Of a stretch of 62,920 nucleotides of DNA, positions 1 through 62,920 are shown in pieces. The stretch's first letter is position 1; each line of letters begins with the position of its first letter. The notes beneath the pieces were generated by a model, which had not been told where the DNA came from, made no database searches, and saw only the letters and a program-made list of their open reading frames with translations. Source of the stretch: a virus (taxonomy: Duplodnaviria > Caudoviricetes); IMG/VR virus record IMGVR_UViG_3300043391_000241, positions 1 through 62,920 of that record; one strand, written 5' to 3'. The translations under genes were made by a program, and so were the position numbers.

Positions 1-153
1 TTCCGTTGTCATATTTATGACACTCTTTCCGTTGTCATATTTATGACACTCTTTCCGTTGTCATATTTATGACACTCTTTCCGTTGTCATATTTATGACA
101 CTCTTTCCGTTGTCATATTTATGACACTCTTTCCGTTGTCATATTTATGACAC
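1..153. repeat. Tandem array, six copies of 26-bp TTCCGTTGTCATATTTATGACACTCT (last one partial), each containing the 16-bp palindrome
   Basis: Units start at 1, 27, 53, 79, 105 and 131; the array runs to the window edge. Confidence 0.97.
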
Positions 154-162
154 GCCCCGTCC

Positions 163-323
163 GTCAATTATTTTCTCCTATACAATATAAAAAGTCTTAT
201 TTAGAAGTCCTTCACTAATGTGTCCGACACATTAGTGAACAGCATTATGATAAGACTTTTTAACTTACAAAACGCAGCGACATATTAGTCACCGATAAAC
301 GCTAGGATTTCTGCGAACTATGA
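163..323. repeat. Dispersed ~160-bp repeat, copy 1, with a 73-bp nested palindrome (189-261)
   Basis: Near-identical to 60898-61058 and, in part, 21790-21902. Confidence 0.95.
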
Positions 324-366
324 ACCCCGATTCCTCGATCCCGAACCCTCGATCCTGTATCACACA

Positions 367-482
367 CCCGTATCCAGTAACACCTCGCCCGTATCCAGTA
401 ACACCTCGACCATCTTATCCCTCGCCCGTATCCAGTAACACCTCGACCATCTTATCCCTCGCCCGTATCCAGTAACACCTCG
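367..482. repeat. Iteron-like repeats: 21-bp CCCGTATCCAGTAACACCTCG x4 and 16-bp ACCATCTTATCCCTCG x2 (order A-A-B-A-B-A)
   Basis: A at 367, 388, 425 and 462; B at 409 and 446. Confidence 0.92.
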
Positions 483-520
483 CCCGTCCTCTGAAAATAC
501 TTTGCGATTCCTTAAAATAC

Positions 521-569
521 TTATTGACATTTCATGCATAATATGCTATCATATATGGACAGTTGAGAC
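521..569 (+). promoter_or_regulatory. Strong sigma70-type early promoter, copy 1
   Basis: TTGACA-17-TATCAT with extended -10 TG; downstream ATATGGACAGTTGAGA is shared with the copies at ~901 and ~2606. Confidence 0.88.
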
Positions 570-585
570 AGACTGTATGAAGACT

Positions 586-888
586 ATGAATACTAACTCC
601 ACTACCACCGCCCGTTGCTCCTTGTCGGAGTGTCATAAATATGACACCTCCCACAAGCGGCAGAGAAAAGACAACACTCGATCTGTGTGCGAACACCTCA
701 AAATGTTCCAACCCGAACGAGGAAAGACTCGAAACAACTGGTCGTATAAAGCGAAGCGTCCGCCCGAATCGAATAAGGCAAACGCTTTGTTCAATCGCCA
801 ACTCAAGCAATGGGATCGCGCCTGTCAGAAGGGCGACCTCAAAGCGATCATGCGGCTCGCCACTGCCAACCCTAAATTACTTGCCTAA
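586..888 (+). CDS. Hypothetical basic early protein
   Basis: In frame with ORF 502..888; actATG at 586 lies just downstream of the promoter. Confidence 0.5.
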   Translation: MNTNSTTTARCSLSECHKYDTSHKRQRKDNTRSVCEHLKMFQPERGKTRNNWSYKAKRPPESNKANALFNRQLKQWDRACQKGDLKAIMRLATANPKLLA

Positions 889-900
889 CCCTTAAGATTC

Positions 901-948
901 TTATTGACATTCTGTCCATAATATGCTATCATATATGGACAGTTGAGA
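901..948 (+). promoter_or_regulatory. Early promoter, copy 2
   Basis: TTGACA-17-TATCAT with the same conserved downstream block. Confidence 0.88.
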
Positions 949-980
949 AAGACTCTACTGCAAAACAACCTGTCATAAAT

Positions 981-1217
981 ATGACACAACCAATGAAACA
1001 TATGTATCCAATCCGTAAACTATCCGCCGCTTCCCGTAAGCGGGTCACCCGCAGAATCCTCAACCAGCTCCGCTACTTGCGGTGCTGGTACAGCGACGCA
1101 TTGGCAGAAGCCAATACAGCGGAGTTTGATGGCGATGTAATCGCCATGCTCCAACATGAGCAAGAGGCATCTGCCCTCGCTCTCGAAATCCGCGAGCTGG
1201 AAGGGAGGCTCGCATGA
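981..1217 (+). CDS. Hypothetical early protein
   Basis: ORF follows promoter copy 2; the ATG lies inside the palindrome. Confidence 0.7.
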   Translation: MTQPMKHMYPIRKLSAASRKRVTRRILNQLRYLRCWYSDALAEANTAEFDGDVIAMLQHEQEASALALEIRELEGRLA

Positions 1218-1369
1218 TCCCCGTATCCTCCATCCTGATCCTTGCGCTCGTCACCTTCGTGGCGCAAGCCGTGATGTTTGGCGTACTCCGCGCCGTTGTC
1301 TACACGCTGGCAATCGCAAGCGTGATCACCTTCTGCTGGCTAATGGTAGCCGCAGGACTCGTCCTGTAA
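1214..1369 (+). CDS. Small two-helix membrane protein (51 aa, MIPVSSILILALVTFVAQ...)
   Basis: Translated by hand; ATGA overlap with the upstream gene; almost wholly hydrophobic; ends just before a palindrome. Confidence 0.6.
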   Translation: MIPVSSILILALVTFVAQAVMFGVLRAVVYTLAIASVITFCWLMVAAGLVL

Positions 1370-1415
1370 TCTGTCATAAATATGACACAACTGAAACACA
1401 AACACACAAACTACT

Positions 1416-2135
1416 ATGTCATTACTCACATACGATAACGCGAAGACAACTAAAGGGGAGCCGTTAGGCTACCTCACAGGCATCTTGTATCTTGCACCCC
1501 ACAAGATCGCAGGACGCAATGTCTGTCCCAACGCAACGAAAGGTTGCGCCGCTGCTTGCCTCTACTCCGCAGGACATGGCAAGTTCTCCAACGTCCAGTC
1601 CGCAAGGATCGCGAAGACGAAGAAGTTCTTTGCCGACCCCAAAGCCTTCGTCGATGAACTACGCAAGGATATCTTTGCGCTCATTCGCAAAGCCGCGAGG
1701 ACGGGACTCATTCCATGCGTCCGCCTCAACGGCACAAGCGACCTGCCTTGGGAGAAACTCAAAGGCACGAACGGCATGACCCTCATAGAGGAGTTCCCGC
1801 ATCTCCAGTTCTACGACTACACAAAGTCCACGCAGAGAATGGTGGACTTCATCAACGGCGACTTGCCCGCCAACTACCATCTCACCTTCAGCCGTAGCGA
1901 GAAGGCTGGCATGGGTACTATCTACGCCGCTCTTCAGAAGAGCGGCGGCAATGTCGCGGCTGTCGTCAACGTGAAGCGCGGCAAGCCATTGCCTGCCTTC
2001 AGCGGCGGCTCACTTCTAGTTGATGGAGACGAACATGACCTCCGCTTCCTCGATCCGAAAGGATGCATCGTCGGCCTCCGCGCCAAAGGTGATGCCATCA
2101 AAGACACAAGCGGCTTCGTGCTCCGTGTAGCCTGA
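1416..2135 (+). CDS. Gp88-like phage protein (Cys-rich, radical-SAM-like)
   Basis: CPNATKGCAAACLYSAG, VRLNGTSD, FYDYTK, NYHLTFS and DGDEHDLRFLD motifs. Confidence 0.8.
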   Translation: MSLLTYDNAKTTKGEPLGYLTGILYLAPHKIAGRNVCPNATKGCAAACLYSAGHGKFSNVQSARIAKTKKFFADPKAFVDELRKDIFALIRKAARTGLIPCVRLNGTSDLPWEKLKGTNGMTLIEEFPHLQFYDYTKSTQRMVDFINGDLPANYHLTFSRSEKAGMGTIYAALQKSGGNVAAVVNVKRGKPLPAFSGGSLLVDGDEHDLRFLDPKGCIVGLRAKGDAIKDTSGFVLRVA

Positions 2136-2156
2136 AACCTAAAACCTGTCATAAAT

Positions 2157-2321
2157 ATGACACAATACGAAATCGATTCCGAAAGAGCGAATCTCCGCGC
2201 TCAGATCCTGATGGCTCGTGAACACGCAACCCGTACCAATGGGGAAATCCGTGAGGCTAACATCAGTCACATGAACGCCGCAATTGTGGCACTCCGCGAA
2301 CTCAATCACAAACTAAAATAG
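2157..2321 (+). CDS. Small hypothetical protein (54 aa, MTQYEIDSERANLRAQ...)
   Basis: Translated by hand; the ATG lies inside the palindrome at 2147. Confidence 0.55.
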   Translation: MTQYEIDSERANLRAQILMAREHATRTNGEIREANISHMNAAIVALRELNHKLK

Positions 2322-2414
2322 AACATATGAAAACTGCGTAGCTTACCGCATAGTTGTAGCGTTCAAATACAAACACATAACACATCATCACTGAATACTA
2401 AACCTGTCATAAAT

Positions 2415-2690
2415 ATGACCACTCAAACCGTATACATTTGTCAGAAGCTCCGACTCCACAACGTGGAATCCAACTTGCCCATCAACGCGAATGCGATCCA
2501 GTATCTTACTTCGCGTCAATCATCATGGGAATCCCCGCCGATTCTCTGCCGCGACATCATCTTGTATAAGCGCAAAGAAAAACCTTTGCTCAACAAGAAA
2601 AAGATGTTGACATTCTATTCTCTATATGCTATCATATATGGACAGTTGAGACAGGCATACCGCTTCATCTCAACTCCGAAGCTGTCATAA
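2415..2690 (+). CDS. Hypothetical protein (3' part overlaps promoter copy 3; doubtful)
   Basis: ORF starts inside the palindrome at 2405. Confidence 0.35.
   Translation: MTTQTVYICQKLRLHNVESNLPINANAIQYLTSRQSSWESPPILCRDIILYKRKEKPLLNKKKMLTFYSLYAIIYGQLRQAYRFISTPKLS
2606..2652 (+). promoter_or_regulatory. Early promoter, copy 3
   Basis: TTGACA-17-TATCAT followed by ATATGGACAGTTGAGACA. Confidence 0.85.
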
Positions 2691-2729
2691 ATATGACACA
2701 ACTGAAACAACAAACACCAACTAAATAAT

Positions 2730-3578
2730 ATGAATACTGAAGTAGGAATCCTAGTCCGCGTATCATTCGGCAAGTTCGCCCCGAAAGTGGCAAACAAGAA
2801 AGCATCACATGAATACGCTCATGCTCACGGCGCAGATGCCGCGATGCATAAGGCTCATATGCTCCTCGTATCTGAGGAGTACACTGCGCCCATCCAGAAG
2901 TTTGAGTCGGCAGTACGGCAGAACTTCGTCAACGTATATACCACTCCGTGGGAAAGAGGAGGATCGTCCCTGCTCCCTGCGAAGTGCATCGATACTTTCA
3001 TGACGCAAGTCGGTTTGCTCCGACAGGAGCATGATCGCCTCGTCGCAGAGTGGCTGGCTAAGTATGATGCCATCATCGAGGGCGCGAAGCAGAAGCTCAA
3101 CGGAGACTTCGATGCCCGCCGCTATCCCTCGCGTGAGGAAGTGTCACGCAAGTTCTACATGGAGGTGACGTACTCACCGCTTCCCGCCTCTGGAGACTAT
3201 CGCATCGATGTCTCTAAGGAACTGCTTGAGGAAGTCAAAGCGGAGACTGATCGCATCGCAGACGCTCGCTTCGCTGATGCCCGCCTTGAGTTGAGGCAAC
3301 GCCTCATCGACAAGCTTCAGCATCTGTCTGACAGATGCAAAGCTGTCAACGAGAACGACAAGGCAAAGTGGTACGAGTCGAACATCAGCAATCTCGTCGA
3401 TCTCTTCGACCTGATTCCGAAGATGCTGTTGGGCGATGACCCTGCACTTGAGCAGGCGATCCGTGATGCCCGTGCCATGTTGACTGGCATCGACTCCGAC
3501 ACGATCAAGTCCAGCGAGAACGTGCGTGATGACGTTCGCAAGAAAGCCGCGAGCATCATCAGCTCATTGCAATTCTAA
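2730..3578 (+). CDS. DUF3150-like helical protein
   Basis: TTPW-xx-GG-xLLP and YPSxEEV motifs; lies upstream of an AAA/VWA pair. Confidence 0.6.
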   Translation: MNTEVGILVRVSFGKFAPKVANKKASHEYAHAHGADAAMHKAHMLLVSEEYTAPIQKFESAVRQNFVNVYTTPWERGGSSLLPAKCIDTFMTQVGLLRQEHDRLVAEWLAKYDAIIEGAKQKLNGDFDARRYPSREEVSRKFYMEVTYSPLPASGDYRIDVSKELLEEVKAETDRIADARFADARLELRQRLIDKLQHLSDRCKAVNENDKAKWYESNISNLVDLFDLIPKMLLGDDPALEQAIRDARAMLTGIDSDTIKSSENVRDDVRKKAASIISSLQF

Positions 3579-3584
3579 TCTCAC

Positions 3585-3654
3585 AAACTAACGGGGGAAG
3601 CGCATCCGATCACGCTTACAATCTGTCATAAATATGACACTCTGAAATACAACT
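3585..3654 (+). repeat. ~70-bp intergenic repeat, copy 1 (small hairpin AAGCG...CGCTT plus palindrome)
   Basis: Matches 6321-6392. Confidence 0.92.
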
Positions 3655-3671
3655 ATATACTACACACTACT

Positions 3672-4739
3672 ATGTCTCATCCAGAAATTACATCCAACGA
3701 TATCGCCGCCGTACTTGAACGCTCCGCTCTCAGCGGCAACAAGAAAGTCCCACTCTTCTTAGGGGTATACGGCATCGGCAAGTCTTATCAGGGCAACCTG
3801 TTTGCACAGAAGACGGGCCGCGAGCTTGTCGATTACCGCCTGTCCTATCGCACCTTCAACGATGTCCGTGGATTCGGCATCCCGAATCGTGAGACGGGAC
3901 GCATGGAGTGGCTGACTGACGAGGACTTCCCGCAAGATCCGAACGGACGCTACGCCCTGCACTGGGAGGAACTGACTAACGCCATGCCCTCCGTCATGAA
4001 GGTCGCCATGCAAGCGATCCTCGACAGGCGCATTGGCAAGTACCACTTCCCTGAGGACACGATCATGTTCGCATCTGGCAACAGACTATCCCACAAGACT
4101 GGCGTTGAGCGTATGCTCGCCGCTCTCGCTGACCGCCTTGCCATCTACCATGTGCGACCCGATCTGGATTCCTATATGCGATTCCTTGAGACTCATGGCA
4201 AGTCCGCAGAAGTCATGGCGTATCTGTCCAGCAATCCGACTGCCACTTACGACTTCGACATTGCGAAGTGGGATGGCGAGTCCAACTTGCCGACGTTCCG
4301 ATCCTTCGACAGGCTCGACGATCTCGCCGCATCTTACACAGATACGAAGGAGATGGCTGCTGATCCCCTGCTCCGTGCACACGCCGCCTCATGTGTCGGC
4401 GCAAAGCACGGCGAGCAGTTCGCGCAGTACATCAAGCTGACATCTGAGGTAGGAGATGTCGGCAAGATGATCGACGAAGCAGACACTTGTCACATCCCCA
4501 ACGCAGTCGATATCAAGTGGCTCATTGCTTGCCGTTCGATTGTGCTTGCCAACAAGGAGAATCTCGCGCAAGTTCTGTTGCTCGCCCACCGACTGACTGA
4601 TCCAACTCGTAGCGAGCAATCGTTGCAAGCGATGGAGTCCTTCGTTGGCAACACTATCAAACGCAAGAAGCCAGATCTGATGCGCTCCAAAGCGATGATC
4701 GACTGGCACATCAAACATGGCGACACTCTCTCCAGCTGA
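3672..4739 (+). CDS. MoxR-like AAA+ ATPase
   Basis: Walker A GVYGIGKS, Walker B LHWEE, sensor ASGNR, Arg finger ALADR. Confidence 0.85.
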   Translation: MSHPEITSNDIAAVLERSALSGNKKVPLFLGVYGIGKSYQGNLFAQKTGRELVDYRLSYRTFNDVRGFGIPNRETGRMEWLTDEDFPQDPNGRYALHWEELTNAMPSVMKVAMQAILDRRIGKYHFPEDTIMFASGNRLSHKTGVERMLAALADRLAIYHVRPDLDSYMRFLETHGKSAEVMAYLSSNPTATYDFDIAKWDGESNLPTFRSFDRLDDLAASYTDTKEMAADPLLRAHAASCVGAKHGEQFAQYIKLTSEVGDVGKMIDEADTCHIPNAVDIKWLIACRSIVLANKENLAQVLLLAHRLTDPTRSEQSLQAMESFVGNTIKRKKPDLMRSKAMIDWHIKHGDTLSS

Positions 4740-5019
4740 ACTAGTAGACCAGATCCTGAATCATGAACCCCGATTCCCGTTCACTCAACGGCTATCAGGC
4801 AACTATGACTATGCGATCTGGTTCAGTAGATGGTTACGCACTATGGGTTCAAGTCACATGGTGCGTGACCTTACTTACTATTTAGTATCTGATGAAGTAT
4901 ATGAACTATGGAAGTGTCACAACGACACAATGAAACAACTAGCAACTTGTCATAAATATGAAACACAACGTAAAAAAAATGATCGACACAGCGATGGCAG
5001 TCATCACAAACCACTATGA
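4717..5019 (+). CDS. Hypothetical protein
   Basis: ORF fills the gap between the AAA and peptidase genes and overlaps both. Confidence 0.4.
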   Translation: MATLSPAELVDQILNHEPRFPFTQRLSGNYDYAIWFSRWLRTMGSSHMVRDLTYYLVSDEVYELWKCHNDTMKQLATCHKYETQRKKNDRHSDGSHHKPL

Positions 5020-6319
5020 CTTCTTCGCTCCTGCGGCGTGTGCCATGCCGTGGGTCGAAGACTATAGTGTGCCGACTGCCTGCACTAACGGACTCCGTGT
5101 CCGCTACAATCCCGACTTCGTAGCGTCGCTCGCTCCGCCCGCGATTATCGGACTGATCCTGCATGAGGTATGCCATCCGCTATTCGGGCATCTGGATCGT
5201 AGCAAGCACATGACTGACCATCACATGGCGAACATCGCCTTCGACTACGAGATCAACAATCTCATAGAGAAGTATAACAAGGAGGCATCCCGCAAGATCG
5301 TCCTTCCTCCAGACGGCTATGTCGATCTCGACAAGTACAAGAACGAGGCGGGCGAGGTTATCTATCGCAAGCTTCAGGAGGAGAAGGAGAAGGAGAAGGA
5401 GAAGGAGAAGGAAGATGGCGATGGCGATCCACAAGATGGCGATGGCAAGCCACAAGATGGCGATAGCGATGGCGATCCACAAGATGGCGATGGCGATCCA
5501 CAAGATGGCGATCCACAAGATGGCGATGGCGATGGCGATGGCGATGGCGATGGCGATGGCAAGCCACAAGATGGTAAGGGCAATGGCAAGCCACAAGATG
5601 GCAAAGGCAAAGCAGACAAGCCCTCATCCAGCGGGATGTTTGAGAAGTGTCCTGAGCCGAAGCAAGCAGAAGAAGTAGCCACTCGCTGGCGTGAGATCCT
5701 GTCTAGCACCATCCAGACTTCTCGCCTCCGTGGCAATGTGTCTGGCGACTTCTTGCAGAAGTTCTCTGAGTTGCTCGATCCCCCTGTCACGATGCGTGAC
5801 TTGCTTGAGAAGTATGTCTGCGACTTCGCCCTCGCAGATGACAGCACGAAGTCTGACAGACGCTGGCTTGCTAACCACGATATGTGTGTAGCAGGCATCG
5901 AGTCCGAACGACACGGCACGCTTGTATTCGTCAAGGATACGAGCGGATCTATCACAGACACAATCCTCAAGACTGCCTGTTCCGTGATTCAGGATGCCTG
6001 TAACACGCTCAATGCATCCCGTATCATTGTGCTGGATGTCGATGCCGCAGTGTGCGATGTCAATGAGTACCTGCCCAACGAGGAGATACCCGCCACTTGC
6101 AAAGGTCGCGGCGGCACAGACTTCAGGCCAGCCTTCAAGTGGGTCGAGGAGAATGCGCCTGATGCCCGTGTCCTGATCTATCTCACAGACGGATGGGGTA
6201 TGTTCCCATCAGAGACTCCCGACATTCCAACACTCTGGTTGTCGTGGGATCTCGAAGAGTCTGGCTATCCTTTCGGTCAAGTTGTCGCACTCGATGTGCT
6301 TAACAACGCAGCCGCCTAA
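4958..6319 (+). CDS. DUF2201-type metallopeptidase-VWA protein
   Basis: PTACTNG...YNPDF and HEVCH in the N-terminus; DG-rich linker; VWA-like DTSGS, GRGGTDF and YLTDG motifs. Confidence 0.88.
   Translation: MKHNVKKMIDTAMAVITNHYDFFAPAACAMPWVEDYSVPTACTNGLRVRYNPDFVASLAPPAIIGLILHEVCHPLFGHLDRSKHMTDHHMANIAFDYEINNLIEKYNKEASRKIVLPPDGYVDLDKYKNEAGEVIYRKLQEEKEKEKEKEKEDGDGDPQDGDGKPQDGDSDGDPQDGDGDPQDGDPQDGDGDGDGDGDGDGKPQDGKGNGKPQDGKGKADKPSSSGMFEKCPEPKQAEEVATRWREILSSTIQTSRLRGNVSGDFLQKFSELLDPPVTMRDLLEKYVCDFALADDSTKSDRRWLANHDMCVAGIESERHGTLVFVKDTSGSITDTILKTACSVIQDACNTLNASRIIVLDVDAAVCDVNEYLPNEEIPATCKGRGGTDFRPAFKWVEENAPDARVLIYLTDGWGMFPSETPDIPTLWLSWDLEESGYPFGQVVALDVLNNAAA
5378..5612 (+). repeat. Coding low-complexity repeats (GAGAAG)n, (GATGGC)n and CCACAAGATGGC
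   Basis: Encodes an EK/DG/PQDG linker. Confidence 0.9.
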
Positions 6320-6320
6320 A

Positions 6321-6392
6321 CAAACTAACGGGGGAAGCGCATCCGATCACGCTTACAATCTGTCATAAATATGACACTCTGAAATACAACTA
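6321..6392 (+). repeat. ~70-bp intergenic repeat, copy 2
   Basis: Matches 3585-3654. Confidence 0.92.
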
Positions 6393-6410
6393 CACAAATA
6401 ATACAACTAT

Positions 6411-7421
6411 ATGAAAGCAGAAGAAGTAATCGAAGCCGCCCTTAACTTGTCCCCTAAAGATGCGAAGTCATCCGCATTCAAGTGGGTCGCCAGCAAGCAG
6501 CTACTCGTAGCTACAAAAGTAAAAGAAGGTGCGCCGTATGTGATCATGGCACGTTTCGACGGAGTGACGTTTGTCCACTACGATATCGGCAAGTTCTCAG
6601 AACGCTATGCGGCTAAAAGTAAGTGGCGTGATGCAGTCAGTAAGATCAGCGAGACTGATCTCGTTATTGCATCTACTGCCTATAGTGAAGTGTATTCAGG
6701 ATACGCCCCTATCAAACGTAGGATGAGTAGCCACGCTTTGATGGCGACTATCCTTCGTCAGACATTCAACGCTGATGATTTCAATAGTCCTTGGGAATGC
6801 ACATGGGAGCATTTGCTGTGTGCTTATGCCAGTCAGTTCAACAAGTACCGCAACGACTTGTCAACTGGTCTGTCAGCGTTCCACTATAGCCCTGAACTAA
6901 AGAAGATGAATGCACGTCTCGTTAATCTGGACAGCGTTCTACGAGAAGGTACTGTCTACAATCTCAGAGAGAACTATGTACAACTAGAGCATGAGTTCTA
7001 TCAAGTGCTGAACAATCTTCGACGTATGAATAGTTTATCAAATATGCCGTACTCAAGGGAAGACGGCCACGCGTATGCTAGAACAAAGCTTCTTGTGCAA
7101 GCTTACCCTAATCTCAACGGCATACACTTAGGAGCGCGAGCAAAAGTACAAGACCTCATGCCGCACTGGCAGATCATGAACGGCGAGAAGATACTCTCGC
7201 ATTGGGACAAGTTGACTAACCTATTCAAACTGATGGGTCTTCCAGCACCTACTCCATTTGGCATTGACTTCACAGACGAGAACATTCCTGCGCTCTCTGC
7301 ATTGTACGATGCTGCAAAACATAACATGACCAACTATAGTAGTTGGTATCGTGAGACTAAGCTCGCGCCAACTGAGACTAAGCCTACTGCTAACACTGAA
7401 CCAACATCACTCCTCGCTTAA
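6411..7421 (+). CDS. Hypothetical protein
   Basis: 336-aa ORF after repeat copy 2. Confidence 0.8.
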   Translation: MKAEEVIEAALNLSPKDAKSSAFKWVASKQLLVATKVKEGAPYVIMARFDGVTFVHYDIGKFSERYAAKSKWRDAVSKISETDLVIASTAYSEVYSGYAPIKRRMSSHALMATILRQTFNADDFNSPWECTWEHLLCAYASQFNKYRNDLSTGLSAFHYSPELKKMNARLVNLDSVLREGTVYNLRENYVQLEHEFYQVLNNLRRMNSLSNMPYSREDGHAYARTKLLVQAYPNLNGIHLGARAKVQDLMPHWQIMNGEKILSHWDKLTNLFKLMGLPAPTPFGIDFTDENIPALSALYDAAKHNMTNYSSWYRETKLAPTETKPTANTEPTSLLA

Positions 7422-7422
7422 C

Positions 7423-7773
7423 ATGAACACACCAATCAACAACAACATGGACATCGACATCAAGAACCCGCTTCACGCCGCCGCTTACAAGATGGCCGCG
7501 CAGCACTTCCTCTCATCCGATCATGATGATTGGGATGCCGTCCGCTTATTTAATGCAATCACTTGCGATGAAGACAGCGACGACTGGCTGACGTGCGAGA
7601 TGGATCGCCAGCTCGTCTACCCGTGGAAGGGAATCGAAGCCGCTTGCGGTTGCCCCATGTGCGATCCGTGGGATGTCTTGCAGGAGTACATGATCTCGCT
7701 CGCGATGGACTTCGTCGCATTCGCTCAAGAACAAAACAAGTTTCAGCAAATGCTGAAACCCGCTAACATTTGA
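7423..7773 (+). CDS. Hypothetical acidic protein with a CGCPMC motif
   Basis: In frame with ORF 7351..7773; ATG directly follows the upstream stop. Confidence 0.7.
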   Translation: MNTPINNNMDIDIKNPLHAAAYKMAAQHFLSSDHDDWDAVRLFNAITCDEDSDDWLTCEMDRQLVYPWKGIEAACGCPMCDPWDVLQEYMISLAMDFVAFAQEQNKFQQMLKPANI

Positions 7774-7874
7774 ATAACCATGAACCCTGAAACCTGTACC
7801 CGTATTCTCGTCGCCCATCTCGCCGTCATGGCAGCATGGGCGGCGACCGCCGCATGGCTATTCGCAACTGAACT

Positions 7875-8054
7875 ATGAAACACTTAGTCCTCACGATACA
7901 CTCTGGATGGGTAAAGTACACGATGGGTGTATCCTCAGGGATGCATCCGATTGGCGACGACCTACCTTCACAAACCATTGACTACCTTCTCCGAATCCTT
8001 AATCCTGATTCCCATGAGGTTCACTATTACCCCTTAAACGAAACAACACTATGA
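7875..8054 (+). CDS. Small hypothetical protein (59 aa)
   Basis: Translated by hand; ATGA overlaps at both ends. Confidence 0.5.
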   Translation: MKHLVLTIHSGWVKYTMGVSSGMHPIGDDLPSQTIDYLLRILNPDSHEVHYYPLNETTL

Positions 8055-8329
8055 GATTCCCAAACATTGATCACGACACAGCAATCACGCTGGACATTAA
8101 CGGAGCAGATGTCTCCATCAAAGCACGACCAGAGAACAATCGCGTGAGCGGATGGGCAGTCATTGCCTTCACTCCCGCCTGTTCTCTCCGCTGCACGAAG
8201 ACACACAGAGACAACTTGCTCGACGGCTTCGCTGAAGCAATCGCCGCCGCAGTAGGTTCCTTTGAGGATGAAGATGCAGAGCGTATCAAAGAGGCGATCC
8301 TGTCCATCACGACTAACCCGCCTCGATGA
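8051..8329 (+). CDS. Hypothetical protein
   Basis: ORF with acactATG start context. Confidence 0.7.
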   Translation: MRFPNIDHDTAITLDINGADVSIKARPENNRVSGWAVIAFTPACSLRCTKTHRDNLLDGFAEAIAAAVGSFEDEDAERIKEAILSITTNPPR

Positions 8330-8330
8330 T

Positions 8331-8693
8331 ATGAAGAAACAACAGGTGATGATCCCTGCAAAGATGCCTTCACATGATCCGCTGTATCATAGATACGAGG
8401 CATGGAAGATCCTTACTGCTGTGTGTAAGATCTCTGGCATTAGCATAACGCGCCTTGATTCAAAGGAGAGAAGCAAAGGTCTTACTGCGTGGCGCGACAT
8501 AGCCTACTGCGTTGCTCAGACATTCTTTCTCATGTCTCCAACAGAAGCTGCTAAGTCATTCAATGTTTCTCGTTCCACTATCATCAATAGTGGAACGAGA
8601 AGTGACAACCTAATCGAGTGTCAGTTGCACGCTGAAACGCAAACGTATGTCGATATGTTGTATCGGGTATACGATACGGCTATTGCGGGTTGA
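8331..8693 (+). CDS. DnaA domain IV-like HTH protein
   Basis: ILTAVCKISGISITRLDSKERSKGLTAWRDIAY...EAAKSFNVSRSTII follows the Bac_DnaA_C pattern. Confidence 0.6.
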   Translation: MKKQQVMIPAKMPSHDPLYHRYEAWKILTAVCKISGISITRLDSKERSKGLTAWRDIAYCVAQTFFLMSPTEAAKSFNVSRSTIINSGTRSDNLIECQLHAETQTYVDMLYRVYDTAIAG

Positions 8694-11600
8694 GCTTGAT
8701 GTAACGCGTGTAGCGGTTGAGTTCGTCATTGAACGTCTTCATCCGCTGCACGCCCACATCTCCTAAGCTCAACACCTTTTCGATGAACGCTGGATTTGGT
8801 ACGGGCTTCTCTGATAGTCCGTTGAAGATCAGACTGATGCGGCGATCCCCGTATCCCATATCCTGCTGCTTCATAAGTCCAGCGGCTTCCCGAATCCCGA
8901 ATCCTGATTTAGGAATGTTGAGGAACCCACGAAGTCCCTTGTATACTTCTTCGTCAATACGGACGCGAGTCTCAACCCAATCTCTGGCAAGCCCCCTGAC
9001 GTCGTCGTCAGACAGCGCACGTTTCGTCTTGAGTTGATTGATCCTGCCAGTCAGATCGTTCCGCTCCTTCTGCTTGTTGCGTAGGAACTTCGTCGCGCTC
9101 TCCGTCACGTTGACTTCGCGTGGACGGGTTGGCTTGAACTCATCCAGTAGAATATGGAGTGGTGCATACTTATCATCAACAGCGAGTCCTTGAGCAGAGT
9201 TGAAAGCTTCCCATGCTTTCTGTATCATGCGAGGGTTGAACGAGTTGTCGATAATGTAGCCTAACTTCTTAGCGTATTGCATGATGCCGTCAGACTCATA
9301 GGCAATCGGTTGCTTTGTACTACGATCTTGATTGTTCCATACATCGAGCAATGCTCCAGTAAAGATCTGCGTATCAAGATAGGTACTCGATAGAGCATTA
9401 GTAAAACTCGTCATAGCCTTTGAATAGTTTCCTCTAGAGATCTGTTCAAGACTACGCAAAATCGGATCGGCAACTAACGAGTAAGGGTTGATGAACGTAA
9501 GGTCGCCTGACATCAGCTTCCCGCCAAACCATCTATAGTAGAAGTATGTATTGTCCTTAGCATACGATGGCATACCTTCACGGAGTGCTTCATCCTCGTC
9601 GTCTCCGATCCCCATCCAGCGACGTATTGCTTCAGACGCTGCACCTGAGATGACAAATAAGACAGAGTTCATACCCCAAAAGCGTTTCTGCCCACGACTT
9701 CTGATAACTGGATTATCTGACTTCCGCTCTTTAGACGCGAGCTTGTAAGTGTTGAAGACGATCCGTGGAACTTCAGTCTTGTACCGCAAGAATGGAGCAA
9801 CGAACATCCCGCCACTACGGACAGTCGCCTGAATAATTGCTGGAGCTTCTGAGTAACTCTGCGCTGTAGCGAGTACGTTGTCTGCTGCAAGACGCTTCAT
9901 CTCATAGTCTGTCAGTTTAGCGTAGTACGAATCCGTATTGCCAGCGTCGAGGTCATGCTGCTTTGCTTTCTGGAATGTCTCAAGTTCATGGTGGAAGTAT
10001 GCCATCTTGTAGAACCCATCGACTGCTCCAGATGCTGCCCGAAGTTTATCCGTCAATGGCGCAGTTGCTTCAGATATTTTATCATAGACGACTCCAGCTT
10101 TTTGCTTTACAGTTTGAAGCTTCTCCATAATCGAATTAGCTTCCTCCTTCAAACTCTCTGGTGTCTTGCGTCCTTTGAGAAGATCCTTAATAAGCGACGA
10201 TTGCATCTCATTATTAAGTATGCCCAATGCTACTAGCTCTGCTCTGTACGCATCGATGTCGTTTGGATCTGCAACAACTTGTCCGATAAGTTTCATGGAT
10301 AGTGCCATCGACTTGAAGTTAACAAATCCTTGAGAAGGGGCGAAGAATAGAGAATTGCTTACGATGTTGCGGAGATAGAATCCAATCGAACCCAGCGTCT
10401 TAACGCCTAAGGATAGTCCAGTAAGCTTGTTGAATACGTTAGCAACTTCTTTAGTCGCAAACTGTGCAGCTGTCAGGTTGTCATCGATTACTGGAGGGCT
10501 ATACATCTTACGCATTCCTTCAATGAGTTCAAGCGGCCCGTACATATTGTATGTCGGATCGTATGTGCCGCCTAAGTCATCTGGAATAATCTCTTTAGAA
10601 TCTGGAACGTATATCTTTCCAGTCCGAAGATTAGCGTAACGCTGTTGCGTCATAGGATCTTTCCTAATGAGTTCCTTCAACTGCTCTTCAGTATACAAGA
10701 ATCCTTCTTCAACTGGTAGTCCGTCTTCGTCAATAGCTTGATTGCCCTCTGGATCTAGTACTGGCTTTGAACTGCCTACTGCAATCAAGTTGTTATAGAA
10801 CGACTGACGAGCAACCATTGTAGTAACTGTCGAGTAAGTATTCAGCAAGTTTGATACTGCCTCTGTGTCCTGACTATATTCACCTAGCAACGCACGGAGA
10901 CGAGGATCGAGATTCGTTTTGTTCCTGAGGTTATCGATCAGAGATTTAGTAACGCCCTTCGCTAAGACTCCACGCTTACGGTTATACTCTGGATCATACG
11001 ATTTGATATACTGAACCATCAACTGTGCGGGAATCTCAGGATGATCATCTAGATAATCCTTAGCCTCAATCATAGCTTGCTGTTTCGTTAGTGCCTTCGA
11101 CCCATCGATCTTAGACTGCTTAGTCGAAGCATTAACTCTGATGCTCGCTTCTTTCTTGATGTATCTTTCGCGGAAGTACTCCATCGCTTCGTCACGAATC
11201 TTGACGAATACCTCATCCTTAGATGTCAGGACTTTGTCTACGTACCCTTCTTCAGAGAAGGTGCGGTAGGATCGAGTGAGGTAGATACCCATTCCCGCAT
11301 CGAAGCGCACAGCAAGTGAACCTTTCAGTCCGTATTGCTCTTTCACTTTGCGCGACCAAAAATCTGTAGTCTTACGCATTTCAAGCAGTGCTGCCGCAAG
11401 CTCAGGAGAAGTGAGAGAGATCTTTTCCAGAGCGGCAGACTGCTTACGTAGGATTTCATCACGTAGTCTAGCACGCTCTGCCGTAACCCGCTGCACAACA
11501 AGTCGCTGATGGACACTAGTGAGATACTCTTTAGAGGTAAGCTTCGCGCTGGTTTCAAGATTGAACTCTCCGTTCTTCACGCGCTGCTTTACTGTCGCAA

Positions 11601-14600
11601 CATAGGTGCGGTATTCACTCTGGAACTTCTGCTTAAGCTCTTTATCAATCTGAATAAATTCAGTTGTTCCGACAGCGTCTGCAAGAAGATCGGATGGCGC
11701 ATTAGCTTCGCTGCCATATGCTTCCTTGATCTGCTTAGTAATCTTGCTTGTGAGTGACATCCCCATCGCATCTGTAGCACGCTCGAAAGATTGCTGATTC
11801 TTTTTGAGTCTACTTACGCGCTCGTCGATATCGCCTTTGATGAGCTTACGCCATGTACTGGAAGCGTGTTGGTAGTTCCCGTTCTTGAATAGTGCTATGG
11901 GAAGTTCAAGTGTTTGAGCTAGACCTTTCAAGCGTTCTTCGATTTCCTCATCCGTCGTATCGGGATTGATATCCCTAGCTGTTGCAGCATAGCGGCGGCG
12001 AAGTACTTCGACGTTAGCTTCTGGAGAGCGTGGATCGAATGGACTATGGTTATCGACATTACGACCTCCAGATTGCATGAACTCAAGCTCGACTGCCATG
12101 CGATGAATCATCCCAGCAACTTCTGGATTATCTTTATTCAGGTTGTAGCGGGCGTACATCCGCTTGAAGACCCCTTTGAAGTAGCGGAACATGATACGCA
12201 TGAGTGACGGATCGCTCTCGTAGAATGCGATGTCTTCCTCCGTAGTGTAACCGCGAGTAATCTTCTGCTTCTCCATACGCAGCATCTCCCCGATAAGCTG
12301 GCGTTTGATCTCGCCATCCTCATCGTTCTGAAGAGCCTCACGCAATTGACTACGGCGACTAGGATTAGCTGTGTACTCATCGACGATGTTGTAGAAGTCC
12401 TGATCGATGAACGAGTCTGCCAAACCGTTTAGTTCTTCCGTCGAGATCGCATAGAACTCTGCAACGTGATCAAGCTCTTCTCCGATAAGAGATTCAAGAA
12501 TCGCTTTAGCATTCAACGGATCACTGATAGTGGACTGCTGGTTTAGAAGTGCTTTGCCCATCGTCTCTCTGTTGATAAAGATTGCTGGATAAGTTTCTCC
12601 AGCATCGTTCTTCATCAGAGCCGCGACGATTGCATCCTCAGGACGATCCGCAAAGATTCCGTGTGCGTCTGCTTCAGCTTGCGTGTTGAAGACTTCGACG
12701 CTCACATCAGCAGGAATCAGTCCGCGAACTGCTTGATCGATCAGAATGTTGATTACTTCCTTTTGCTCTGGCGAAGTATCGATATCCTCAGAGATCGATC
12801 CGAAGTTTGCGAAGCGTGTTTGCTGTTGCGATTCTGAAACCTTCTCAACTACAGGAATAATTCTACGACTGACTCCGACACTAATGGCTTCTTGAATACC
12901 TCTATCAATGTAGTCACGACTTGTTCTAGCCATATCGCTGTTGCCAATTTCAGTGAAGTCAGTAAGCGCAGCAAGTGCTGTGTCGAACTCACTCTTTGGT
13001 TTAATGCCAAAGGCACTCAAGATTGCATCATAGATACGAGCGAAGAAGTTTTTGCCATTAGTCTTAGGATCTTGCAGGAACTTCAGGCTATTCTGGAAGT
13101 CTGACGAAGAGAAGTACGTCGCAACGAACTCTTCAAAGTTCCCTGTAGCAAGCTCGAAAGCAACGCTACGCCTGCCAGTCAAACGGGAATCCTCTGCATA
13201 CGCTGCTTTAGTAAGCTCATAAAGTCCTTTAAGTCTTGCCTTTGCCGTGCGCTGCGATGGTGTGAGTGACGCATCAGGTCTATTAAGAAGATCAACAGTG
13301 AATGCGTGAACGTACTCATGTAGCAGAACTGACTCTACGCCATTGCCATAATAACCTGCAAGATTGACTGAGACACGACCTCCGCCCGATTCAAACGCAA
13401 TAAAATTTCCAGCTTCGTTGTTGTTAATATCCGTGATAACAAACTGAATGTTGCGAATAATGTCTGGATTTTTCAACAAGAGTTTAGCAATAGCTTTGTG
13501 GTTCTTATCCTTGCCACTCTTAGCAATAAGATTCAAAGCAGAAATAACGGACTCGACGTTTCCAGATTCAAGACTAAGTCTCTCGACTTCTTGATTGTTC
13601 TTGTTACGGTAGAAGGCACGATACTTATCAGAGATAAACGAAGGCGCAGCGTAGCTACGCTGACCGACACGAGCAGCAACAACAACGGAAGCAGCTTCTC
13701 CTGAGTCCATTCCCGTTGAAATCAGTTCTTTAATGGCGCGGCTTTCTTGCCGCATGAACTTGATTTCAGCTTCGTTAAAGCCCAACCTAAGCATCCGCTC
13801 TTGTAAACCCTTATCCCATTGCTTTTTAAATTGGTGCTGGAATACTCCAGAAGATTCAAAGGCGTCGTAAACAGTTCTAGCTGTAGCATTAGACTCTTTA
13901 AAGTTATCTAAGAACTGTCTACGGAATGTGTGAGAGTCTACTACTGAGAACCTATTCCCAGCTGGGGATGCCCATTGGGCAATAGAGTTAAAGACATCTA
14001 CAGGCATCATAGAGTCAACAAGTTCTGGATTACTTTTAAACGCTGTCTGTTTAGCAAGTCGCTTAATAGCCCGTGCAGCTTCACGATCCCTTCTAAGGAT
14101 CGCGTAAGCGTCTTGAATTATTCCAGCATTAACTTTGGTTAATTCCTCTGCGTTATTAGTAGTATGGAGATACATACTTGTAGCTTCATCGTACCCATAC
14201 ACGGCTTTAAGTGCTGCTTCAAATTCATTTTCTGTAAGGTCTGACTTAACTAGTCTGCTGTAAGCATCTGCTTGCGCGTTATCTCTTGACTCTCTATCGT
14301 ATGTGAGACGATCTTTAATGCGATCTCTGATCCTACTTACAATTGATGGCACATTTGGAAAATTCCCATTACTATCCGCGTGTGCGATATTATCATTGAT
14401 AGTATTTAATAAGAACTGATCAACAACTTTATTTGCCCACTGAGGATCTAGAGTACGAACGGCGTTCTTCTTAGTGGATACTAAAATTTGAGGCTTTATT
14501 TCACCCGATTTAAATCCGAAAGTGTACAGGAAGCTCGCTTTGTTTTCTTCCTCTGACGTAACTTTTAGATCTTGATCTAGTTTAGCGTCAGAAGGAACTG

Positions 14601-17600
14601 AAAGACTATTGAGCAAGATTGATCTAGCTTGTTCAATTCCTTCGGGCTTAATTAAATAAGTAGACCCGTTTCGTACTAGAAGATCTGATGACTGTAAGGA
14701 TTGTACAAGATGACCATATGTTAAAGCTCTAGTGAACTCTGGAATAACTTCCATCATGAAGTTGAGTTTAACCTCTTGAACTTCATCAGCACGGAGTTTA
14801 AGTCGATCTAAATTTGCAAGCTTAAATAGTTTCTTTGAAGCCCCAATGTTCTTCATGTATAGCGTATTATCACTACCAACATTCTGCGTAATTGTAGAAT
14901 ACACATTACCGAAGAAATTGGTAACATTGATAATGGCTTCAGAAAGTGAGAATTCTTTAGCATCTGAAGTCTCTGTAATATCGTTGAGGTTTCTATTTAC
15001 GGTCACTTTACTTTCAACAGAAGACTTAAATCCAGCAAGTAAATCAAAACTGTCTGCAATAGTTTTTGCTACCTTATTTTCTGTTGGCTTACTTTTATCT
15101 TTGTGTACAATAGAAATCTTTTCGAGAGGGTTTGAAGGACTAGGAAACTGTACGTCGTAGATTACTCTCGACTGTTCATCAAATTTAATCGCCTTATTTA
15201 CAGCCCCATTAAAATTTTGTGGTACTTTAATTGGAATTTTTGACTTTAGAATATGCGCGACAGTGAACGGATTATTGTCAAATACACCGACACGCACTCC
15301 GCCGTCTCTAAAGATATTATAACGAAGGCGCACTTCCTGTTCGTAGTTTCCAGTAAACGGATTAAACCAACTGAGCTTAGGCGTAGTCTTTGACTCCATA
15401 AGTTCTGTTGGAATACCGTACAACTCAACTACTTCACCTAAAGAAAGTGGTGGGTACTTAGCAAAAGTACGTACTGCCAGCATATTCGATAGTTCATTAT
15501 AGCTGATAGCATCACTATAGTTAGCGGGCATTCCAAATGCCGCACTCTTCTTAAAGCGCACGACTGCGCCTTCATCAGAAAGGTAATCAAGAACTTTAGG
15601 AATTTGTTCATTGGCAACTTGTACAGCAACGGACGCACCCCTTACACGTTCTTCATCCGCGAGCCTAAGCTTTTCAATACGTGCTCTCTCAGTTTCAGCT
15701 TTAGCTTCCGCCTTAGCTTGAGCTGCTAATGCTTTAGCGTCACTTGGAACTTTAGGAGCTTTGGGTTCCTTAGGAGCTTTGGGTTCCTTAGGAGCTTTGG
15801 GTTCCTTAGGAGCTTTGGGTTCCTTAGAAGCTTTAGGTTCCTTAGGAGCTTTAGGTTCCTTAGGAGCTTTAGCTTCTTCTACTGCAACTGTCCGCAGACG
15901 CTCTGCAACAGCAGAAGCTTGAAACGGATCAACGTCGTTCTGAGAGGATAGCCGCTCACGAATTCGTTTGTCAGCAGCTTCAAGAGTTAAGCCTCGTCTA
16001 ACGAGTGCCTGAACTGCTTCATTATATTCCTGCCGCGTAAACGAAAGCGAGTCATCGGGTTGGCTTTGGATCGAGTACTTAAGATTCTTATCCGCTTCTG
16101 ATTGAGGAAAGATTAAGTTGGGATCTAAGAGTGGGCTTTCGACAATAGCAATTGGAGATGAGATTTGATCAAGTAAGTCTGGAAGAGCTTGTTCAGAAGT
16201 CTCAAGATATGCCCCTTGAACTGCGGCACGAAACTCTTCTGGAGAAACGTCACGAAGTCTTTTGATAATCTCGTCGGCTTTACTATCAGCAAGAGGCTGA
16301 ATCTTGAGTTCGTTGATTGGGATGGAAAGAACATCGGGAGTAGCATCAGCATTGCCAGCCTCTACTTCTGCCATCGTAGTATTATCGTCACCGATTTTAA
16401 CGTATGCAATCGGCCCGTTCTCAGATTCGGCGACGCCAATAACTGTGCCAGAATAGAATCCTTTGCTAGTGCGGCCTGATGCAACTTGTCCAATAAGCGG
16501 ATTTACCTCTTCTTGTTCTGGTGCAACTTCTGCCGTATCAGTACGGAGACTCTGTGCAACAGAAGAAGTAGCGAAAGGCTTCTTGATTGCGCCTGTGAGA
16601 TTAGCATCTTCGATTGGCTTCCTTGATTCGGCAATACGATCAAGCACACTTTTGATATTGCTGCGAAGCTTATCAGCGGTGTCGGGCATCGAGTTGGCTG
16701 TCGGTGCAAGATCACGATTAGTCGCCAGTACGTGTGGATGCTCTGGATTTCCAGAAGATACTTTGACAATGTTGAGCTTACGGATATCTCCAACAGTCTG
16801 GTTTAGATAATCTGCAACAGCTCGCAGATCTTCAGATCCATAGAAATTATTGATGTCTTTCCCTGAAGTTTTATTGAACCATCCATCTGAGCCAATGCCA
16901 AAGATCGGATACCACTTGCCCACAGCAACGTCAGCTTTGCCGCCAGATCCAGTGCTGATGTAGAACGGCACACGGATGCCGTTGATAGACGCAAGCACTA
17001 ACGGTCTTCCAGAATAGTTCAGCACTCTAGCTTCACCAGACTGCTCTTCAAGAGGTCCGCCAGTTACTGTAGCGTACTTAGTAGTGTATGGCGCAGAATC
17101 AAAAGTAACTTTGTTGCCGTTGATGTCTGCCGCTTGTGCCAAGACAGATTCAAGTTGCTCAGGATTACTGAAAGATGCTGGCGTAGTTGGCGCAGCTGGT
17201 GCGGGTAGTGCTGGAGTTGCTGCGTTAGCCTGTGGCTTAATGCTTCCAGTTCCGATTAGTCCGACAGCATTTCTTGCTCCAGCACTGGCAGCGGCTGAAG
17301 TTTCTTCTGGCTTATTAGCCATTGCATTCAGCTGGTCTAGCGTAACAAACTCATCTGTGTTCGCAGCAGCGGCAGCAGGATTAGCCGCAGCTGGCTTTGC
17401 AGCAGCTGGAGCAGCAGCCTTCTGTTGCGGTGCAAAGATGCGTCTCTCAATTGCTTCAGCTGTAAGTGGACTGCCAGCGGCACGGAGATTCTCAGCGATC
17501 TGATTTACGACAGAAGCCTTTGCAGCATCTCGACTCTCAGCATCGATCTCTCCGCCTCTCGCGAATTTGCCTAATGTTGCGCGGAAAGCTCCAGCCGCTC

Positions 17601-19869
17601 CACCGAATACGCCGCCGTATGCCGCCGCCATTCCTGACTGCTTAATACGCTCAAGCATTGGGCGATCCTCATTAGTGAATCCTGTTTCAACAAACCCGTT
17701 AATGAATTCTTGAACGCCTTCTTCCACTGCTTCGTCAGCGAAGTTCTTTACAACACCCATCGTAGCAGATGTCTTGAACAAGTTCTTGTAACCAGCCTTA
17801 ATTGTATTGGCTACGACTTTGTTGAAAATCTGATTTGCTGCGTCAGACTCAAGTTCTCCAGCAGGGAAGTTAATTCCTTTGATCTTTGAGAGAACAGCTT
17901 TCATCTGGCGTGGAGTAGCTCCGCCCAACATGAAGTCTTCCAGACCTCCACGACCTAACATCGAGAAGCCGACAGTAGTCGCTCCAGTGATTGTTGCAGC
18001 AAGTATACCTCCAGCTAATGACCTATCGTGTTTTTCCTGATCAGTCATCTTCTGACCTTCGGGAGAGTCCTGAAGAGCGGAATAGATACTAGCGTAGGTA
18101 CTACCGCCTTCACGGGTAGCCGCAGGAACAAACATTGCTGAACGAATCAGGTACTTGTTTGCAGTAGTTTCTGCGTAGGCTTTGATAGCTGTAGCCGCGC
18201 TTTGTTCTATCGTCTGCGAAGCTGATGCCTTTACAAGGCCACTCGTAATGAGTCGAGCGGCGGCATCTTCCGCAGTTTCAGTTGCGGCTTTAGCCAGCGT
18301 GCCTCTTGCAATTCCAGTAATAATGCCCTTTGCAGTTAGGCGTGCGCCAGCATATGCTGCACCTCCAGCACCGCCCGCTGTCGTTAATAAAGCGGTTACT
18401 ACTCCGTCAGTCACAACTGGAGCAATCATTTCTCCGAACGTAGTAGTGACGCCGAAATCTTCTCCAAAGATATTTGCGAGTTGTCTACGCGAAGATCTTT
18501 TTCGCTGTGATTCTAGCAGTGCATCTATGCTTTCTTTGTTCTTTGCAACAGTTCCCACAGTATGATAGATATCAGCAAATCCATCATATATGGACGAGCC
18601 TATAGCTCCGACAATTTCATTCTTAAAGTAGCTATAGTCATGTGTATTTAAGAATTGATCTAAAATTTCAGACTTCTTTTTATTTTGTGCAAAGCCAGTC
18701 TGTACAGCATTTGTCCACTCGTCTGAAAGATATGTATCTTTAAATACTTTACCATACGTATCGAAAGACGAATCAAGTTTAGACTGGCGCATAACACCGA
18801 AACCAGCACGATCATCCTCTGTGAGATCTGGATTCGCCATAACGGAATCAAATACACTCTGCTTGATAAGGGCATCACGATGCAAGACGGGGGAACCGTA
18901 TCCAAAGTAATGGAGGTTCTTCGTAATCTCTTCGCCTTCACGGAACTTGAGTTGCCCAGAATCAGCGGCAATAGTTCCACCTAAGAACTCAAGAGCAGCA
19001 CGCTTATCAGCATTAGGAAGAGTAGCCATTTCTGGAATCTTTTCTTCCATCCTATCAATAAGCATCTTATAGCGACCATTAACATCGCTCATCGTATACG
19101 CCCGATTGTGATCGATATCGCCTAAAGTTTCAGATAGCTTGAGTGTATTCTTCTTAAAGTCTTCGTCGTTATTGAAGAGTGAGAAAGCCGCAGCAGTAGA
19201 CTTATCATAGTTCTCTTGCTGGAACTTAGGAACAGTAGAACCTGTAGGAATCGTATAGGCATCTTGAATAGCAAGAGCATCGTCGGCACTAAGAAATCCC
19301 ATTCGTTTGCCTTGCTGATAGGCATCATAAGGAGTCATATTCTTCGCAAGCTCCCCGCCAACATAACGTGTTTGTCCTACGGAATCTTTTACTTTAGCAA
19401 AAGGAATAGTACCTTCGCTGAGTAATTTCATCTGAACCTTGTCATAGTTGGCGTCAGTAGCCGCCATAGCTTTAGCTTCAAGCTCTGGCATTGCCGCCTG
19501 ATAAGTTTCGAGATCTGGTCCTTCGATCTTGCCAGCTTCAAGATTCTTTTTGGTAATGTAAAAACGACGCATGTCGTCGTAGCCAGTATCCTCTTCATTA
19601 GTATTACGGAAAACGTAATCGAACTTCCGTTCAAATGGAACTTCTGTTGGCGCAAATTGTTTATCGATATCCTCTTTGCTTAACCCCAAAACAGGATCAG
19701 ATAGTGAAGCATATCGCGCTTCGTCTACTGTCTTATTAATATCCCCATCAAGTTTGCCCTCTTTAAAGTAAGAGTCTTTGACGTATTCAGAATACTTATT
19801 ACGCTTTTCTAGTTCATCGCTAACATTGTTTGAAAGCGACCATTGGTCGATTGATTGAAGCTCAGGCAT
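8680..19869 (-). CDS. Giant (3729 aa) putative ejected internal virion / large polyvalent protein with a zincin-like metallopeptidase domain
   Basis: LLHEYVH motif with downstream EEFVA; Gly/Ala-rich hydrophobic N-terminal stretches; no Cys seen; last gene of a three-gene operon. Confidence 0.75.
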   Translation of the reverse strand: MPELQSIDQWSLSNNVSDELEKRNKYSEYVKDSYFKEGKLDGDINKTVDEARYASLSDPVLGLSKEDIDKQFAPTEVPFERKFDYVFRNTNEEDTGYDDMRRFYITKKNLEAGKIEGPDLETYQAAMPELEAKAMAATDANYDKVQMKLLSEGTIPFAKVKDSVGQTRYVGGELAKNMTPYDAYQQGKRMGFLSADDALAIQDAYTIPTGSTVPKFQQENYDKSTAAAFSLFNNDEDFKKNTLKLSETLGDIDHNRAYTMSDVNGRYKMLIDRMEEKIPEMATLPNADKRAALEFLGGTIAADSGQLKFREGEEITKNLHYFGYGSPVLHRDALIKQSVFDSVMANPDLTEDDRAGFGVMRQSKLDSSFDTYGKVFKDTYLSDEWTNAVQTGFAQNKKKSEILDQFLNTHDYSYFKNEIVGAIGSSIYDGFADIYHTVGTVAKNKESIDALLESQRKRSSRRQLANIFGEDFGVTTTFGEMIAPVVTDGVVTALLTTAGGAGGAAYAGARLTAKGIITGIARGTLAKAATETAEDAAARLITSGLVKASASQTIEQSAATAIKAYAETTANKYLIRSAMFVPAATREGGSTYASIYSALQDSPEGQKMTDQEKHDRSLAGGILAATITGATTVGFSMLGRGGLEDFMLGGATPRQMKAVLSKIKGINFPAGELESDAANQIFNKVVANTIKAGYKNLFKTSATMGVVKNFADEAVEEGVQEFINGFVETGFTNEDRPMLERIKQSGMAAAYGGVFGGAAGAFRATLGKFARGGEIDAESRDAAKASVVNQIAENLRAAGSPLTAEAIERRIFAPQQKAAAPAAAKPAAANPAAAAANTDEFVTLDQLNAMANKPEETSAAASAGARNAVGLIGTGSIKPQANAATPALPAPAAPTTPASFSNPEQLESVLAQAADINGNKVTFDSAPYTTKYATVTGGPLEEQSGEARVLNYSGRPLVLASINGIRVPFYISTGSGGKADVAVGKWYPIFGIGSDGWFNKTSGKDINNFYGSEDLRAVADYLNQTVGDIRKLNIVKVSSGNPEHPHVLATNRDLAPTANSMPDTADKLRSNIKSVLDRIAESRKPIEDANLTGAIKKPFATSSVAQSLRTDTAEVAPEQEEVNPLIGQVASGRTSKGFYSGTVIGVAESENGPIAYVKIGDDNTTMAEVEAGNADATPDVLSIPINELKIQPLADSKADEIIKRLRDVSPEEFRAAVQGAYLETSEQALPDLLDQISSPIAIVESPLLDPNLIFPQSEADKNLKYSIQSQPDDSLSFTRQEYNEAVQALVRRGLTLEAADKRIRERLSSQNDVDPFQASAVAERLRTVAVEEAKAPKEPKAPKEPKASKEPKAPKEPKAPKEPKAPKEPKAPKVPSDAKALAAQAKAEAKAETERARIEKLRLADEERVRGASVAVQVANEQIPKVLDYLSDEGAVVRFKKSAAFGMPANYSDAISYNELSNMLAVRTFAKYPPLSLGEVVELYGIPTELMESKTTPKLSWFNPFTGNYEQEVRLRYNIFRDGGVRVGVFDNNPFTVAHILKSKIPIKVPQNFNGAVNKAIKFDEQSRVIYDVQFPSPSNPLEKISIVHKDKSKPTENKVAKTIADSFDLLAGFKSSVESKVTVNRNLNDITETSDAKEFSLSEAIINVTNFFGNVYSTITQNVGSDNTLYMKNIGASKKLFKLANLDRLKLRADEVQEVKLNFMMEVIPEFTRALTYGHLVQSLQSSDLLVRNGSTYLIKPEGIEQARSILLNSLSVPSDAKLDQDLKVTSEEENKASFLYTFGFKSGEIKPQILVSTKKNAVRTLDPQWANKVVDQFLLNTINDNIAHADSNGNFPNVPSIVSRIRDRIKDRLTYDRESRDNAQADAYSRLVKSDLTENEFEAALKAVYGYDEATSMYLHTTNNAEELTKVNAGIIQDAYAILRRDREAARAIKRLAKQTAFKSNPELVDSMMPVDVFNSIAQWASPAGNRFSVVDSHTFRRQFLDNFKESNATARTVYDAFESSGVFQHQFKKQWDKGLQERMLRLGFNEAEIKFMRQESRAIKELISTGMDSGEAASVVVAARVGQRSYAAPSFISDKYRAFYRNKNNQEVERLSLESGNVESVISALNLIAKSGKDKNHKAIAKLLLKNPDIIRNIQFVITDINNNEAGNFIAFESGGGRVSVNLAGYYGNGVESVLLHEYVHAFTVDLLNRPDASLTPSQRTAKARLKGLYELTKAAYAEDSRLTGRRSVAFELATGNFEEFVATYFSSSDFQNSLKFLQDPKTNGKNFFARIYDAILSAFGIKPKSEFDTALAALTDFTEIGNSDMARTSRDYIDRGIQEAISVGVSRRIIPVVEKVSESQQQTRFANFGSISEDIDTSPEQKEVINILIDQAVRGLIPADVSVEVFNTQAEADAHGIFADRPEDAIVAALMKNDAGETYPAIFINRETMGKALLNQQSTISDPLNAKAILESLIGEELDHVAEFYAISTEELNGLADSFIDQDFYNIVDEYTANPSRRSQLREALQNDEDGEIKRQLIGEMLRMEKQKITRGYTTEEDIAFYESDPSLMRIMFRYFKGVFKRMYARYNLNKDNPEVAGMIHRMAVELEFMQSGGRNVDNHSPFDPRSPEANVEVLRRRYAATARDINPDTTDEEIEERLKGLAQTLELPIALFKNGNYQHASSTWRKLIKGDIDERVSRLKKNQQSFERATDAMGMSLTSKITKQIKEAYGSEANAPSDLLADAVGTTEFIQIDKELKQKFQSEYRTYVATVKQRVKNGEFNLETSAKLTSKEYLTSVHQRLVVQRVTAERARLRDEILRKQSAALEKISLTSPELAAALLEMRKTTDFWSRKVKEQYGLKGSLAVRFDAGMGIYLTRSYRTFSEEGYVDKVLTSKDEVFVKIRDEAMEYFRERYIKKEASIRVNASTKQSKIDGSKALTKQQAMIEAKDYLDDHPEIPAQLMVQYIKSYDPEYNRKRGVLAKGVTKSLIDNLRNKTNLDPRLRALLGEYSQDTEAVSNLLNTYSTVTTMVARQSFYNNLIAVGSSKPVLDPEGNQAIDEDGLPVEEGFLYTEEQLKELIRKDPMTQQRYANLRTGKIYVPDSKEIIPDDLGGTYDPTYNMYGPLELIEGMRKMYSPPVIDDNLTAAQFATKEVANVFNKLTGLSLGVKTLGSIGFYLRNIVSNSLFFAPSQGFVNFKSMALSMKLIGQVVADPNDIDAYRAELVALGILNNEMQSSLIKDLLKGRKTPESLKEEANSIMEKLQTVKQKAGVVYDKISEATAPLTDKLRAASGAVDGFYKMAYFHHELETFQKAKQHDLDAGNTDSYYAKLTDYEMKRLAADNVLATAQSYSEAPAIIQATVRSGGMFVAPFLRYKTEVPRIVFNTYKLASKERKSDNPVIRSRGQKRFWGMNSVLFVISGAASEAIRRWMGIGDDEDEALREGMPSYAKDNTYFYYRWFGGKLMSGDLTFINPYSLVADPILRSLEQISRGNYSKAMTSFTNALSSTYLDTQIFTGALLDVWNNQDRSTKQPIAYESDGIMQYAKKLGYIIDNSFNPRMIQKAWEAFNSAQGLAVDDKYAPLHILLDEFKPTRPREVNVTESATKFLRNKQKERNDLTGRINQLKTKRALSDDDVRGLARDWVETRVRIDEEVYKGLRGFLNIPKSGFGIREAAGLMKQQDMGYGDRRISLIFNGLSEKPVPNPAFIEKVLSLGDVGVQRMKTFNDELNRYTRYIKLNPQ
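15750..15873 (-). repeat. Coding 18-bp tandem repeat (KAPKEP)n
   Basis: TTTGGGTTCCTTAGGAGC repeated about six times. Confidence 0.92.
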
Positions 19870-19906
19870 AGCTGGTGCTGGTTTGGGGTATGTTGTTTAG
19901 GTTAGT

Positions 19907-20962
19907 CTATTTAGGAGTATTTACTTTAAAACCGCTAAAAATTTTATCTTGTTCTGGAAGAGGAGTAGAAGTTTGATACGGAACTGGAGTGCCGTAAGGG
20001 ACTCCAGCTGAACGGCGATAGATTACTGTCTCTTGTTCGTCGAGTTTAGATCCTAACGCCTTATAAAGATCTAAATCATTTTGGTATTGGCTTTCGATCT
20101 CTTTTTGATCCTTGCCTGTGAGCATTGCTAAGTTACGGACGTAAGAACTACGCTGTGAAGGCTTATACAACTTGCCGCCTTCTGGCAAAGGAGGCTGCGG
20201 AACATTTGTCTGATTTTTAGTTTCGCTGCCTAAAGTTGTATTTTGCCAATTTTGTTCAGCTGGCCCAATATATTCAGGAGAATTATGCTGTGCCCGCATA
20301 TCCTTAATGAAGTCTAACTGAACCTTAAGTCCTACTTCAGCACGTTCAGCTTCAGCCTTTGACTTACTCTCTTCCGCAGCTTTCTTATTTGCGTAGTCTA
20401 CAAGCTTAAGGCGAGCGACATCAGGACTCACGATACCAGATGCAAGATCGTTTGCCATCTGCGGATCATACGGAGTAAGCTGTTGAACTAGATTGTAGTT
20501 CATGCTCTTCGCTTCACGTTCGTCTGCTGCCATAGCCGCAGCACGATTCTTATACGCGTCGAGCGTAGCTGCTCCAATAGATGTCTTGAATAGCAAAGGA
20601 TTTTTAGCTTGAATCTTTGTAATATCAATGAGCAGATCTGTTGGCTTTGCGCCAGAATCAAACTTCTCGTCAAGCATACTCGTAAATTCGCCCATCTTAT
20701 TTGCCGCATCACGTTCCTGTTGCAGCTTTAAGGATTCAGACTGGTAGTCAGTCATAGCCCGTTGGAATGAAAGCTGTTCAAGTGCCGCTTTATTCATGGA
20801 AGCAAGATTCTCATTCTGTGCTTTAAGCAACGGAAGTACGTCTGCTGTATACTTCTGTGACAAATAGGACTTCTCACGATCTGACATCTGGCTTGAGGCA
20901 AGATCAGAAAAGTAATTGCCCTTCATGGGAGCGATGTCACTCGCATAATCAAAGAGTGCCAT
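19907..20962 (-). CDS. Putative internal virion (ejection) protein
   Basis: Helical, no Cys seen, directly upstream of the giant gene. Confidence 0.6.
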   Translation of the reverse strand: MALFDYASDIAPMKGNYFSDLASSQMSDREKSYLSQKYTADVLPLLKAQNENLASMNKAALEQLSFQRAMTDYQSESLKLQQERDAANKMGEFTSMLDEKFDSGAKPTDLLIDITKIQAKNPLLFKTSIGAATLDAYKNRAAAMAADEREAKSMNYNLVQQLTPYDPQMANDLASGIVSPDVARLKLVDYANKKAAEESKSKAEAERAEVGLKVQLDFIKDMRAQHNSPEYIGPAEQNWQNTTLGSETKNQTNVPQPPLPEGGKLYKPSQRSSYVRNLAMLTGKDQKEIESQYQNDLDLYKALGSKLDEQETVIYRRSAGVPYGTPVPYQTSTPLPEQDKIFSGFKVNTPK

Positions 20963-20965
20963 ATA

Positions 20966-21697
20966 TTATAATGGTTTCGGATTAGTATTTCTAAAGGACT
21001 CAAGTTGGGCTTTAAGCAAATCGCGCCTAAGCTTTGCCTCTTCTTCCATACCAGTTTGAAAAGATTGAGCGGCAGCAAGCGAGGCATCATTTTTTGCCTG
21101 AACGCCTGATGCATAGTCCTGACTCTTTAGAGTAGGTTCCTTGAGTCCTGTTTCGCCACCAGTAAGCGCAATTTGTTCAGCGGCTCTTCCGAATCCGCTA
21201 CGCTGTAGCTTACGCGCCATACGCATAGCGCGTCCTGTATCCGATTCCAGCGACTTTGGTCCTTGACGCAAGGCACTTGTAGAACCCATTTGAGATCCCT
21301 GAAGTGCATCATAGCGGTCAAGCAAGCGGGTAGTTGGTCCAGCGGAGATGGATGGGTTTTCATTCTTACCGCCGAAAGCTCCGCTCGCGGCTGAATCTTG
21401 TCTAGCTAGACCTTCTTGCTGATTAAAACTAAGGGGTTTGCGTAATTGCTCTTGAGTCAATCCAAGTTTTGCACCTTCAGCAGATAAACCCGCCCACGTA
21501 TTTGGTGATTTACTTGGATCTGCGGCAAACTCTTTGAATTGTGCTTCAAAGAGTTTTTTACGTTCGGCGTCAGCAACAGTAGCGTCTTGAATTGGACTAG
21601 TTTGCGCCGTAGGAGTGAGGGGAGAATTTGGCGCACCCTTTAGAAGCCGCTGTGCTTTTTCTTCATCGGTTTCAACTTTTCCGTTTAGCTTACCCAT
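20966..21697 (-). CDS. Putative internal virion (ejection) protein
   Basis: Q/A/G-rich, no Cys seen; ATG at 21697 is 6 nt after a TTGACA-17-TAAATT promoter. Confidence 0.6.
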   Translation of the reverse strand: MGKLNGKVETDEEKAQRLLKGAPNSPLTPTAQTSPIQDATVADAERKKLFEAQFKEFAADPSKSPNTWAGLSAEGAKLGLTQEQLRKPLSFNQQEGLARQDSAASGAFGGKNENPSISAGPTTRLLDRYDALQGSQMGSTSALRQGPKSLESDTGRAMRMARKLQRSGFGRAAEQIALTGGETGLKEPTLKSQDYASGVQAKNDASLAAAQSFQTGMEEEAKLRRDLLKAQLESFRNTNPKPL

Positions 21698-21789
21698 CAG
21701 CAAAATTTACGGCAACACGCTCAATTTGTCAACACATTAGCAATACGGGCGTTCGACTGAACACCGCCTATCCTAAATAGGCGGGATTC

Positions 21790-21902
21790 GTCAATTATTT
21801 TCTGCTATACAATATAAAAAGTCTTATTTAGAAGTACTTCACTAATGTGTCGGACACATTAGTGAACAGCATTATGATAAGACTTTTTAACTTACAAAAC
21901 GC
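21790..21902. repeat. Dispersed repeat, copy 2 (nested palindrome 21816-21888)
   Basis: Matches copies 1 and 3; abuts the terL stop codon. Confidence 0.95.
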
Positions 21903-23707
21903 TAATCCAGCAAAGCCGTCTCCGAATTGCTGAGTGCGCCACTCAATGACTTGAAAGAGTTTGGCGGCTTCCTGAATCCTGCTTCCGTCGAATCGTTCGG
22001 TGGTTCCATTGCTACCATCCCCAAACGCTGACGGGCGCAATCCAGCGCAAGGAAGGCGGCATCCGCTAAGTCGGGCGACCTGCCGAAGCGGGACTTGAAC
22101 TCTGGCTTTGACTCAATCTTCACTTTTAGCGATCCAGTCTTGACTAGTTCGTAGTTCCTGCTTGTGATTTCCTGTGCCAGATCGGCGGAGATTCCGAATA
22201 ACTGCTTCGTCCGCATCAGTTCCTTGCCCACGAACCACAATTCAGATACACGGTTCACGTAGAGTTCCTCGCCAGTAAGCTTGCTGTTCGCGCTGACACG
22301 CTTGTCAGAGGGCTTGCCGCCGAAACTGACACGGAATATCGATGGCGACCACTCGCCTGCCAGAACGTCACAGAAGGGTGCGCCTGCGCCCGTAGCATCG
22401 ACTGCGAGATTCTCAGGCAAGATGTTCCTACGCTGGCAGTGATCCTTGACTTGCCTCACAATCTGGTACGTTCGCGGAATCGCCTTGTTCGTCGCGTCGT
22501 CGTTCAGTAGGATCGCCTCTCCGAATTCAAAGACGTAATGCCCCGTCGTGTCGTATCCTACTGTGGCAGTATACAGGATCGTCCTGTCGCCCCCATTTGT
22601 AAATGCGGGATCGAGTCCCGCAACAATCGTCGGCTTGCCAGCCCATTCGACTTTGTTCATTGCCTTGCTGGAAGTCAGCTCGACTTCGCTGTAAATCCCT
22701 TGCGTCTCGTCGCTATCAAAGAAGATTGCGCGGATCATCCGCAAGTAGCCTCTGGACTCCGCGCCCAACAAAGCCCTGTCCTCAATCAGCTTTTCCTCTG
22801 TGGGGAGCCAAGGATACAGGACTTCTCCAGCCAGAATGTTGGGAGAACGCTCGCCATCCAGTCGTAAGTAAAAGCCACCCCATTTCGTTTTCCAGTTATC
22901 TGCCGTATTAGTATCCACAGAGTCCCATCCGCGAAGCGGCTCAGACCAGATTCCGAAAGCGTCGAAGCGACTATTCGGGTTGCTCATACCGATCATCTGG
23001 AACTCAGGGTTCTTTGACAAGTTGGTAAGACCCGCATTTAGAATGGCTTCCGAAATTTCAGAAAGCTCGTCTCCGATTACGATGACTCGTTTCTGCTTGA
23101 TACCAATGAACTTGCCAACTGCTTCCCGTGTCTTGCTCTTCTCAGCCGCAATCAGGGATAGTCCAGCCCGTTCGATCAAATCGCCGTTCTCATTGATGTA
23201 CGCGACGTTGCCAATTGAATCCCGAATCTTGCACGGTGCGTTGGGAATCACTGTCAGTAAGCTAATTACGGAACCCCAAATCCGTTTACGGGCTTCACGT
23301 AACGTCGTAGAGGTCATCAGGACGAGCGTGTCCTTTGGCTGAGATAGCCAGTTGATGATTGCCCACGCTGCCATTGTGTGGGATTTTCCGCTTGAGGCTG
23401 ATCCTCCGATTGCCAGATACTTGTTGCCGATAGCGGCACGCACCATTTCTTCAGCCCACGGATGGCGCACCATCAATTTTTCTGGAAGGTCCTCGTTGTT
23501 CCAAAGCTCATCACAGCAACGCCAGAAGTAAAACTCCTTTGCCCTGCTGTTCGTATGATTAGCAAATCCGTAGAGCAAAGCCGTCAAAAGACTCGTCGGA
23601 GGGATCAACAAACCGCCAATATCCATCTTCCTTGTTGTCGGGTCAATACGTGGCTCCAGCAACTTTTTTGTTTTTTCTGACGAAACACTCATTTTTTTCT
23701 TGCCCAC
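21902..23707 (-). CDS. terL: Terminase large subunit
   Basis: Walker A GSASSGKS, Walker B VIGDE, nuclease GLDPAF...GGDR and SPDLADA; the start may be ATG at 23692. Confidence 0.88.
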   Translation of the reverse strand: MGKKKMSVSSEKTKKLLEPRIDPTTRKMDIGGLLIPPTSLLTALLYGFANHTNSRAKEFYFWRCCDELWNNEDLPEKLMVRHPWAEEMVRAAIGNKYLAIGGSASSGKSHTMAAWAIINWLSQPKDTLVLMTSTTLREARKRIWGSVISLLTVIPNAPCKIRDSIGNVAYINENGDLIERAGLSLIAAEKSKTREAVGKFIGIKQKRVIVIGDELSEISEAILNAGLTNLSKNPEFQMIGMSNPNSRFDAFGIWSEPLRGWDSVDTNTADNWKTKWGGFYLRLDGERSPNILAGEVLYPWLPTEEKLIEDRALLGAESRGYLRMIRAIFFDSDETQGIYSEVELTSSKAMNKVEWAGKPTIVAGLDPAFTNGGDRTILYTATVGYDTTGHYVFEFGEAILLNDDATNKAIPRTYQIVRQVKDHCQRRNILPENLAVDATGAGAPFCDVLAGEWSPSIFRVSFGGKPSDKRVSANSKLTGEELYVNRVSELWFVGKELMRTKQLFGISADLAQEITSRNYELVKTGSLKVKIESKPEFKSRFGRSPDLADAAFLALDCARQRLGMVAMEPPNDSTEAGFRKPPNSFKSLSGALSNSETALLD

Positions 23708-23743
23708 TTACCTTATTTCATTTAAACATCTTGTCAACAACTA

Positions 23744-24346
23744 ATGGACGAAGAACAAGATATGGATAATCCGCTCTTAACGAGAGCGTTGGAGATGTAC
23801 GCGAAGGACTACAAAATCAAAACCATTGCAAAAGAACTCAATGTCCATGCAGGAACGATTCGTCGTTGGTTCAAGAAGATCGGGATTCCCGCAAGGAAGA
23901 ACGGTTTCGCACAACCTAAAAAGGCTCTTCCAGTTGATCTTCCGCTTGATCCTCTTGCTGACGATTTGGAAGAAAACCTCGATAACTTCACGGATCAAGC
24001 TATACGAGTGGCAAAGCACGAAGCCCGAATAGCGGAAGACAGTGCCTTGATCGAGATCGCTGAAGCGCAGTCAACGCCAGCAGATAAGTACCAGCACTAC
24101 ATTGCTGCTGCTGGAATCAAGCTCCTACGCGACTCAATGAAGAACCTTAAAGGTCCAAAGACTGTAAGGGAACTCAGCGAGCTTGACCAGTTGATCCGAC
24201 GTAATTTGGGCCTGAACTCAAAGAGTGGCGGCGGTCAAAGTAAAATGCACATTGACATTTCAATTCTCAATAATACAAAAGCTGATCGTGGAGACGGCAG
24301 CGTCAACAAAATGAAACAGACCATCATCGATATTGAACCAGAATAA
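23744..24346 (+). CDS. N-terminal HTH protein, possible terminase small subunit
   Basis: IKTIAKELNVHAGTIRRW HTH; transcribed divergently from terL. Confidence 0.55.
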   Translation: MDEEQDMDNPLLTRALEMYAKDYKIKTIAKELNVHAGTIRRWFKKIGIPARKNGFAQPKKALPVDLPLDPLADDLEENLDNFTDQAIRVAKHEARIAEDSALIEIAEAQSTPADKYQHYIAAAGIKLLRDSMKNLKGPKTVRELSELDQLIRRNLGLNSKSGGGQSKMHIDISILNNTKADRGDGSVNKMKQTIIDIEPE

Positions 24347-24590
24347 TATGTTTAAGAACAAGATTGCAGAACTAAATGCTAGAGCCTTAGTTAGGAAAGA
24401 ACTTCCAGACGGAGATTTTACCTTTGAAACTAAAACCTTAGCGGGAATCTTTTACCGTGTGTTCCCGTACAATGGGCGCGAAGTTTGTTATCTCGAATCA
24501 CTGAGTAAAGGAACAACGATGTTTGCTCCTGAATCAGGAGACGGGATTCTTGTACGGGCAGATGTAATCAATTACGTTTCAGAGAACTGA
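24333..24590 (+). CDS. Hypothetical protein
   Basis: ORF in a tightly packed operon. Confidence 0.65.
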   Translation: MNQNNMFKNKIAELNARALVRKELPDGDFTFETKTLAGIFYRVFPYNGREVCYLESLSKGTTMFAPESGDGILVRADVINYVSEN

Positions 24591-24895
24591 TGTATCACAA
24601 ATTCAATCAAGAGAATAAGGATCTGATCCTAAAGCTTTCCGCAGAAGAGTTCAGCTGCACAGTAGATGGTATCCTCGCAGTTGACAGATCAAACCGTCCG
24701 TCAAATGCAAGACACGTTTCGATGGCAATCATGAAAGCATTGCTTAAATGTACTCTCACAGAAGTAGCTGCGGTATTTGGCAAGCACTACACTACGGTGA
24801 TACACGCGAAGAAGCGTGTTGATGAAGACAAGCAATTAAAGAACTCTGCTTTAGTCATCATTAGAAAATTTAAAGAGCAGATGACTGAAGAATGA
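24590..24895 (+). CDS. DnaA domain IV-like HTH protein
   Basis: ARHVSM...TLTEVAAVFGKHYTTVIHA, close to the DnaA signature RDHTTVxHA. Confidence 0.8.
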   Translation: MYHKFNQENKDLILKLSAEEFSCTVDGILAVDRSNRPSNARHVSMAIMKALLKCTLTEVAAVFGKHYTTVIHAKKRVDEDKQLKNSALVIIRKFKEQMTEE

Positions 24896-25371
24896 TCGTA
24901 GGCATCGACAACGGACTCGACGGCGGGCTGTGTGCGATCTCAAAGCACAACGGATCGATCATCGACAAGTTAGCGATGCCAACTTTCCAACGCGCTGGAA
25001 AGCGTGAAGTAGATTCAAAGGCAATCTACAACTGGATCTGCGACCTGAATACTGAATCCTTGATCGCGATTGAGGAACCGTTGAAACACGCGAAGTCCTC
25101 ACAGGCGATGCGTTCGATGGGCATTTCGTTCGGGAAGATAATGGGGATGTGCGAGACACGCGACCTCAAAGTCAAGCCGATTCAAGTGCTGGACTGGCAG
25201 AAGAAGATATTGGGCAAAGTTCCAAAGTCCCAAACAAAAATTTACGCCTTACGTAAGGCTAACGAACTCGCGCCCGATGAAGACTGGCGCAAGAACGAAC
25301 GATGCACTGTCCCACATGACGGAATCATTGACGCCTTTTTGATCGCAAGATACGTGCTAGAAAATTCTTGA
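24892..25371 (+). CDS. ruvC: RuvC-like Holliday junction resolvase
   Basis: IVGIDNG, IAIEE, WQKK and DGIIDAFLIA motifs. Confidence 0.85.
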   Translation: MIVGIDNGLDGGLCAISKHNGSIIDKLAMPTFQRAGKREVDSKAIYNWICDLNTESLIAIEEPLKHAKSSQAMRSMGISFGKIMGMCETRDLKVKPIQVLDWQKKILGKVPKSQTKIYALRKANELAPDEDWRKNERCTVPHDGIIDAFLIARYVLENS

Positions 25372-25419
25372 ACTTTTTTCTTGTGGTTCTGGCGCGAATG
25401 AAGTAAGAGCTTGTTCCGA

Positions 25420-26715
25420 ATGAAAACACTATTCCCGAAACAAAAAGAAGCCAAAGAGTTTTTCCAAGAACGCATCCGCTGTGGCGGCAGCACGCTCGAC
25501 AGTTCAAGCGTAGGCACTGGCAAGACTGTCGTAGCCGTTCATCTGGTGAAAGATCTTGATCGCCCGTTCGCCGTGATCTGCCCGAAAGCTGTTGTTCCCT
25601 CATGGGAGCGCGAATGCGAAGCGCACGGCGTGAAGCCATTGTTCGTCCTGAACTACGAGAAACTTCGCGGAGGCAAGACGAAGTGGATGACGAAGGCTGG
25701 TAAAAAGATCATGCGCTGGTCATTGCCAGAAGGCACTGTCGTACTCGTAGACGAGATCCACAAAGCCAAAGGACCGTACACCCTCAACGCGCAGCTTGTC
25801 GTGTCACTCGTACAACAGGGCTATCCCGTACACGGAATGTCTGCCACTGCCGCTGAAGATCCCACAGAGATGCGCCCGTTGGGCTACGCACTGGAATTGC
25901 ACTCGCTCAACAAGCCAGAAGGAAAGCTGAAGAGTTGGTTCTCATGGATGATGATGAACGGATGCTATCAGGATACATGGGGTAGCTGGAAGTTGAGCAA
26001 TAAGCAAAAGCTTGTCGATCTGAATAAACAGATCTACGGAGTCAGCGGACACAAGCTCACGCCAAAAGACTTTCCCGATTCCTTCCGCGAGAATCGTGTG
26101 TTCGTAGAACCGACGCAGTTCTCTGACTGGAAGAAGATCGATAAGGCTTACACCGATTTGGGCATCACGCCAGCAATCATCGAAGAGTTTATCGAGTTGG
26201 GCAGCGTATCAAATAGCGAACACGTACTTGTCAACATCCTCAAAGCTCGCCAGCTTGCCGAATCCTTTAAGGCTCCCGATCTGGCGGAGATCGCTGAAGA
26301 CTACGTCAATGGCGGCAACAGCGTTGTGATCTTTGTCAACTTCTCTGACACAGTGGACGCTCTCTGTACGAAGCTTCAATGCCGCAAGATCGATGGACGG
26401 CAAACAGCGGCAGAACGCCAGCTCGCCATTGACCGCTTTCAGGCAGACGATGACCACTGTCTCGTAGTCAACATCGCCGCAGGCGGTACGGGCTTGTCGT
26501 TGCACGACATCAACGGCAACCGTCCGCGCATCTCGCTGATCTCTCCGACGTTCAACGCGAAGGACTACCTGCAAGTGTTGGGCCGAATACACCGCAACGG
26601 AGCAAAGTCAGACGCGCTCCAGAAAGTGCTTGTCGCCGCTGGTTCCATCGAAGAGACGGTCATGAAAGCGATCAATGCAAAGACTGCCAATATGCAAGCA
26701 CTACACGGAGCATGA
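25420..26715 (+). CDS. SF2 DNA helicase
   Basis: GTGKT, DEIH, SAT, GTGLSL and QVLGRIHR motifs. Confidence 0.92.
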   Translation: MKTLFPKQKEAKEFFQERIRCGGSTLDSSSVGTGKTVVAVHLVKDLDRPFAVICPKAVVPSWERECEAHGVKPLFVLNYEKLRGGKTKWMTKAGKKIMRWSLPEGTVVLVDEIHKAKGPYTLNAQLVVSLVQQGYPVHGMSATAAEDPTEMRPLGYALELHSLNKPEGKLKSWFSWMMMNGCYQDTWGSWKLSNKQKLVDLNKQIYGVSGHKLTPKDFPDSFRENRVFVEPTQFSDWKKIDKAYTDLGITPAIIEEFIELGSVSNSEHVLVNILKARQLAESFKAPDLAEIAEDYVNGGNSVVIFVNFSDTVDALCTKLQCRKIDGRQTAAERQLAIDRFQADDDHCLVVNIAAGGTGLSLHDINGNRPRISLISPTFNAKDYLQVLGRIHRNGAKSDALQKVLVAAGSIEETVMKAINAKTANMQALHGA

Positions 26716-26806
26716 AAATAAAATTACGAATCATGAAAATTTTTCTTGCCATAGTTATTTTACGGCATAATGTCAGGGAAATTCTTAACACGTACTACAC
26801 AAACAA

Positions 26807-27019
26807 ATGAGCTTTGGAACTGGAGCAGGAAAAGGAGATTTGCCACGCGCCGTAAAGGGCGAAGCATTCCGTGCCGCATACGACTCAATCAAGAAGCCTG
26901 AATCGCTCGATGCGTTGCTGGCACAGTTTGACGAAGCGGTGAACAACAGAGACTCTACGCTTGCTGAAGAGCTGCACGAACAGATTAAGGCTCATCCGTA
27001 TTACAGAGGCAAGCCATGA
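26807..27019 (+). CDS. Hypothetical protein (GAGKGD-xPR N-terminus)
   Basis: First ORF after a promoter-like gap. Confidence 0.7.
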   Translation: MSFGTGAGKGDLPRAVKGEAFRAAYDSIKKPESLDALLAQFDEAVNNRDSTLAEELHEQIKAHPYYRGKP

Positions 27020-27207
27020 ACATAGACGAAGTACTCGCTAGCCCCGAATGGAAACAAGCTATTGAAGACTCTTTAGGGTTTGACCTATCAAAAGCCAAAC
27101 TTTCAGATAATTGGAAGAACCCTCTTATGGGAGTTTTACCAAAACACGATTCTTTTAGGGGTATTGAAATGGGTGAACCTATTACAGAGTTTAAATTTTA
27201 TCCTTAA
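27016..27207 (+). CDS. Hypothetical protein
   Basis: ATGA overlap with the upstream gene. Confidence 0.6.
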   Translation: MNIDEVLASPEWKQAIEDSLGFDLSKAKLSDNWKNPLMGVLPKHDSFRGIEMGEPITEFKFYP

Positions 27208-27216
27208 ATAACAAAA

Positions 27217-27291
27217 CAGCGATGGACTTGATCGAAGTCGCCCAGACCGATAAACTGGGAAACGTGCGTCGCTAACCGCACTCGCTGACCA
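27217..27291 (+). ncRNA. Non-canonical tRNA-like cloverleaf, GAT at the anticodon position, encoded 3' ACCA
   Basis: Stems CAGCGA/TCGCTG, GACTT/AAGTC, CCCAG/CTGGG and GTGCG/CGCAC; 75 nt; intergenic. Confidence 0.7.
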
Positions 27292-27307
27292 CTTTACCAA
27301 AAACACT

Positions 27308-27499
27308 ATGGAAAAGAAAACCAAATCGACAGTAAATGCAAAAGATGTGGAAGGCGAAAAGTTTATCGACCCATTAGGTACTGAGAAGTTCTTTCGTGGC
27401 TTCTACCGTACAGTTGATGATCTTGCTACGCCTCACACGGCATTGAGTGATATTACCGATTACAATGACGCATACTACACTGCTGACCCTCTCACTTAA
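27308..27499 (+). CDS. Hypothetical protein sharing its N-terminus with the gene at 27769
   Basis: MEKKTKSTVNA start. Confidence 0.55.
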   Translation: MEKKTKSTVNAKDVEGEKFIDPLGTEKFFRGFYRTVDDLATPHTALSDITDYNDAYYTADPLT

Positions 27500-27507
27500 A
27501 AAACACT

Positions 27508-27744
27508 ATGGATACTACAAATATACCGAAGACGCTACCAATTAAATGCTCCGCTGACGACTACGAAGCTATTATTGGTTGGATGTCTAAGCAACCACGA
27601 CATGAACTTGACGGTTGTGTAAACAGTACCGTTCGTTGGTCTTACTATATTTGCGACGAAGGGATATTCTCAACTATTAAAGTAACAGATAACGGAACCA
27701 AAGAAGTCTTCGCGGTCCCTTTAGGTGATCCTGAGAACTGGTAA
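27508..27744 (+). CDS. Hypothetical protein
   Basis: acactATG start context. Confidence 0.65.
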   Translation: MDTTNIPKTLPIKCSADDYEAIIGWMSKQPRHELDGCVNSTVRWSYYICDEGIFSTIKVTDNGTKEVFAVPLGDPENW

Positions 27745-27768
27745 CAATCAACTACAACCACAAACACT

Positions 27769-27951
27769 ATGGAAAAGAAAACCAAATCAACAGTAAACGC
27801 TGCTGGCAATTACACTAAGCCCACTATGCGTAAAGCCCTATTTGATAAAATCAAAGCAGGAACAAAAGGCGGCGACCCTAACGAGTGGTCAGCCCGCAAG
27901 GCACAGCTTTTGGCAACAGAGTACAAGAAAAAGGGAGGAGGCTACAAGTGA
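27769..27951 (+). CDS. DUF5872-like small basic protein, N-terminal half
   Basis: YTKPTMR...GTKGGDPNEWSARKAQLL...GGGY. Confidence 0.7.
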   Translation: MEKKTKSTVNAAGNYTKPTMRKALFDKIKAGTKGGDPNEWSARKAQLLATEYKKKGGGYK

Positions 27952-28190
27952 AAGACCCACAGAAGTCACTGAAGGATTGGGGCGACCAGAAATGGCGTAC
28001 CTCTGACGGCAAGCCAAGTGAAGGCAAGAAGCGGTACTTACCTGACAAAGCATGGGATAAGTTAAGCGCATCGGAGAAAGCTGCTACCAACAAAGCAAAG
28101 GCTGAAGGCAACGCCAAAGGCAAGCAGTTCGTAGCGCAGCCAAAAAGCATCGCTGAGAAGACCGCTAGACTACTAAGGAAAACAAAATGA
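27948..28190 (+). CDS. DUF5872-like small basic protein, C-terminal half
   Basis: QKSLKDWGDQKW...RYLPDKAW...KGKQFV; GTGA overlap with the upstream stop. Confidence 0.7.
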   Translation: MKDPQKSLKDWGDQKWRTSDGKPSEGKKRYLPDKAWDKLSASEKAATNKAKAEGNAKGKQFVAQPKSIAEKTARLLRKTK

Positions 28191-28299
28191 ACACAGTAAT
28201 AACCATTGCCGCGATCTGGATTTTTGTAGCCATTGCCGTTGCGTTCTTATGGCACGCAGCCGTTGGCGGATTTGACGACGATAACTACCCACCAAAAAT

Positions 28300-28962
28300 A
28301 TGAACACCCTAGAATTCAAACCATTCCCGAAAATGGCTCGCCTTCGACGCGAGTGCATCATCACTGAAAAAATCGACGGCACAAATGCCAGTATCTACAT
28401 TGGGCCTGATAATTATAAAGACCCTAAAATGATTGATGTCTTTCACAATACTGAAGGCGAAACTATTGGTTTATGGGCTGGCAGTCGCACTCGCTGGATT
28501 ACGCCGATGGACGATAACTTTGGCTTCGCACAATGGGTGTATGACAATTCGTCTGAGCTACTCAAGTTGGGCGAAGGCCACCACTTCGGAGAGTGGTGGG
28601 GCAGCGGCATCCAAAGGGGCTACGGATTCAAAAACGGCGAGCGGTTCTTTAGCTTGTTCAACGCTTCCCGTTGGGTTGAGCATGACCAGCCAACGTATGC
28701 AATCGAGCAGGACAATCCAAAGGCAGAACCAAAATTCACCGAACACGCGCCTGCTTGCTGCAAAGTGGTTCCTATTCTCTACAAAGGCATCTTCGATACG
28801 AAAGTAGCCGAAACGGAACTCTCTATCTTACGTCAGTTCGGAAGCGAAGCAGTGGATGGATTCATGAACCCTGAGGGCATTGTGGTGTACCACCAAGCTG
28901 CTCGCGTTGGATTTAAGGTAACCATTAAGGATGACGATAAGCCGAAAGGGCAAGCGCAATGA
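28300..28962 (+). CDS. ATP-dependent RNA ligase (Rnl2-like nucleotidyltransferase domain)
   Basis: Motif I TEKIDGTN, GSRTR, FGEWWG, EGIV and terminal FK. Confidence 0.85.
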   Translation: MNTLEFKPFPKMARLRRECIITEKIDGTNASIYIGPDNYKDPKMIDVFHNTEGETIGLWAGSRTRWITPMDDNFGFAQWVYDNSSELLKLGEGHHFGEWWGSGIQRGYGFKNGERFFSLFNASRWVEHDQPTYAIEQDNPKAEPKFTEHAPACCKVVPILYKGIFDTKVAETELSILRQFGSEAVDGFMNPEGIVVYHQAARVGFKVTIKDDDKPKGQAQ

Positions 28963-29588
28963 GAAACGTAAACCTTCCGAAAGCAAGAGTTTACATTCGC
29001 TGCGATGCGTTCGGTGGATCTGCTACTGAGTTTGAACCTGCATGGCTTGTAAGCGTTCGGGCAATCCGTAACCGCCCATTCGTGTTTCAGGTATGGGTAG
29101 ACAAATACGCCGCTTGCTACGATAAAATACCGCCGCAGTGCGTATATCACTACGAGCCAGACGGCGACCAGACAGACCTGCCTTTGCACAAAGTACAGAT
29201 GTGGGAATGCCTTAGCGGATCAGTAGAGTTGTGGCAGAAGTCTCAACTTACGGACGTGCCGATGCTTGTAAACTTAGGTGAAGGCAAGTACGCAAAAGGC
29301 CATTATTGGTTTACGCTGGACTTCCTGCCCGAAGGAAATTCTTTAGGCGTTATGGATGTGGGCGATTCGGAACTTCTTGAAGAACACAAAGAAGGAAACG
29401 TCGTAAAGCTCGACAACGGACAGATTGCAATCTACCCGAACAACCGCTTGAAGTGGATGCCCATTAGCCTAACGCCTAAAGAGGCAGGCACGCGCATTCC
29501 GAACTGGAGCGTTGCCACTAACGAACAGTGGGACGACTGGTGGCAGGACTCGACTGAATTCTTAGGCGATGCAAAATGGGCTTATTAA
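28959..29588 (+). CDS. Hypothetical Trp-rich phage protein
   Basis: 209-aa ORF with ATGA overlap. Confidence 0.75.
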   Translation: MRNVNLPKARVYIRCDAFGGSATEFEPAWLVSVRAIRNRPFVFQVWVDKYAACYDKIPPQCVYHYEPDGDQTDLPLHKVQMWECLSGSVELWQKSQLTDVPMLVNLGEGKYAKGHYWFTLDFLPEGNSLGVMDVGDSELLEEHKEGNVVKLDNGQIAIYPNNRLKWMPISLTPKEAGTRIPNWSVATNEQWDDWWQDSTEFLGDAKWAY

Positions 29589-29617
29589 AATCGCAACTAC
29601 AAATTAAACTCGCAACT

Positions 29618-30253
29618 ATGAACACACAATACAACGACCCCAAAGGCGCAGCAGGCGCACTGAAAACACCGTTAGGCTTAATCCCATCCTACGCAATGGA
29701 ACAAACTGCGTGGGTACACAAGTTAGGCGCAGAAAAATACGGACCGTACAACTGGCGCAAAACTGGCGTTTGTGCCAGCACCTACGTCAACGCCATCCTA
29801 CGACACCTTAACGCATGGCGTGACGGTGAAACACTTGATCCTGAATCTGGCATCAGTCATCTGGCACACGTTGCCTGTAGCTGTAACATCTTACTTGATG
29901 CAGGATTCTGTGGCACGTTGCAGGATGACCGTAACATTATGCCGCCTAATGCAGTGGACAAGCCTGTTCCTGAAATGGATAGGCCAACGCTACCTATCGA
30001 GAAGAAATATAGATTACTTAAAGTAGGAGAGCTTGTTCAGGATGGTGATGAGCATTGCTGTCCTGATTCTGGAGAATGGAAACCTACAGCTATGGGGGGT
30101 CTGCGCTATATTGGACCTTACTCGTTCCCACACCGCCGCAAAGTAGAAGCGAACGAGCCTGATCTTTGCACTTGCGGCAGGATCAAAGTTTACCACTTCA
30201 TGTTGGGCCTAATATGCGAAGACTGCGAAATCCAATGGCAAGACCCTTATTGA
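29618..30253 (+). CDS. dATP/dGTP diphosphohydrolase domain protein (DUF5664)
   Basis: GAEKYGPYNW, RHLNAW-DGE and DPESGISHLAH motifs. Confidence 0.85.
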   Translation: MNTQYNDPKGAAGALKTPLGLIPSYAMEQTAWVHKLGAEKYGPYNWRKTGVCASTYVNAILRHLNAWRDGETLDPESGISHLAHVACSCNILLDAGFCGTLQDDRNIMPPNAVDKPVPEMDRPTLPIEKKYRLLKVGELVQDGDEHCCPDSGEWKPTAMGGLRYIGPYSFPHRRKVEANEPDLCTCGRIKVYHFMLGLICEDCEIQWQDPY

Positions 30254-30290
30254 TTTTGCTACACACTAAAACCACTAATTTTACTAACCA

Positions 30291-30662
30291 ATGAGAATAC
30301 CAGATCCCATTAAGATTAAAGGCCATTACGGCACGCACACTTGTACAGCGATCCCGCTTTCGGATTCACTGTTCCAGATTAAGTTTGAGGGCGACAGCGT
30401 TATGGTCCGCTGCGGCGGGTTTGCTGACGACCCAACAGGCAAACAGGGCTTGAGCTACATTGATCCAGCAGGAGGACCGTTTATCGGCGTAGGCTCTATC
30501 GCACAGCAGTACCATAAGGACTTGCCGAACCGCCGAATTAAGCGGATTGTAAGCAACGAAGGCGCAACGCTTATCCATGTTGAGTCCGTTGACGACGATC
30601 TGGATGAGCCGTTGGGTGAAGCCTGTTCGCTTGCAGATCCCGACTGCGAAAGCTGCCAATGA
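30291..30662 (+). CDS. Hypothetical protein with C-terminal ACSLADPDCESCQ
   Basis: ORF; the tail resembles ribonucleotide reductase C-termini. Confidence 0.7.
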   Translation: MRIPDPIKIKGHYGTHTCTAIPLSDSLFQIKFEGDSVMVRCGGFADDPTGKQGLSYIDPAGGPFIGVGSIAQQYHKDLPNRRIKRIVSNEGATLIHVESVDDDLDEPLGEACSLADPDCESCQ

Positions 30663-30706
30663 AAATAATTTGAAATTTTTCTTGCGCTTTGCACGCGAAA
30701 GAACTA

Positions 30707-30803
30707 TGACTGATTCTGTTGGTGCTGTTGTGGGCTTGGCCCGTCCCACAACGTAAAGGTTCCATGCAGACTCCAAATTTGCAGAAAGTCAACGGGCCGT
30801 CAC
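30707..30803 (+). ncRNA. Candidate structured leader RNA with a pseudoknot
   Basis: GTTGTGGG/CCCACAAC hairpin whose loop GGCCCGT complements ACGGGCC at 30792. Confidence 0.5.
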
Positions 30804-30815
30804 TCTACTAAAACT

Positions 30816-33520
30816 ATGAAAATAACACTAGAACTCTGGTCAGACCAGACCTGCATTACGGAAGAAACCAACTCATCACTGTGGGTGATGAGTCTCAACG
30901 GGAAAGATTTCCCGCCAAATAAAGACTCACTAATGACATTGGAAACTGCCCACAAAATTGTGGGTAAATTACTTGAAATTGAAGAACTAGCATCAGACGA
31001 CACATGAACAAAGAAAACGCAAAAGATTACTTGCATCTAGTACAAGCATTAGCAGATGGAAAGACAATCCAATTTAAAACAACTAGTGGTAATTGGGAAG
31101 ATCAAGTAAATTTACATTTTTCCCTTGACCCAGAAGACTACCGCATCAAACCAGAACCGCGCACATGGAAGGTATGGGCGCATAAAAACGACAATGACAT
31201 TGTGGCATCTATGCCTACTGCTTGGAATACGGATAATACATGGAAACGCATCACTGTGCAGGAGGTGCTGGAATGATGGACGGGGTATATCTTGATGAGC
31301 ATGGCAACAAGTTCGTCCTAAAAAACGATAGGTGGATCGTAGAATGCTGCGACGAACCGAGTGGACTTGTAGGAGGCATCTGCGATTTTTGCGGAGGAGA
31401 AGTACAGCCAGATCTAGAAGGAGTTTTGACTTACAAACAACCAAACCAAAATGACTGAGACACCAGAAACAGAGTATTACGACCGAGAATTATCTCATTC
31501 TCCTATTGCTCGCGAGCTTAAAATTCAACGCGATGCCGCCATTGCCGAACGCGACGACGCCAGACGCGAGGCGGAACGATGGAGGGACTGCTTCAAGACT
31601 GGGATGAGTCTGCAACCCAAGGCTCCGAGTCAGATATTTCCTTGGGAGAACAACCAAAATGACTGACACACGAATATGGACAAACTACGAAAACCAACCA
31701 AAATGAATGACACACCAGAAACAGAGGCAAACGATCAAGCGTGGGCGTACAATATGCAATACGATACGTTTAGTTCGTTAATGGATAATCCGCTGCCGTG
31801 GGATGAGTTTGCCCGAAAGCTAGAACGCGAACGCGATGAGGCAATTCGATCCTGCCATATCTGGCAGAAGGGCCATGCTGAACTTGGGGAAGAGCGAGAT
31901 AGGTGGATTATTTTTTATCATGCCGCCATTGCCGAACGCAATGAGGCACGGGAGCAGCGCGACGAGCTGGCGAAAGCCTTAGAAGAATGCAAAGAAGACT
32001 CAATCGAACTATTGGGGGAACGCTCTTGGTGGAAAGATGAGCCGCGATCTGATTACAAGAAACGCTATAAAGATATTGAGAACAACATCGCCAGAGCTGA
32101 TGCTGCATTGGCAGCAGTAAACCAACCAACCAACCAAAATGACTAACGAAACAATCCAACTGATCATTGCCGCAATCGTAGTAACTGTAATGGCGTTAAT
32201 CTGGAGTAAATATATATTCTAAAAAGATCAAAAAATGACTAACGAACAAATCAACAAAGCAATAGCTAAAGCTGTAGGATGGGAATCTGAAACGAGCGGC
32301 CCATCGTGGTACGAGTACGAAACCAAAATGCCAAACTATGCAGGATGCCTCAACGCCATGCATGAGGCTATTGAAACTATAAGCGTTGGTGAAAAATCGA
32401 CCTACATCATACATCTTATGGATATATGTCGCGAACATCCAATTGGGTGTGTACCAGATTGGACGCGAGATAAGCAATCATTAGCTAGATTAGTTCAAGC
32501 CACCGCTCGCCAGCGAGCAGAAGCCTTCCTGCGGACACTTGGGAAATGGGAGGAGGAAGCATGAGAATCAGCACTGAAGCACTTATTGAGGCACTACGCA
32601 TTTTGGCTAACGAAATCCAAAGCGAAGATGGAGTCACCAGCGCAGCTATTGAAGAAGCAGCGGATCGGATGGAGGAACTATGCAGCGAACTGCTATTTCA
32701 AAAACAACTCGCAGAGAAATACGTCGAAGCAGGGAAGATCTGCGCGAAGATTTACATAGCGCGGAACATTTCGCTTTCAGAAAAATGCGTTGTTTCAGCA
32801 CTTGCTGAAATAGACAAACTTTACCGAACACATCACAATGAAAACTGAACTAGAAATCTGGAAATCAAGAGCGCAAGCACATGAGGAAAACTACTTACGG
32901 ATGCTCAAGCGCATTGATGAAGTTGTTGCAGAACGCGATGAGGCAGTTCGTAGTTGCCATATTTGGCAGAAGGGACACTCCGATATTGTTACCGAACGTG
33001 ACTTGTGGCGACAAGAAGCAGATCGTTGGCGCATCATGTACATCCAGTACGAAGAATTGCTGGAAGGACAAATACAAGAAGCTGTGGCACGCCTTAACAA
33101 AGTTTGGGCAGGTCTTGATAAGCTCAAGAAGAAGGTACAAGATGACCTACGCGAAGACTAAGTTGCAGTGGTGCAGACGCTGCCAGCAGGATAAGCCCGT
33201 ACGCGAATTCTACGAAAGCCACCGCACACGTTGTATGCGCTGTATGTCAGAATGCGCCAAAGAACGCCTATCCGATCCTGTAAAACGGCAGCAGCAACGT
33301 GATCGCTGCAAGAAGAACTACTACGAAAAGAAAGCAAATGACTGAAGACATTGTAATTACAACGCTCAAGAACTCGTACTTCAAACGCCTGAAACTTTCC
33401 TTAAAAAAGTTTGACAAGAAGCTGGAAGACGAATTAGATCTCATCGAAGCCGCTATTAGAGATCGGCAACGACAACTCTCAGAAGACGAACAAACACAAA
33501 ACTATGGCACAAACACCTGA
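30816..33520 (+). other. Cluster of ~11 small hypothetical CDSs (starts 30816, 31004, ~31273, 31451, 31676, 32235, ~32561, 32838, 33142, ~33338), including coiled-coil ERDEA-repeat proteins and a CxxC..CxxC Zn-finger protein at 33142..33345
   Basis: Head-to-tail ORFs with overlapping start/stop codons. Confidence 0.7.
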
Positions 33521-34616
33521 TCACGCATCACGCGGACACGCAGAATTCTCGCCCTCCTCTCTCAAGTACGTAGCTGGCTGTGCTGGCTATCACGGAAAGG
33601 AAGGGTCTTCCGCAGCTGCGGAAATGGGAACACGGATTCATGAAGCTCTTGAAATCTTCAATCCATCCGCACTCCACAACGAAGAAGAACTCCACATCTA
33701 CGAGCAAATCGTAGCGATGGAGCAGGACTTCTTAGCCAACTTTCCTGCGAACGGAGTCGAGCATAACGAGATCCAAGTTACTGTTGAACTCAACGGTACT
33801 GAAACATGGGGTACTTGCGACCGCCTTATCATTTTCGGCAACAAAGCCGTTATGGCAGACTACAAGACTGGCATCAGCATCATCGATCCGCCAGAGAAGA
33901 ACTGGCAAGCGAAGGCTTATACGATTGGCGCATTCCAGAAGTTCCCTGAACTGGAGGAGATCACGTTCGTGTTCTACGTGCCGCAGCACTACGCTTCGCT
34001 ACACCACACGTTTACCCGCGCAGACGATCTTCAGCCGATGATCGACGAACTGAGCGAGATTATCAAGAAAGCCGAAGCGGTCAGGCCAAAATGGGAAAAC
34101 GGTGCGCCAGCACTAAACGAGTGTACGCCTACAGTGAACTGCCGTTTCTGCCGCCATGAAGATCACTGTCCAGCTTTAGGCGGACTCATCATCGAAGTCG
34201 CGGAGAAGCTTAATCCGCAGCTTCCCGACATCGATCTTGAAAACGCTGATGATCCAGCCGTCATCGAAGAGCTTTGGTTCATCGCCAAAATCGTCAGCAA
34301 CTGGTCTGATCGTCTGAAGGAACGTGCGATGGAACTCGCTAAAGACGGCGCAGTCTTTCCGACGCTCAAACTCCGTTCAATGGGCGCAACGAAAAAAGTT
34401 GTGGACAACGACGGATTAGTTGCTATTGCTCTTTCGCACGGCATGGACGCTGCCGAAGTCCTGTCTCACGCTTCCATTCCGTTCGGGAAGATCACGAAAG
34501 CTGTTGCGGACAAGCACGCAAAAGGTGACCGCAAAAAGATTTCAGATTATTTTATTGACGCCTGTGAAGAACAAGGCATCATCGAAACCTCTGACGAACG
34601 CTTCACACTTCGGTGA
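33504..34616 (+). CDS. DUF2800 / Cas4-like PD-(D/E)XK exonuclease
   Basis: HAEFSPSS...C, GTRIHE, GTCD, DYKTG, NWQ and CRFC...CP motifs. Confidence 0.88.
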   Translation: MAQTPDHASRGHAEFSPSSLKYVAGCAGYHGKEGSSAAAEMGTRIHEALEIFNPSALHNEEELHIYEQIVAMEQDFLANFPANGVEHNEIQVTVELNGTETWGTCDRLIIFGNKAVMADYKTGISIIDPPEKNWQAKAYTIGAFQKFPELEEITFVFYVPQHYASLHHTFTRADDLQPMIDELSEIIKKAEAVRPKWENGAPALNECTPTVNCRFCRHEDHCPALGGLIIEVAEKLNPQLPDIDLENADDPAVIEELWFIAKIVSNWSDRLKERAMELAKDGAVFPTLKLRSMGATKKVVDNDGLVAIALSHGMDAAEVLSHASIPFGKITKAVADKHAKGDRKKISDYFIDACEEQGIIETSDERFTLR

Positions 34617-34653
34617 ATCGGGAGTCAAAAACAAGAAACAAGAAACACGAAAT

Positions 34654-35289
34654 ATGTCAACAGATGTTGTACCCGTAAAGAAAGATCAAATTTCAAACTA
34701 TAGTGGTTTGTCAATTGATGCCGCAGATATCGATATTCAACGTATCAATATCGTCCAGAAGACAAGTGATATCGAAGCCTCTGTAGGTTCCGTAGTACTG
34801 GATAAAAAGCATGTCCTCCTTAAAAGTGAAGAGACTACCGAAGTAGTCGTACTCTCCGCTCTCAAAGGATGGCGCGAAGATATCCCGTATGATGACGATG
34901 GGATTCCCCGCATCGCCTACACGCAGCAAGAGAAGGAAGCTATCGCAAGCCAGTCAGATTATGACATGCTTGAGTTCGCTGAAATCGTCTTGCTCTTCCC
35001 TCAACCAAAAGAGGGAGTCGATGATGACACATATCCGTACCCAATCGGAGATCGTAACTACGCAATGGGTAAACTGAATGTGGCTAAAGACGCATACCGC
35101 CAGACGTACAAGCGTTTGGCTACATTTGCCGCCTTTAATCGCACCACTCCGTTGCAAAGTCGTTTGTGGAATTTCCAATCGGGAATCATCACAAAAGGAA
35201 AGTACAGCTGGTATGCGCCGTCTCTGAGCATTACTCAGAACTCGCCAGATCCTGCCGTAATTGAATTCGCATCAACCTTCGCACAATAA
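34654..35289 (+). CDS. Putative ssDNA-binding / recombination protein
   Basis: Lies between DUF2800 and the polymerase; RINIVQKTS and KGKYSWY-xP motifs. Confidence 0.55.
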   Translation: MSTDVVPVKKDQISNYSGLSIDAADIDIQRINIVQKTSDIEASVGSVVLDKKHVLLKSEETTEVVVLSALKGWREDIPYDDDGIPRIAYTQQEKEAIASQSDYDMLEFAEIVLLFPQPKEGVDDDTYPYPIGDRNYAMGKLNVAKDAYRQTYKRLATFAAFNRTTPLQSRLWNFQSGIITKGKYSWYAPSLSITQNSPDPAVIEFASTFAQ

Positions 35290-35290
35290 T

Positions 35291-35536
35291 ATGGAAAACG
35301 TAGAAACTGAACGGGAATATACTGACGCTGAACTGGAAGCAGAAATCATCGATGGTGAAATCGAGATGCTATCAGGAATGATTCATGAGCTAATTCAAAA
35401 ACAACGAGAGCTTGATTTTAATCTAGCCAAGCTTCAGATTGTTCGTGATCGACTCATGTCAACAGTAGGAGAAAATGATCCTATGCCAGAGCAGCCAGAG
35501 CAATTTGAGTTGCCCTTCGATGTCGTAACAGACTAA
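35291..35536 (+). CDS. Small acidic coiled-coil protein
   Basis: In frame with ORF 35261..35536. Confidence 0.65.
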   Translation: MENVETEREYTDAELEAEIIDGEIEMLSGMIHELIQKQRELDFNLAKLQIVRDRLMSTVGENDPMPEQPEQFELPFDVVTD

Positions 35537-35550
35537 ACAAAACCACCTAT

Positions 35551-35590
35551 AGCCCCCACTGGTCTATGTCTAAACCAGTGGGGGCTTTTT
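35551..35590 (+). terminator. Intrinsic terminator
   Basis: AGCCCCCACTGGT...ACCAGTGGGGGCT followed by a T run. Confidence 0.85.
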
Positions 35591-35614
35591 AATGCCAAAA
35601 ATAGACACACCATT

Positions 35615-37378
35615 ATGACTACATACGCACTAGATTTTGAAACCTACTATGATAAGAGGTGTTCAATAAAAAAATTAGGCCCATTGGGCTATTTCTCGCA
35701 CCCTGACTTTTCAGCCTATATGGTGTCAGTGGTTGGCGATAACGGGTATACGTTCGTTGGAGATCCAAAAGACTTCGACTGGACGCTATTACAGGACAAC
35801 ATTATTCTTTCGCACAATGCTTCCTTCGACGAGACGCTCTACCTTTATGGCGTCACTCAGAATTGGTGGCCCTCTGTTCAAGCTGCCGAATGGTACTGCA
35901 CAGCAGATATGGCGGCATATTGTGGGCTTCCTCGCTCGTTGAAAGGCGCAACTGCTGTTGCCTATAATCTTACTGTGGATAAGTCTACAAGAGATAATAT
36001 GAGCAACAAGACGTGGGAAAAGATGTCTGAGGACTTCAAGAAAGAAGTCAGCGAGTACGCACTCAAAGATTCTGAACTCTGCTTAAAGCTCTGGCAGGAC
36101 TATTCTCCAAAATGGCCGAAGCGTGAGCAAGAGATCAGCTTAGTGAATCGACGCTGTTCTCAACGCGGAATCCCTATGGATACGGAGTTACTCCGCGAGC
36201 AGAAGGAGGTTCTTAACGCAAAGCTATTTGAAGCGGAAGAAGCCATTCCGTGGTTAGGTGATAGGCCGTTGCTTAGTCGTCCAGCCTTCGACGATCAGTG
36301 TCGCCTTGTCGGCATTGAGCCTCCTGCAAGTCTCGCAGAAGGAGATCCAGATGCACAGGAGTGGCTTAGGATGTACGGCAAGAAGTATGCGTGGGTCGAA
36401 GCCGTTAAGAACTGGCGTAGAATCAACGCACTCAAGAAGAAGATCGAGTCGTTTGACTTCGCTACGATGCCAGATGGCCGCTACTACGGCGGCATCATGT
36501 ACTTCGGAGCGCATACAGGACGCTTCAGCGGATCAGGCGGAAATCTTAATCTTCAGAATCTTCCTAAGGGCGCGATGTTCGGAGTCAATCTTCGCAACTT
36601 GATCGCGCCAAAACCCAACCGTAGACTACTCGCAGTCGATCTTTCGCAGATCGAAGTTCGTACTCTATGCTGGCTCGCTAAGGATTCTGAGACTCTCAAA
36701 GAGATTGCAGAATGCTCCGACATCTACGAAGCGTTTGCAATTCGATTCGGCCTTTGGAAGAAGTCCAAAGGCTCGATGAAAGCAAATGATCCAGCTCTCC
36801 GCCACAAAGTGAAAGCAATGGTGTTGGGCTGCGGATACGGAGCAGGATCGGCTAAGTTTGCAGTCATGTCTGGCATGACTGAGAAGGAAGCTGAAGAAGC
36901 TGTCTCACTCTATCGAAGGAAGATGAGCAAAGTTAAGAAGCTTTGGGGGGAACTCAACTCTAATATGGTTACGGCATACGATATGGCTGTGCCGTACACT
37001 GAAGAGATTCCTAGTGGGCGTAGTCTTAATTACGGTCGCCTAAAGCTGTCCAAGACTTCGGGTAATAAGCTCAACTACGTGGCGATCATGCCCCGTGATG
37101 GCAAGCGACTCCCCGTCAAACTATGGGGCGGATTACTTGCTGAGAATCTTAGTCAGGCACTGGCGCGTGATATCTTTTCGGATATGCTCTGTAAGATCCA
37201 TAACGCTGGCTTTGAAATCGTAATGCACGTCCACGACGAAGTTATCGTAGAGGTTGATTCGGACAAAGCCGAAGAGAGCTTGAAACAAATCATCAAAATC
37301 ATGTCCACTGCTCCAGAGTGGATTCCAGACATTCCACTTTCCGCTGAAGGAGACATCTTAACCTGTTATACAAAATGA
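35615..37378 (+). CDS. polA: Family A DNA polymerase with 3'-5' exonuclease
   Basis: DFETY, HNASFD, TGRFSG, DLSQIEVR, KAMVLGCGYG and HVHDE motifs. Confidence 0.95.
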   Translation: MTTYALDFETYYDKRCSIKKLGPLGYFSHPDFSAYMVSVVGDNGYTFVGDPKDFDWTLLQDNIILSHNASFDETLYLYGVTQNWWPSVQAAEWYCTADMAAYCGLPRSLKGATAVAYNLTVDKSTRDNMSNKTWEKMSEDFKKEVSEYALKDSELCLKLWQDYSPKWPKREQEISLVNRRCSQRGIPMDTELLREQKEVLNAKLFEAEEAIPWLGDRPLLSRPAFDDQCRLVGIEPPASLAEGDPDAQEWLRMYGKKYAWVEAVKNWRRINALKKKIESFDFATMPDGRYYGGIMYFGAHTGRFSGSGGNLNLQNLPKGAMFGVNLRNLIAPKPNRRLLAVDLSQIEVRTLCWLAKDSETLKEIAECSDIYEAFAIRFGLWKKSKGSMKANDPALRHKVKAMVLGCGYGAGSAKFAVMSGMTEKEAEEAVSLYRRKMSKVKKLWGELNSNMVTAYDMAVPYTEEIPSGRSLNYGRLKLSKTSGNKLNYVAIMPRDGKRLPVKLWGGLLAENLSQALARDIFSDMLCKIHNAGFEIVMHVHDEVIVEVDSDKAEESLKQIIKIMSTAPEWIPDIPLSAEGDILTCYTK

Positions 37379-39528
37379 ACTATCGTTACCTTAAAAATCT
37401 ACGTGAGACTAAAACCGTCAAAGCTACTAGCCTTGACAAACTGAATAAGCCAAAACCAAAGTTTGCCTCCAAAGCAGACTTCAGAGCGTGGTGTGCCGAT
37501 CTAAGCACTGATCACGTATTCTATAGTGCTGTGGAAGGAAGCACTCCGTCGAAGCGAATTGCAAATGACAACCCGCCAAATCGGATCTACGGAGTAGTAG
37601 CTGACTACGATGCGCCAGTTAATTGGGGCAGCGTCGATAGTGACATTGGAGCTAAGTGCGGCATTAACCTCCCAACATGGAGGACTAAAACGCAGTCGGG
37701 ATACCTGCGGCTCGTATGGGAATTCGACAACGGCATTCCGATTGCGCCTGAGATGTTCGATAGCTTCATGAAGCACATAAATGCGTCGTTGAAGATGGAC
37801 AGGCTCTTTGCGGGCTTCGATAGTACGTCGCTTAAAGCAAGTCAGTACTTTGAGTTAGGAGAAGACTGGCATAACTTAGGCGGTCACATTTCTGACGCGA
37901 CAGTTCAGACTGCGCTGATGAAAGCGGCAAACGATAATCCACCCCAATCAAATGATACATCGATTCCGATTGCCATTATCGCAGCTGAAGTCGAAACCCG
38001 ATTCCCGAATCGTTGGATCGGAGACTTCGATATTGGATCACGCGGGCCGTTGTTCTGGATCGACGATGGAATTAACAGGGACGGGTGTCAGGTTTCAGAG
38101 GACGGGATCATCTGTTACTCTGACCGCGCTGGCAAAGGATTCGTAACATGGAAGGAGATCTTCGGAGCGAAGTTCGTTAAGGAGTACGAGGAGAAGAAGA
38201 TGGGCAATCTGCTGGACGAGTACTGGTACAACGGACGCTCGTTCTTCAAAGTACTCTTCAATTCTGCTGTCACGATTCCACGCGAGCAACTTGTTCTTGA
38301 GCTTCGTCAATCAGGATTCTCCGTCAAGATGAAGAAAGGCCAGCCCCTTTCGGAAGTCGAAGCGGCGATCCTCACGATTTCAAACCAGAATCGAATCGAC
38401 GAGATCGCGCCAGTCGTATTCTCTAAGGATCGCGTTGTCTCGTATAACGGGAATCGAATCCTCAATTGCGCGAACATCAATCCAGTCGAAGCGAGTGACG
38501 ATGGAGATCCAGCGAATTGGCCTTTCATCCATACGTGGCTAAACCAGTTGTTCGTCAACACGCCTACGCAAGCACCCACAGTCGAGTACTTGTATTCGTG
38601 GCTCAAGCGGTTCTACGCCGCTGTCATTGATCGGGAGTTTGTTCAAGGACAGGCGTTACTGCTTGTCGGGCCGACAAACAAAGGCAAGTCGCTCCTGTCA
38701 AACAAAGTGATCTCAGGACTAGTCGGCGGCTATGCTGATGCGTCTGATTACTTGTCGGGCCAGACAAAGTTCAACAAGGACTTGGGTCGGGTAGCCGCAT
38801 GGGTGATTGATGATACAACGTCAGCCGCTTCCTTTCAGGATCAGCGGAAGGCGACTGAACTCATCAAGCGATCCGTTGCCAATCCGCGAGTCGAATATCA
38901 GGCAAAGTATGCAGATGCTCTTTCCGTTCCGTGGACTGGCCGCGTCATTCTGTCACTCAACATGGATGCCAACAGTCTCTCTGTGATTCCAGCACTAGAT
39001 AGTAGTAATAGAGACAAGCTCATGGCGATGCGGATCAGCGATAAGGCGACGAGTAACTTCCCACGAAACTCCGTCTTAGAGGCTACTATCGAGCAAGAGC
39101 TTCCGCACTTCGCACGTTGGCTACTCGACTGGAAGATTCCAAAGTCTATCGAAGACGTTGGCCGCTTTGGGATCGTGAGCTACATCGATGAGTCCGTTGC
39201 TTCAGCGGCTTACGATAACTCAAGTCGTTCGTCCGTTGCAGAGCTTGTCGAGTTCTTTGCGAAGCGTTGTAGAGATCTTACGCCAGACAAGCCCACATGG
39301 TGTGGTACGCTTACAGAGTTTCAGGTTGCACTACATGACTTCAACAACGGGCGTACTGTCGGTATGTCGAGCAATCTGGAATTCGTCCGTCGCGGTATGT
39401 CTACGATGGAGGAAGCTAGTCGGAATAACAAGCACTTGAGGCCCGTCAAGTCTCATGGACAAGGCGGCGGGAAGATTTGGGAAGTCGCCTTAGACTCTAA
39501 GTTCGATATTACAATCACTGACGCCTAA
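37375..39528 (+). CDS. Primase-helicase (prim-pol-like N-terminus, DUF5906-type P-loop)
   Basis: VADYD, TQSGYLRLVW, GPTNKGKS and WVIDD motifs. Confidence 0.8.
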   Translation: MNYRYLKNLRETKTVKATSLDKLNKPKPKFASKADFRAWCADLSTDHVFYSAVEGSTPSKRIANDNPPNRIYGVVADYDAPVNWGSVDSDIGAKCGINLPTWRTKTQSGYLRLVWEFDNGIPIAPEMFDSFMKHINASLKMDRLFAGFDSTSLKASQYFELGEDWHNLGGHISDATVQTALMKAANDNPPQSNDTSIPIAIIAAEVETRFPNRWIGDFDIGSRGPLFWIDDGINRDGCQVSEDGIICYSDRAGKGFVTWKEIFGAKFVKEYEEKKMGNLLDEYWYNGRSFFKVLFNSAVTIPREQLVLELRQSGFSVKMKKGQPLSEVEAAILTISNQNRIDEIAPVVFSKDRVVSYNGNRILNCANINPVEASDDGDPANWPFIHTWLNQLFVNTPTQAPTVEYLYSWLKRFYAAVIDREFVQGQALLLVGPTNKGKSLLSNKVISGLVGGYADASDYLSGQTKFNKDLGRVAAWVIDDTTSAASFQDQRKATELIKRSVANPRVEYQAKYADALSVPWTGRVILSLNMDANSLSVIPALDSSNRDKLMAMRISDKATSNFPRNSVLEATIEQELPHFARWLLDWKIPKSIEDVGRFGIVSYIDESVASAAYDNSSRSSVAELVEFFAKRCRDLTPDKPTWCGTLTEFQVALHDFNNGRTVGMSSNLEFVRRGMSTMEEASRNNKHLRPVKSHGQGGGKIWEVALDSKFDITITDA

Positions 39529-39542
39529 GAATACTTAATTCC

Positions 39543-40097
39543 CTATTGCGAATTCAGATAGTCGATGAGCGTTGACATCGGCTTGAGTTTCGCAATAGGG
39601 ATCGTGTATTGGTCAACGCGATGCTTGAATCCGTTATCACCATCTGGTTCTCCAGCTTTCTTGAATTCAGATAAACGCTTAAAGGAAGGCGTTTTGATCC
39701 AGCCTAATAGCCAAAATTTTGCCATCGAGTCGTGTCCTCTTAGGAATACGAAGATGTCGTTCACGAACATGTAAGTCTTCTTATGCTCGACAGTAGCTGC
39801 ATAAGAAGGATCTGGAATCCGAGAAGCCTTCTTTGTTTTGACTTCGATCTTAGTTCCTTTGGCAGTAATCAGATCGTAGCCGCGCACTGAATCGCCACTG
39901 TACTCTGCAATATCTTTGAGGTACTTATGCACAGCGATCTCGCCTAGCATCCCACTCATCCGTCCAGCCCCTCTTGTAAAAGAGTTCTGTAGTACGCCCA
40001 TCTTTTCGGAGCGTTCGGCAGCGAGTTTAAAGTCTTCGCCGTTTGGCCTGAACTCGATAAAGTTTTTATTGGCTGTCAGTTTAAATTGATCGGGCAT
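39543..40097 (-). CDS. PD-(D/E)XK-like endonuclease
   Basis: GMLGEIAV...YDL...IEVKT motifs; probable start MPDQF. Confidence 0.65.
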   Translation of the reverse strand: MPDQFKLTANKNFIEFRPNGEDFKLAAERSEKMGVLQNSFTRGAGRMSGMLGEIAVHKYLKDIAEYSGDSVRGYDLITAKGTKIEVKTKKASRIPDPSYAATVEHKKTYMFVNDIFVFLRGHDSMAKFWLLGWIKTPSFKRLSEFKKAGEPDGDNGFKHRVDQYTIPIAKLKPMSTLIDYLNSQ

Positions 40098-40395
40098 TAG
40101 CTTTGGTGATTCTTTTGAGGAAGGCATCCCATGACGGAAAGAAGATTTCCTCCATGCAACGGACAATCGGTTCTTGTTCGTATCGTTCTGAGAAGCCCAC
40201 TCCAGAAAGAAGCAGCGAAGCCTCCATCAGTTCGTGGCGGATTGTGAGTAGTTTTTCGGGATCAGGAATGGCTTTGCTGATCTCGATTAGTTTGAGGTCA
40301 TGTTTGTACTGACCGAAAGTGTCGTCTAAGTCAACAAAAATAAGCTTAACCCTACGGCCCGCTACAAGAATAGTTTTAGGCCAGCGGGCTTTCAT
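40081..40395 (-). CDS. Small zincin-like protein
   Basis: TIRHELMEA...EQE (HExxE variant). Confidence 0.6.
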   Translation of the reverse strand: MKARWPKTILVAGRRVKLIFVDLDDTFGQYKHDLKLIEISKAIPDPEKLLTIRHELMEASLLLSGVGFSERYEQEPIVRCMEEIFFPSWDAFLKRITKANARSI

Positions 40396-40398
40396 GGT

Positions 40399-40971
40399 CT
40401 AGTTTGTTGTGGTTGAGATCCAGTTTAGTATTCCCTTCGCATACGCTTTGGCTAATTCCTCACGTTTGCTGAAGTAAAGGCAGTTCTCCGTAGCGTTACT
40501 GCCGAAGAAAGGTTCACAGATTACGGCAGGGCAGTGCGTCTTTCGCAAGAAAACACCACCGCGATCCTCTGCATTGATCTGCTTTAGGCCGCGATTCTTC
40601 TGGTTCGGAAACGCTTTTGAGTGGCTTTGCAAGAGTTCGTCGGCAAGCTTTAGTCCCTTTGGACTAGAGAACCAGTGCAAAAACTCGTAGCCGTTGGCGT
40701 ACGGTCCAGCGGAATTGAAATGCAGCTCGATAGCGACATCGACTTTGAGGTCCTTTAAGTGCTGTGCGAGCCACTGCATCGCCGCGCCGTAGCCGTTACC
40801 TTCGTACCGATCCACAAGTACGGTCGCGTGACCCGCTGCTTCGATCAGTTCGCAAACACGTTTAGCAAGCGGTTGGTTAAACGCCCACTCCGTCACGCCT
40901 TCGACGTTCACTGCGCCTCTGTCGCCTGTACGGCTATGGCCCACACATATGGCTACGAGTTTTTTCGTCAT
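40399..40971 (-). CDS. Endolysin, N-acetylmuramoyl-L-alanine amidase (Amidase_3)
   Basis: GHS, E, ELHFNS and ICEPFF motifs. Confidence 0.92.
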   Translation of the reverse strand: MTKKLVAICVGHSRTGDRGAVNVEGVTEWAFNQPLAKRVCELIEAAGHATVLVDRYEGNGYGAAMQWLAQHLKDLKVDVAIELHFNSAGPYANGYEFLHWFSSPKGLKLADELLQSHSKAFPNQKNRGLKQINAEDRGGVFLRKTHCPAVICEPFFGSNATENCLYFSKREELAKAYAKGILNWISTTTN

Positions 40972-41111
40972 TTACGTTGGTTGGACAGGCTCATCTCCAA
41001 TAAAAAAGAGCCGATCCCGTTCAGCTTAGAACGGAACCAGCTTTGTTTCGCGCTGCCTAAGCAGCCGTTCGGCATACTTAAAGCACGCAGGAGCACCTGC
41101 TGTGATCGCAT

Positions 41112-41264
41112 TTACTTAGCGTCAGCAGCTTTGATGAGTCCAACGCCAGCAGTAACGCTAGTGATGAGCGTGCCGATATCGAACGTGCCTGTCTTCAGGA
41201 ACGTGATGGCGGTAAAGGTAAGGCTGGACACGATGGTAAGGATTCCGATTGCGGTAGTTTTCAT
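41112..41264 (-). CDS. Holin-like small membrane protein (50 aa, MKTTAIGILTIVSS...GLIKAADAK)
   Basis: Translated by hand; two hydrophobic segments; upstream of the endolysin. Confidence 0.7.
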   Translation of the reverse strand: MKTTAIGILTIVSSLTFTAITFLKTGTFDIGTLITSVTAGVGLIKAADAK

Positions 41265-41275
41265 AGTAGTGTGGG

Positions 41276-41458
41276 TTATGGTTTATTGAACTTGCGACTG
41301 ACGGCACGATACAGGGAAATGAGTCCGATTGCAAGACCAATGCAGGAGCCTGTAAATCGGACAGACCAGTCAAGCTGTTCCTGAAACGTGGATACGACTG
41401 CGAAGGTCGATCCGCAGATTCCAACCAGTCCGTTAAGGAGGATTTGAGGAGTATTCAT
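41276..41458 (-). CDS. Holin-like small membrane protein (60 aa)
   Basis: Two hydrophobic segments and a basic C-terminus. Confidence 0.65.
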   Translation of the reverse strand: MNTPQILLNGLVGICGSTFAVVSTFQEQLDWSVRFTGSCIGLAIGLISLYRAVSRKFNKP

Positions 41459-41486
41459 CGGTGGAAACTGATCAGGTGTCATACGC

Positions 41487-42440
41487 TTAGTACATGTTGT
41501 AAGGAGTCCCGTTCCCTGAATAAGGGTCCACGCGCATAGTCTGTCTGGCTCCGCCGCGATAGGCGTCTTTTTCGTCTTCCAAAAGCTGTTTGCAGACTTG
41601 CCAGTGGTAGTTGGCGCGTTCGATGTCGGCGTTATCTTCAGCCGTCGTAGCCAGAATGCCATGCTTGATGCAGTTCACGTTGCCCAAATAGACTACGTCA
41701 GACTCGTCCATGATCGGGACGAACGCACGCTTAAGCAAAAGGAAAATTTCTTGCGTAGCACTCGCTGGAGTGCGAGTGCGGAAACGGCGGTAGCGGAAGA
41801 TCTTGTCGCCTTTCCCTTCCGCTAGAACCAGCTTGTCGTCAACAGTCAGCCCGCTTTCGACTGCATAGATTTCAAGATCGGTCGGTATGCCATCGAATCG
41901 GATCTCCGAAACAGCATTGATCTGGTTCGCATTTCCGAACGCTTTCAAAGCCAGACTGCCATTTGCGTTGGTTAGGGAGAAGTCTTCTTGTAAAGAGGTG
42001 ATGTTACCGTTGAGGAGCGTGAATTTTATCTGGATGATCCCATCGGAAGGGAGGTTTCCTGTGACAGCTTTCACCGAAAGAGTGTAGCCTTTAGTCGAAT
42101 CAAGAGCCTCTTTGGTACTGTGTACGCCATCATCTACAACGCCGAATACTCCATACGCGCTGTACGTATCAGGCATTCCGCCAATCGAGTAGTCGTGCCA
42201 CTGCGCCCAAAGGCTCTGCGGCGACTTATCGACTGTCGCCGCCATGATTGATTCGGCGTCTTGCGGCAGAGCAAAGTAGCCGTTGCTGGTGGTAATGCGG
42301 TACTCAAATGCCAAATCCCGCCAGTAACCCATTGCGTAGAGACGCGGAAGCACCAGATTCAGGACGGGAATGAACCGCTGATCTGGCGAACAGTAGCTGG
42401 AAAGCTGGTCCGAAAGGGACTTTACCGTCATTGCTGGCAT
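41487..42440 (-). CDS. Putative head-tail adaptor / tail tubular protein
   Basis: Position in the structural block; no diagnostic motif. Confidence 0.45.
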   Translation of the reverse strand: MPAMTVKSLSDQLSSYCSPDQRFIPVLNLVLPRLYAMGYWRDLAFEYRITTSNGYFALPQDAESIMAATVDKSPQSLWAQWHDYSIGGMPDTYSAYGVFGVVDDGVHSTKEALDSTKGYTLSVKAVTGNLPSDGIIQIKFTLLNGNITSLQEDFSLTNANGSLALKAFGNANQINAVSEIRFDGIPTDLEIYAVESGLTVDDKLVLAEGKGDKIFRYRRFRTRTPASATQEIFLLLKRAFVPIMDESDVVYLGNVNCIKHGILATTAEDNADIERANYHWQVCKQLLEDEKDAYRGGARQTMRVDPYSGNGTPYNMY

Positions 42441-42533
42441 AGGCGCATGGTAGGGATTTGAAGTACAGGAGTCAAGTCAATAAAAGAGCCAAGACCCCCG
42501 CAGGAATCTTGGCTCAGGATTCATCAGGCGGGA

Positions 42534-43055
42534 TTATTCCTCTGTGACCTCCACAGAGCTAATGTCAGTCTGGAACGTAAGCGTGTAGTTGCGGGTAAGA
42601 ATGCCAGTAGTATCGTTAATCGAGCTGCTCCTACCGATAAACATTTTAGCTGGAGCAGTCCCAGCCGTAGTGTACGTTTGATACTTCTGGTAAGCTGCTT
42701 CGACGATACCCATAAGGATTCGACGAACATCTCCAGATTTAACGGTAGCACCAGTTCCAGTAGAGATTGTTCCAGTTGTTAAAGCTGTAAAAGTATCTCC
42801 AACTGTAGGCGAACTTGTACCGTTCCAACCAATGGTATTCCATTCGGCTGTTGTTGCCGATCCCAAAGCGATAATAGTGTAGGTAAGCCCGATTGTAAGC
42901 GTACCTGAATTTGTAAGGGATATCGTAGCCGACTCAATAATTTCGTCAGCCGTAAGACCGCTGCCAGTTAAGCTTAAGGGATTGATGAGCATTTTGCTGG
43001 ACGACACCGAATAGTCAGATCCCAAATAGTCCGAAGGTAAAAGTTTTTTAGCCAT
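42534..43055 (-). CDS. Putative structural protein
   Basis: T/S/G-rich; YTIIALGS-T-W...VGDTFTA module. Confidence 0.6.
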   Translation of the reverse strand: MAKKLLPSDYLGSDYSVSSSKMLINPLSLTGSGLTADEIIESATISLTNSGTLTIGLTYTIIALGSATTAEWNTIGWNGTSSPTVGDTFTALTTGTISTGTGATVKSGDVRRILMGIVEAAYQKYQTYTTAGTAPAKMFIGRSSSINDTTGILTRNYTLTFQTDISSVEVTEE

Positions 43056-43100
43056 ATACGTGTGAGTTTAGGGTGTTTTTAGAAGGATTGCAAGTGTTTT

Positions 43101-45998
43101 CTACGGGTAAGTTTCGCCCGTAGTTTGGTACTTGAAGCCGAAAGGACTGTTTGGTGTGCCCGTAAAACGGACGTTTACGATCTTTTTGTAACCAATTTCT
43201 TCTGGTGGTTCGAGCGTGTACACGGGTGAGTACCAGCTAAGGTCATTTGAATCTGCAAGGCAAGATGCCGTTTGACCCAAACCGTTTCCCGTCCAATCCC
43301 AAGTGTAGTCCGCTTGGATTTCAGGCGATCTCTGTGAAGTAAATACCGTAAGGACATCCCACATGATCCTAAACGAAGTGCCTTCGTATTGGGGTGGAAC
43401 CTTCCAGCGATAGAAAGACTTTATCTTCCTTTGAAGCGTCCCATCGTTGTACCCATCGTTTGTTCCGTATGAACTGCGCGGAATCGTTTGCTTGTACGCG
43501 GCAACCGTATCTTTTTTGGGGTCGTACTCAGGCTCGTTCGGCCATTTAAGACGTGCGGGGAACCCCAAGTTATACGTCGCTGCGTTGGAGTACTGTAACT
43601 TTGTTTGCTCTTCCGTTGTAAACTCATCGTTATCCTCTTTTAGGGTAGTTCCTTGCGGGGTAAAGATCATAGTATAGCTAAAATCTTCAGCCTGAAAAGT
43701 TTCTTCTTCAGCACTCGGGTTGGTTTTGGCCGTTACGGTTATGTTCCATTTGTAACTTGGCGTAACGGTCTGTTCATTATTAGCAGGGTCTACAAAACCT
43801 GCAATCTGTTCTCCGTCTGAAGACACACTAAACGGTAGTTCGTATGTAATTACATCATTCGGTAAGTCGTGCGAGCCTTCCGTTTTTAGTACGCATTCAG
43901 CAAATATAGGTGTTGCGTCGGAAGATACTGTTACACCGTTGTTCGTATACGTTCCTGAGTACGCGCCAGTTTTTTGATCCCAGCTCCCGCCATATTGTTT
44001 TGAATCACTCTCAGAGAAAACAAAACCAGAAGCAATTAGCTCGTTTCGATTTAGTTTGGCTAATGGAGAATTTGGCTTAAGCGTTCGTACTTTTGAAACA
44101 TTTAAGCTGTACGAGTACGAACCGCTATAAGATAGGGAAGTAGTTCCGTTTGAGTTTGAAGGTCCTCCAACGTCGTCATCCGCAGAAGCCAGATAATTTT
44201 TTGTTGTTGTTTTGGAGTACGTTAGCTGTTTTGACTCTGTTACTTCTTCGTAGTATTGGCCGCGATCATAAATACAACGCGTATTTCTGGGCGGGTAAAG
44301 CGGGTTTAAGCTAGTTGTTATTGCTTTGCTGTTTGCAACATAGTACGTTACATCGTTTTGCTTAACGCCGAGCGTGTTGTATTCTTCAATTAAAATCCTC
44401 CAGCCATTACTTGTTCTTTTACGTCGGTATTTCAGAGAAGTAATGTTGTTTTTATCGAAATCTAAACTGCCTTCGTACGCAGCATAAGTTGTGTTATCTC
44501 CATCGTCAACCTGCAATCTAGTATTAACACTTCCAGACAATATAATTTTAGTGTTTCCTTTTTCGTCGTACTCTGTTATTTCTTGTCGCGTGTAGCTTCC
44601 CGAATAAGTTACACCAGTTTCTGGAATATCTGGTGCTAGTTCGTCGATGGTTTCAATGGAGGTAGTGCGCCCAACCCATCTGTCTTTTGGGCCAGTGCAA
44701 ACTTGTAAGTATCTGTCATCAGGATACTCTTTACCGTCGTCTCCTATGTAAGTAGCGTCCTTAGCCGTGTACGTAGTGATCTTCCTAGCGTTAGGACCGA
44801 TTGGCTGTGTTATTGTCCTATAGCGTGGCTTCGGTTCTCCGCGTTTATAACTTGGGTCCTTTACGCCTATTCCATTGTTATTAGGTGCGCTGTACGTTAT
44901 GTAAGGTTTAATTGGCTCAGGGGAGACAACTGTTTTCAATGGGTATCCCCCAATATCAGGACTGCCTATTTCGTAACTAATGTCATCTTCGCCTGTTTCG
45001 GTTATTTTGGTGTATCCGCTATAGTAGCCGTCTTGATCGAAACTTCCAGAAGAGGTGTATCGGTAAGTTGATGTATCCTTAGTCTTGTTGTGGAGCGTTG
45101 TTGTCGTAAGCACCACCTTACTGTACGAAGAATCTCCTGAAAAAGTTACTACTGGATTCTGGTAAGGATTACTTTCGTAGTAATTTATTTTTTCTTGTTT
45201 CGCAAAAGTCCCTGCATATGTAGTTTGTTTTCTTTGCTGGAGAACAATATCTTCTTCGTAAGTGAGTTTCTTTTCAAAGCTGCTTTGATCTAACGTAATT
45301 TGGCTTTCAGATCTAAACGAAAGACCAGAACCAGATTGGCTGGACTTGCTAGTAAAAGTACTGCCGTCTGGGAAAATAGGGTATAATAGTTCAGATGTAG
45401 TTGTTTCTCCCGATTCCAAAAGCTCTACCAACTTCCCGCTGAAGTAACCGTTCTTGTCAAACGACCCAGTGTATTGTCTGCGTAGCTTTATGGTTTGTTC
45501 TACGCCTTCGCGCAAGGAATACTTTTTAGTTGTACTAACCGTGTACTTGTAATTTCCAGAGTAGGTTACGGACTCAACGTCAGTGAATACCCTTCTGGAG
45601 AACGAAGCTTCTTGCTCGACTTCCACGTCTGCTTGAACTGTGAAGTCGTAAGTGAAATCAGTGTCGCCGTACGACGAGCCATTAAAATGCGGGTTCTCTG
45701 TCCATCGATCAATCGAAGTTGATTTCGTTATTAAGAACGGATGGTGCTTGTATGTTACACCACCGCCGCTGGCGTGGGTGCGCGTAATTGAGTGACCGTC
45801 TTCGTAGTACTCCGTTTCTGAACTGTAGTCAGGTCCATCATCTTCGTTGTCTTCGTAGTTAATTACACCGCAAAGATTACGACGTTCTTGGACGGATGTG
45901 TATTCGATTAAGGGGGTAGGAGCCGACGGAATTAAACAGCATGAACTCTGCCCAATTAGTTCGTTCCAATCAGCCAACGTATCTATTGTATCTGACAT
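43101..45998 (-). CDS. T/S/Y-rich putative tail / receptor-binding protein (965 aa)
   Basis: Beta-rich composition with internal degenerate repeats. Confidence 0.6.
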   Translation of the reverse strand: MSDTIDTLADWNELIGQSSCCLIPSAPTPLIEYTSVQERRNLCGVINYEDNEDDGPDYSSETEYYEDGHSITRTHASGGGVTYKHHPFLITKSTSIDRWTENPHFNGSSYGDTDFTYDFTVQADVEVEQEASFSRRVFTDVESVTYSGNYKYTVSTTKKYSLREGVEQTIKLRRQYTGSFDKNGYFSGKLVELLESGETTTSELLYPIFPDGSTFTSKSSQSGSGLSFRSESQITLDQSSFEKKLTYEEDIVLQQRKQTTYAGTFAKQEKINYYESNPYQNPVVTFSGDSSYSKVVLTTTTLHNKTKDTSTYRYTSSGSFDQDGYYSGYTKITETGEDDISYEIGSPDIGGYPLKTVVSPEPIKPYITYSAPNNNGIGVKDPSYKRGEPKPRYRTITQPIGPNARKITTYTAKDATYIGDDGKEYPDDRYLQVCTGPKDRWVGRTTSIETIDELAPDIPETGVTYSGSYTRQEITEYDEKGNTKIILSGSVNTRLQVDDGDNTTYAAYEGSLDFDKNNITSLKYRRKRTSNGWRILIEEYNTLGVKQNDVTYYVANSKAITTSLNPLYPPRNTRCIYDRGQYYEEVTESKQLTYSKTTTKNYLASADDDVGGPSNSNGTTSLSYSGSYSYSLNVSKVRTLKPNSPLAKLNRNELIASGFVFSESDSKQYGGSWDQKTGAYSGTYTNNGVTVSSDATPIFAECVLKTEGSHDLPNDVITYELPFSVSSDGEQIAGFVDPANNEQTVTPSYKWNITVTAKTNPSAEEETFQAEDFSYTMIFTPQGTTLKEDNDEFTTEEQTKLQYSNAATYNLGFPARLKWPNEPEYDPKKDTVAAYKQTIPRSSYGTNDGYNDGTLQRKIKSFYRWKVPPQYEGTSFRIMWDVLTVFTSQRSPEIQADYTWDWTGNGLGQTASCLADSNDLSWYSPVYTLEPPEEIGYKKIVNVRFTGTPNSPFGFKYQTTGETYP

Positions 45999-46628
45999 TT
46001 AAGCGTTTCGGTTTACGGTAAAACCACTGAAGCAGAAGCTAATGAAGAAGTTACCTAGCTGGTTTGGGGCGAACGAACCCAATGTAAACTGACCTAATGA
46101 AGTCCTAAACGTACCATCTTTTGTACCTTTCGATGGCAGAACCGTTTGGCCGATACTTTTTGAAACGCTAATTGAGGCATCGCTAAGGTTGAATTGAGGA
46201 AGAAGTACGCCGTCCCTGACAACTCCACTCCCCTCCACGGTAAGGACCAAGTGTTCTTTATCCCTACCGCGCCATTCGTTTGATGAGTAGTCAAATATCT
46301 TGTAAGGTTCAATAGCGATTCCTTTTGATCCAGCGGTAACGTATCCGCCATTCAAAAATAAATCTCCGTTCTCATCCGCATTGATTCCATAGAAGTTCCC
46401 AAACTTCGAAAACTTTGTGCCGCTTGCCATAAGCGGTTCGGCTGCGGTAATGCTTGTATTAGAGAATGAAGAAACTTCTGCCAAAGCACGCGGCCCATAC
46501 TTTACGGGAGCATAGTGCGGCTTCTGGATTGCGGTTCCGAACCCCGCTTTTTTAGAGTCAGCATTGCCGACACCTGCTTGAAGCGGGATGCTTCTGGAAA
46601 GATCCGACGTTGATCCGAATTGTGCCAT
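45999..46628 (-). CDS. Putative tail protein
   Basis: Tightly packed in the tail block. Confidence 0.55.
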   Translation of the reverse strand: MAQFGSTSDLSRSIPLQAGVGNADSKKAGFGTAIQKPHYAPVKYGPRALAEVSSFSNTSITAAEPLMASGTKFSKFGNFYGINADENGDLFLNGGYVTAGSKGIAIEPYKIFDYSSNEWRGRDKEHLVLTVEGSGVVRDGVLLPQFNLSDASISVSKSIGQTVLPSKGTKDGTFRTSLGQFTLGSFAPNQLGNFFISFCFSGFTVNRNA

Positions 46629-48625
46629 TATACGTTATCGTCTTTCCACTTAATGTAGATCTCTTTAATAACAAAGCCTTTTTCGTACGGTTCGATGTCT
46701 ACCGCGTGGAGCTGATATCCTGTTGGGACTTTAGTTGGTACGGTGGCGGGTATTGATTTAAAGTCGTCATCGAGCTGAGTTCCTGCTTTGAACTCAGGAT
46801 CAGAAGTACCAATGGTGTCCTTTAAAGAGATCTGTTCGTGAAGAGTTGGTCCGATCTGGAGATTGAACGTCAAGCCTTCGTAGTCAATGCTTGTTGGATT
46901 AAACCGAATAATGTTAAAAGAAGTTTCTTGCGGTGCTTCGTCTTGGTAATACTCAACGATCTTTGCGGGAAACAAGCCAGTAAAACCTTCTTTAATAATT
47001 GGTTTTACAACAATTTTATCACGCGTGTCGCGTGTAGATTTAAAACTTGCTTGACGTTCAACTACTTGAAAAGCTACGCGTGTAAGTTCCGCTGGGCGGG
47101 TTGCTTGAACAAACGAGAAATACGTATTTTTTTGTTTCGGAGAAACCGTAACGGTATCGCGTTTATATATCTTTGTAATGCCATCGGTAGCTACCAATTC
47201 AGAATCGTAGATGTCTGACTCAGGACCAAATGGGTTAATTGAGTACTCCGTCTCTACTACCCTTTTAAGAATCTTTGTGTTCTTTTGACTAGACGTAAAC
47301 TTTTGTAAGTTAGTGTCTAAGAGTACTTTCGACTCTCTAACTTTATAAGCAGTGACTTGCCCGTCAGTGTACGCCAAGTCAACGTCACCAATTCCGCTGG
47401 AGCGCAATTCGTTGTTTGGTGAGTAGCGATCCGTATGCTCAAACCGATATCCAACCCTTACTTCTTTTGAAACTCCGATTTGAGTTTCTTTTGCAGTAGC
47501 CGTTACGTTACTGACTTCGTAAACGGTTGTTTGCCCGTCATTGTAAATTACATTGGACGAGCCAGTTGGTGCGGAAATATCGCCTGTAGTGCTGTACGTT
47601 TTAGCAGACGTAAGTGCAACGAAAGGCTTTACGTCTTTCTCTGTACCAGCAGATCCCGCTCTAGCCTGCGACGTTACGTTACTGACTTCGTAAACGGTTG
47701 TTTGTCCGTCGTTGAAAATTACATTGGACGAGCCAGTTGGTGCGGAAATATCGCCTGTAGTGCTGTACGTTTTAGCAGACGTAAGTGCAACGAAAGGCTT
47801 TACGTCTTTCTCTGTACCAGCAGGACCAGTTCTAGCGGTAGAAACCTCAACGGTGTTCTGGTAAACTTTGTCCGTTCCGTTGTCGTACACCAACTGGCTG
47901 TTGCCGTTGCCCGTAGCAGGGAGTGTTGGTGTTGATGCAGCCGTGGAGTTGCTGTCGATCTTAATGAAAGGCTTCTGTTCTCTGGCCGAAGCGATTGTGC
48001 CGCCCGTTACAATTACCGATTCGGTCTGGTTCGTCCAGCCCTTTTCGTCCAACTGACTCTGGCTATTGCCGCCCGTAACGGGGTTTACGCCAATTTGGGT
48101 GGTTCTACGTACTGAATAACCTGTTTTCGAGTCGCTGCTTTTGGCGATTTCTACGCCCTGCTTGCTGTAGATGTGTTCTACGTTGACGTACAGCGAGTCC
48201 AGTTCCTTCTCGTCGATCCGCTTTACGTTGCGCGTGGCGTACTTGTACTCTGGAAACCGAACGTCAACTGTTCCGTCTGCTGGCTCGTTAAAGGTAGCCA
48301 GTTCGCTACGCAAAATTACGTATGCGCGGTTAAGTACAAACCCACCTTCTAAGTACTGGAAGTTGTACAGATCCTGATTATCTCTTTCCGCTGCGTAGAA
48401 GAACTCAAAGATCCCGTCCCGCTCGATTGGAACAGGCTTAATGAAAACAAGCTTGTGGTACGGCCACTTTTCAGAGTTAGGGTGTGGCGTGCCGTACGCA
48501 GGGAATGGATCGTTGCCGCGAGTGCAGTCACGTATTTCGCTAAACAGTACGTCCCCCACAAGAGGCGTAGGGAAGTTCCTATTGTCCTGCCTGTACGGTG
48601 CTTGCGGTAACGGAGAGATTGGCAT
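46628..48625 (-). CDS. Putative tail protein with 57-aa internal repeats
   Basis: 171-bp-period duplication at 47502-47824. Confidence 0.65.
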   Translation of the reverse strand: MPISPLPQAPYRQDNRNFPTPLVGDVLFSEIRDCTRGNDPFPAYGTPHPNSEKWPYHKLVFIKPVPIERDGIFEFFYAAERDNQDLYNFQYLEGGFVLNRAYVILRSELATFNEPADGTVDVRFPEYKYATRNVKRIDEKELDSLYVNVEHIYSKQGVEIAKSSDSKTGYSVRRTTQIGVNPVTGGNSQSQLDEKGWTNQTESVIVTGGTIASAREQKPFIKIDSNSTAASTPTLPATGNGNSQLVYDNGTDKVYQNTVEVSTARTGPAGTEKDVKPFVALTSAKTYSTTGDISAPTGSSNVIFNDGQTTVYEVSNVTSQARAGSAGTEKDVKPFVALTSAKTYSTTGDISAPTGSSNVIYNDGQTTVYEVSNVTATAKETQIGVSKEVRVGYRFEHTDRYSPNNELRSSGIGDVDLAYTDGQVTAYKVRESKVLLDTNLQKFTSSQKNTKILKRVVETEYSINPFGPESDIYDSELVATDGITKIYKRDTVTVSPKQKNTYFSFVQATRPAELTRVAFQVVERQASFKSTRDTRDKIVVKPIIKEGFTGLFPAKIVEYYQDEAPQETSFNIIRFNPTSIDYEGLTFNLQIGPTLHEQISLKDTIGTSDPEFKAGTQLDDDFKSIPATVPTKVPTGYQLHAVDIEPYEKGFVIKEIYIKWKDDNV

Positions 48626-48637
48626 CAGGATAAAGGG

Positions 48638-48967
48638 TTAGGCCCAAAAGATATTAGGCACGTTTGGATCGTCAATAGGTCGTGGGACTGGAACGTCGTT
48701 GCCTGCATCGTCTGTGATCGTCATGTTGGATGACCAGAAAATGAACTGCTCGCCGCCTTCAGGAACAGGGATTCCGACAAGATCACGGAACAAGACCCAA
48801 TACTTTCCATCGCCGTTATGCTCGCCAATTTGATGGAGTGCGTGGGTATGGCTTGCAAGAGACGAGAATACCAATCCTGATTCAGGATCGAGTTTAGCGA
48901 AACCGTTGGAAACGCCGAATTGTTCAGCAGTTTGCTTGTTGGGGAACTTTAGAAGATAGTCAATCAT
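48638..48967 (-). CDS. Tail-fibre-associated protein
   Basis: Directly follows the lectin-like fibre gene. Confidence 0.55.
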   Translation of the reverse strand: MIDYLLKFPNKQTAEQFGVSNGFAKLDPESGLVFSSLASHTHALHQIGEHNGDGKYWVLFRDLVGIPVPEGGEQFIFWSSNMTITDDAGNDVPVPRPIDDPNVPNIFWA

Positions 48968-50244
48968 TTTGAAATAGTTTTTAGCATTGAGTTTGACAAT
49001 CTGCTTTTATAGTACTGAATCGATGCGATACATCCATTAGTGTAGTTGATGCCTTGAGTTCTTTCGTCTGATCCAATATTCATTTGGCTAAGTCCAACTG
49101 GCACGGCTCCAGTGTTATCCGTAACTACTGTTCCCCCATTACGGCTTGCAGCAAAGTCATTAACTGAATAGGCTGTTGCAAACTTTTCAATCGTTCCAAC
49201 AGCACTTTGTGCGCCTAATCCTAAATTTGCAACAACTGATGATCCAGAATAGTACACAGCTCTGGACGATGGTGTAGCTGGATCGTTATCAAAGTGAATT
49301 GAGTTCGCAGCTATGTTGCCGTTTGATAGAGCTACGTAGGAGGCGTTGCTACTTGCCGAACTTGTAAATTGAGAAACTAACGTACCAGCAGAGGCGTTGT
49401 AGAATCCAGAAAAATCTGCACCACTAATTGTGCATACGTCTGCGGCCCTTGTTACTTGAGTCGCTCCAGTTGGAATATACGAAGTCGAACCTGTTGAATT
49501 TCCAGCACCTGAAATAACTTCTTCAACTTGAATGTTTTTTACTGCGCCAAGAGTAACTTGAAATGTCGTTGAAAATGTACCATCGAGTTGAAAATAATAA
49601 AATGACCTACGCATTGGTTGGAAGTCATAATTATCTTCATTGTAAGAATCAAATAAAGAATTTGGATTATAAGAAGCTGCATCAGCACTTAAAATATACG
49701 TTTTTGTATCTTCAGATGTATTGGTAATTGTAAATGTATATCCAGAACTTCTTAAAGTACTTGAGTTTAAAACAAGATTTGTTGCAGGAGCTTCAACTAA
49801 AAGACCTAATGATCTAAGAGTAAGCGCAAAGCTAGAAGCTGGCTCATTATTGATATACCAACTTGTCTGAGATCTGCGATATTCTAATCTATCTCCATTA
49901 TTATTTAGGAAAGATGGAAAAACTACACCAGACTCTGCAAAGTCCGTGAATTGATCGAAGTAGAATATACCGCCGTATGATGCTGAAGTTGCAGTAGCAG
50001 TCGCTCCAGCGTATGACTCATCGTGATGGAATCGTGGAGCGTTGATTTCTGCTGTCTGAAGCACGTTGCTTGAATCACGATACGTTGCTGTGGACGCTCG
50101 CGTAAGAACTGGCGTTGGACCTTTAATTGCTGTTAAGCTCTTAGTAGCCGCAAACTGTAAATCAAGCGAAGGCGCAGTAGGAGCAATAAGCTTCTTGCCC
50201 CTACCGTTGTCTTTAACAAAACTATTGCCTAAGCCTAATTTCAT
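48964..50244 (-). CDS. Fibre/spike protein with C-terminal ConA/LamG-like domain
   Basis: TRASTAT...PRF, GLLVE-xx-TNL, TSYIPT...TRAAD and terminal Y-xx-RLSN motifs. Confidence 0.75.
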   Translation of the reverse strand: MKLGLGNSFVKDNGRGKKLIAPTAPSLDLQFAATKSLTAIKGPTPVLTRASTATYRDSSNVLQTAEINAPRFHHDESYAGATATATSASYGGIFYFDQFTDFAESGVVFPSFLNNNGDRLEYRRSQTSWYINNEPASSFALTLRSLGLLVEAPATNLVLNSSTLRSSGYTFTITNTSEDTKTYILSADAASYNPNSLFDSYNEDNYDFQPMRRSFYYFQLDGTFSTTFQVTLGAVKNIQVEEVISGAGNSTGSTSYIPTGATQVTRAADVCTISGADFSGFYNASAGTLVSQFTSSASSNASYVALSNGNIAANSIHFDNDPATPSSRAVYYSGSSVVANLGLGAQSAVGTIEKFATAYSVNDFAASRNGGTVVTDNTGAVPVGLSQMNIGSDERTQGINYTNGCIASIQYYKSRLSNSMLKTISK

Positions 50245-50250
50245 CTAGCT

Positions 50251-50511
50251 TTAGAGTGCTTTGTAGAAGATTGCAGTTCCAGAAATAGTTCCAGTACCAC
50301 CATTGATTTGTGTATATAGGATAAAGCCAGCAGGATACGTTACTGTCTGCGTACCAGTCATTAGAGGAGTGCTTAGTGCTACACTTACAGTAACGTCAGT
50401 AACGCACTGCATAGCACAAAATTCGTACTGAGGACTAGCCGTTGGTACTGCATTAGTCGAAATAATGCATCCTCCTTCGCCGAAGGATTGTTTGTCGATA
50501 TTGTTTGTCAT
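50251..50511 (-). CDS. Small structural protein
   Basis: ORF in the tail operon. Confidence 0.6.
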   Translation of the reverse strand: MTNNIDKQSFGEGGCIISTNAVPTASPQYEFCAMQCVTDVTVSVALSTPLMTGTQTVTYPAGFILYTQINGGTGTISGTAIFYKAL

Positions 50512-50520
50512 AGGAGTAGT

Positions 50521-50838
50521 TTACAGGGTAATTGGTTCGGAAGCAAGTTCTGGTTCAGGTGCGACGAATAGTACGCTGCCGTCAGGCTGCGGCTGGAAAA
50601 CGGTTAAGTCGAAGGACGGCGCGTTGTGGTTCGGCTTGGCTACGCTGAGTGCCTGCAAGAACGCAGAGTAAGCGGTCAGCGCAGTGGTAGCGTTCTTGCC
50701 AAACACTTCGAGCACTGCGGGATCAGCAGCAAGTTCGTGTAGTTGCTTGAGGCGAGCTTCGACAAACGAGACGGTGTCAGCAGTGACCTGCTCGATCTCA
50801 GCGGCAGCACGGAAGGCGGGAGTGATTGAGGTGTACAT
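50521..50838 (-). CDS. Hypothetical protein (possible fibre chaperone)
   Basis: Follows the fibre gene. Confidence 0.55.
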   Translation of the reverse strand: MYTSITPAFRAAAEIEQVTADTVSFVEARLKQLHELAADPAVLEVFGKNATTALTAYSAFLQALSVAKPNHNAPSFDLTVFQPQPDGSVLFVAPEPELASEPITL

Positions 50839-50843
50839 GAGTG

Positions 50844-52532
50844 TTAAGAGAGTTTAATCATGAAATCTTGAATCGAAATTCTTGTGTTTGCTGCGTTTGA
50901 CGCACCGTTTACTGTTGCTGCATCGACCCAAGCATTTGCCAAAATACCAGCAGTTGTTGGGCCGCCTGTTGTGGTGGATGCAGAATTTACGGTTCTTCCT
51001 GTTTTATATTGAACCGTAATTGTTCCAGTTCCGTTGCTTGAAATAACAAAAGTAGAAAACTGAGCCGCCATCGAGTCTCTTGTTAAAGAAGTAACCGTTG
51101 GTGTTGCCTTTACGAAAGTTGTTCCATTATGGGCAAATGCAGCTATAGTTACAAAATTCGAAGCGTTTATAGCAAGTTCAAGGCCATACCCTACTACAGA
51201 CAGTGCATCGTTGTCAGCAGTTGCAGGTACTCCATTATTACCACCAACGATAAGCCTAAACTTAGTAGTGCTGTTTTCAAAATACCCAGTTAGTTTCACA
51301 GCAACTGAAACTGGTTGCGAAAAAGTAATCCCGTTGCCAGTAAGGCTTGGGACTTGATTCAATCCGCGATTAAATGATGCTCTGGCATAACCATTAGCAG
51401 CAGTTCCGCACCCTAAAATAGCAATGAAATGAGGAAAGGAAGATCCAGAAGTACCTCCAGTTGGTGTAGCACTGAATGTAGGGTTGGTAACTCTGAGTGT
51501 CGTTCCGAAATTATCAAACGCTGCTGCGTCAACATCATCTCGCGTCATCAAACTCGTTGCGTCTGGCGATCCGCTTGCGCTTGATGTAGGACGAGCAGCG
51601 TTGGTGAAGCTAGACGCGCCACCGACATTAATCGCTCCTTGAATACCTACACCACCAGTAACCTTTAGTGCTCCAGTGGTTGTAGAGGTTGATGCAGTAG
51701 CATTGGTGATTTCCATCGCACCGCTGAACGTCTGTGTGCCGCTCCAGTTTTGGGTTGCGTTAGTCACGGCTACTGTTCCGCCAATGGACGGCCAATTAAA
51801 CGTCCGCCCCCCAACTAAAACCCGACCGTCATCCTTGATCGTAAGATAAGCAACACCAGTTGGATCACTCCAACCAGCAGTGAATGCTGTTGCCCCACTG
51901 TTGGCAGCGGGGGAACTAAAATGAAAACCAGAACGTGCGGCTAGAAAATCAAAAGCTGGAGATGACCCATAAAAAGCAGAACCCCCATCTTCTCCGCAGG
52001 TTGAAGAGATCCCACTGCCGTTACTGGATGAACTAATAGTGTAACAATTTCCGTCTCCGCTCACACCACCATTCGATAAGGTTAAGGTAGGTATTGTTGC
52101 ACTATTAGATGAGAATGCTACTTGTCCGTTTGCACCGCGTAGAGCTAACTTATTCGCGGTTGCAGCAGATGTCGCATCCGTAATGTCGGCACTGGCAAGC
52201 GTAACTGCTCCAGTGCGTCCTGCCACTGAAGAGACTCCTCCTGTTGCTCCTGTATCACCTCTTGGAATTGTAAAATTAAACTGAGCCGCAGAGCTAGTGC
52301 CAACATTGGTAACTATAACTGAAGAGCCAGCCGCACCTGTTGTAACTGTGCCAACTGAAATTGTAGCGGCTGCGCCGTTCGTACCGTTCGTACCATTAGT
52401 ACCATTAGTGCCATTTGTTCCGTTTCCACCTGAAGGCCCACTAGCACCGTTCAACGAAAGCGTAAGAGTAGTGCCGTCAACAACTGTCAACGGGTACTCT
52501 ATGGTGTCGAGCGATAAGGATACGTCTGCCAT
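50844..52532 (-). CDS. Tail fibre protein
   Basis: GTN collagen-like repeats, FNFTIPRG, VSSVAGRTGAV and STTTGALKVTGGVG; start MADVSL overlaps the upstream TAA. Confidence 0.8.
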   Translation of the reverse strand: MADVSLSLDTIEYPLTVVDGTTLTLSLNGASGPSGGNGTNGTNGTNGTNGTNGAAATISVGTVTTGAAGSSVIVTNVGTSSAAQFNFTIPRGDTGATGGVSSVAGRTGAVTLASADITDATSAATANKLALRGANGQVAFSSNSATIPTLTLSNGGVSGDGNCYTISSSSNGSGISSTCGEDGGSAFYGSSPAFDFLAARSGFHFSSPAANSGATAFTAGWSDPTGVAYLTIKDDGRVLVGGRTFNWPSIGGTVAVTNATQNWSGTQTFSGAMEITNATASTSTTTGALKVTGGVGIQGAINVGGASSFTNAARPTSSASGSPDATSLMTRDDVDAAAFDNFGTTLRVTNPTFSATPTGGTSGSSFPHFIAILGCGTAANGYARASFNRGLNQVPSLTGNGITFSQPVSVAVKLTGYFENSTTKFRLIVGGNNGVPATADNDALSVVGYGLELAINASNFVTIAAFAHNGTTFVKATPTVTSLTRDSMAAQFSTFVISSNGTGTITVQYKTGRTVNSASTTTGGPTTAGILANAWVDAATVNGASNAANTRISIQDFMIKLS

Positions 52533-52885
52533 TAGGTTAAGTGCGTGATATTTGCGGCTACGTTTACATCGCCATAGAGCAATTTGTGCGTAACGTCGGC
52601 GGCATCGAACCAGAAGAAGTCCCACTTATACCGTTTGTTTACGTCCAAAGTAAGTGTCTGTGCTTTGGTTAAAGCAAACTTCAGCGTACCGTTAGGCGTT
52701 GCTGGCACAGCAATAGTAATAGTAAACGTCGCGGCTAGAGGCTTGCGGTCAGCTTCACGGATCTCTGCTTTGCCGAAAGGCGTAGTACCTAATGCAGCAG
52801 CTGCGCCTAAAGAGTCCAGAATCCGCAGCGTGAAGTTATAGTCTTCACCTTTTGGGATTGTTAAGTCGTATTTGGCGGCGGACAT
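52532..52885 (-). CDS. Fibre attachment / BppU-N-like structural protein
   Basis: MSAAKYDLTI-xxG...Y-x-WD...LLYG pattern. Confidence 0.6.
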   Translation of the reverse strand: MSAAKYDLTIPKGEDYNFTLRILDSLGAAAALGTTPFGKAEIREADRKPLAATFTITIAVPATPNGTLKFALTKAQTLTLDVNKRYKWDFFWFDAADVTHKLLYGDVNVAANITHLT

Positions 52886-52961
52886 TACGGAAAATAAAGT
52901 ACGATAAGCTAGACGAAATGTCAAGCTTATGCGTTTAGTATAGTACAGGAAAGGCGAGCGA

Positions 52962-53255
52962 TTAGCTCTTACCTTTACCCATTGCCTTCTCGATGGCGAC
53001 CATGAAGCCGCCTTCGCCGCCCATGTCTTCGCCTTCGCCTTCCATCTCGCCTTCGCCTTCGCCCCCCATCTCGTCTTCCATTCCGCCTTCTTCCATAGCT
53101 CCCTCTTCTTGCGGAGCGGGAAGGTCGATGCCGTCGATGGCAACGGGCATAAGCATACCGTCCATGACAGTAAACTCAACGGGTACGGTGAACATTTCTC
53201 CTTCGTTCTTTACGGGAACTTTGAAGCCTTCTGGGATTGCGATCATTCCTTCCAT
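52962..53255 (-). CDS. Small acidic E/G/M-rich protein
   Basis: ORF in operon. Confidence 0.6.
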   Translation of the reverse strand: MEGMIAIPEGFKVPVKNEGEMFTVPVEFTVMDGMLMPVAIDGIDLPAPQEEGAMEEGGMEDEMGGEGEGEMEGEGEDMGGEGGFMVAIEKAMGKGKS

Positions 53256-53260
53256 AATAA

Positions 53261-54157
53261 TTATTTGCGTTTAGCATTTTCCATTTGGCGATACCATTGC
53301 AGAGCAACTTGAGTATCCGATTTGCCAGCGAGTTCTGGTTTACTTTTGAGAAGATTTTCAAGTTCGGCTTTACGAGAGATGTCCAAACGAGATTTTGGAT
53401 CGAACTCTGTGCCTGTTGCTTTCATGAACAGCGCGTCGATATCGCGAGAAGGCGCAGCAGGCGCAGCAGGCGCAGCAGGCGCAGCAGGCGCAGCAGGCGC
53501 AGGAGCTTGTGGCGGCGGAGTTTGACTCTTCTGCATCGCCATTTTTCCAGTAGTCTCAAGTGACTGAGTAGGCTGTTCTTCAGGATTCTTAGCAGACTTA
53601 GGTGGTCCGACTTCTGGAATTGGGCCGCTTTCTTTAGGGGCTTTTACAAGACCTTTCCTAATAACGTCGTTGATATCGCCTTCTTCAACTACGTAGTCGC
53701 CTTGACCAGCTTGAGTAGTCATCCCTAAAAGGGCAAGTGGCACAGCAGCGGCAGTGGGTAACAACGCGCCAGATTCAAGTGCGCCGACATTAGGCTTAGG
53801 CGTAACATTCCGCATTTCGCGACCTTCAAGAATATTGACCCCTTTTTGAATGAGCGAGCGGATAGTAGCTGGTGGGTTAGATTTAACAACAGCGGGCAGA
53901 TTTGGTTTGGCGACAGTAGCTGGAAGCATTGGTCCGCCACTGGCAGATCCTGTAGTAGTTAAAGCGGTCGTACCGCTTGCACCACTTCCAGCTCTACGAG
54001 CGAGGTCGGCTGCTTTAACGTCAGCCATTTGCTTCGCTCTATAAGCTGCGAAAGGACCGTTAGGATCAATAGCCGCTTCACTGGTTCCGTCATCCTCTTT
54101 CTTTCCAGATAGAGCATCACCTAATAGTTTAGAGAGAAATTCGTCAAATGAAACCAT
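53261..54157 (-). CDS. Hypothetical low-complexity virion protein
   Basis: PAA repeats. Confidence 0.65.
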   Translation of the reverse strand: MVSFDEFLSKLLGDALSGKKEDDGTSEAAIDPNGPFAAYRAKQMADVKAADLARRAGSGASGTTALTTTGSASGGPMLPATVAKPNLPAVVKSNPPATIRSLIQKGVNILEGREMRNVTPKPNVGALESGALLPTAAAVPLALLGMTTQAGQGDYVVEEGDINDVIRKGLVKAPKESGPIPEVGPPKSAKNPEEQPTQSLETTGKMAMQKSQTPPPQAPAPAAPAAPAAPAAPAAPSRDIDALFMKATGTEFDPKSRLDISRKAELENLLKSKPELAGKSDTQVALQWYRQMENAKRK

Positions 54158-54189
54158 GTTAGCGTTTAGTTAGAAGTAAAAGAAAGTGG

Positions 54190-54243
54190 CCTGCATCCTA
54201 TTTCAAGCTTGCCAGAGGCAAGATTCGGGAAACAGGATGCAGG
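54190..54243 (-). terminator. Long hairpin / probable terminator
   Basis: CCTGCATCCT...AGGATGCAGG enclosing CTTGCC-AGA-GGCAAG. Confidence 0.6.
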
Positions 54244-54251
54244 ATAGGGGA

Positions 54252-54755
54252 TTATTGAGCGTCGTTAGAGATGTGATACCACTTGCTAACTCCGTCAGAG
54301 AGTAGCTGTATAGATGTACCAATTGCTTGACTTGCAATAGTTGCGGCTCCTGCAACACCATTCTGACCAGTTACAATTTTATCACTTCCAGCAGCAATAA
54401 TACTATTTACTGCGCCAGTAGTTGCTGAAACATTAAGAATAGAAACATTCCGAATAGTCCCGCTTGCTGCTGGTAAGTTAATTTTATTGGTTCCAGAAGT
54501 TGTGCCAGAAAACACAGTAACACGGGTAGTGACGTCAAAACCAGTAACGGTATAGTTACCAGTTGCAGCGGCATTAACGTCTGAAGTAGAGAAACCAAAA
54601 TAGTTAAGTAAACGAGAGAAAGCAGAAACAAAACTCGTAATAGAAGCTGTCTTAGGCTTGCGGAGAGAAGCACTAAAAACTTGTACGAGATCGGCTCCAG
54701 CAAGATCTGCTGCGGCGATTGGGGCAATAGTAGGGGCGTCGTCTAAGGTAGGCAT
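54252..54755 (-). CDS. Putative capsid decoration / head fibre protein
   Basis: Follows the capsid gene; NLPAA...LLSDGVSKW beta motif. Confidence 0.6.
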   Translation of the reverse strand: MPTLDDAPTIAPIAAADLAGADLVQVFSASLRKPKTASITSFVSAFSRLLNYFGFSTSDVNAAATGNYTVTGFDVTTRVTVFSGTTSGTNKINLPAASGTIRNVSILNVSATTGAVNSIIAAGSDKIVTGQNGVAGAATIASQAIGTSIQLLSDGVSKWYHISNDAQ

Positions 54756-54779
54756 CGTTTTAGTAAGTTAAAAGATGAA

Positions 54780-54813
54780 GCTAAGGGGTTCCGTTTTACT
54801 GGAACCCCTTAGC
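54780..54813 (-). terminator. Hairpin after the major capsid gene
   Basis: GCTAAGGGGTTCC...GGAACCCCTTAGC. Confidence 0.75.
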
Positions 54814-54822
54814 GTTTAGGGT

Positions 54823-56157
54823 TTAGTTAGCAGCAGGAGTGGTGCTGGTGCGCTGGAAGAGAATCGCATAACCGAAATCGGTTTTGATTGGCTTCGATGC
54901 ACTGGCAAGAACTCCACGGAAGAATCCGATACCGCCGTCAGGGTTGGTGATTTCATTGAGGATGTTGGTCCACTTGAAGTCGCCGCGATAGTTGAGCGGA
55001 TTGAAGGTAAGTCCGTTCGACCCGCTGAACGAAGTTGGAACTTGAGCTTCCATCACTTCAGGATGGATGATGAAGGCCAATTCGTATGGTGCGGATTCGT
55101 AAGATGCATTATCGGTTACGGCAGAGATTGACGAAATCGAGTAAGGCTGCTGGCGAACGTATGCATCATTTGTAATCGTGAAACGTGGAGCAAGATCATC
55201 AACGAGATGATAGTATCCACGGAAGGACTTCTCAACACCCAACGGAGCGATCAGATCGCTAACTTTGGAGTTGTTGTAACGAACGTCATCGCGGAAACCA
55301 GCTTCAGTTTGCAGCGCGTAGGAAGCTTCCGACGAGCAGACAAGTGCGAAGACAGGGCGACCGTTTTCTTTTCCGTAGGAATTTGAACCCGCACCTTTAC
55401 GAACAAGTTGGAAGTAAGCCTTATCGAGAACAGCGTTGGAGATGTTAGCAGCTGCAAGCAATTGTCCGCTATTTGCCGTAGTCGAAGCTGCCGTTACAGT
55501 TGCATCTTCGCGGCCAGTCACGAAAGAAGTGCTAGTTGCCTTACAGACGATCAAGTTATCGCTAAGAAGCTCAAACTCGTCACGATTACGGTTTTCCCAA
55601 GTGAAGCGGGTAGCCGTAGTCATGTTGTCCATGATAGCGCGGAGCTGCTCTTGACGATAAGCTGCGAAGCGGAGGTCTTCCAGTGCGATACGCGGCGATT
55701 CAATAATGGCACGCTTAAGCGAATAGTTCTTAAGGCGTTTAGCGAAGTTGATGTATGCCCGTTGATCGGTGGTGTTACCACCACTGCCAGTAGCAGTTCC
55801 GTTACCAGCACCACCGCGACCGCCTTGAATATCGTAGGCGGTATCCTTAAGAGGTTGCTCAACAGACGACGCGTTAAAGGTGTTATCATCAGCACTGAGC
55901 GTTGCCAAATTAGACCAGTTTACGCCAATAACTGTGCCACCAATAGATTGAACTGGGAGTGCGCGGTCATAGATAAGCGTCGTAAGACGATAGCCCATTC
56001 CGTCTGGAAAGGCAGATTGTTTAAGCAAGTCCATCCACGGGCTGGTGTGCAGCGTGCGGGTGTAGATGTCTTGTCCGATGCGGTTTGCCTCTTCGGCAAG
56101 AATAGTGTTGATAGCGGTAGTACCATCAGATCCAAGATTAAATGAAGTGTTAGCCAT
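54823..56157 (-). CDS. Major capsid protein (putative)
   Basis: Size, position after the scaffold, own promoter, long leader and terminator. Confidence 0.75.
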   Translation of the reverse strand: MANTSFNLGSDGTTAINTILAEEANRIGQDIYTRTLHTSPWMDLLKQSAFPDGMGYRLTTLIYDRALPVQSIGGTVIGVNWSNLATLSADDNTFNASSVEQPLKDTAYDIQGGRGGAGNGTATGSGGNTTDQRAYINFAKRLKNYSLKRAIIESPRIALEDLRFAAYRQEQLRAIMDNMTTATRFTWENRNRDEFELLSDNLIVCKATSTSFVTGREDATVTAASTTANSGQLLAAANISNAVLDKAYFQLVRKGAGSNSYGKENGRPVFALVCSSEASYALQTEAGFRDDVRYNNSKVSDLIAPLGVEKSFRGYYHLVDDLAPRFTITNDAYVRQQPYSISSISAVTDNASYESAPYELAFIIHPEVMEAQVPTSFSGSNGLTFNPLNYRGDFKWTNILNEITNPDGGIGFFRGVLASASKPIKTDFGYAILFQRTSTTPAAN

Positions 56158-56355
56158 AAAATTAGGTTAGTAAGAAGTTAAAAAGAAGGTTAGTTGTGAA
56201 GACAAAGGTTGAATGAGAATACGCTGTATATGTAGAACTGATTGAAGGCCAGAGCAACCGAACAGAGTATGAATGCGAGAACAGAGCCTCTTGACTTCGT
56301 TTCCTTTTAGAACTAATTGATGGCTAGAGCAGCCGATGAAACTTACGTCAAGAAG

Positions 56356-56384
56356 AAAGTACGAAAAAAGGGTGTTGTTGTCAA
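56356..56384 (-). promoter_or_regulatory. Capsid promoter TTGACA-17-TACTTT, overlapping a bidirectional hairpin (56365-56394)
   Basis: Read directly from the minus strand. Confidence 0.7.
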
Positions 56385-56416
56385 CACCCTTTTTGATATG
56401 TCTATGCAGTGATTAG

Positions 56417-57568
56417 TTAACTGCCAAATGCTTTGTTAATTGCGTCAATGAAGTTGCCTTCAACTGCACCAGAATTGCCTGAGCTATATAATCCAGTTGC
56501 AGTCCTTGTCGGACTAGAACCAGAAATCTTAGGCTCGGCATTCTCGTATTCTGCCAGTCGATCTGTCAGAGATTCGATCTCTTTTTTCTGACTGTTATAC
56601 TCACGAACAATTGCTGGCAAGATTTGTGCCGATACTGCGTTGTAGGCAAAGTCTACAGGATGAATTACTGTCGGATCAGTCTGCGCTGCCTTTTGTTGAA
56701 TGGAACTAATGTCCAATCCGCTAATATTTTTCACAAAAGGGAGCTTTTCAGTGATCCGTTCCACCACATTTCGGGTAATATTCTCCCGAAGTTTGACTTT
56801 TTCGTACAGTTCTTGCTTGTTTTTAGTCTCTTCAAGCAGTGCAGCCTCCTTAGAAGCAGCTTCAACATTGTCAAAAAGCTCCTGTCTGCGCTGCAAAATA
56901 GGGTTAACTTCCTCAATAATGCGGTACAATTTAGCTTTATCGCGATCAGAAGCATTCGGAAGTAGCTCAGAAAGCATCTCATCCTGCTGAGTTGGATCAG
57001 TTAGAGCTAGAATATCGATCAAAGAACTGGAATCTAGCTCGTATTTATCAGCAATCTGGTCAACTTGTTCCACTAAAGCAGCCAAAGGCTTAGTAACCGC
57101 GTTCTGAAAAGCCGTCGTTTGTTCAAGATTACTGAACATTCGCTCTTGTTCGTATTCAGCAACCTTTGCCTGAAGCTCTTCAACGTCACGATTCTCTGCA
57201 ATAGCAGCAAGTTCCTGAATTTTTTGCTCTTGTTCCGTAGTAAGTTGCTTGAACTGGTCGCGTTCTGAACGGAATTGCTTAAGTTCTTCCTTGAGTTGCT
57301 TGAAGCGATTGGCTGCTTTAGGCGTCCAGTCGCCCTCTTCAGTAAGCTGCTCAAGCAAATCTTCCTCTTCATAGCTTACAGGAGCCTCAGTTTGAGTAAC
57401 TGGTTCTAGTTTTTGCTCAACTTGCTGCACTTCTTGTGGTTCCTGTGAAGAGGATTCCAGCGAAGCGAAGGCTGCGTCAAGAGCCGCGCCAAAGGAGTCA
57501 GGTTGGTTTTCTGTTGGAAGCTGGCTGATTGGATCAGCCGCGTTTACGGATTCGATAGGTGTGTCCAT
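56417..57568 (-). CDS. Capsid scaffolding protein (putative)
   Basis: Acidic coiled coil between portal and capsid genes. Confidence 0.7.
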   Translation of the reverse strand: MDTPIESVNAADPISQLPTENQPDSFGAALDAAFASLESSSQEPQEVQQVEQKLEPVTQTEAPVSYEEEDLLEQLTEEGDWTPKAANRFKQLKEELKQFRSERDQFKQLTTEQEQKIQELAAIAENRDVEELQAKVAEYEQERMFSNLEQTTAFQNAVTKPLAALVEQVDQIADKYELDSSSLIDILALTDPTQQDEMLSELLPNASDRDKAKLYRIIEEVNPILQRRQELFDNVEAASKEAALLEETKNKQELYEKVKLRENITRNVVERITEKLPFVKNISGLDISSIQQKAAQTDPTVIHPVDFAYNAVSAQILPAIVREYNSQKKEIESLTDRLAEYENAEPKISGSSPTRTATGLYSSGNSGAVEGNFIDAINKAFGS

Positions 57569-57843
57569 TCGTCAATTAGTGGTTGTTTATCAATTGGTAA
57601 TTTTGTCAGTTTCGTCAGATCCGCAAAAGCATCCCGATATCCAGCATACCATGCGTGTCTTAGATTGTTACTGTCTCCATTCTGTGAAAGAGAAGAGAAG
57701 GATGGACCAGCTGCTTCTTTCAGGATACAGGTTGCGGTTTGGAAGGCTTCGCTATCGAGGATAGTGCGAAGTTCTTCAATCGATTTAATGTCATTGAACC
57801 ACCGATCCAGCGGGATCGGAATCGGAATTTTCTTTGCTGCCAT
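57544..57843 (-). CDS. Hypothetical head-module protein
   Basis: ORF in operon. Confidence 0.65.
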   Translation of the reverse strand: MAAKKIPIPIPLDRWFNDIKSIEELRTILDSEAFQTATCILKEAAGPSFSSLSQNGDSNNLRHAWYAGYRDAFADLTKLTKLPIDKQPLIDEWTHLSNP

Positions 57844-57851
57844 AAATTATT

Positions 57852-58115
57852 TTACCACTTCACTTTATTGGCCCAATAGGCCGCGCTCATTACGCCCTTA
57901 GCGATGTTTTTAGCGTGGCGGGACTTAAATGCTTCGCGCCTTTTGCGATATGAATCGCTTTCACCTTCCTTTTTGGGCGAGCCTTTCACTCCTTTTTGTC
58001 CGAAGTGGATGAGTTTTTCTTTTCCGCCGCTACAGGCTTTGACGACATGAGACTTCGTCGGATGATCAGGAGTTGTGCGGGGCTTATTGCAAGCCATTTT
58101 ACTTTTGTCAAGCAT
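57852..58115 (-). CDS. Small basic phage protein
   Basis: KSHVVKA...LIHFGQ...FKSRH...SAAYWA. Confidence 0.7.
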   Translation of the reverse strand: MLDKSKMACNKPRTTPDHPTKSHVVKACSGGKEKLIHFGQKGVKGSPKKEGESDSYRKRREAFKSRHAKNIAKGVMSAAYWANKVKW

Positions 58116-58127
58116 ATGCTATTGGCT

Positions 58128-60377
58128 TTAAGCTTGTTGCTCGCGGAATTGGAGTGCCGATTTTGCATCTCGCATCGATTGCTCCTGATCAAATTTAGCC
58201 TGTCTGATCTTCATGTCAAGTTCTGCTTTTTGTTGTGCGATCTGCATCTTCATCTGATGCTCTTGCATTTTCAATTCCGCGTTGTTCTGAGAAGCCACAG
58301 CGGCTTGATCTTGTTGTGGCATCCCTTCTTGCTGCTGTTGGGCTTGATCCCGTTGGATCTTCTGCAAAGCTTTCGTCGTGTTGTTGATCGCCTCGTCAGC
58401 AATTTGCAGAAGCTGTTTGGATTGTCCAACAATAGATGCGAGCATTGGATCTGCTCCAGCAAACTGGAGTGTCTCAGAGATGTGCTGGTAAAAGGCTTGA
58501 AGAATCGGCAGTACTTGTTGTGGATCGGCTGCGCCAGTGTTGATCTGTTCGATGATCTGGTTGAGCAACGGCAAGTGTGCTTGCAAGTGCATCCCGTGCA
58601 TTTCAGACGGAAGCACTGGAACTGGCTGTCCAGCTTGAAGCTGCTGGTTCTCAAAGTAGGCAATCTTGACATCGACAGTCTGACGATCTTCAGTCTCCTT
58701 CGGAACGTAACGATCTGCGAGATCATGGCCCACGCGTGTGCTAACGATATCCCGTGTCAAGTTCCTGCGACCGACTTCATCGAACGTGCCAGACATGGCT
58801 TGCAATTCGCGAAGTGCAACAACACGATTTGCTTGTGAGCCGCCGCCGACGGAACGAACTGCCCGCGTCTTGTTCAGATCAAGCGACTTGATAAATTCCA
58901 GTTCTACTCCGCGAGCCTCACATCTCGCGAAGAACTCGCGAACTGCTGGATCAGGTCTTTTGAGATTAATGACGCGCCTTACAATCTCCCTCATCAAACG
59001 GCTCCAAGCGGAGTAGAACAGATTTAAGCTCGCGCCTGAAAGACGCGTTGCAACATCGATGTCAGACATAACCTGCATCTGGTTCCTGTACGGTGATCCC
59101 TGATTCGGGCCGTAGGTAGAAACAGTGTCGGTGTTCTGTTGCAGTTGATTTGTGAGATCCTGCAAGGCTGGCATTACTGCCTGTGAGAGATTCGGGATCG
59201 CCTTCTCGACGATCTTTACGTTTGGCGAAACAATTGCATACGCGCCGTAGTAGGTGAACTGCAACTCGTCTAGAGCGCGTTGCGATTCAGGCTGGAGCAT
59301 CACAGCAGAACTTAGCATCGCGCCGTCGATCATCTGACAACGCAAACGATTGCTCGTCTGAATGTGGTTGAAGATCCGCTGGCCCAATCCGCGAATCGAG
59401 TGGAATGTTCCGTTGGAACCGACGCCGTATGTGAACATCACATAAGCTTGTTCGGGCGAGGCATAGCGTGAAACTTTCTTGTAGATGAAGTCTTTAGGAG
59501 TGTCTTCCGCGCAGATAAAGTGCGAGACAGTGCCGTCCATCTCGCGAACTAAGAAGTGCAATACAGCGACAGTAGGATTCTGGAGTCCAGTGTAGAGATC
59601 GTTGTTCTTAAGCTCCTGTTGGATCGCTTCCCAATCGGTGTATAGCGAACCGCCTTCGCTGTAGCGACGGCCCGTTGTCTTGACGTTTTTGACAATGATC
59701 CGCTTTACTTCGTCAGGAAGCCAGCCGATCTTCGTAGCGACATCTTCGTTCTTGATGAACGAGAAGAGTTCGTGCAACAAGTAGTCACGCCTGATGACAG
59801 CTACGTCTACTGCGTTCTCTGAGGAAGGGGTCTGGCGCGGAATGAGGATATCTGTGAACCCGCCGACACGAAACTTCCAGTCGTCAGGCGAATCGAAGTA
59901 GGCGACGCCGACTCCGTGTTTGATGAACGTCGTGCAGAGGCGCAAGTAGCTGCTGTGAAACTCAGGCCAGTTACGCAGCAAGTGGGTAAACTCTTCTGCG
60001 ATTACGTCCTGCTTGTAGCCCATCTGGCTCTGCTCGCCCAACGTGCCTTTGACTTCGACGAGACACTCAAGCGAACTGTAGAGGTCAACGTAAGCGGAGA
60101 GGGAGATGTCCAACAAGCGTTGAGCTTCTCCGAAGTTTAGGTTCGTTTTGAGTTGCTGGTTTGTGGCAAGCAGTTTTGCATTATCGTAAGGAGCCGCGCC
60201 GTCGAACATCCCGTCGATCCGCGCACGGACAACAGAAGACTTCTCGTCGCCCCTACGCAATGAAGCAAAAATGGAAAGCGCACTAGCTACGTCTTTAAGT
60301 CTGGACTCAACGGGCTTCCCTTTCTCATCTAGCGAAAGCAAATCGAGTCCGTTGATGTCTAAGTGGCTTGCCAACAT
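58128..60377 (-). CDS. Portal protein (putative)
   Basis: 749 aa, Q-rich coiled-coil C-terminus, first large gene of the head module. Confidence 0.75.
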   Translation of the reverse strand: MLASHLDINGLDLLSLDEKGKPVESRLKDVASALSIFASLRRGDEKSSVVRARIDGMFDGAAPYDNAKLLATNQQLKTNLNFGEAQRLLDISLSAYVDLYSSLECLVEVKGTLGEQSQMGYKQDVIAEEFTHLLRNWPEFHSSYLRLCTTFIKHGVGVAYFDSPDDWKFRVGGFTDILIPRQTPSSENAVDVAVIRRDYLLHELFSFIKNEDVATKIGWLPDEVKRIIVKNVKTTGRRYSEGGSLYTDWEAIQQELKNNDLYTGLQNPTVAVLHFLVREMDGTVSHFICAEDTPKDFIYKKVSRYASPEQAYVMFTYGVGSNGTFHSIRGLGQRIFNHIQTSNRLRCQMIDGAMLSSAVMLQPESQRALDELQFTYYGAYAIVSPNVKIVEKAIPNLSQAVMPALQDLTNQLQQNTDTVSTYGPNQGSPYRNQMQVMSDIDVATRLSGASLNLFYSAWSRLMREIVRRVINLKRPDPAVREFFARCEARGVELEFIKSLDLNKTRAVRSVGGGSQANRVVALRELQAMSGTFDEVGRRNLTRDIVSTRVGHDLADRYVPKETEDRQTVDVKIAYFENQQLQAGQPVPVLPSEMHGMHLQAHLPLLNQIIEQINTGAADPQQVLPILQAFYQHISETLQFAGADPMLASIVGQSKQLLQIADEAINNTTKALQKIQRDQAQQQQEGMPQQDQAAVASQNNAELKMQEHQMKMQIAQQKAELDMKIRQAKFDQEQSMRDAKSALQFREQQA

Positions 60378-60416
60378 TCACAGCAGAATAACGAATCCGC
60401 AGAAGTTGTCAACACT

Positions 60417-60860
60417 TTATTCGCTTTGAGCTGTACCCCATGTCTGTTCCATGAGTCGTTTAACATTGATCGTTCGCTGCTGTCCGAACTTGTTGGCGAT
60501 CCTGACGTAGCGGTTGTTGCCTTTGAAGTGTTCCTTCAAGATGAAAGGCTCGCCAGCATTCGGACCTTTGCAAGCTGGCTTTAAGCACCAGATGGCTCCG
60601 TAGGGCGTCACGCCGTATTTCTGGTTGTCTGGCAGCGGGCGTATCTGTTCGCGTGATAGCGTGTCCTTTGCAGCGTTCGTATGGCAGGAATCATGGCACA
60701 GGTAAAAGGGTCGGCCAGCAGAGTCGCGAATGTGCGATCTCCAGCGTCCGCTAACCCACTGGCGTTTGATTCTCCGCTTCGTCTTTACATTGTACACGTA
60801 GCCGCTTTCGGCTAAGGCGTAGTCGGGAGCGTTCGATAATGGTTTCAGTTCAGTTTGCAT
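60417..60860 (-). CDS. Tandem NUMOD4-like domain protein
   Basis: Two units: KPLSNAPDYALAESGYVYN and RPLPDNQKYGVTPYGAIW. Confidence 0.55.
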   Translation of the reverse strand: MQTELKPLSNAPDYALAESGYVYNVKTKRRIKRQWVSGRWRSHIRDSAGRPFYLCHDSCHTNAAKDTLSREQIRPLPDNQKYGVTPYGAIWCLKPACKGPNAGEPFILKEHFKGNNRYVRIANKFGQQRTINVKRLMEQTWGTAQSE

Positions 60861-60897
60861 ATGGTCAGGCGTTCAGGTTGGTGTCAGGCTTTATTTT

Positions 60898-61058
60898 GTC
60901 AATTATTTTCTGCTATACAATATAAAAAGTCTTATTTAGAAGTCCTTCACTAATGTGTCGGACACATTAGTGAACAGTGTTATGATAAGACTTTTTAACT
61001 TACAAATCGTAGGGACTTATTAGTTACCGATAAACACTAGGATTTCTGCGAACTATGA
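60898..61058. repeat. Dispersed repeat, copy 3 (nested palindrome 60924-60996)
   Basis: Near-identical to 163-323. Confidence 0.95.
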
Positions 61059-61117
61059 CGCTGTTTTTGGCTTCGTCAATTCTTTTCTGCTGAGTTGGGA
61101 CATATTAAGGAAAAGTG

Positions 61118-61369
61118 TTACATATTAGTTTTTACAGAACTAGCCTCTTTTGCTCGATTTGCACGGTGTTCCCTGATTCGCGCACGATTCTCCAGATAGT
61201 ACGCACGCTGGTACTCGCGCTGCTTTTCATATTTCTCTGGCTCAAGCGTTTCTTGCAATTCTCGCTTACGCTTAACAAGTTGTGCATTGTTCCTGTAATA
61301 GGCTTTCTGATACGTGAGTCGGGAATCCCGATTCGTTTTGTAGTACTCTTGCTTCTTTTGGTCTGGCAT
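61118..61369 (-). CDS. Small basic helical protein (YY-xx-NR repeats)
   Basis: ATG at 61369 follows a TTGACA promoter-like element. Confidence 0.6.
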   Translation of the reverse strand: MPDQKKQEYYKTNRDSRLTYQKAYYRNNAQLVKRKRELQETLEPEKYEKQREYQRAYYLENRARIREHRANRAKEASSVKTNM

Positions 61370-61570
61370 GGACAGACTGTTAAGCCGATTTGGAGGGCTG
61401 TCAATTTTTTTCTCTACACATATACACACGCACACATGTGGCACGAAAAAGCCGACCCCCACCCGTAGCGTGGTTCCCGATTCCTGATACAATATGCATG
61501 GTTCATGGCGCGGGGGACGGGAAGCGGGGTGCGTGGGAAGGTGTGGAGGTGACGGGGTGCATGGCGCGGG

Positions 61571-61586
61571 TGTCATATTTATGACG
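61571..61586 (-). promoter_or_regulatory. Palindrome site in reverse orientation (TGTCATATTTATGACG)
   Basis: 15/16 match to the early-region motif. Confidence 0.75.
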
Positions 61587-61665
61587 GGTGGGCGGATTTC
61601 ACTCTTCCCCCCTCTTAAGTGAGGGAAGCACCTTAACAACCAAACGCTAACCCCTCAATGAAGTT

Positions 61666-62331
61666 ATGAAAACTACTAAAAACAAAGTTGTGGCAACTCC
61701 AGTTGTCGAAGTTGTCGAAGTTGTCGAAGTTGTCGAAGTTGTCGATGCTAAGGGCGATCATCAGCCCGCGACGATTGCAAACCAGTTCCCAATTGAACTG
61801 GTAGCCTGCGGAGTGAACCTTGCAAAGCAATCAATGAAGGGAAACAAATCCTTCGCGGAGCTTGCAAGCCTTTGCATAGTCCAAGGAGTGGATTGGCAAG
61901 CACTGATCAAATTTGCCTATGTCGAAGCGGGCGGAATCGGTAGGGATGCGCGTGGGACAATTACAAATTGCTCCAAGTTCATCGCGGCGTCACTCGCCGT
62001 TCGCGAAGGTAAGCTAGATGCCCGCGAATTCGCGAACCTCAAGACGGATGTCGCGTCTGCCGCTTTCAAGCAAGCGGGCGGCATGAAAGACGGCGGGCTG
62101 AATCCCGACGAATGGCTTGAAGCCTATCGTAATCCCGCCGCAAAGGCGGAAGCGGGCGGCGGTGAAGCGGGCGGTGAAGCGGGCGGTGAAGCGGGCGGCG
62201 GCGGAAAGCCTATGTCACCCGATGCCTTTGTTCTCGCGCTCATCTTGCAGAAACGAAATGAGATGAGCGTAGAAGGGCGGAAAGCTGCCGCCGCCGCGCT
62301 CATTGAAGGTATGACGAAGGCCGACTTATAA
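61666..62331 (+). CDS. Hypothetical protein with VVE and EAGG repeats
   Basis: 221-aa ORF followed by terminators. Confidence 0.7.
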   Translation: MKTTKNKVVATPVVEVVEVVEVVEVVDAKGDHQPATIANQFPIELVACGVNLAKQSMKGNKSFAELASLCIVQGVDWQALIKFAYVEAGGIGRDARGTITNCSKFIAASLAVREGKLDAREFANLKTDVASAAFKQAGGMKDGGLNPDEWLEAYRNPAAKAEAGGGEAGGEAGGEAGGGGKPMSPDAFVLALILQKRNEMSVEGRKAAAAALIEGMTKADL

Positions 62332-62333
62332 AC

Positions 62334-62410
62334 CACTTTGCCCGCCCTTGAAAAAGGGCGGGCATTTGCTTGTTCACTTTGCCCGCCCTTGAAAAAGGGC
62401 GGGCTTTTTG
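62334..62410 (+). terminator. Duplicated intrinsic terminator GCCCGCCCTT-GAAA-AAGGGCGGGC
   Basis: Two tandem copies, the second followed by TTTTT. Confidence 0.88.
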
Positions 62411-62412
62411 CT

Positions 62413-62920
62413 TGTCACGCTGTCACGCTGTCACGCTGTCACGCTCTCACGCTGTCACGCTGTCACGCTGTCACCTGTCACGCTCTCACGCTGTCACGCT
62501 GTCACGCTGTCACGCTGTCACGCTGTCACGCTGTCACGCTGTCACGCTGTCACGCTGTCACGCTGTCACGCTCTCACGCTGTCACGCTGTCACGCTCTCA
62601 CGCTGTCACCTGTCACGCTGTCACCTGTCACGCTCTCACGCTGTCACGCTGTCACGCTGTCACGCTGTCACGCTGTCACGCTGTCACGCTGTCACGCTGT
62701 CACGCTCTCACGCTGTCACCTGTCACGCTGTCACCTGTCACGCTCTCACGCTGTCACGCTGTCACGCTGTCACGCTGTCACGCTGTCACGCTGTCACGCT
62801 GTCACGCTGTCACGCTGTCACGCTGTCACGCTCTCACGCTGTCACCTGTCACGCTGTCACGCTGTCACGCTGTCACCTGTCACCTGTCACGCTGTCACCT
62901 GTCACGCTGTCACCTGTCAC
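62413..62920. repeat. Octamer satellite (CTGTCACG)n with CTCTCACG and CTGTCAC variants
   Basis: Continuous ~500 bp to the window end. Confidence 0.97.

Follow-up and report, generated by a model that had tools for sequence, protein, structure and literature searches.

The genome of an uncultured marine phage, analyzed as one stretch that comprises the entire record of 62,920 bp (1..62920) and will be referred to as the window, contains no CCNGG site, and its predicted proteins contain no Pro-Gly (PG) dipeptide. The absence of the site, its statistical strength, its spread through a clade of relatives, the CCNGG specificity in those relatives and the replacement of PG at aligned positions were all observed directly. 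The loss is best explained by restriction avoidance carried to completion, which we regard as probable, the selective agent presumably being one or more host restriction endonucleases.

CCNGG and Pro-Gly in the window

Counting on both strands and for each of the four N yielded zero CCNGG, as the first-pass annotation had noticed, while three null models predicted between 87 and 201 sites. Base composition gave 201 (four 5-mers summed), in agreement with the roughly 200 chance sites that had been estimated for even composition, a first-order Markov model gave 121.6, and 200 synonymous codon shuffles within genes, keeping the proteins fixed, gave 87.2 ± 8.8 with a minimum of 66. The Markov count and the survey of short words, both proposed earlier, place CCNGG far under expectation and not near it. 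The survey also revealed two absences missing from the first-pass annotation, those of CCGG and of numerous hexamer palindromes. CCGG (135.8 expected) is the sole 4-mer out of 256 not found in the window, and the ten missing 5-mers out of 1,024 are CCAGG, CCTGG and eight words containing CCGG, with no others. Among the hexamers, 26 of 64 palindromes are absent compared to 87 of 4,032 non-palindromes. The loss of CCNGG in the window is one part of a broad palindrome avoidance.

Greedy calling gave 72 genes with 19,368 aa in total, from which PG alone of the 400 dipeptides is missing (58.3 expected). It does not occur in any of the six full-frame translations either, which extends what had been seen in the ORFs. 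Since Pro is encoded only by CCN and Gly only by GGN, the site has no synonymous exit in the frame CCN-GGN; its avoidance there needed amino-acid replacement, so that PG became extinct in the proteome. In the other two reading frames, synonymous codons would suffice for removal. Shuffling codons with the proteins fixed, and thus with PG already missing, still recreates approximately 87 CCNGG, demonstrating that codon choice actively avoids the site and that the avoidance acts on the DNA, on both strands and in all frames, and does not reflect the exclusion of one dipeptide at the protein level.

Alignment of homologues at PG positions, also suggested earlier, demonstrated that PG has been lost where relatives retain it. 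The window aligns with PG of some relative at 44 positions and there has pairs such as PN, PT, PD, PA, PC or AG; P is kept at 19, G at 10 and neither at 15 of these. By a tally of the position list, 16 sites have PG in four or more relatives, and the window keeps P or G at 15 of them. PG was conserved in 0 of 153 aligned cells, compared to 29-61% for control dipeptides. Most replacements retain one residue, and the Gly was often exchanged for Asn or Asp, which cope better than other residues with the left-handed turn conformation that Gly adopts. Such positions were found in the terminase large subunit (21902..23707, minus strand; PN155, PC158 and PA367, with PG in 6, 11 and 6 outgroup loci), the PD-(D/E)XK/DUF2800 exonuclease (33504..34616, plus strand; AG27, PT209 and PT286, with PG in 11, 6 and 14 relatives), the family A DNA polymerase PolA (35615..37378, plus strand; PA237, PD245, PN334 and PD571, with PG in 3, 5, 10 and 7 relatives), a primase/helicase-like protein (DUF5906; 37375..39528, plus strand; PE125, AG146, PN211 and QG424, with PG in 5, 5, 9 and 4 relatives) and a 749-aa protein with no family match (58128..60377, minus strand; PN385 and PA477, with PG in 5 and 4 relatives).

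Of four conserved motifs that the first-pass annotation had listed as altered, three hold. The RuvC-like Holliday junction resolvase (24892..25371, plus strand), which matches PHROG 1770 (E=2.8e-13) and PHROG 159 (E=1.2e-9) and yielded no PDB or Pfam match by sequence search, has the N-terminal catalytic motif GIDNG (aa 4-8, nt 24901-24915), for which five out of six remote phage homologues have GIDPG. The form G[IV]DNG is present in all 39 ingroup loci with an N-terminal match and in 118 of 120 homologue clusters among the matches listed (429 hits overall). Both the N-terminal G-I/V-D-x-G motif and the family match are present, D6, G8 and G11 are invariant in the resolvase alignment, and we take the Asp of the motif to be the catalytic residue. 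In the N4 gp24-type (MoxR-like) ATPase (3672..4739, plus strand; PHROG 1297, tblastn and alignment), the Walker A motif reads GVYGIGKS (aa 31-38, nt 3762-3785), compared to SPG[MI]GKS in four of six homologues of this type. A 60-aa ORF (27769..27951, plus strand) contains GGDPNEW (nt 27868-27888), and three of five marine-phage homologues (HMO-2011, HTVC033P and MEP402) read GG[AK]PGQW; it has no Pfam match at E ≤ 0.01, and its earlier label "DUF5872-like" found no backing. The fourth motif, ICVGH (aa 8-12, nt 40936-40950) of the Amidase_3 endolysin (40399..40971, minus strand; Pfam PF01520), is present as described but is a weak example of PG loss: PDB alignments show TAGH, TVGH, DPGH and DAGH at this place, the two closest solved homologues having TAGH and TVGH, and DPGH occurs in one of the four alignments listed.

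Site avoidance among the relatives

PolA served as marker for finding relatives and for building a tree. Of 60 ingroup loci, 49 are free of CCNGG and 57 are free of CCWGG, with 38 CCWGG observed compared to 1,313 expected across all 60. As CCGG is also zero in the window, CCNGG is not separable there from CCGG plus CCWGG, and the true CCNGG specificity is evident from the relatives only. In 39 ingroup loci, 726 CCGG are retained, with no CCCGG or CCGGG among them (251.7 expected); all 39 are within the 49 CCNGG-free loci, hence CCWGG is zero there too. Forty-seven CCNGG-free loci contain 2 PG in 194,541 aa (570 expected), and in 35 outgroup loci PG is at expectation (629 observed, 625.5 expected).

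In the PolA tree, a clade of 55 rows contains 48 CCNGG-free rows with nested exceptions. On 94 rows, the CCNGG-free state changes 8 times compared to a mean of 37.7 in shuffles, a clustering that kinship alone produces. CCNGG avoidance is clade-wide and old, in line with the long-term selection originally proposed, the absence being far beyond chance and selective, not mutational. The purge is near-universal in the clade over roughly 0.5-1 PolA substitutions per site; a sporadic host enzyme would have to explain this, which is a counterpoint to restriction avoidance. The trait spans contigs of 38-53% GC, which hints at several hosts. The specificity drifts inside the clade, with only CCWGG avoided in L005, L006 and L060 and only CCSGG in L007 and L093, and in lineages where the constraint may later have been relaxed, PG has climbed back to just about 0.25-0.45 of expectation and GIDNG is retained.

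The window's subclade shows in addition a purge of CCNAG/CTNGG, which is a new finding and a counterpoint to a plain CCNGG enzyme, since such an enzyme does not predict it. In the window, 80 of these words compare to 312 expected from synonymous shuffling, an approximately 4-fold depletion, and in three independent contigs CCNAG/CTNGG is the most depleted XYNZW word. Within the subclade, strong depletion affects the inner-C transition neighbours but spares those that differ at the outer C. Elsewhere in the clade, CCNAG/CTNGG has an O/E of 0.82 and is thus not enriched.

Possible causes of the site loss

Under restriction avoidance, incoming phage DNA would be unmethylated and, as no phage methylase was found, would be exposed to host nucleases that recognize the CC(N)GG family (CCNGG, CCWGG, CCSGG and CCGG). 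Lineages losing sites would escape, and in the long run no CCNGG would be left; in the window's lineage, avoidance of CCGG and of many hexamer palindromes would have been added onto the older CCNGG avoidance. Consistent with the first-pass annotation, which had seen no phage methylase, no methyltransferase families were detected by PHROGs (41 ORFs), Pfam (55 ORFs, 48 + 7), NCBIfam (48) or PADLOC (34) at cut-offs of E ≤ 1e-3 to 1e-5, although unannotated proteins could still hide one.

Enzymes named for sites of the CC(N/W/S)GG type are ScrFI, SsoII, BssKI, BcnI and MvaI. As CCNGG is one of many avoided sites, the 26 hexamer palindromes included, the single host system of the ScrFI/SsoII type proposed earlier is not implied. 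The suggested use of the avoidance as a handle for host prediction likewise turned out to be weak. Ingroup contigs were binned with four MAGs of three phyla (Planctomycetota, Bacteroidota and Verrucomicrobiota), three of which show mild CCWGG depletion (O/E 0.42-0.61) and the fourth an O/E of 1.3 (approximately 43-81 kb sampled each). In the phylum of one candidate MAG, EcoRII-C genes occur in 5 and the MvaI/BcnI family in 7 (6 over the cut-off) of 151 sampled genomes, and CCWGG is avoided also by unrelated phages, whose contigs were binned with several phyla. Systems against such sites are active in the sea, as indicated by the portion of a marine survey considered here, in which CCNGG ranked second in frequency among the methylated motifs of viral MAGs and a prokaryotic MAG yielded a match to a CCSGG methylase (Hiraoka et al. 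2022, PMC8919816). As a counterpoint, five of five Verrucomicrobia MAGs in that survey were without methylated motifs or methylase genes. Both CCNGG and CCGG count as common Type II sites in the part of Rusinov et al. 2018 (PMC6286503) used here.

An improbable alternative is that C5- or N4-methylation of CCNGG/CCWGG in one host marks the phage, which is then cut by Type IV or Type IIM nucleases of the next host, so that a site-free phage stays unmarked. Such pressure would be steadier than that of any single Type II enzyme, the Type IV site SCNGS strongly overlaps CCNGG (Rusinov et al. 2018, PMC6286503, same part), and CCNGG/CCWGG methylation exists in marine viral MAGs (Hiraoka et al. 2022, PMC8919816, same portion), but by itself it leaves unexplained why many unrelated hexamer palindromes vanished in parallel, a pattern resembling ordinary Type II pressure. 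We give considerably less credence to the idea that the phage itself encodes a CCNGG nuclease for degrading host DNA and, being without a methylase, must be site-free. This would account for stable inheritance down the clade, seen in the few state changes on the tree, and for persistence over a range of GC contents and hence perhaps of hosts, and approximately half of the window's genes are without assigned function. However, kinship suffices for the clustering on the tree, the avoided specificity drifts, and one phage enzyme cannot explain the many other avoided palindromes. Moreover, apart from the RuvC-like resolvase and the DUF2800/PD-(D/E)XK exonuclease, the latter being present also in outgroups that carry CCNGG, the scanned ORFs matched no family of restriction enzymes, HNH nucleases or other nucleases with site specificity.

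Deamination of 5mC is a known mutational hotspot process, and the methylated inner C of CCNGG might have decayed to T without selection, a passive erosion like vertebrate CpG loss. This is very unlikely, as the products CTNGG/CCNAG are depleted in the window and show no excess elsewhere in the clade, decay would not prevail against the purifying selection on conserved PG motifs, for instance the catalytic GIDPG of RuvC or Walker A, 49 of 60 loci have not a single CCNGG, and no methylase was found that could mark the sites. An artefact of sequencing, assembly or gene calling can practically be dismissed, because dozens of contigs, assembled independently and from many samples, share the absence, the aligned proteins differ in amino acids accordingly and, for PG, the absence holds in all six frames.

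Relation to known systems

Classical avoidance of restriction sites (palindromes) in phage genomes was reportedly described by Sharp in 1986 and Rocha in 2001. The window resembles these cases in that short palindromic Type II sites lie far under expectation in a dsDNA phage without a methylase, many sites are avoided together and the avoidance works mainly through codon choice. It differs from them in that CCN-GGN offers no synonymous escape and the whole dipeptide is gone from the proteome of a deep clade, catalytic motifs included. Restriction-site avoidance in phages is treated by Rusinov et al. 2018 (PMC6286503) and in the review of Callens et al. 2021 (PMC8410138), as far as the parts used here extend. 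The marine viruses that methylate CCNGG/CCWGG in the portion of Hiraoka et al. 2022 (PMC8919816) considered here share the motif family, the environment and presumably the host-defence class; they keep and modify their sites, whereas in the window's clade the sites are deleted and no methylase is detectable.

A mirror case is provided by Verrucomicrobia phage P8625 (KP792622.1) and Akkermansia-binned relatives, in which GGNCC is avoided (2 compared to 73 expected in P8625) and GP is missing (none in the 10,228 aa of its greedily called ORFs, compared to 26.9 expected). GGN-CCN is likewise without synonymous escape, the site and the dipeptide being different from those of the window. P8625 retains CCNGG (60 compared to about 75), encodes an annotated DNA methylase and is only distantly related to the window phage (RuvC-like protein 31% identical).

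E. coli has an excess of CCWGG at the cost of CTWGG, Vsr and inner-C methylases acting at the inner C; the Vsr repair signature, depletion of CTWGG/CCWAG, was reportedly described by Bhagwat and McClelland in 1992. The window's subclade is similarly depleted in the inner-C transition words CTNGG/CCNAG. Unlike in E. coli, both word sets are depleted, CCNGG being zero, and neither Vsr nor a methylase was found in the phage. By analogy, Vsr-type repair may be linked to the CCNAG/CTNGG depletion, as a hypothesis only.

N4-like phages (Schitoviridae) provide the best cultured-phage matches of the ATPase, namely N4 gp24-type proteins with 20-27% identity in the full-length matches, and the window carries one giant ORF (3729 aa), as N4 has its virion RNA polymerase gene. 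This ORF has no Pfam match, and a tblastn search of 50,697 phage records with its central 1301 aa found none. The identity of PolA to any cultured phage does not exceed 28%. Membership in the N4-like phages was set aside, as no N4 gp50 homology was found for the giant ORF (central 1301 aa, Pfam).

Two linked readings can tentatively be proposed, although we doubt that both apply: restriction enzymes may sculpt protein space over the long term, and the window's subclade may be under an additional, asymmetric CCNRG/CYNGG pressure. The latter specificity is undescribed and could belong to a relaxed-specificity or monomeric CC-N-GG nuclease; alternatively, the pressure could come from a process tied to methylation of the inner C and to repair of the Vsr type. 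Either source would explain why CCNAG/CTNGG is the most depleted word of its kind in three contigs. If the sculpting reading is true, an abundant marine phage clade has lived PG-free for about 0.5-1 PolA substitutions per site, rebuilding catalytic motifs from GIDPG to GIDNG in RuvC and from PG to YG in Walker A. Sites composed of two four-fold codon boxes leave no synonymous escape, CCNGG corresponding to Pro-Gly and GGNCC to Gly-Pro, and by the same logic this would hold for GCNGC (Ala-Ala), GTNAC (Val-Thr) and ACNGT (Thr-Val).

Absence of CCNGG and Pro-Gly from the window

CCNGG does not occur in the window with any of the four central bases, and the first-pass annotation was right in claiming that both this word and the dipeptide Pro-Gly (PG), which is always encoded CCN-GGN, are missing. 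Its estimate of about 200 sites by chance holds for the crudest null, base composition, which predicts 201; a first-order Markov model predicted 121.6, and shuffling synonymous codons within genes while keeping the proteins yielded 87.2 ± 8.8 (minimum 66 of 200 shufflings). For the CCWGG part only, 87 sites were expected from a maximal-order Markov model. CCGG is likewise absent (135.8 expected) and is the sole missing 4-mer of 256, and of the 1024 5-mers just ten are missing, namely, CCAGG, CCTGG and all eight with CCGG inside. At the protein level, PG (0 compared to 58.3 expected) is the only one of 400 dipeptides missing from the predicted genes, and it was not found in any of the six whole-frame translations either. 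NG (100 compared to 64) and SG (132 compared to 97) are in excess.

The absence of CCNGG belongs to a wider avoidance of palindromes, chiefly those rich in G+C. Of the 64 hexamer palindromes 26 are absent, compared to 87 of the 4032 nonpalindromic hexamers, and in total 468 hexamer palindromes were observed where 1000 were expected. Since some palindromes are tolerated, for example, GATATC (24), ATCGAT (31) and AAGCTT (34), the avoidance is site-specific and does not reflect a general dislike of symmetry. The asymmetric pair CACGAG/CTCGTG is nearly gone as well (1 and 1 compared to ~17 expected each). CCNNGG is low (22 compared to 109) but was rejected as a separate target, as its depletion is mostly a by-product: 12 of its 16 words contain an avoided word or are themselves avoided hexamers. 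AGCGCC, GGCGCT and AGCGCT all have a count of 0. GATC (395 compared to 268) and GTAC (229 compared to 157) are in excess in the window; across much of the clade, GTAC is avoided (observed/expected ratio, O/E, 0.33) and is missing altogether from 16 of 60 loci.

The window spans an entire record (62,920 bp, G+C 47.6%) and represents a tailed-phage genome, for which a greedy gene call yielded 72 genes (19,368 aa) that occupy 92% of its length. The recognisable genes encode the terminase large subunit (21902-23707, -), a RuvC-like resolvase (24892-25371, +), a PD-(D/E)XK/DUF2800 exonuclease (33504-34616, +), a family A DNA polymerase (PolA; 35615-37378, +), an Amidase_3 endolysin (40399-40971, -) and a GP88/MoxR-like ATPase/DUF2201 module (1416-6319), as well as a helicase, an RNA ligase and a primase-like protein. 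An ORF of 3729 aa (8680-19869, -) occupies 18% of the genome; its size and position recall the N4-type virion RNA polymerase, but its sequence gives no support for this. No Pfam match was obtained for this ORF, and its central 1301 aa had no tblastn match among 50,697 phage records. Searching the same records with pieces of the window by megablast and tblastn revealed no close cultured relative; PolA shares no more than 28% identity with that of any cultured phage, and the ATPase resembles N4 gp24-type proteins with 20-27% identity over full-length matches. A protein with the N-terminal domain of a dATP/dGTP diphosphohydrolase (PF18909, E = 9e-29; 29576-30253, +) adjoins a PHROG 3704 "ferredoxin" protein (28959-29588, +); neither a PurZ-like gene nor any other gene for base modification was recognised in the window. 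Two small proteins (8262-8693, +, and 24590-24895, +) carry the DnaA C-terminal helix-turn-helix (PF08299; E = 9.9e-8 and 1.4e-12, respectively). The window contains no tRNAs.

Specificity and inheritance of CCNGG avoidance among relatives

Because CCCGG and CCGGG contain CCGG, avoidance of CCNGG is inseparable from avoidance of CCGG plus CCWGG in the window, and the relatives decide. A scan of IMG/VR with PolA yielded 569 relatives, the best 80 of which (L001-L080) range from 100% down to 31% identity; relatives were compared over PolA ±10 kb. Across the 60 ingroup loci (L004-L063), CCWGG was found 38 times compared to 1313 expected and was absent from 57 loci, and CCNGG was absent from 49, whereas CCGG was only halved (990 compared to 2155) and absent from 11. 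A set of 39 loci has 726 CCGG sites in all, none of them with a C before or a G after, although 251.7 of these were expected. This pattern is the signature of avoiding CCNGG as such. Among loci of at least 8 kb, the nested lineages L005, L006 and L060 avoid CCWGG only, L007 and L093 avoid mainly CCSGG, and L019 avoids neither fully.

A PolA tree of 94 rows was calculated rapidly with IQ-TREE, with SH-aLRT as the sole measure of support. Loci entered it if they were at least 7 kb long and had a single stop-free PolA match of 520 residues or more, which excluded 36 of 129 loci. The ingroup formed a clade of 56 rows with full support (SH-aLRT 100), and 48 CCNGG-free rows lay within a 55-row subset of it, in which the CCWGG-only, CCSGG-only and unrestricted rows were also nested, except for the basal L060. 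CCNGG is present in the sister groups, most of whose contigs were binned with MAGs of Akkermansia or other Verrucomicrobiota. The tree requires 8 changes of avoidance state compared to a mean of 37.7 after shuffling; since kinship alone clusters labels, this demonstrates inheritance and not cause.

PG content, counted in greedy ORFs with expectations from composition, differed among the avoidance classes. The 47 CCNGG-free loci (194,541 aa) contained 2 PG compared to 570 expected, and the 35 loci of the unrestricted outgroup 629 compared to 625.5. Intermediate values were obtained for the CCWGG-only (8 loci; 63 compared to 141) and CCSGG-only loci (3 loci; 15 compared to 53). The relaxed lineages have regained only part of a normal PG content.

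The PolA match spans ~2.6 kb and not ~1.76 kb in L059 (10001-12631) and L063 (10001-12604), which suggests an insertion inside the polymerase gene (an intein, an intron or a homing-endonuclease gene). Seven distant PolA relatives binned with several unrelated phyla (L119, L124, L126, L127, L130, L132 and L135) have 0-1 CCWGG compared to 11-40 expected, whereas their CCSGG reaches roughly half of the expected count or more (O/E 0.5-2.7); avoidance of CCWGG only is widespread among phage-like contigs.

Replacement of Pro-Gly in conserved proteins

The 72 window genes were compared with L001-L080 by tblastn. A relative has PG in 153 locus-by-site cells, which correspond to 44 distinct window positions, and the window has PG at none of them. 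By cell, the window pairs are PN (30), PT (20), AG (18), PD (14), PA (13), PC (11) and rarer ones. Other dipeptides were conserved in 29-61% of cells in the same alignments (GP 61%, AG 50%, PD 49%). By hand tally, Pro is kept at 19 of the 44 positions, Gly at 10 and neither at 15; among the 16 positions with PG in four or more relatives, one of the two residues survives at 15. Changes from Gly to Asn and from Gly to Asp are frequent, which would agree with turn geometry.

Three of the four motifs that the first-pass annotation had named as altered were borne out by homologues. GIDNG in the RuvC-like resolvase corresponds to GIDPG in five of six homologues picked from 15 records, the sixth being GIDCG of the Verrucomicrobia phage P8625 (KP792622.1). 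G[IV]DNG was present in all 39 ingroup loci with an N-terminal match and in 118 of the 120 homologue clusters listed, from 429 protein clusters in all, some of them from Tara samples; it is retained even in lineages that now tolerate some CCNGG. The Walker A motif GVYGIGKS of the ATPase corresponds to SPG[MI]GKS in four of six N4 gp24-type homologues (picked from 661 records), and GGDPNEW in a small ORF (27769-27951) to GG[AK]PGQW in three of five homologues (of 17 records). The amidase motif ICVGH turned out to be a weak example: among four alignments from six PDB matches, the two closest solved structures have TAGH and TVGH, and of the more distant ones one has DPGH and another DAGH.

The small ORF, described as DUF5872-like in the first-pass annotation, had no Pfam match. 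Its 60-aa product shares 60-79% identity with genes from phages that infect SAR116 (HMO-2011), Roseobacter (CRP-1 and others), SAR11 (HTVC phages) and OM43 (MEP401/402), and is thus common to very different marine phages. A programmed frameshift between 27769-27951 and 27885-28190 was rejected, as the two are separate adjacent genes in MEP402 and HTVC115P. The downstream gene probably starts at a GTG that overlaps the TGA stop of the small ORF and has GGAGG a few bases upstream.

Causes and significance of the avoidance

The loss of CCNGG is best explained by selection through restriction. The avoidance acts at the level of the DNA word, whatever the frame or strand; many other palindromes of the Type II-like kind were lost alongside, and avoidance of CCNGG has prevailed over purifying selection at catalytic motifs. 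Four profile libraries revealed no methyltransferase or restriction-enzyme family in the window. Passive decay of CCNGG by deamination of 5-methylcytosine is disfavoured, since its products CTNGG and CCNAG are themselves depleted. Parts of a marine metaepigenome study (PMC8919816) give CCNGG as the second commonest methylated motif in viral MAGs and match a CCSGG methylase to its motif in a prokaryotic MAG; target motifs of the CCNGG family are in play in the sea.

CCNAG and CTNGG differ from CCNGG by one transition, at the inner C, and together they occur 80 times in the window compared to 312 ± 14 after synonymous shuffling (z = -16.6); no flanking pattern was seen at these residual sites. 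An unbiased ranking of XYNZW words in the window, L004 and L059 placed CCNAG/CTNGG as the most depleted, followed by CCNGG. Counts were 5 compared to 107.5 in L004 and 26 compared to 113 in L059. The depletion is confined to the subclade of the window, with the lowest ratios in L001-L004, L059 and L071; O/E was 0.19 for the pooled window, L004 and L059, 0.82 for the other ingroup loci and 1.19 for the outgroup. Leu before Gly is encoded by TTR in 68 of 78 cases, though CTN accounts for 72% of all Leu codons. The outer-position neighbours TCNGG/CCNGA escape depletion (O/E 1.19). The depleted set is CCNRG/CYNGG. A graded CYNRG model was considered as well; CTNAG is only mildly low, and its O/E of 0.73 in the subclade (0.86 at maximal order) lies a little below the 0.83 (0.96) of the remaining ingroup loci, a difference that speaks neither for nor against the model. 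One possible cause of this purge is a nuclease whose recognition of the inner position is relaxed or asymmetric; alternatively, a process tied to methylation of the inner cytosine and Vsr-type T:G repair might be responsible, the background to the latter being the VSP signature in E. coli.

The interpretation in the first-pass annotation stands in part: the sites are absent and restriction selection is the likeliest cause, whereas CCNGG as a handle for host prediction is weak on its own. Ingroup contigs were binned inconsistently with four MAGs from three phyla (Blastopirellula, Altibacter, Verrucomicrobiales and Opitutae), and such binning is unreliable; CCWGG O/E in these MAGs was 0.48, 0.61, 0.42 and 1.3 (43-81 kb sampled from each), which is not decisive. 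Genes of the EcoRII-C and MvaI/BcnI families were found in only 5 and 7 of 151 sampled genomes from the phylum of one candidate MAG, and CCWGG-only avoidance also occurs in unrelated contigs binned with Sutterellaceae, Legionella, Flavobacteriales, Cellvibrionaceae and an actinobacterium. A section of the marine study describes its five Verrucomicrobia MAGs as unmethylated (PMC8919816). The loci with 36-40% PolA identity (L098-L117, L129 and L136) fall almost exclusively into bins of Akkermansia, Verrucomicrobiales, Luteolibacter or Kiritimatiellia MAGs, and the contigs of some are 118-210 kb long, a size suggestive of elements that are integrated or linked to the host. Akkermansia/Verrucomicrobiales binning is the only consistent host signal, and it applies to this outgroup or the wider group.

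A mirror case was found for Gly-Pro (GP), which is always encoded GGN-CCN. In P8625, GGNCC occurs twice compared to 73 expected, and GP is absent from 10,228 aa (26.9 expected). An Akkermansia-binned relative (L113) has 3 GGNCC compared to 122 expected and 2 GP compared to 17, and in L102, L108 and L111, too, GGNCC is almost gone and GP absent or near-absent. Dipeptide loss by avoidance of XYN-X'Y' words is therefore not unique to the clade of the window. P8625 encodes an annotated DNA methylase. It was rejected as a cultured relative that avoids CCNGG, since it retains this word (60 compared to ~75 expected), and avoidance of CCNGG does not explain its GIDCG.

Restriction-site avoidance is well known, and a passage of Callens et al. 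(2021; PMC8410138) describes it as a synonymous, codon-level effect. In the literature outside subscription journals and supplements, we found nothing on dipeptide loss or other non-synonymous effects. Unusual here are the completeness and age of the avoidance, its effect on proteins and the extra CCNRG signal; the depletion of CCNAG/CTNGG points to an as yet unexplained defence specificity or repair-linked process. The rule that links words to dipeptides (CCNGG to PG, GGNCC to GP and so on) is general and can be surveyed across all phage genomes, PG-free ORFs provide a simple, alignment-free marker for the clade, and, as P8625 is cultured, dipeptide loss of this kind is open to experiment. 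In this widespread uncultured marine phage clade, one of 400 dipeptides is extinct in the proteome and conserved catalytic motifs were forced to change, most likely by a restriction-type pressure, which represents a natural experiment on the replaceability of the Pro-Gly turn, on which substitutes work and where.

Follow-up and report, generated by a model that had tools for sequence, protein, structure and literature searches.

A 16-bp palindrome recurs before most early genes of an uncultured freshwater phage and again in a tandem array, and related lineages bear differently spelled palindromes at homologous places, which is what is new here. The reading that we favour, although with somewhat less than even confidence, is that the palindrome is a double-stranded DNA operator, bound symmetrically by a phage-encoded protein that would roadblock early transcription. 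The window (the whole stretch of DNA analysed, 62,920 nt) is an entire IMG/VR record. It holds 13 exact copies of TGTCATAWWTATGACA, compared with 0.00 expected from 100 shuffles; six have a TT centre (starting at positions 7, 33, 59, 85, 111 and 137) and seven an AA centre (631, 971, 1372, 2147, 2683, 3624 and 6361). With up to two mismatches allowed the count rises to 16, where 0.06 would be expected; each of the three additions departs at a single base, namely the last one at 2405 (C) and 61571 (G) and position 15 at 4948 (A). The original prediction had listed these 16 copies under one exact spelling; all are present, but the exact spelling fails for the last three. Every one of the 16 lies in the array (1-153), in the early region (631-6376) or at 61571. 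The prediction was right that the replication and late regions are free of the site, as a search of the whole genome found no copies at three mismatches and only five isolated half-sites elsewhere. The sites are listed here with the predicted promoters and hairpins.

1-153: array of six identical 16-bp palindromes, TT centre on the plus strand, 26-bp period, cut by the contig end
524-552, plus strand: sigma-70-type promoter P1, 11 of 12 consensus positions, TG-extended
631-646, plus strand: palindrome within gene 1 (coding sequence 577-888), starting 79 nt past the P1 -10 hexamer
904-932, plus strand: sigma-70-type promoter P2
971-986, plus strand: leader palindrome, starting 39 nt past the P2 -10 hexamer
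1372-1387, plus strand: intergenic palindrome, its end 28 nt upstream of the ATG at 1416 (GP88-family gene)
2147-2162, plus strand: intergenic palindrome, left border of a gene cassette (2157-2321) that is missing in relatives
2405-2420, plus strand: one-mismatch palindrome, right border of the cassette 2157-2321
2607-2635, plus strand: sigma-70-type promoter P3
2683-2698, plus strand: palindrome 48 nt past the P3 -10 hexamer, before a 282-aa gene; place kept in L075 and L081
3598-3617, plus strand: conserved hairpin upstream of a palindrome, 10-nt loop invariant, stem covarying
3624-3639, plus strand: palindrome 6 nt past the conserved hairpin, before an AAA ATPase gene; place kept in L075 and L081
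4948-4963, plus strand: one-mismatch copy within a coding overlap
6335-6354, plus strand: second copy of the conserved hairpin
6361-6376, plus strand: palindrome 6 nt past the second hairpin copy, before a hypervariable 336-aa gene; place kept in L075, L081 and G003
61571-61586, minus strand: one-mismatch copy in the gap separating two divergent ORFs, at 61369 (leftward) and at 61666 (rightward)

Comparison of four lineages indicates a co-evolving, phage-encoded and sequence-specific binder, because both arms of the palindrome are re-spelled together and copies are uniform within each genome. The half-sites read TGTCATA in the window and TGCATTA, TGCAGTA and TGCAATA in the other lineages, all within a common 7+2+7 frame, TG-NNNN-A-WW-T-NNNN-CA, with an unchanging T-A-A-A-T-A core flanked by positions that differ by lineage. 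Three of the seven arm positions vary, in both arms each time, with neither one-sided changes nor G-U intermediates among nine distinct rows, whilst the centre dinucleotide may be AA, TT, AT, TA or CT. Re-spelled palindromes occupy homologous places inside gene 1, past P3 and past each of the conserved hairpins; gene 1 of L081 and of L075 carries each lineage's own palindrome at the place homologous to 631, and the gene 1 copy is as uniform as the rest, its encoded peptide being altered to fit. A hairpin with a purely structural role needs no uniform copies, so their identity, even in gene 1, supports specific read-out. As such, the earlier proposal of a dyad-symmetric, sequence-specific binder of the early region gains support from the four lineages. 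In G001, a complete relative, 12 of 12 sites are confined to the initial 5.85 kb of a 60.8-kb genome, and the sister lineage G004 has three hairpins with no palindrome behind them.

Host RNA polymerase would be expected to start early transcription at the three strong predicted promoters, each of which matches the sigma-70-type consensus at 11 of 12 positions with a TG extension. As no palindrome overlaps the promoter hexamers, classical repression is excluded; the sites are instead found 39-79 nt past -10 hexamers or in gaps between cistrons. This placement, downstream of promoters or between cistrons and not over promoters, fits a roadblock on elongating polymerase, whereby a phage protein bound with two-fold symmetry would halt the enzyme and, once accumulated, may shut down early operons or limit their output. 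In the non-coding control region, the group of 5-6 sites could offer this protein a place of high-avidity binding, serving as a sink that delays shut-off, as a nucleation site or as an origin-linked site. Judged from the sequences compared, read-out of the stem base pairs is easier to reconcile with a DNA major groove than with a stem of RNA. Covariation of the arms nevertheless counts against an operator, as a hairpin would show it equally, and so does the orientation bias: across three lineages, 21 of 23 early-region sites have an AA centre, one has AT and one, in L081, is an inverted (TT) copy, although a fully symmetric dimer needs no bias. Other possible sources of the bias are a roadblock that is polar, leaders rich in A, and a role as promoter or in RNA. 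The copy at 4948 is doubtful as a functional site, given its position in a coding overlap and a homologous L075 sequence that differs from L075's own palindrome.

The array was originally described as terminal. The left end of the window starts within the palindrome array and its right end stops within an 8-mer array, and a ~40-bp junction segment between the two, present in four relatives, is missing. In four relatives the palindrome array is internal to a non-coding region, beside short tandem repeats that resemble those at the right end of the window. The window ends are thus probably assembly breaks, 'terminal' is an assembly coordinate, and the six array copies are a lower bound. The array itself is no assembly artefact, as the independently assembled L074, L078, L081 and L075 have 5-6 copies with diverged spacers. 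Tandem Repeats Finder (TRF) reported a period of 26, 5.9 copies and 100% matches for 1-153; the suggestion that a 26-bp period (about 2.5 helical turns) phases the sites does not hold in relatives, where spacing ranges from 24 to 50 bp and is unconserved. Beside the array are a long inverted repeat, an AT-rich stretch and another, separate family of iterons.

Unlikely, in our view, is a role as an RNA element, in which a leader hairpin read by a phage RNA-binding protein or nuclease would control translation, processing or stability. Covarying arms would be expected of such a hairpin, and one centre, read in the direction of transcription, is common to 21 of the 23 early-region copies; the array copies of the window, L074, L078 and L081 share that centre when read leftward, and a leftward transcript, if made, would be a multi-hairpin sponge RNA. 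Moreover, for most sites the setting is an unstructured, A/C-rich leader without a Shine-Dalgarno sequence, 14-35 nt ahead of a start codon. The predicted fold (a 6-bp stem with a 4-nt loop) is, however, weak, at -4.8 kcal/mol (z = 0.2), and has no Rfam match; the stem is identical within a genome yet differs among lineages, with a loop that is constant or variable by copy, and no G-U intermediates were seen. In disagreement with this role also are the variable distance to the ATG and the conserved site inside a coding sequence. Translational control by folding over the start codon had been offered as an alternative, from ORFs beginning within the palindrome at 981, 2157, 2415 and 4958. These were confirmed as mechanical ORF starts, but the overlap does not generalize: no ATG is present in the L081 palindrome and the product of the 981 ORF is conserved only from 1002, unlike an MS2-type translational operator with its start codon at a conserved place in the hairpin. 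The weak fold and the 14-35 nt distance speak against this alternative as well. None of the RNA runs checked for the stretch contains it.

We regard it as quite unlikely that the array is the primary element, as origin iterons or a packaging or partition site, with the dispersed copies being recombination scars or hot spots. The AT-rich stretch, inverted repeat and iterons beside the array would suit such a role, as would the contigs of five assemblies that end in nearby short repeats. Indels among the window, L074, L078 and run X5 likewise start and stop at palindromes: the window departs from L074 and from L078 at such sites, and one X5 contig omits 2136-2391. However, the dispersed copies are exact and re-spelled at homologous places in each lineage, even in gene 1 where the flanks are unrepeated, which requires selection on each copy. 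Furthermore, of the three genomic copies of the AT-rich/inverted-repeat element, two have no array, and an HTH_23 protein with weak small-terminase family matches has a helix-turn-helix segment that is unchanged across lineages.

A promoter element for a phage-directed or phage-modified polymerase, of the middle or N4-like hairpin type, with transcription starting just past the palindrome, seems decidedly unlikely. A palindrome standing immediately before genes, and in a biased orientation, would agree with it, as would a constant core with lineage-specific flanks, since the specificity regions of phage polymerase promoters vary in this manner; in addition, a 3729-aa ORF recalls virion RNA polymerases. 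This ORF, however, has no PHROG, Pfam or PDB match, none of the expected catalytic motifs and no detectable T7-like polymerase domain, and no RNA polymerase family match was found among the other large ORFs. No -10-like element stands at a fixed downstream distance, the palindrome end being 14 to 35 nt from the ATG, and a promoter has no need of a perfect dyad. N4-like hairpin promoters have strict orientation, a 5-7 bp stem and a 3-nt loop, in contrast to the 4-nt loop here and to the mixed orientation seen with the inverted early-region copy of L081 and the L075 array (four AA and two TT centres).

Whether host or phage supplies the binder had been left undecided, and a phage-encoded protein is now favoured over a host one, as the spelling shifts among close relatives whose sigma-70-type promoters and leaders are alike. 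A host transcription factor, with lineages infecting hosts that differ in that factor, would agree with the failure to find a CI-like repressor or integrase in the scanned proteins, but is very improbable, given that G1, G2 and G3 differ by one base pair per half-site whilst sharing 80-95% similarity over promoters, leaders and most proteins, suggesting similar hosts, and that G003 has two differently spelled palindromes overlapping at one place.

A DNA roadblock of the kind favoured here has already been proposed for the stoperators of Cluster A mycobacteriophages (L5 gp71), which the cited accounts describe as many short sites in intergenic spaces downstream of promoters, with strong orientation bias relative to transcription, a proposed block to elongation, and motifs that diverge with binding specificity among related phages (PMC9283540, PMC6550527). 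The palindrome resembles them in its many copies of one site, mostly intergenic and, over three lineages, 21 of 23 in one orientation, and in a spelling that diverges among relatives. It differs in that the L5 site is an asymmetric 13-mer bound by a monomer, whereas the palindrome is a symmetric 7+2+7 dyad in four lineages, and in that L5 sites serve lysogenic immunity genome-wide, whereas the palindrome belongs to the early region and array. The L5-type protein is the immunity repressor of a temperate phage; here no homologous repressor, integrase or ParAB was found among the scanned ORFs (Pfam and PHROGs, part of the small ORFs included), and the phage therefore looks lytic. The earlier remark that no CI-like repressor is evident thus stands for the proteins scanned. 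A lineage-specific dyad in the early region, with an array beside it, would be a new form of such a roadblock. Streptomyces phage phiC31 carries a conserved inverted repeat of ~17 bp, bound by its repressor, in many early intergenic regions, but is temperate whereas this phage is apparently lytic, and we know of no tandem array beside its early region. The lambda origin has tandem dyad iterons, bound by the O protein, with an inverted repeat and an AT-rich segment as neighbours. The array is similar in its tandem dyads, its period of ~24-26 bp and its neighbourhood, and dissimilar in that the site also precedes early genes, its spacing is unconserved in relatives and no O-like initiator was found. 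Lastly, the PeSLs of T4-type phages are described as repeated intergenic modules of promoter and stem-loop, found on either side of small early genes and at the borders where genes were gained or lost (PMC2839356, PMC4122927). Borders of gene gain and loss coincide with palindromes here too, but PeSLs are composite promoter-terminators with no lineage-specific exact dyad and are not known as targets of a dedicated binder; a sigma-70-type promoter precedes just three of the nine early-region palindromes, and the palindrome has no T-run.

Four proteins were retained as candidate binders.

577-888, plus strand: gene 1, first early gene, whose coding sequence itself contains a palindrome; alternative binder
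6411-7421, plus strand: 336-aa protein, hypervariable and of unknown fold; alternative binder
8331-8693, plus strand: second DnaA-domain-IV protein (Bac_DnaA_C), hypervariable; alternative binder, or iteron binder
24590-24895, plus strand: 101-aa protein, DnaA domain IV alone (Pfam Bac_DnaA_C, 1.4e-12)

The last of these is the leading candidate, possible rather than probable on present sequence comparisons, two copies of which would bind the palindrome head to head. Its Bac_DnaA_C score is 47.9 bits (cut-off 31.5; the 8331-8693 protein scores 32.8), it aligns across the entire domain IV of PDB 1J1V and 2HCB, and its gene is the third ORF of a plus-strand block from 23744 that carries replication genes. 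Both DnaA-domain-IV proteins had been proposed at the outset and are kept. By contrast, the 23744 protein, also proposed, is disfavoured, its helix-turn-helix segment being nearly identical across lineages with different palindromes; for the proposed 61666 protein, no relatives were found for comparison. Canonical DnaA boxes (TTWTNCACA) numbered three against 5.3 expected, with none near the array, so the two Bac_DnaA_C proteins should bind other repeats. G004, a 23-kb fragment rated 38% complete, has neither the 24590 gene nor the palindrome, but as the 336-aa gene is missing there too, its profile singles out no one candidate. Divergence of the 24590 protein (window versus G1/G2, 45-48%; G1 versus G2, 80%) parallels that of the palindrome (3/7 versus 1/7 positions). 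Its recognition helix is shared by G1-G3 but not by the window, and a loop dipeptide is distinct in each of the four lineages on which this correlation rests.

DnaA domain IV is a monomeric binder of an asymmetric 9-mer, which argues against this candidate. The DnaA box is A/T-rich in its inner part and conserved in its outer part, a pattern that the half-site shares, alongside stand-alone domain IV candidates; the dyad is nevertheless not a 9-mer, the candidates lack the ATPase and oligomerization domains of DnaA, and the canonical box is not enriched. A more specific version of the roadblock, which we consider rather unlikely, would have the 24590-24895 protein recruited as a dimeric, polar roadblock repressor on inverted DnaA-box-like half-sites. 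With the dyad standing before each early cistron and the cluster beside origin-like iterons, early shut-off could be coupled to array occupancy or replication. A two-residue change in the basic loop would re-tune specificity between sister phages, matched by one base pair per half-site, and immunity-like specificity groups would then exist among phages that are apparently lytic.

An exact search of the window for the 16-bp palindrome TGTCATA-WW-TATGACA recovered 13 copies against 0.00 expected, and allowing up to two mismatches raised this to 16 (0.06 expected), with the sites at 2405, 4948 and 61571 each carrying a single mismatch at an outer position. The palindrome and its coordinates are thus as originally noted. 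Copies with three mismatches were not found in the window, and only five isolated half-sites lie elsewhere within it. The centre is AA on the coding strand in all nine copies of the early region (631–6376), and TT in the six copies of the tandem array at 1–153, for which TRF gave a period of 26 and 100 % identity, as well as in the copy at 61571. This last site is not comparable across lineages, as the right-end protein (61666–62331) has no relatives in IMG/VR.

Features of the window (ORF blocks from the ORF layout)
362–493, four to five 21-bp iterons (CCCGTATCCAGTAACACCTCG), just upstream of P1
524–552, predicted sigma-70-type promoter P1, consensus score 11/12, TG extension
577–8693, plus strand, ORF block
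904–932, predicted sigma-70-type promoter P2, consensus score 11/12, TG extension
2607–2635, predicted sigma-70-type promoter P3, consensus score 11/12, TG extension
3598–3617 and 6335–6354, conserved hairpin, also found in lineages L075, L081, G003 and G004
8680–23707, minus strand, ORF block that includes the large terminase and a 3729-aa ORF
23744–39528, plus strand, replication block
39543 to about 61600, minus strand, late block

An exact scan of IMG/VR returned 69 stretches with the palindrome, only one of which (L029, the same as L074) held more than one copy. The close relatives of the window are L074 and a JGI contig, L078, and the more distant L075 and L081 were found via their proteins. 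Each of the distant lineages has its own spelling: TGCATTA-AA-TAATGCA in L075 (13 sites), TGCAGTA-AA-TACTGCA in L081 (60.8 kb, rated complete; 12 sites, all within the first 5.85 kb) and TGCAATA-AA-TATTGCA in G003, which was reached through the conserved hairpin. The frame TG-NNNN-A-WW-T-NNNN-CA is constant across lineages and variation falls on positions 3–5 and their mirror positions; in an alignment of 24 sites (nine distinct rows), three of the seven arm pairs had changed on both sides and none on one side. These lineage-specific palindromes occupy homologous places, the array included. They lie within the coding sequence of gene 1 (577–888), where the encoded peptide differs to match and the peptides of database homologues agree with the L081 and L075 spellings; downstream of the third promoter, ahead of a gene for a 282-aa protein; and 6–8 nt past both conserved hairpins, before an ATPase gene and a gene of 336–347 aa. 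As copies are uniform within each genome and re-spelled in concert between genomes, they show the hallmark of a sequence-specific partner that co-evolves with them and would be phage-encoded. The original regulatory interpretation survives in part: a dyad-reading, sequence-specific binder of the early region is retained, whilst helical phasing, start-codon overlap and a terminal array are not. L082, a relative with a 24 % identical 282-aa protein, showed no repeated palindrome and was left out of the comparison; searching with the conserved sequence that is transcribed from the promoter retrieved no lineage besides L081 and L075. In G003 (L141, 10044–10071, minus strand), a TGCAATA-type and an L075-type TGCATTA palindrome have four bases in common ahead of the 347-aa gene, an overlap that may represent a transitional or dual-specificity state; a third copy, with one mismatch, lies in the 5′ part of a DnaA-domain-IV protein gene of the type found at 8331 in the window.

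Several observations favour recognition of the palindrome as duplex DNA. The identity of the stem base pairs is fixed per genome and switched between genomes while the centre varies (AA, TT, AT, TA and CT were observed), inverted palindromes occur in the early region of L081 (one copy) and in the L075 array (four one way, two the other), and the predicted RNA hairpin is weak at −4.8 kcal/mol, no better than shuffles. The placing of start codons points the same way: the ATG of the window's right arm is missing from the L081 palindrome and the distance from palindrome end to ATG is 14–35 nt; the conserved part of the product of the ORF placed at 981 starts at 1002. The palindrome may instead have an RNA or promoter role, given that, across three lineages, 21 of the 23 copies in the early region point one way, a bias that a perfectly symmetric reader would not need. 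A polar roadblock would also account for this bias, since orientation is critical for L5 stoperators (PMC9283540), and a promoter role is weakened by the failure to find a phage RNA polymerase, the 3729-aa ORF having no family or PDB match and none of the known polymerase motifs. For the same reason a virion RNA polymerase promoter was set aside, as were a Class-II activator site, which would sit at a fixed −41.5 (some ATGs are only ∼20 nt from the dyad centre), an intrinsic terminator (a T-run is lacking) and a CRISPR-like array (all spacers are the same 10 bp).

Classical promoter occlusion is excluded, since three sites lie beyond the −10 hexamers, by 79 nt (631), 39 nt (971) and 48 nt (2683), and the remaining early palindromes, which lack a promoter of their own, lie between cistrons. 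The simplest DNA-level mechanism would be a bound protein that halts polymerase during elongation, which is also how stoperators are proposed to act. In temperate phages, global operator networks are known in detail, stoperators and the phiC31 inverted repeats being examples; to our knowledge, there are hardly any descriptions of them in lytic, uncultured lineages. Judging from sequence, we consider that the palindromes form an operator network, specific to each lineage, in an uncultured phage that is apparently lytic. Stoperators are nearest to it in logic but, unlike them, the site is dyad-symmetric and confined to the early region, with a clustered array.

Comparative sequence alone exposes what appears to be a whole cis-regulatory grammar, despite there being no close cultured relative: sigma-70-type early promoters, the conserved hairpin, the lineage-specific dyad and leaders devoid of Shine–Dalgarno sequences. 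No Shine–Dalgarno sequence precedes any of the 51 predicted genes of the whole window, the leaders are A/C-rich and G-poor, and some late genes may have leaderless mRNAs. The motif CTGAAATAC recurs in all lineages between palindrome and ATG at variable distance, and the first transcribed bases, GGACAGTTGRGA, are kept after all three promoters and in relatives; the predicted P3 transcript opens with a stable stem–loop (2640–2680, z = −4.05). In the conserved hairpin the 10-nt loop, CATCYGATCA, is invariant and the stem covaries (AAGCG/CGCTT versus GAGCG/CGCTC). In the palindrome-less sister lineage G004, three copies of it are followed directly by leaders, marking the hairpin as an independent element.

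Two proteins of the window are stand-alone DnaA domain IV folds, encoded at 8331–8693 (Pfam E-value 7 × 10−8) and 24590–24895 (1.4 × 10−12, with the whole of domain IV of PDB 1J1V aligned). Canonical DnaA boxes are not enriched (three versus 5.3 expected in the window), so these proteins should bind other repeats, and the families available to them are the palindrome, the 21-bp iterons at 362–493 and the short tandem array. In a comparison covering four lineages and one fragment, we tentatively place the 24590 protein first among candidate binders, whilst considering the assignment more doubtful than secure. Its divergence appears to run in step with that of the palindrome (45–48 % identity between the window and L081 or L075, 80 % between the latter two), and each spelling has its own loop dipeptide (PS with TGTCATA, VS with TGCATTA, NS with TGCAATA, AA with TGCAGTA), while orthologues from further lineages have IS; the recognition helix is the same in L081, L075 and G003 and different in the window. 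Moreover, the gene is missing from the palindrome-less G004, as is that of the 336-aa protein (6411–7421). If the binder does consist of DnaA domain IV alone, the phage would be putting this fold to a new use. Alternative candidates are the hypervariable 336-aa protein, which had no match in the ESM Atlas and for which a homologue search yielded no annotation; gene 1, whose family of only eight representatives has no known domain; and the 8331 protein, which is hypervariable (36–44 % identity between all lineages), as are the iterons to an equal degree, and occurs in G004 too. The HTH_23 protein at 23744 is unlikely, its helix–turn–helix segment being near-identical across lineages with different palindromes. 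Because nature supplies specificity variants that are one to three base pairs apart in each half-site, synthetic DNA and proteins would allow the binder and the code it reads to be tested without culture.

The array is real, as L074, L078, L075 and L081 also have five to six palindromes, with non-identical spacers. The terminal position first described is not supported: in these four relatives it sits inside the contig, whose left end runs from a short GC-rich tandem repeat through a conserved junction of ∼40 bp into the palindromes. The window starts within the array, without the junction segment, and ends (62413–62920) in ∼65 tandem copies of the 8-mer TGTCACGC; in relatives this place is taken by different GC-rich repeats with short units (13- to 23-mers), and the conserved junction with its small dyad GTTCRCTTGAAC follows. 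Given this order, the two window ends almost certainly adjoin in the real genome and the repeats almost certainly broke the contig, and six array copies is a minimum because the contig end cuts the array. Logan contigs from four runs, aligned on 1–2500, were too short to span the array or its left flank. Within the array, palindromes are 26–29 bp apart in the close relatives and 30–50 bp apart in L075; in L081 the spacing is 24 bp, apart from a single gap of 89. Hence the 26-bp helical phasing is not conserved. The array adjoins AT-rich DNA and a long inverted repeat, with a separate iteron family nearby, and it may act as a sink or a nucleation site or be linked to an origin. At the corresponding place in L075 and L081 the iterons are unrelated to those of the window. 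The AT-rich element beside the array, of ∼115 nt and ending in a long hairpin with A5 and T5 on either side, occurs three times at 75–94 % identity (163–323, 21790–21950 and 60898–61058); it looks like a bidirectional terminator and, read on the minus strand, stands ahead of the palindrome array and of both late gene blocks on that strand.

The window spans a whole IMG/VR entry (62,920 bp) for a freshwater virus; the entry is listed as linear, and its CheckV completeness is 100. Neither positions 1–8000 (blastn) nor the large terminase and primase (tblastn) matched any of 50,697 GenBank phage records, against which the best identity of the DNA polymerase was 28 %, arguing that the phage has no close cultured relative; tRNA and Rfam scans of the window were both empty. 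Where the window, L074, L078 and a contig from sequencing run X5 differ by indels, these have both ends at palindromes, so that the sites would, as a side effect, bear on genome evolution. Such borders resemble the PeSL cassettes of T4-type phages (PMC2839356 and PMC4122927). Early genes are shuffled as cassettes; the GP88-family gene (PF17338), at 1416–2135 in the window and 6638–7315 in L075, differs in its early-region place in the more distant lineages. The 3729-aa ORF (8680–19869, minus strand) contains an HExxH motif as well as a PKE/PKA repeat, and is 48–49 % identical to its homologues in L081, L075 and G003. Finally, three adjacent genes at 28300–30253 have matches to RNA ligase (PF09414), to a PHROG that bears the label ferredoxin and to a dATP/dGTP diphosphohydrolase N-terminal domain (PF18909).

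Follow-up and report, generated by a model that had tools for sequence, protein, structure and literature searches.

A nested palindrome recurs at three positions of a viral contig of 62,920 bp, which was analyzed over its whole length and is called the window here. In the comparison with related phages, selection acts on the base pairing of this element rather than on the sequence of its arms or its loop. Our preferred interpretation, to which we assign a probability of roughly 40%, is that the element would be a boundary hairpin of late operons, acting as a leaky and possibly bidirectional terminator or attenuator or as a processing site, and that it was copied to three sites by recombination.

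Three copies of a nested palindromic cassette

All three copies of the 73-bp palindrome lie in direct orientation on the + strand, at the positions reported in the first-pass annotation (Table 1). Searching the window with the 29-bp core and a free center gave three matches without any mismatch (211-239, 21838-21866, and 60946-60974, all +), compared with none in 100 shuffles, and a covariance-model search of the window recovered exactly the three copies and no further one. As that annotation also held, both arm pairs are identical across copies 1 to 3, and the five variable positions are confined to the two spacers, each of 10 nt, and the center. The 5′ spacer shows a one-base difference (A in copy 2), the 3′ spacer a two-base difference (TG in copy 3), and the central base is C in copy 1 and G in copies 2 and 3. 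While the nested palindrome is as first described, the repeated unit turned out to be larger than 73 bp: about 112 nt are common to the three copies (163/21790/60898 to ∼275/21902/61010), and copies 1 and 3 alone share 161 nt with 94% identity (163-323 versus 60898-61058). On the + strand, the order within the ∼112-nt block is a 14-nt box, a TATA-like hexamer, an A-run, the nested hairpin, a T-run, and ∼13 more bases. The GC content of the element is 0.29 to 0.35, versus ∼0.40 to 0.53 for the genome. The initial placement of the copies at module boundaries was roughly right. Copies 2 and 3 lie between genes, and copy 1 is inside a repeat-rich region ahead of the early genes.

The multicopy arrangement is not an assembly artifact of one sample, since three other studies yielded contigs in which the sequences flanking copies 1 and 2 appear as loose ends at the element borders. 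Contigs of four runs covering 60300-62340 contain contig breaks at the repeat and loose ends, the latter again being the flanks of copies 1 and 2, and no joints or rearranged forms.

Table 1 Positions of the element copies, neighboring genes, and associated motifs in the window
Feature	Position	Strand	Remarks
Copy 1	163-323	+	Box 163-176, TATA-like 179-186, hairpin 189-261, shared tail 262-275
Copy 1, stretch common only to copy 3	276-323	+	Contains arm-like half-site 280-288
Copy 2	21790-21902	+	Box 21790-21803, hairpin 21816-21888, tail ends at TerL stop codon (21902-21904, −)
Copy 3	60898-61058	+	Box 60898-60911, hairpin 60924-60996; stretch in common with copy 1 runs to 61058
Fourth box, without hairpin	61075-61088	+	On − strand TTGACG 61079-61074, 16-nt spacer, CATAGT 61057-61052 (hexamers by eye, unscored)
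Fifth box	61400-61413	+	On − strand A-rich stretch and −35 (61404-61399) of small basic-protein promoter; −10 TAACAG 61382-61377, ATG 61369
Arm-like half-site	280-288	+	Outside hairpin
Arm-like half-site	21732-21740		Outside hairpin; abuts −35 of next gene's promoter
Arm-like half-site	61120-61128	+	Outside hairpin
Gene block	1-8693	+	
Gene block	8680-23707	−	
Gene block	23744-39528	+	
Gene block	39543-60860	−	
Gene block	61666 to end	+	
Large terminase gene (TerL)	21902-23707	−	Copy 2 starts at its stop codon
Promoter and start of gene after copy 2	21695-21732	−	TTGACA 21732-21727, 17-nt spacer, TAAATT 21709-21704, 6 nt, ATG 21697
HNH-like gene, first of 21-kb structural block	60417-60860	−	ATG 63 nt past copy-3 T-run in − sense
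Small basic helical protein, 83 aa	61118-61369	−	Conserved upstream neighbor of copy-3-position hairpin across phage group

Genomic context of the copies

Family scans of about 35 open reading frames (ORFs) of the window recognized TerL, a helicase, an exonuclease, a family-A DNA polymerase, a primase, a tail protein, and two HNH-type proteins; no RNA polymerase was recognized among the ORFs scanned, and there are no tRNA genes in the window. A 3,729-aa ORF (8680-19869, −) takes up 18% of the genome and contains a collagen-like stretch (about residues 1336 to 1373) and an 18-nt tandem repeat (15716-15895). It matched no Pfam or PHROG family, its PDB matches were collagen-like only, and it has no similarity to polymerases, a very divergent polymerase being conceivable. 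Further genes encode a dATP/dGTP diphosphohydrolase N-terminal domain (29576-30253, +; PF18909, E 9e-29), suggestive of nucleotide-pool editing or a modified base, an RNA ligase domain (28300-28962, +; PF09414), and a 200-aa helix-turn-helix protein with weak small-terminase-like matches (23744-24346, +), whose gene is divergent from TerL with 36 nt between the start codons. Many genes of the window have no visible ribosome-binding sequence.

Read in the − sense, copy 2 follows the TerL stop codon, and a small GC hairpin and a good promoter come after it, close to the next start codon (Table 1). Copy 3 lies between the gene for the small basic protein, whose own promoter has its −10 element 7 nt before the ATG, and the HNH-like gene that heads the 21-kb structural operon; this operon contains internal terminators. 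As the −10 elements of the promoters at 21695-21732 (−) and 61369-61404 (−) end 6 to 7 nt ahead of the ATG, the mRNAs would have a very short leader or none at all. Copy 1 is located between a 26-bp and a 37-bp array, upstream of the first early promoter. It has no − strand gene upstream, and the + gene before it already ends in its own double terminator. Ordinary GC-rich terminators are present in the genome, including this double one just past gene 61666-62331 (+), where a GC-rich terminator hairpin is tandemly duplicated (62340-62404, +) with a T-run behind the second copy only. The early genes are headed by three promoters of the host type that are almost identical (TTGACA-17-TATCAT); they lie at 524-552, 904-932, and 2607-2635 (+), have 11 of 12 consensus matches and a TG before the −10 element, and belong to an 84-nt repeat family.

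Tandem arrays occupy the region between gene 61666-62331 and the first early promoter, with 7/8-bp units over ∼500 bp, six 26-bp units, and four 37-bp units. The contig breaks inside this region, which leaves the 7/8-bp array at the right end (62405-62920), the 26-bp array at the left end (1-153), and a further array at 362-493. The array region looks like an iteron-type origin or terminal region. Given that the same short-repeat family stands at the beginning of a relative's contig (G001), where palindromic repeats, the element, further repeats, and an early promoter come next, and that the homologous genes are contiguous in another relative (G003), the two ends of the window join; copies 3 and 1 so bracket a repeat-rich region of ∼2.1 kb. 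A separate 16-bp palindrome occurs 16 times (0 expected) at 7-152, 631-6376, and 61571-61586: six copies with a TT center lie in the left-end 26-bp array, nine with an AA center lie immediately before or overlap the start codons of + early genes, and one lies at 61571. It covaries between lineages, with a different palindrome at the same positions in G001. A 143-aa protein (8262-8693, +) with a DnaA C-terminal helix-turn-helix domain (PF08299, 32.3 bits versus a cutoff of 31.5) is a candidate binder of the repeat arrays.

The hairpin and its conservation in related phages

Either strand of the element folds into a lower stem of 12 to 13 bp, a 10×10 internal loop, an upper stem of 13 bp, and a 3-nt loop. 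The predicted RNA folding energies of the three copies are −30.4 to −32.0 kcal/mol on the + strand and −29.3 to −29.7 kcal/mol on the − strand, with z scores of −5.9 to −8.8 and none of 200 shuffles folding as well, and the DNA folds at about −20 kcal/mol (z ∼−8). The lower stem is AT rich, with 2 G:C among its 12 pairs next to the U-run, and T5 follows directly after the stem on both strands in all three window copies (T4 to T7 in other arm classes). The hairpin was listed neither by a terminator scan of positions 1-3000 nor by a whole-genome terminator script. Rfam models gave no match at gathering thresholds over the window, and around copy 3 there was a single chance-level miRNA model (E = 0.87).

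The 29-bp core itself is present in two near-identical IMG/VR contigs, and a search of IMG/VR with TerL yielded 299 related stretches, of which 80 were kept at 77 to 100% identity. Downstream of TerL, 24 of these 80 loci have a perfect palindrome with arms of 9 to 15 bp and a center of 1 to 3 nt, falling into four sequence classes, and the covariance model found imperfect versions in four more loci (L006, L007, L011, and L012). The first-pass annotation had suggested looking for the element in related phages: its architecture, orientation, and pairing do recur there downstream of TerL, but the inner arms are wholly different between classes, and one class has C:G in place of G:C in the outer arm. 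The layout seen at copy 2, i.e., hairpin, strong promoter, and near-leaderless start, is repeated at the TerL sites of classes A, A′, and B. In a 17-sequence alignment, 95.0% of the cells are paired, compared with 72.9% in shuffles (reached by none of 500) and 29 to 48% for slid partners, and the covariation score is 0.612 versus 0.218, with changes on both sides in 13 of 19 pairs; these counts reflect few independent events, roughly the four classes. Pairing is kept over TerL divergence from 100% to ∼79% identity despite full turnover of the arms, and the covariation of the arms across lineages supports the structure-forming palindrome proposed at first pass. A single genome illustrates this as well: in G005, a C:G pair of the TerL-site copy is replaced in copy 1 by G:C, a compensated swap, and each copy is fully paired. 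Selection on pairing, together with this swap, weakens the case for a single symmetric protein site.

The loop is free to turn around. It is reverse-complemented between close relatives in three separate cases, and the flipping that had been offered as the reason for the C/G center is real and recurrent, with C/G in the window and CTC/GAG and CCA/TGG in relatives. In locus L004, where the palindrome arms reach 36 to 37 bp, the 3′ spacer is the reverse complement of the 5′ spacer, which makes the whole 73-mer a perfect palindrome (75 bp with one flanking pair). As for the 10×10 bubble, L004 has it fully paired, and L026 and L027 have most of it paired. Among relatives, the spacers are more conserved than the inner arms, and the TerL-site copy of L003 carries the spacer variant of window copy 3, which suggests copying between sites. 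The flanking A-run and T-run are kept in every arm class and also in the unrelated hairpins of L063 and L118 to L122, and some lineages have a third tier in the form of a C-run and a G-run outside the A/T runs. Folding both senses across the relatives, with L016, L006, L009, and L007 left aside because wrong segments had been selected, revealed no consistent strand preference. The + folds of the window are 1 to 3 kcal/mol more stable than the − folds, and G:U versus A:C mismatches, judged by eye, favor the − strand in three cases (the L018-21 lineage, G003 copy 3, and L006) and the + strand in one lineage (L009), too few to decide.

An accessory element at an ancestral hairpin site

The covariance model was applied to 32 loci, the window, and 10 whole records, with a reporting limit of E ≤ 0.1 in sister genomes. 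Five whole records (G001 to G005) had been chosen for having a TerL-site copy. G001, rated complete, has this copy and, at its left end, a degenerate one with mismatched arms that scores 46 bits, and G005 has the window's copies 1 and 2. G003 combines its TerL-site copy with a contig-end copy, which is followed by a small-gene homologue and is the homologue of copy 3; it is without copy 1 and without arrays. The remaining two, G002 and G004, are both fragments and have the TerL-site copy only. Copy number and positions vary between lineages, with two to three copies per genome at the same few sites. The model detected the element in none of five complete sister-group genomes (E ≤ 0.1) and matched none of the TerL loci of 10 sister-group relatives. 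Without the element, the next gene in the sister group starts ∼45 nt after TerL, its −35 element overlapping the stop codon, compared with a TerL-site intergenic region of ∼330 nt with the element. An exception in the sister group, L063, has an unrelated nested hairpin with A/T-run flanks after TerL. Judged from this distribution, the element is accessory.

The position of copy 3 has a different history. The small basic protein is encoded in all five sister genomes, each of which has an unrelated AT-rich hairpin with A-run and T-run flanks after the small-protein stop codon and before the HNH-like gene. The folding energies of these hairpins in the gene sense are −23.7, −13.3, −12.5, −9.7, and −5.0 kcal/mol, and at these five distant sites the gene-sense T-run is the longer one in four and equal in one. 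A hairpin at the copy-3 position is hence common to the whole group and looks ancestral. Since the ATG of the HNH-like gene lies only 11 to 29 nt beyond the T-run in the sister genomes, the hairpin at the ancestral site lies inside a transcription unit.

An accessory palindrome might also be a selfish or neutral repeat, spread by recombination and functionless for the phage. The difference in length between TerL-site gaps with and without the element and the degenerate left-end copy of G001 would suit such an insertion, but its restriction to two or three copies per genome at the same few sites, pairing maintained through complete arm turnover, and the analogous hairpins at the copy-3 position in five of five distant genomes speak against it, as does the finding that comparison by eye with element-free relatives showed no target-site duplication at the element borders. 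We regard this explanation as markedly improbable. A mobile repeat of the MITE or Correia type was rejected given the two to three copies at the same sites and the lack of border duplications.

The loop flips and the palindrome conversion in L004 are DNA-level events, and they favor a structure that would act as DNA, namely, a cruciform or single-stranded fold used in recombination between modules, in replication restart or priming, or in concatemer processing by a structure-specific nuclease or terminase. The perfect inner palindrome in 24 of 80 TerL loci, the stable DNA fold without strand preference, the extra C-run/G-run tier, and the location of the copies beside TerL, beside an HNH-like gene, and inside the origin-like repeat region are in line with this idea. 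Such a structure nevertheless seems unlikely to us as the explanation. Flips and palindrome correction are expected by-products of any long inverted repeat, the A-run/T-run flanks and the conserved orientation are left unexplained, and no rearranged forms appear in the contigs of the four runs. That the model detects the element in none of the five complete sister genomes and that the copy number varies argue against a part of the core replication or packaging machinery, and three direct copies misfit a cos, pac, or resolution site; the origin, packaging, or resolution site envisaged at first pass is unsupported on these grounds and by the variable positions. A telomere-resolution site was likewise rejected, there being three direct copies and no protelomerase family among the ∼35 ORFs scanned.

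The nearest annotated phages gave no DNA match for positions 1-8000 and no TerL match by tblastn at E ≤ 1e-5. A host assignment via metagenome-assembled genomes (MAGs) was abandoned, as only two MAG contigs have a TerL relative; they belong to unrelated phyla and are probably binned viral contigs.

Promoter-like motifs and half-sites around the hairpin

The 14-nt box occurs five times in the window (0.09 expected), three times as part of the copies and twice near copy 3 (Table 1). On the − strand, the order at each copy is hairpin, U-run, ∼21 nt, A-rich stretch, and TTGAC, but no −10 element (A2/T6, at least 4 of 6 matches) is found at 16 to 18 nt from this TTGAC in any of the three copies. 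A promoter reading of the box was rejected for either strand, as it has no −10 or −35 partner. The hexamers beside the fourth box form a possible promoter, TTGACG-16-CATAGT, that would read into copy 3.

The first-pass annotation had also considered an RNA starting on the + strand after TATACAAT, and no acceptable −35 element lies at 16 to 18 nt from it in any window copy. The corresponding small RNA gene, with a TATA-like-box promoter, a ∼75-nt bubble hairpin, and a U-run terminator, would produce an antisense, decoy, or polymerase-binding RNA. It could draw on the TATA-like hexamer that adjoins the A-run in all classes, on L108, where box and hexamer score as TCGTCA-17-TATAAT, on the slightly more stable + folds in the window, and on the conserved orientation. 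However, an acceptable −35/−10 pair upstream of the hairpin is present in none of the three window copies and in only one of the 24 instances that were scored, box and hexamer are separated by anything from 16 to 23 nt among relatives, and the bubble does not stay unpaired (L026, L027, and L004). There is no matching Rfam family, and the loop flips oppose a loop-specific RNA partner. We hold a small RNA gene to be very unlikely; the TATA-like box can equally well be read as a continuation of the − strand U-run.

One 9-mer of the arm is found nine times in the window (0.87 expected), and all three occurrences outside the arms are at most 160 nt from a copy, one of them abutting a −35 element. 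Class A′ relatives have a half-site downstream of the hairpin at both copies. These half-sites, as well as the shared arm class of copies in one genome and the spacers conserved in sequence and orientation, would fit an operator-like site, where a dimer or multimer of a phage protein would occupy the inner palindrome together with the half-sites to regulate adjacent promoters or loop the DNA. Perfect arms of 13 to 15 bp, however, far exceed those of usual operators, the arm sequence turns over fully between lineages while the symmetry stays, the two G005 copies differ at a compensated position, and no candidate binder tracks the element, the small basic protein being encoded in five of five element-free genomes. 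Overall, an operator appears quite unlikely.

A hairpin with a possible role at transcription boundaries

In our preferred interpretation, the element would be a hairpin of the intrinsic-terminator type, i.e., a long AU-rich nested stem between an A-run and a U-run that could be used in either direction. Its main action may be on late-gene (−) strand RNA, where it would lie between an upstream unit (TerL or the small basic-protein gene) and the next late gene block and serve as a leaky terminator or attenuator, possibly also as a site of double-strand RNA processing. In the sub-lineage of the window, this hairpin would have been fused to an A-rich stretch and a TTGAC −35-like box, amounting to a promoter stub, and the ∼112-nt cassette (161 nt in copies 1 and 3) would have spread to three places by recombination or gene conversion. 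Constant across the group are the long AT-rich hairpin, the A/T-run flanks, and the fixed orientation, and two of the three copies as well as the ancestral site are placed after a − strand gene and before a late block. A U-run is a requirement of terminators that neither a protein site nor a cruciform needs, and the terminator reading is favored because all arm classes retain the A-run and the T-run. The free orientation of the loop, with its three independent flips, fits a terminator or a double-stranded RNA site.

Like bidirectional intrinsic (Rho-independent) terminators, the element is a hairpin between an A-run and a T-run, with the U-run directly after the hairpin on both strands of all three copies, and two of the three copies are at gene ends. 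Unlike these terminators, it has an AT-rich rather than a G+C-rich stem base beside the U-run, a 10×10 internal loop, and a total length far above the usual. The weak stem base that closes this loop, unlike the phage's GC-rich terminators elsewhere, is evidence against a terminator. Moreover, the ancestral site has no room for a promoter, and efficient termination in that place would shut off the structural block; one must assume in addition that the hairpin is leaky or regulated. Copy 1 fits the reading poorly, and a pure terminator explains neither the conservation of the spacers nor the clustering of half-sites near the copies. Taken together with the strand symmetry and the missing −10 partner of the box, these weak points leave genuine scope for a structure acting as DNA or a site bound by protein.

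RNase III sites of the T7 type are intercistronic two-stem hairpins of early and late mRNAs, with about two helical turns of double-stranded RNA and an internal loop; they are alike within a genome and often lie directly before the next gene. The element resembles them in its stems of 12 and 13 bp with an internal loop and in the intercistronic position of copies 2 and 3 on the − strand, but its internal loop is larger and not always kept, there are three sites, and copy 1 is not intercistronic. The promoters of the N4 virion RNA polymerase are hairpins with a stem of 5 to 7 bp and a 3-nt loop with fixed bases. The window is like phage N4 in combining a giant protein (3,729 aa) with three hairpins whose loop is 3 nt. 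In contrast to N4 promoters, the stem has 13 bp, the loops flip freely, and only one copy lies before early genes, which have host-type promoters. An N4-type promoter was rejected in view of the 13-bp stem, a center of C or G within one genome, and the flipping loops of relatives; selection on pairing rather than on arms or loop rules out loop-specific recognition, be it of this kind or at a boxB-type RNA site.

Lambdoid late operons have a promoter-proximal terminator that is read through by means of an antiterminator. A terminator-like hairpin before a long late operon with internal terminators and a small, regulatory-looking gene just upstream recall this arrangement, and across this widespread uncultured phage group the hairpin at the copy-3 position, which leaves no room for a promoter before the structural operon, might be a regulated late-transcription gate at which the small basic protein or another phage factor lets RNA polymerase read through the hairpin into the 21-kb operon. 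We consider such a gate rather doubtful. The 83-aa protein has three predicted helices (mean pLDDT of 91.3), no structural neighbor in the PDB (best E = 7.1), no PDB sequence match below E = 0.8, no Pfam family, and one weak PHROG of unknown function. In contrast to lambdoid operons, no antiterminator homologue was found, and the protein is also encoded in cassette-free genomes, which keep an analogous hairpin. An N/nut-like pairing of protein and cassette was rejected, as the protein occurs in five of five cassette-free genomes without specific co-occurrence; it was not found in four of the five cassette-bearing records, which are fragments or end nearby. If the gate were real, the sub-lineage would have duplicated it before the second late block (after TerL) and beside the origin-like repeats; both this antitermination-type system and the kind of target it uses would be new.

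Our literature search, with supplements outside its scope, found no description of the element, and the only close analogue found was the promoter-early stem-loop (PeSL) cassette of T4-type phages. In the available parts of two reports (PMC2839356; PMC4122927), PeSLs are many-copied and lie in hyperplastic regions, and they consist of a short stem-loop with G/C runs, an AT-rich stretch, and a −35 element, with a complete, strong promoter of the σ70 type. As far as these parts allow a comparison, the window cassette is like PeSLs in being a repeated intergenic cassette with the same order of parts, at module-boundary sites, with variants common to positions that suggest recombination between copies. 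Its stem-loop is stable (−29 to −32 kcal/mol), lies upstream of the promoter part, and is intergenic at all three sites. It differs in that it is without a usable −10 element, so that a complete σ70-type promoter follows the stem-loop in none of the three copies, and in its AT-rich nested hairpin of 73 nt, its presence in only two to three copies, and its occurrence in an unrelated phage. Copy number differs between lineages, and G003 lacks copy 1 and the arrays, but no indel bounded by two copies was shown between relatives. The − strand order nevertheless matches that of the small-gene promoter, of cassettes in G003, and of PeSLs as described in the available part of PMC2839356, which suggests a likeness to terminator/promoter cassettes. 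The G003 (L117) cassettes, at ∼2095-2200 and ∼2620-2725 in element orientation, are a classical GC-rich terminator, an A-run, and a TTGACT promoter, repeated as a unit of ∼105 nt between early genes, an arrangement that by analogy is PeSL-like.

Implications

The element most likely marks transcription boundaries before late gene blocks, rather than an origin or a packaging site. The phage group, frequent in metagenomes from freshwater and elsewhere (IMG/VR has 299 relatives by TerL, and matches come from 11 studies, with no RNA data set listed among them), is without a cultured or annotated relative, and a conserved, covarying structure at the entry to the late genes offers a concrete handle on the timing of late expression in such phages. 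Both the flipping of loops and the correction of the palindrome provide clear examples from nature of template-switch mutation at inverted repeats. Finally, PeSLs were described in the T4 group, and the element would show regulatory cassettes being copied between module boundaries in phages outside it.

What the first reader, a model, noticed from the sequence alone, without database searches (positions are those of the whole stretch)
27217..27291. Non-canonical tRNA-like cloverleaf ending in ACCA, ~1 kb upstream of an RNA ligase
Seen: a 75-nt intergenic stretch with four perfect stems in tRNA order and an encoded A-CCA end. It deviates from real tRNA: 6-bp acceptor stem, D loop GATCG without GG, 8-nt T loop TCGCTAAC without TTC, and anticodon loop (A)CCGATAA(A) with C in place of U33 around GAT (Ile). 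Inference: a tRNA mimic rather than a decayed tRNA, since stems are intact while tertiary-contact bases are lost. It could be a decoy for anticodon nucleases, an RNase P/Z processing signal or a ligase substrate. Established: phage RNA ligases repair tRNA cut by host defences; I saw no polynucleotide kinase here.
Basis: partly seen in the sequence, partly recalled or inferred. Interest (0 to 1): 0.8.

Follow-up and report, generated by a model that had tools for sequence, protein, structure and literature searches.

The report
Conserved tRNA-shaped RNA in freshwater phages
A 75-base stretch between two phage genes folds like a transfer RNA and keeps that fold across dozens of related uncultured freshwater phages, yet lacks the features of a working tRNA, so it is most likely a new tRNA-like RNA of untested function.

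Summary
Window 27217-27291 (+) folds into the described four-stem cloverleaf. ARAGORN and Rfam do not call it a tRNA or any known family.

It is a real, selected structure. I found 37 distinct variants in uncultured freshwater viral contigs. They keep 98.1% of stem positions paired, and 13 of 21 pairs show changes on both sides.

Each of five genomes searched has one copy and no ordinary tRNA. The element sits in the replication-gene block. An upstream ORF usually stops 5-10 nt before it.

The nine-base loop ACCGAUAAA is nearly invariant (32 of 37). The tail is ACC in 36 of 37, but the final A is present in only 26 of 37.

The RNA ligase is a frequent but optional neighbour. It lies within 2.5 kb in 21 of 39 contexts. 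Two complete genomes that carry the element have no ligase.

My best reading, inferred and not shown: a tRNA-derived or tRNA-mimicking small RNA, cut out of the operon by tRNA-processing enzymes, that presents a tRNA-Ile-like loop as a non-decoding mimic. A pure processing signal is the main rival. No expression data were obtainable. A 2023 catalogue of viral structured RNAs may already list it; its supplements were closed.

The parts
27217..27291 (+). tRNA-shaped RNA element (75 nt), whole
   Evidence: The minimum-energy fold is the cloverleaf. The covariance model R1 scores it 105.7 bits, and the next best place in the window scores 9.7 bits. Covariation is counted.
27217..27222 (+). 5' strand of the 6-bp acceptor-like stem (pairs with 27282-27287)
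   Evidence: 100% of cells are paired. Two of the 6 pairs changed on both sides (A-U to U-A in 11 variants, C-G to U-A in 1), and there are 3 G-U cells.
27223..27224 (+). 2-nt linker; the first T is invariant (position of U8 in tRNA)
   Evidence: Listed among the invariant columns.
27225..27239 (+). D-like arm: 5-bp stem with 5-nt loop GATCG, no GG
   Evidence: Two pairs changed on both sides (GACT/AGTC to GGAT/ATCC). Loop variants are GACCG, GATCA and GAACG.
27241..27259 (+). Anticodon-like arm: 5-bp stem with 9-nt loop ACCGATAAA (27246-27254)
   Evidence: All 5 pairs changed on both sides in some variant. The loop reads ACCGATAAA in 32 of 37 variants, ACTGATAAA in 2 and ACAGATAAA in 1, and is rebuilt in 2 (L221, L226).
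27260..27263 (+). 4-nt variable-region-like linker AAAC (AGAC in one clade)
27264..27281 (+). T-like arm: 5-bp stem with 8-nt loop TCGCTAAC (pattern T-NNNN-A-A-Y; 9 nt in L153)
   Evidence: Four of 5 pairs changed on both sides. Loop variants are listed.
27282..27287 (+). 3' strand of the acceptor-like stem
27288..27291 (+). Single-stranded tail ACCA (ACC conserved, last base variable)
   Evidence: Tails among 37 variants: ACCA 26, ACCC 6, ACCT 4, ATTT 1.
26807..27019 (+). 70-aa protein with the N-terminal GAGKGDLPR motif; the most constant upstream neighbour of the element in relatives
   Evidence: It clusters as c2, which is present in most contexts. It has 66 homologues. No Pfam or PHROG family matches above threshold.
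27016..27207 (+). 63-aa ORF whose stop codon lies 9 nt before the element
27308..27499 (+). 63-aa ORF starting 16 nt after the element; it is part of a window-specific insertion flanked by a 35-nt repeat (27296-27330 and 27757-27791)
28300..28962 (+). Minimal RNA-ligase-family nucleotidyltransferase (220 aa, KIDG motif); a frequent but optional neighbour
   Evidence: PF09414 at E = 2.4e-12. phrog_548. Sequence. Linkage counts. Absence from complete genomes.

Best explanation
The element is a stand-alone, single-copy gene for a tRNA-shaped small RNA. It is embedded in the rightward replication-gene operon of a group of uncultured freshwater phages. The host is possibly Bacteroidota, judged only from the lack of Shine-Dalgarno sequences.

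Shown: the four-stem cloverleaf, with tRNA-like linker lengths (2, 1, 4 and 0 nt) and a single-stranded ACC tail, is kept by selection on the + strand. It is not a canonical tRNA.

Inferred mechanism:
- The RNA is transcribed as part of the polycistronic message.
- The host's tRNA-maturation enzymes cut it out: RNase P at the 5' side of the acceptor-like stem, then 3' cleavage and trimming back to the conserved ACC.
- The CCA-adding enzyme completes the tail to ACCA. This would explain why ACC is conserved while the encoded fourth base is not.
- The mature RNA does not decode. Its nearly invariant loop carries G-A-U-A-A, the anticodon and 3' side of a tRNA-Ile(GAU) loop. The position of the universal U33 is usually C, and an extra A flanks the loop on each side.
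- I propose the loop is offered in trans to a protein that reads tRNA-Ile-type anticodon loops. The most likely role is as a bait or competitive substrate for a host anticodon-loop nuclease. A synthetase or modification enzyme is the alternative partner.
- Where the optional ligase cassette is present, it could reseal cut RNA, but the element works without it.
For: Structure and selection. There are 37 variants, 98.1% of cells are paired, 13 of 21 pairs have changes on both sides, and 0 of 500 shuffles reach the observed values. Length variants of 71, 74, 75 and 76 nt rule out a conserved reading frame.

Strand. All genes from 23744 to 39528 are on +. The fold z-score is -3.18 on + against -1.58 on -. 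In the 29-variant count there are 7 G-U cells on + against 4 A-C cells.

Gene-like independence. There is exactly one copy in each of 5 of 5 genomes searched. Flanking genes vary on both sides while the element stays.

No ordinary tRNA accompanies it. ARAGORN finds 0 in the window and 0 in 30 element-region loci. The tRNA model RF00005 finds none in 4 related genomes.

A link between this ligase family and tRNA genes. Real tRNA genes sit beside it in 7 of 60 more distant ligase loci. tRNA-Leu directly follows the ligase in L084 and L092.

Tail. ACC is kept in 36 of 37 variants, the fourth base is A in only 26 of 37.

Loop. In scans that did not require the loop (and 95/96) it is still ACCGATAAA or a single change at its third base in all but 2 variants. 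The phage tRNA-Ile(gat) in L052 has loop CTGATAC, which shares C32 and G-A-U-A with the element's central seven bases. Two variants carry T at the U33 position.

Precedents from papers. [quoted passage not shown] Phage tRNAs are proposed or shown to counter tRNA-cutting defences (PMC10264068 and PMC11555353, abstracts in the listing).
Against: No transcript, processing site or mature end has been seen.

Descent from a tRNA is not shown. Alignment scores against 24 ARAGORN tRNAs from the fetched loci are no better than for shuffled copies (best 45; shuffled best mean 35, maximum 47).

The D and T loops lack the bases that form the tRNA elbow, so recognition by RNase P, the CCA-adding enzyme or a synthetase is uncertain.

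Two variants keep the other three arms and the ACCA tail but have a rebuilt anticodon-like loop: L221 with the 5-nt loop CCAAT, and L226 with an apparently inverted hairpin. This argues that the shape alone may suffice.

In 6 of 39 contexts the upstream ORF reads 37 nt into the element and stops at the TAA of the loop. Ribosomes must therefore unfold it on the mRNA.

The host is unknown and no candidate nuclease has been identified.
Confidence: 0.4

Rival explanations
1. It is a purely cis-acting punctuation mark. In this reading a tRNA-shaped processing or stability signal makes RNase P (or RNase Z/E) cut the operon transcript between the upstream small gene and the variable downstream cassette. 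This sets mRNA ends and half-lives, and the excised piece has no function of its own.
For: The element is wedged between cistrons. An upstream ORF of at least 45 aa stops 5-10 nt before it in 25 of 39 contexts, and the next ORF starts typically 10-120 nt after it. It marks the border between a conserved upstream module and a highly variable downstream region. The acceptor, T arm and ACC tail, the parts RNase P reads (recalled knowledge), are kept even in the two variants whose anticodon-like loop is rebuilt.
Against: A mere cleavage signal does not need a nearly invariant 9-nt loop (32 of 37 identical), or covariation in all 5 pairs of the anticodon-like stem and in the D-like stem. The other gene junctions of the same operon have no such structure: the model finds one copy per genome.
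Confidence: 0.25
2. It is a protein-binding operator or translational control element. It would act on its neighbours, for example by coupling termination of the upstream ORF to expression of the downstream cassette, or by binding the adjacent small GAGKGDLPR protein.
For: It lies very close to the upstream stop codon. In 6 contexts the stop codon lies inside the conserved loop. The GAGKGDLPR protein is the commonest upstream neighbour. The genome has no Shine-Dalgarno sequences at 42 checked starts, so leader structure could matter for initiation.
Against: Both neighbours vary. The upstream ORF belongs to at least six unrelated clusters, and the downstream ORF to more than ten. The start codon of the next ORF lies outside the structure and stays unpaired in most extended folds. 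The structure model of the small protein is poor (pLDDT 66). Its only family hint is far below threshold.
Confidence: 0.12
3. It is an aberrant but working tRNA-Ile(GAU) that is charged and decodes AUC/AUU. Its odd loops would make it resistant to a host tRNA-cutting defence.
For: It has the cloverleaf order, tRNA-like linkers, an invariant U8-like base, an A plus CC tail, and G-A-U-A-A in the loop. It is the only tRNA-like gene in these genomes. The idea that phage tRNAs escape nucleases through anticodon-loop changes is in print (PMC10264068, abstract in the listing).
Against: The loop has 9 nt, with C (or A) where U33 should be in 33 of 35 loop-bearing variants. There is no G18-G19 and no T-psi-C loop. 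The acceptor-plus-T helix is 11 bp and not 12. ARAGORN and the Rfam tRNA model both reject it.
Confidence: 0.07
4. It is a DNA-level element: a single-strand cruciform or cloverleaf serving replication initiation, priming or recombination in the replication module.
For: It lies among the helicase, nuclease, polymerase and primase genes. Stems of DNA hairpins also covary. Arm combinations look reshuffled between lineages, and one variant has an inverted hairpin.
Against: The cumulative GC-skew minimum is at about 22-24 kb, not at 27.2 kb. G-U pairs are tolerated on the + strand. tRNA-like linker lengths and a conserved single-stranded ACC tail have no obvious DNA role. There are no iterons or AT-rich tract around it.
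Confidence: 0.05
5. It is the dedicated substrate or regulator of the neighbouring RNA ligase.
For: The ligase lies 18-1260 nt downstream in 21 of 39 contexts. Distant homologues of the ligase sit next to genuine tRNA genes.
Against: In 11 of 39 contexts there is no ligase within at least 2 kb downstream. Complete genomes G003 and G011 have the element but no ligase homologue, while the same search finds it in G000, G005 and G006.
Confidence: 0.05

Closest known systems
Canonical tRNA, including phage-encoded tRNAs (Rfam RF00005)
   Same: Four stems in tRNA order, with linkers of 2, 1, 4 and 0 nt. An invariant U at the position of U8. A length of about 75 nt. A single-stranded A-C-C(-A) tail. 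G-A-U-A-A in the loop, as in a tRNA-Ile(GAU)-type anticodon loop.
   Different: A 6-bp acceptor stem. A 5-nt D loop without GG. An 8-nt T loop without T-psi-C. A 9-nt loop without U33. It is rejected by ARAGORN and by the Rfam tRNA model. It shows no sequence similarity to 24 tRNAs of related loci beyond shuffled controls.
Phage tRNAs that counter tRNA-cutting defences (PMC10264068; PMC11555353)
   Same: Both are phage-encoded, the anticodon loop is the business end, and they sit in an arms-race setting. An anticodon nuclease that cuts tRNA-Ile(GAT) exists: HepS (PMC13043305, passages read).
   Different: Those are decoding-competent canonical tRNAs that replace cut host tRNAs. This RNA lacks the features needed for decoding and would have to act as a bait or inhibitor. 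No such non-decoding phage decoy turned up in my searches. I read those two papers only as abstracts in the search listing.
tRNA-like RNAs released by RNase P: mascRNA of MALAT1, the C4 antisense RNA of phages P1/P7, and T4 'species 1 and 2' RNAs (all recalled, not read here)
   Same: Each is a small structured RNA with an acceptor-like stem and a CCA-type tail, embedded in a longer transcript and freed by tRNA-processing enzymes.
   Different: There is no sequence or model match. The Rfam families for these RNAs did not hit at E<=10. C4 acts by loop-target pairing, and I found no enrichment of loop-complementary sites in the window (20 matches against 14 expected).
Bacterial Y RNAs (YrlA) with a tRNA-like domain (PMC4201824, abstract in the listing)
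   Same: A non-coding RNA that mimics tRNA, is found in bacteria and some phages, and is linked to RNA repair loci.
   Different: From recall, YrlA keeps a canonical T loop and carries a Ro-binding helix in place of the anticodon arm. Neither feature is present here. No Rfam hit and no Ro/Rsr gene found.
Candidate structured RNAs predicted from IMG/VR intergenic regions (PMC10690425; abstract and passages read)
   Same: The same data source and the same kind of evidence (covariation in viral intergenic regions). That paper reports 8,495 unnamed candidates, including putative tRNA-like ones.
   Different: The five tRNA-like candidates it describes overlap ARAGORN predictions, and this element does not.

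Membership tests
tRNA (RF00005) | Recognised by tRNA detectors or covariance models | tested here: not met
   ARAGORN finds 0 genes in the window and 0 in 30 element-bearing or neighbouring loci. Rfam finds nothing at E<=10 on 101 nt. The best RF00005 match in the genome is elsewhere, at 10.9 bits against a cut-off of 29.
tRNA (RF00005) | Cloverleaf with four stems and tRNA-like junction linkers | tested here: met
   The minimum-energy fold and the covariation support all four stems. The linkers are 2, 1, 4 and 0 nt.
tRNA (RF00005) | 7-bp acceptor stem giving a 12-bp acceptor/T helix | tested here: not met
   The stem has 6 bp in most variants, giving an 11-bp stack. A seventh U-A pair is possible only in the minority with T before the stem (L015 type, L029).
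tRNA (RF00005) | D loop with G18-G19 and a 7-nt T loop with T-psi-C-R-A | tested here: not met
   The D loop is GATCG (variants GACCG, GATCA, GAACG). The T loop is 8-9 nt with pattern T-NNNN-A-A-Y.
tRNA (RF00005) | 7-nt anticodon loop with U33 and a purine at position 37 | tested here: not met
   The loop has 9 nt. The base at the U33 position is C in 32 of 37 variants, T in 2 and A in 1.
tRNA (RF00005) | Aminoacylation and decoding | not testable with these tools
   This needs charging and ribosome assays.
Any described RNA family (Rfam 15) | Match to a curated covariance model | tested here: not met
   0 matches at gathering score in the whole window. 0 matches at E<=10 on the element.
RNase P substrate (tRNA-like processing signal) | Acceptor-type helix stacked on a T-type arm and followed by a single-stranded R-C-C tail | tested here: met
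   The tail is A-C-C in 36 of 37 variants. That these features are what RNase P reads is recalled knowledge.
RNase P substrate (tRNA-like processing signal) | Actual cleavage at the 5' edge of the helix | not testable with these tools
   The one RNA run that held part of the stretch gave no cover at the element.
Antisense regulator of the C4 type | Loops complementary to target sites in the phage's own mRNAs | tested here: not met
   Sites complementary to the loop with up to 2 mismatches number 20 in the window, against 14.0 +/- 3.4 expected. None is conserved next to the element.

The most novel reading that the evidence does not exclude
The most novel reading is that this is the first example of a phage-encoded, non-decoding tRNA decoy. 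The RNA would be matured like a tRNA, including addition of a non-templated terminal A. It would keep only the anticodon-loop identity of tRNA-Ile. It would serve to soak up or jam a host anticodon-loop nuclease, or another tRNA-Ile-reading enzyme, and so protect the host's real tRNA pool during infection. The sister tRNA-like family seen in related phages (L043, L035, L034) would then be decoys for other tRNAs.
Probability: 0.2. Interest if true: 0.85.

Novelty: new variant of a known kind. Interest (0 to 1): 0.62.

Why it matters
Phage tRNA genes have recently been recast as weapons against bacterial defences that cut tRNAs. A phage RNA that keeps the tRNA shape and one anticodon-loop identity, but has shed everything needed for decoding, would be a different tactic: mimicry in place of replacement. 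It would point to a still unknown tRNA-Ile-directed activity in freshwater bacteria.

Even on the modest reading, a tRNA-like punctuation mark, it would be a clean bacterial-virus counterpart of tRNA punctuation in organelles and of mascRNA-type processing.

It also gives a well-supported new covariance model (37 variants, 13 covarying pairs) for a family that tRNA finders and Rfam both miss.

Tried and rejected
Expression. Of 20 public runs that hold the stretch, one is RNA. Laid on 26500-28500, its contigs cover only parts of 27787-28245 and none of the element. Contigs cannot show RNA ends, so this gives no information either way.

Antisense targets. Sites complementary to the loop are not enriched.

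tRNA ancestry. Global alignment to 24 ARAGORN tRNAs from the fetched loci scored no better than shuffled copies.

Promoter and terminator scan of 24000-31000. Nothing on the + strand at the element.

GC skew. The minimum is near 22-24 kb, not at the element.

Upstream small protein. Pfam and PHROGs gave only sub-threshold hits. One is to a CysRS anticodon-binding domain (E = 0.035, 14.7 bits against a cut-off of 23). It falls in the variable helical part of the protein, and I treat it as noise. The AlphaFold model from 46 sequences had mean pLDDT 66 with a disordered N-terminus, so I ran no fold search.

Ligase. There is no PDB sequence match at E<=1.

Cultured phages. There is no match to the element in 50,697 GenBank phage records. 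The DNA polymerase is under 30% identical to any cultured phage, so the host stays unknown.

Bacterial genomes. The one pattern hit, in an Oscillospiraceae MAG, is not matched by the model.

Chance matches dropped before counting: L217, L228, L229 and L230, the weak rows (at most 23.6 bits), and L178.

Extended folds. My automatic flag (18 of 39) was too strict, because it rejected 7-bp acceptor stems and 4-bp D stems. By eye most contexts keep the cloverleaf, but I give no count.

Full report
**What is there.**

- RNAfold gives the four-stem cloverleaf as both minimum-energy and centroid structure: -26.9 kcal/mol, 76% of the ensemble, z = -3.18, and 0 of 200 shuffles as stable.
- The opposite strand is unremarkable: z = -1.58, with 19 of 200 shuffles as stable.
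- The stretch fills the 100-nt gap between ORF 27016-27207 and ORF 27308-27499.
- The window is a complete 62,920-bp virus record.
- The + strand block 23744-39528 is a replication module. It holds an HTH protein, a RuvC-like resolvase, a helicase, the element, an RNA-ligase-family enzyme, a dATP/dGTP diphosphohydrolase-like protein, a PD-(D/E)XK nuclease, a DNA polymerase and a primase-like protein.

**It is not a tRNA by any detector.**

- ARAGORN calls no tRNA in the window, nor in 30 loci that carry or neighbour the element.
- Rfam gives nothing at the gathering score in the whole window, and nothing at E<=10 when only 101 nt are searched.
- The tRNA model's best match in the genome lies elsewhere, at 10.9 bits against a cut-off of 29.

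**It is conserved and the fold is selected.**

How the homologues were found:
- Loci anchored on the helicase and the ligase gave 25 of 90 loci with a homologue by nhmmer, and the same 25 by a covariance model.
- A loop-based pattern scan of viral contigs listed 80 of its 90 matching stretches. Of those 80, 26 are matched by the model and the rest are chance.
- The metagenome scan gave 31 loci, all 31 matched by the model.
- The single hit in bacterial genomes is chance.
- Those pattern scans presuppose the loop. I therefore ran a second scan anchored on the 5' half only. It gave 36 stretches, of which 34 are true and 2 are chance.

In all there are 37 distinct variants in 39 distinct sequence contexts, all from uncultured freshwater material.

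On the 37-variant alignment:
- 98.1% of 771 cells form standard pairs.
- 13 of 21 pairs have changes on both sides, in 104 cells.
- None of 500 column shuffles reach the observed values.
- Sliding the partners by 1-3 columns drops pairing to 25-38%.
- Every helix covaries: acceptor 2 of 6 pairs, D 2 of 5, anticodon-like 5 of 5, T 4 of 5.

Lengths of 71, 74, 75 and 76 nt exclude a conserved reading frame. No cultured phage in GenBank has the element.

**Which strand and which molecule.**

- Genes on both sides are on the + strand.
- Only the + strand gives tRNA-like linkers (2, 1, 4, 0) and a 3' single-stranded tail.
- The + strand folds better.
- G-U cells outnumber A-C cells on the + strand, 7 to 4 in the 29-variant count. 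This last point is weak on its own.
- The cumulative GC-skew minimum lies near 22-24 kb, not at the element.

I conclude it is an RNA element on the + strand. A DNA role is not excluded.

**What is conserved outside the stems.**

- The T at the U8 position is invariant.
- The 9-nt loop is ACCGATAAA in 32 of 37 variants. Its third base is T in 2 variants and A in 1.
- Two variants have a rebuilt loop while keeping the other arms and the tail: L221 with the 5-nt loop CCAAT, and L226 with what looks like an inverted hairpin.
- The tail is ACC in 36 of 37 variants, but the fourth base is A in only 26, C in 6 and T in 4. One variant has ATTT.
- The T loop keeps only T-NNNN-A-A-Y, and the D loop has no GG.
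- The central seven bases of the loop share C32 and G-A-U-A with the loop of a genuine phage tRNA-Ile(gat) found in locus L052.

**Context.**

- There is one copy per genome in 5 of 5 genomes searched. No RF00005 tRNA is found in the four related genomes or in the window.
- An upstream ORF of at least 45 aa stops 5-10 nt before the element in 25 of 39 contexts. In 6 contexts the upstream ORF runs 37 nt into the element and stops at the TAA of the conserved loop.
- The commonest upstream gene encodes a roughly 70-aa protein with an N-terminal GAGKGDLPR motif and no known family. Several unrelated small ORFs can take its place.
- The downstream gene is highly variable.
- In the window, two extra ORFs (27308-27744) sit between the element and the gene that follows it directly in relatives. 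They are flanked by a 35-nt direct repeat.

**The ligase.**

- It is a 220-aa minimal member of the RNA-ligase nucleotidyltransferase family, with a KIDG motif.
- It lies 18-1260 nt downstream in 21 of 39 contexts. It is absent from at least 2 kb downstream in 11 contexts. The remaining 7 contexts are too short to tell.
- A whole-record search finds the ligase in complete genomes G000, G005 and G006. It does not find it in complete, terminally repeated G003 or G011, nor in G007 (97% complete by estimate). All of these carry the element.
- The ligase is therefore an optional cassette next to the element, not its obligatory partner.
- In more distant ligase loci genuine tRNA genes lie nearby in 7 of 60. 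tRNA-Leu lies immediately after the ligase in two. So the ligase family does keep company with tRNA genes.
- I found no polynucleotide kinase, CCA-adding enzyme or synthetase among 51 window ORFs scanned. Many ORFs match nothing.

**How it most likely works (inferred).**

The features that are kept match what tRNA-maturation enzymes are recalled to read: an acceptor-type helix stacked on a T-type arm, followed by single-stranded A-C-C.
- RNase P pairs with the two Cs.
- 3' trimming is recalled to stall at CC.
- The CCA-adding enzyme restores the last A.

This accounts for ACC being conserved while the fourth base drifts. I therefore think the RNA is excised from the operon transcript like a tRNA.

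The near-invariance of the loop and the covariation in the D-like and anticodon-like arms go beyond what a cleavage signal needs. This suggests that the excised RNA acts through its loop.

The loop keeps the anticodon and 3' side of a tRNA-Ile(GAU) loop but usually lacks U33 and is two bases too long. That fits a non-decoding mimic offered to a protein that reads such loops. Anti-phage nucleases that cut tRNA-Ile(GAT) exist (HepS; PMC13043305, passages read). Phage tRNAs are known or proposed counter-measures (PMC10264068 and PMC11555353, abstracts in the listing).

Against this reading:
- There are no expression data. The only RNA run holding part of the region gave no cover at the element.
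- tRNA ancestry is not demonstrable by sequence.
- Two variants have rebuilt loops.
- The host is unknown. The absence of Shine-Dalgarno motifs at 42 starts hints at Bacteroidota, but the nearest cultured phage polymerases are under 30% identical.

I put the excised trans-acting mimic at about 0.4 and a pure processing or stability signal at about 0.25. The remainder is spread over local translational or protein-binding control, an aberrant working tRNA, a DNA element, and a dedicated ligase substrate.

**Novelty.**

The element matches no Rfam family. My five literature searches found no description of it or of a non-decoding phage tRNA decoy.

A 2023 survey predicted 8,495 unnamed structured-RNA candidates from IMG/VR intergenic regions by covariation (PMC10690425, abstract and passages read). 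This element could be among them. The five tRNA-like candidates described in its text overlap ARAGORN calls, which this one does not. The lists are in supplements that I could not open.

I rate it a new variant of a known kind (tRNA-like RNA), with solid structural support and an open function.

Noticed in passing
L043:6015-6094, L035:~5894-5964, L034:6134-6214: A second family of tRNA-shaped sequences in related phages, 2 kb downstream of the ligase and near genuine tRNA genes. It has a 7-bp acceptor stem with compensatory and G-U changes between the three copies, a D arm without GG, a short odd anticodon-like loop, and an 8-nt T loop TATCGA(A/G)T. ARAGORN does not call it, and Rfam at the gathering score does not either (checked in L043 and L034 only; L035 was not scanned).
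   Followed up: partly
L049:3909-3984: A different, strongly folding three-way structure directly upstream of a 55%-identical ligase gene (-34.2 kcal/mol, z = -3.5, 0 of 200 shuffles). It is an 11-bp closing stem with two inner hairpins, followed by ACCA. No relative was found among the fetched loci, so conservation is unknown.
   Followed up: partly
window 27296-27330 and 27757-27791: A 35-nt direct repeat at 94% identity. It covers the leader and first codons (MEKKTKST...) of ORF 27308-27499 and ORF 27769-27951. In relatives the second ORF follows the element directly. The window therefore seems to have gained two ORFs (27308-27744) by a duplication or recombination at this junction.
   Followed up: partly
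window, 42 gene starts; e.g. upstream of 1416, 2730, 3672, 4958, 6411: There is no Shine-Dalgarno sequence at any checked start. Leaders are A/C-rich. Five left-end genes share a TGAAAYA..CAAC-like word about 15-25 nt upstream of the ATG, possibly a promoter or leader motif. The leader style suggests a Bacteroidota-type host.
   Followed up: no
window 29576-30253 (+): The protein has the N-terminal domain of dATP/dGTP diphosphohydrolases (PF18909, E = 9e-29). This family is known from phages that modify their DNA bases. No partner enzyme was looked for.
   Followed up: no
window 8680-19869 (-): A 3,729-aa ORF with no PHROG match at E<=1e-5. It lies next to the terminase and might be a giant virion protein.
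   Followed up: no
L010, L027, L153, L187 and relatives (94-aa ORF); L185 (76-aa ORF): In these loci the ORF upstream of the element has no stop of its own. It reads 12 codons into the element and ends at the TAA inside the conserved loop.
   Followed up: partly
L015, L016, L017, L195, L203, L206, L208, about 45 nt after the element: A conserved GC-rich hairpin (TTGTGGGC...GTCCCACAA) lies between the element and the next gene in one subgroup. It could be a terminator-like or second structured element.
   Followed up: no
window 28187-28303 (+): A 38-aa ORF with one predicted membrane helix and an acidic DDDNYPPK tail. It is conserved just upstream of, and overlapping, the ligase start. It is kept even in genomes without the ligase.
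   Followed up: no
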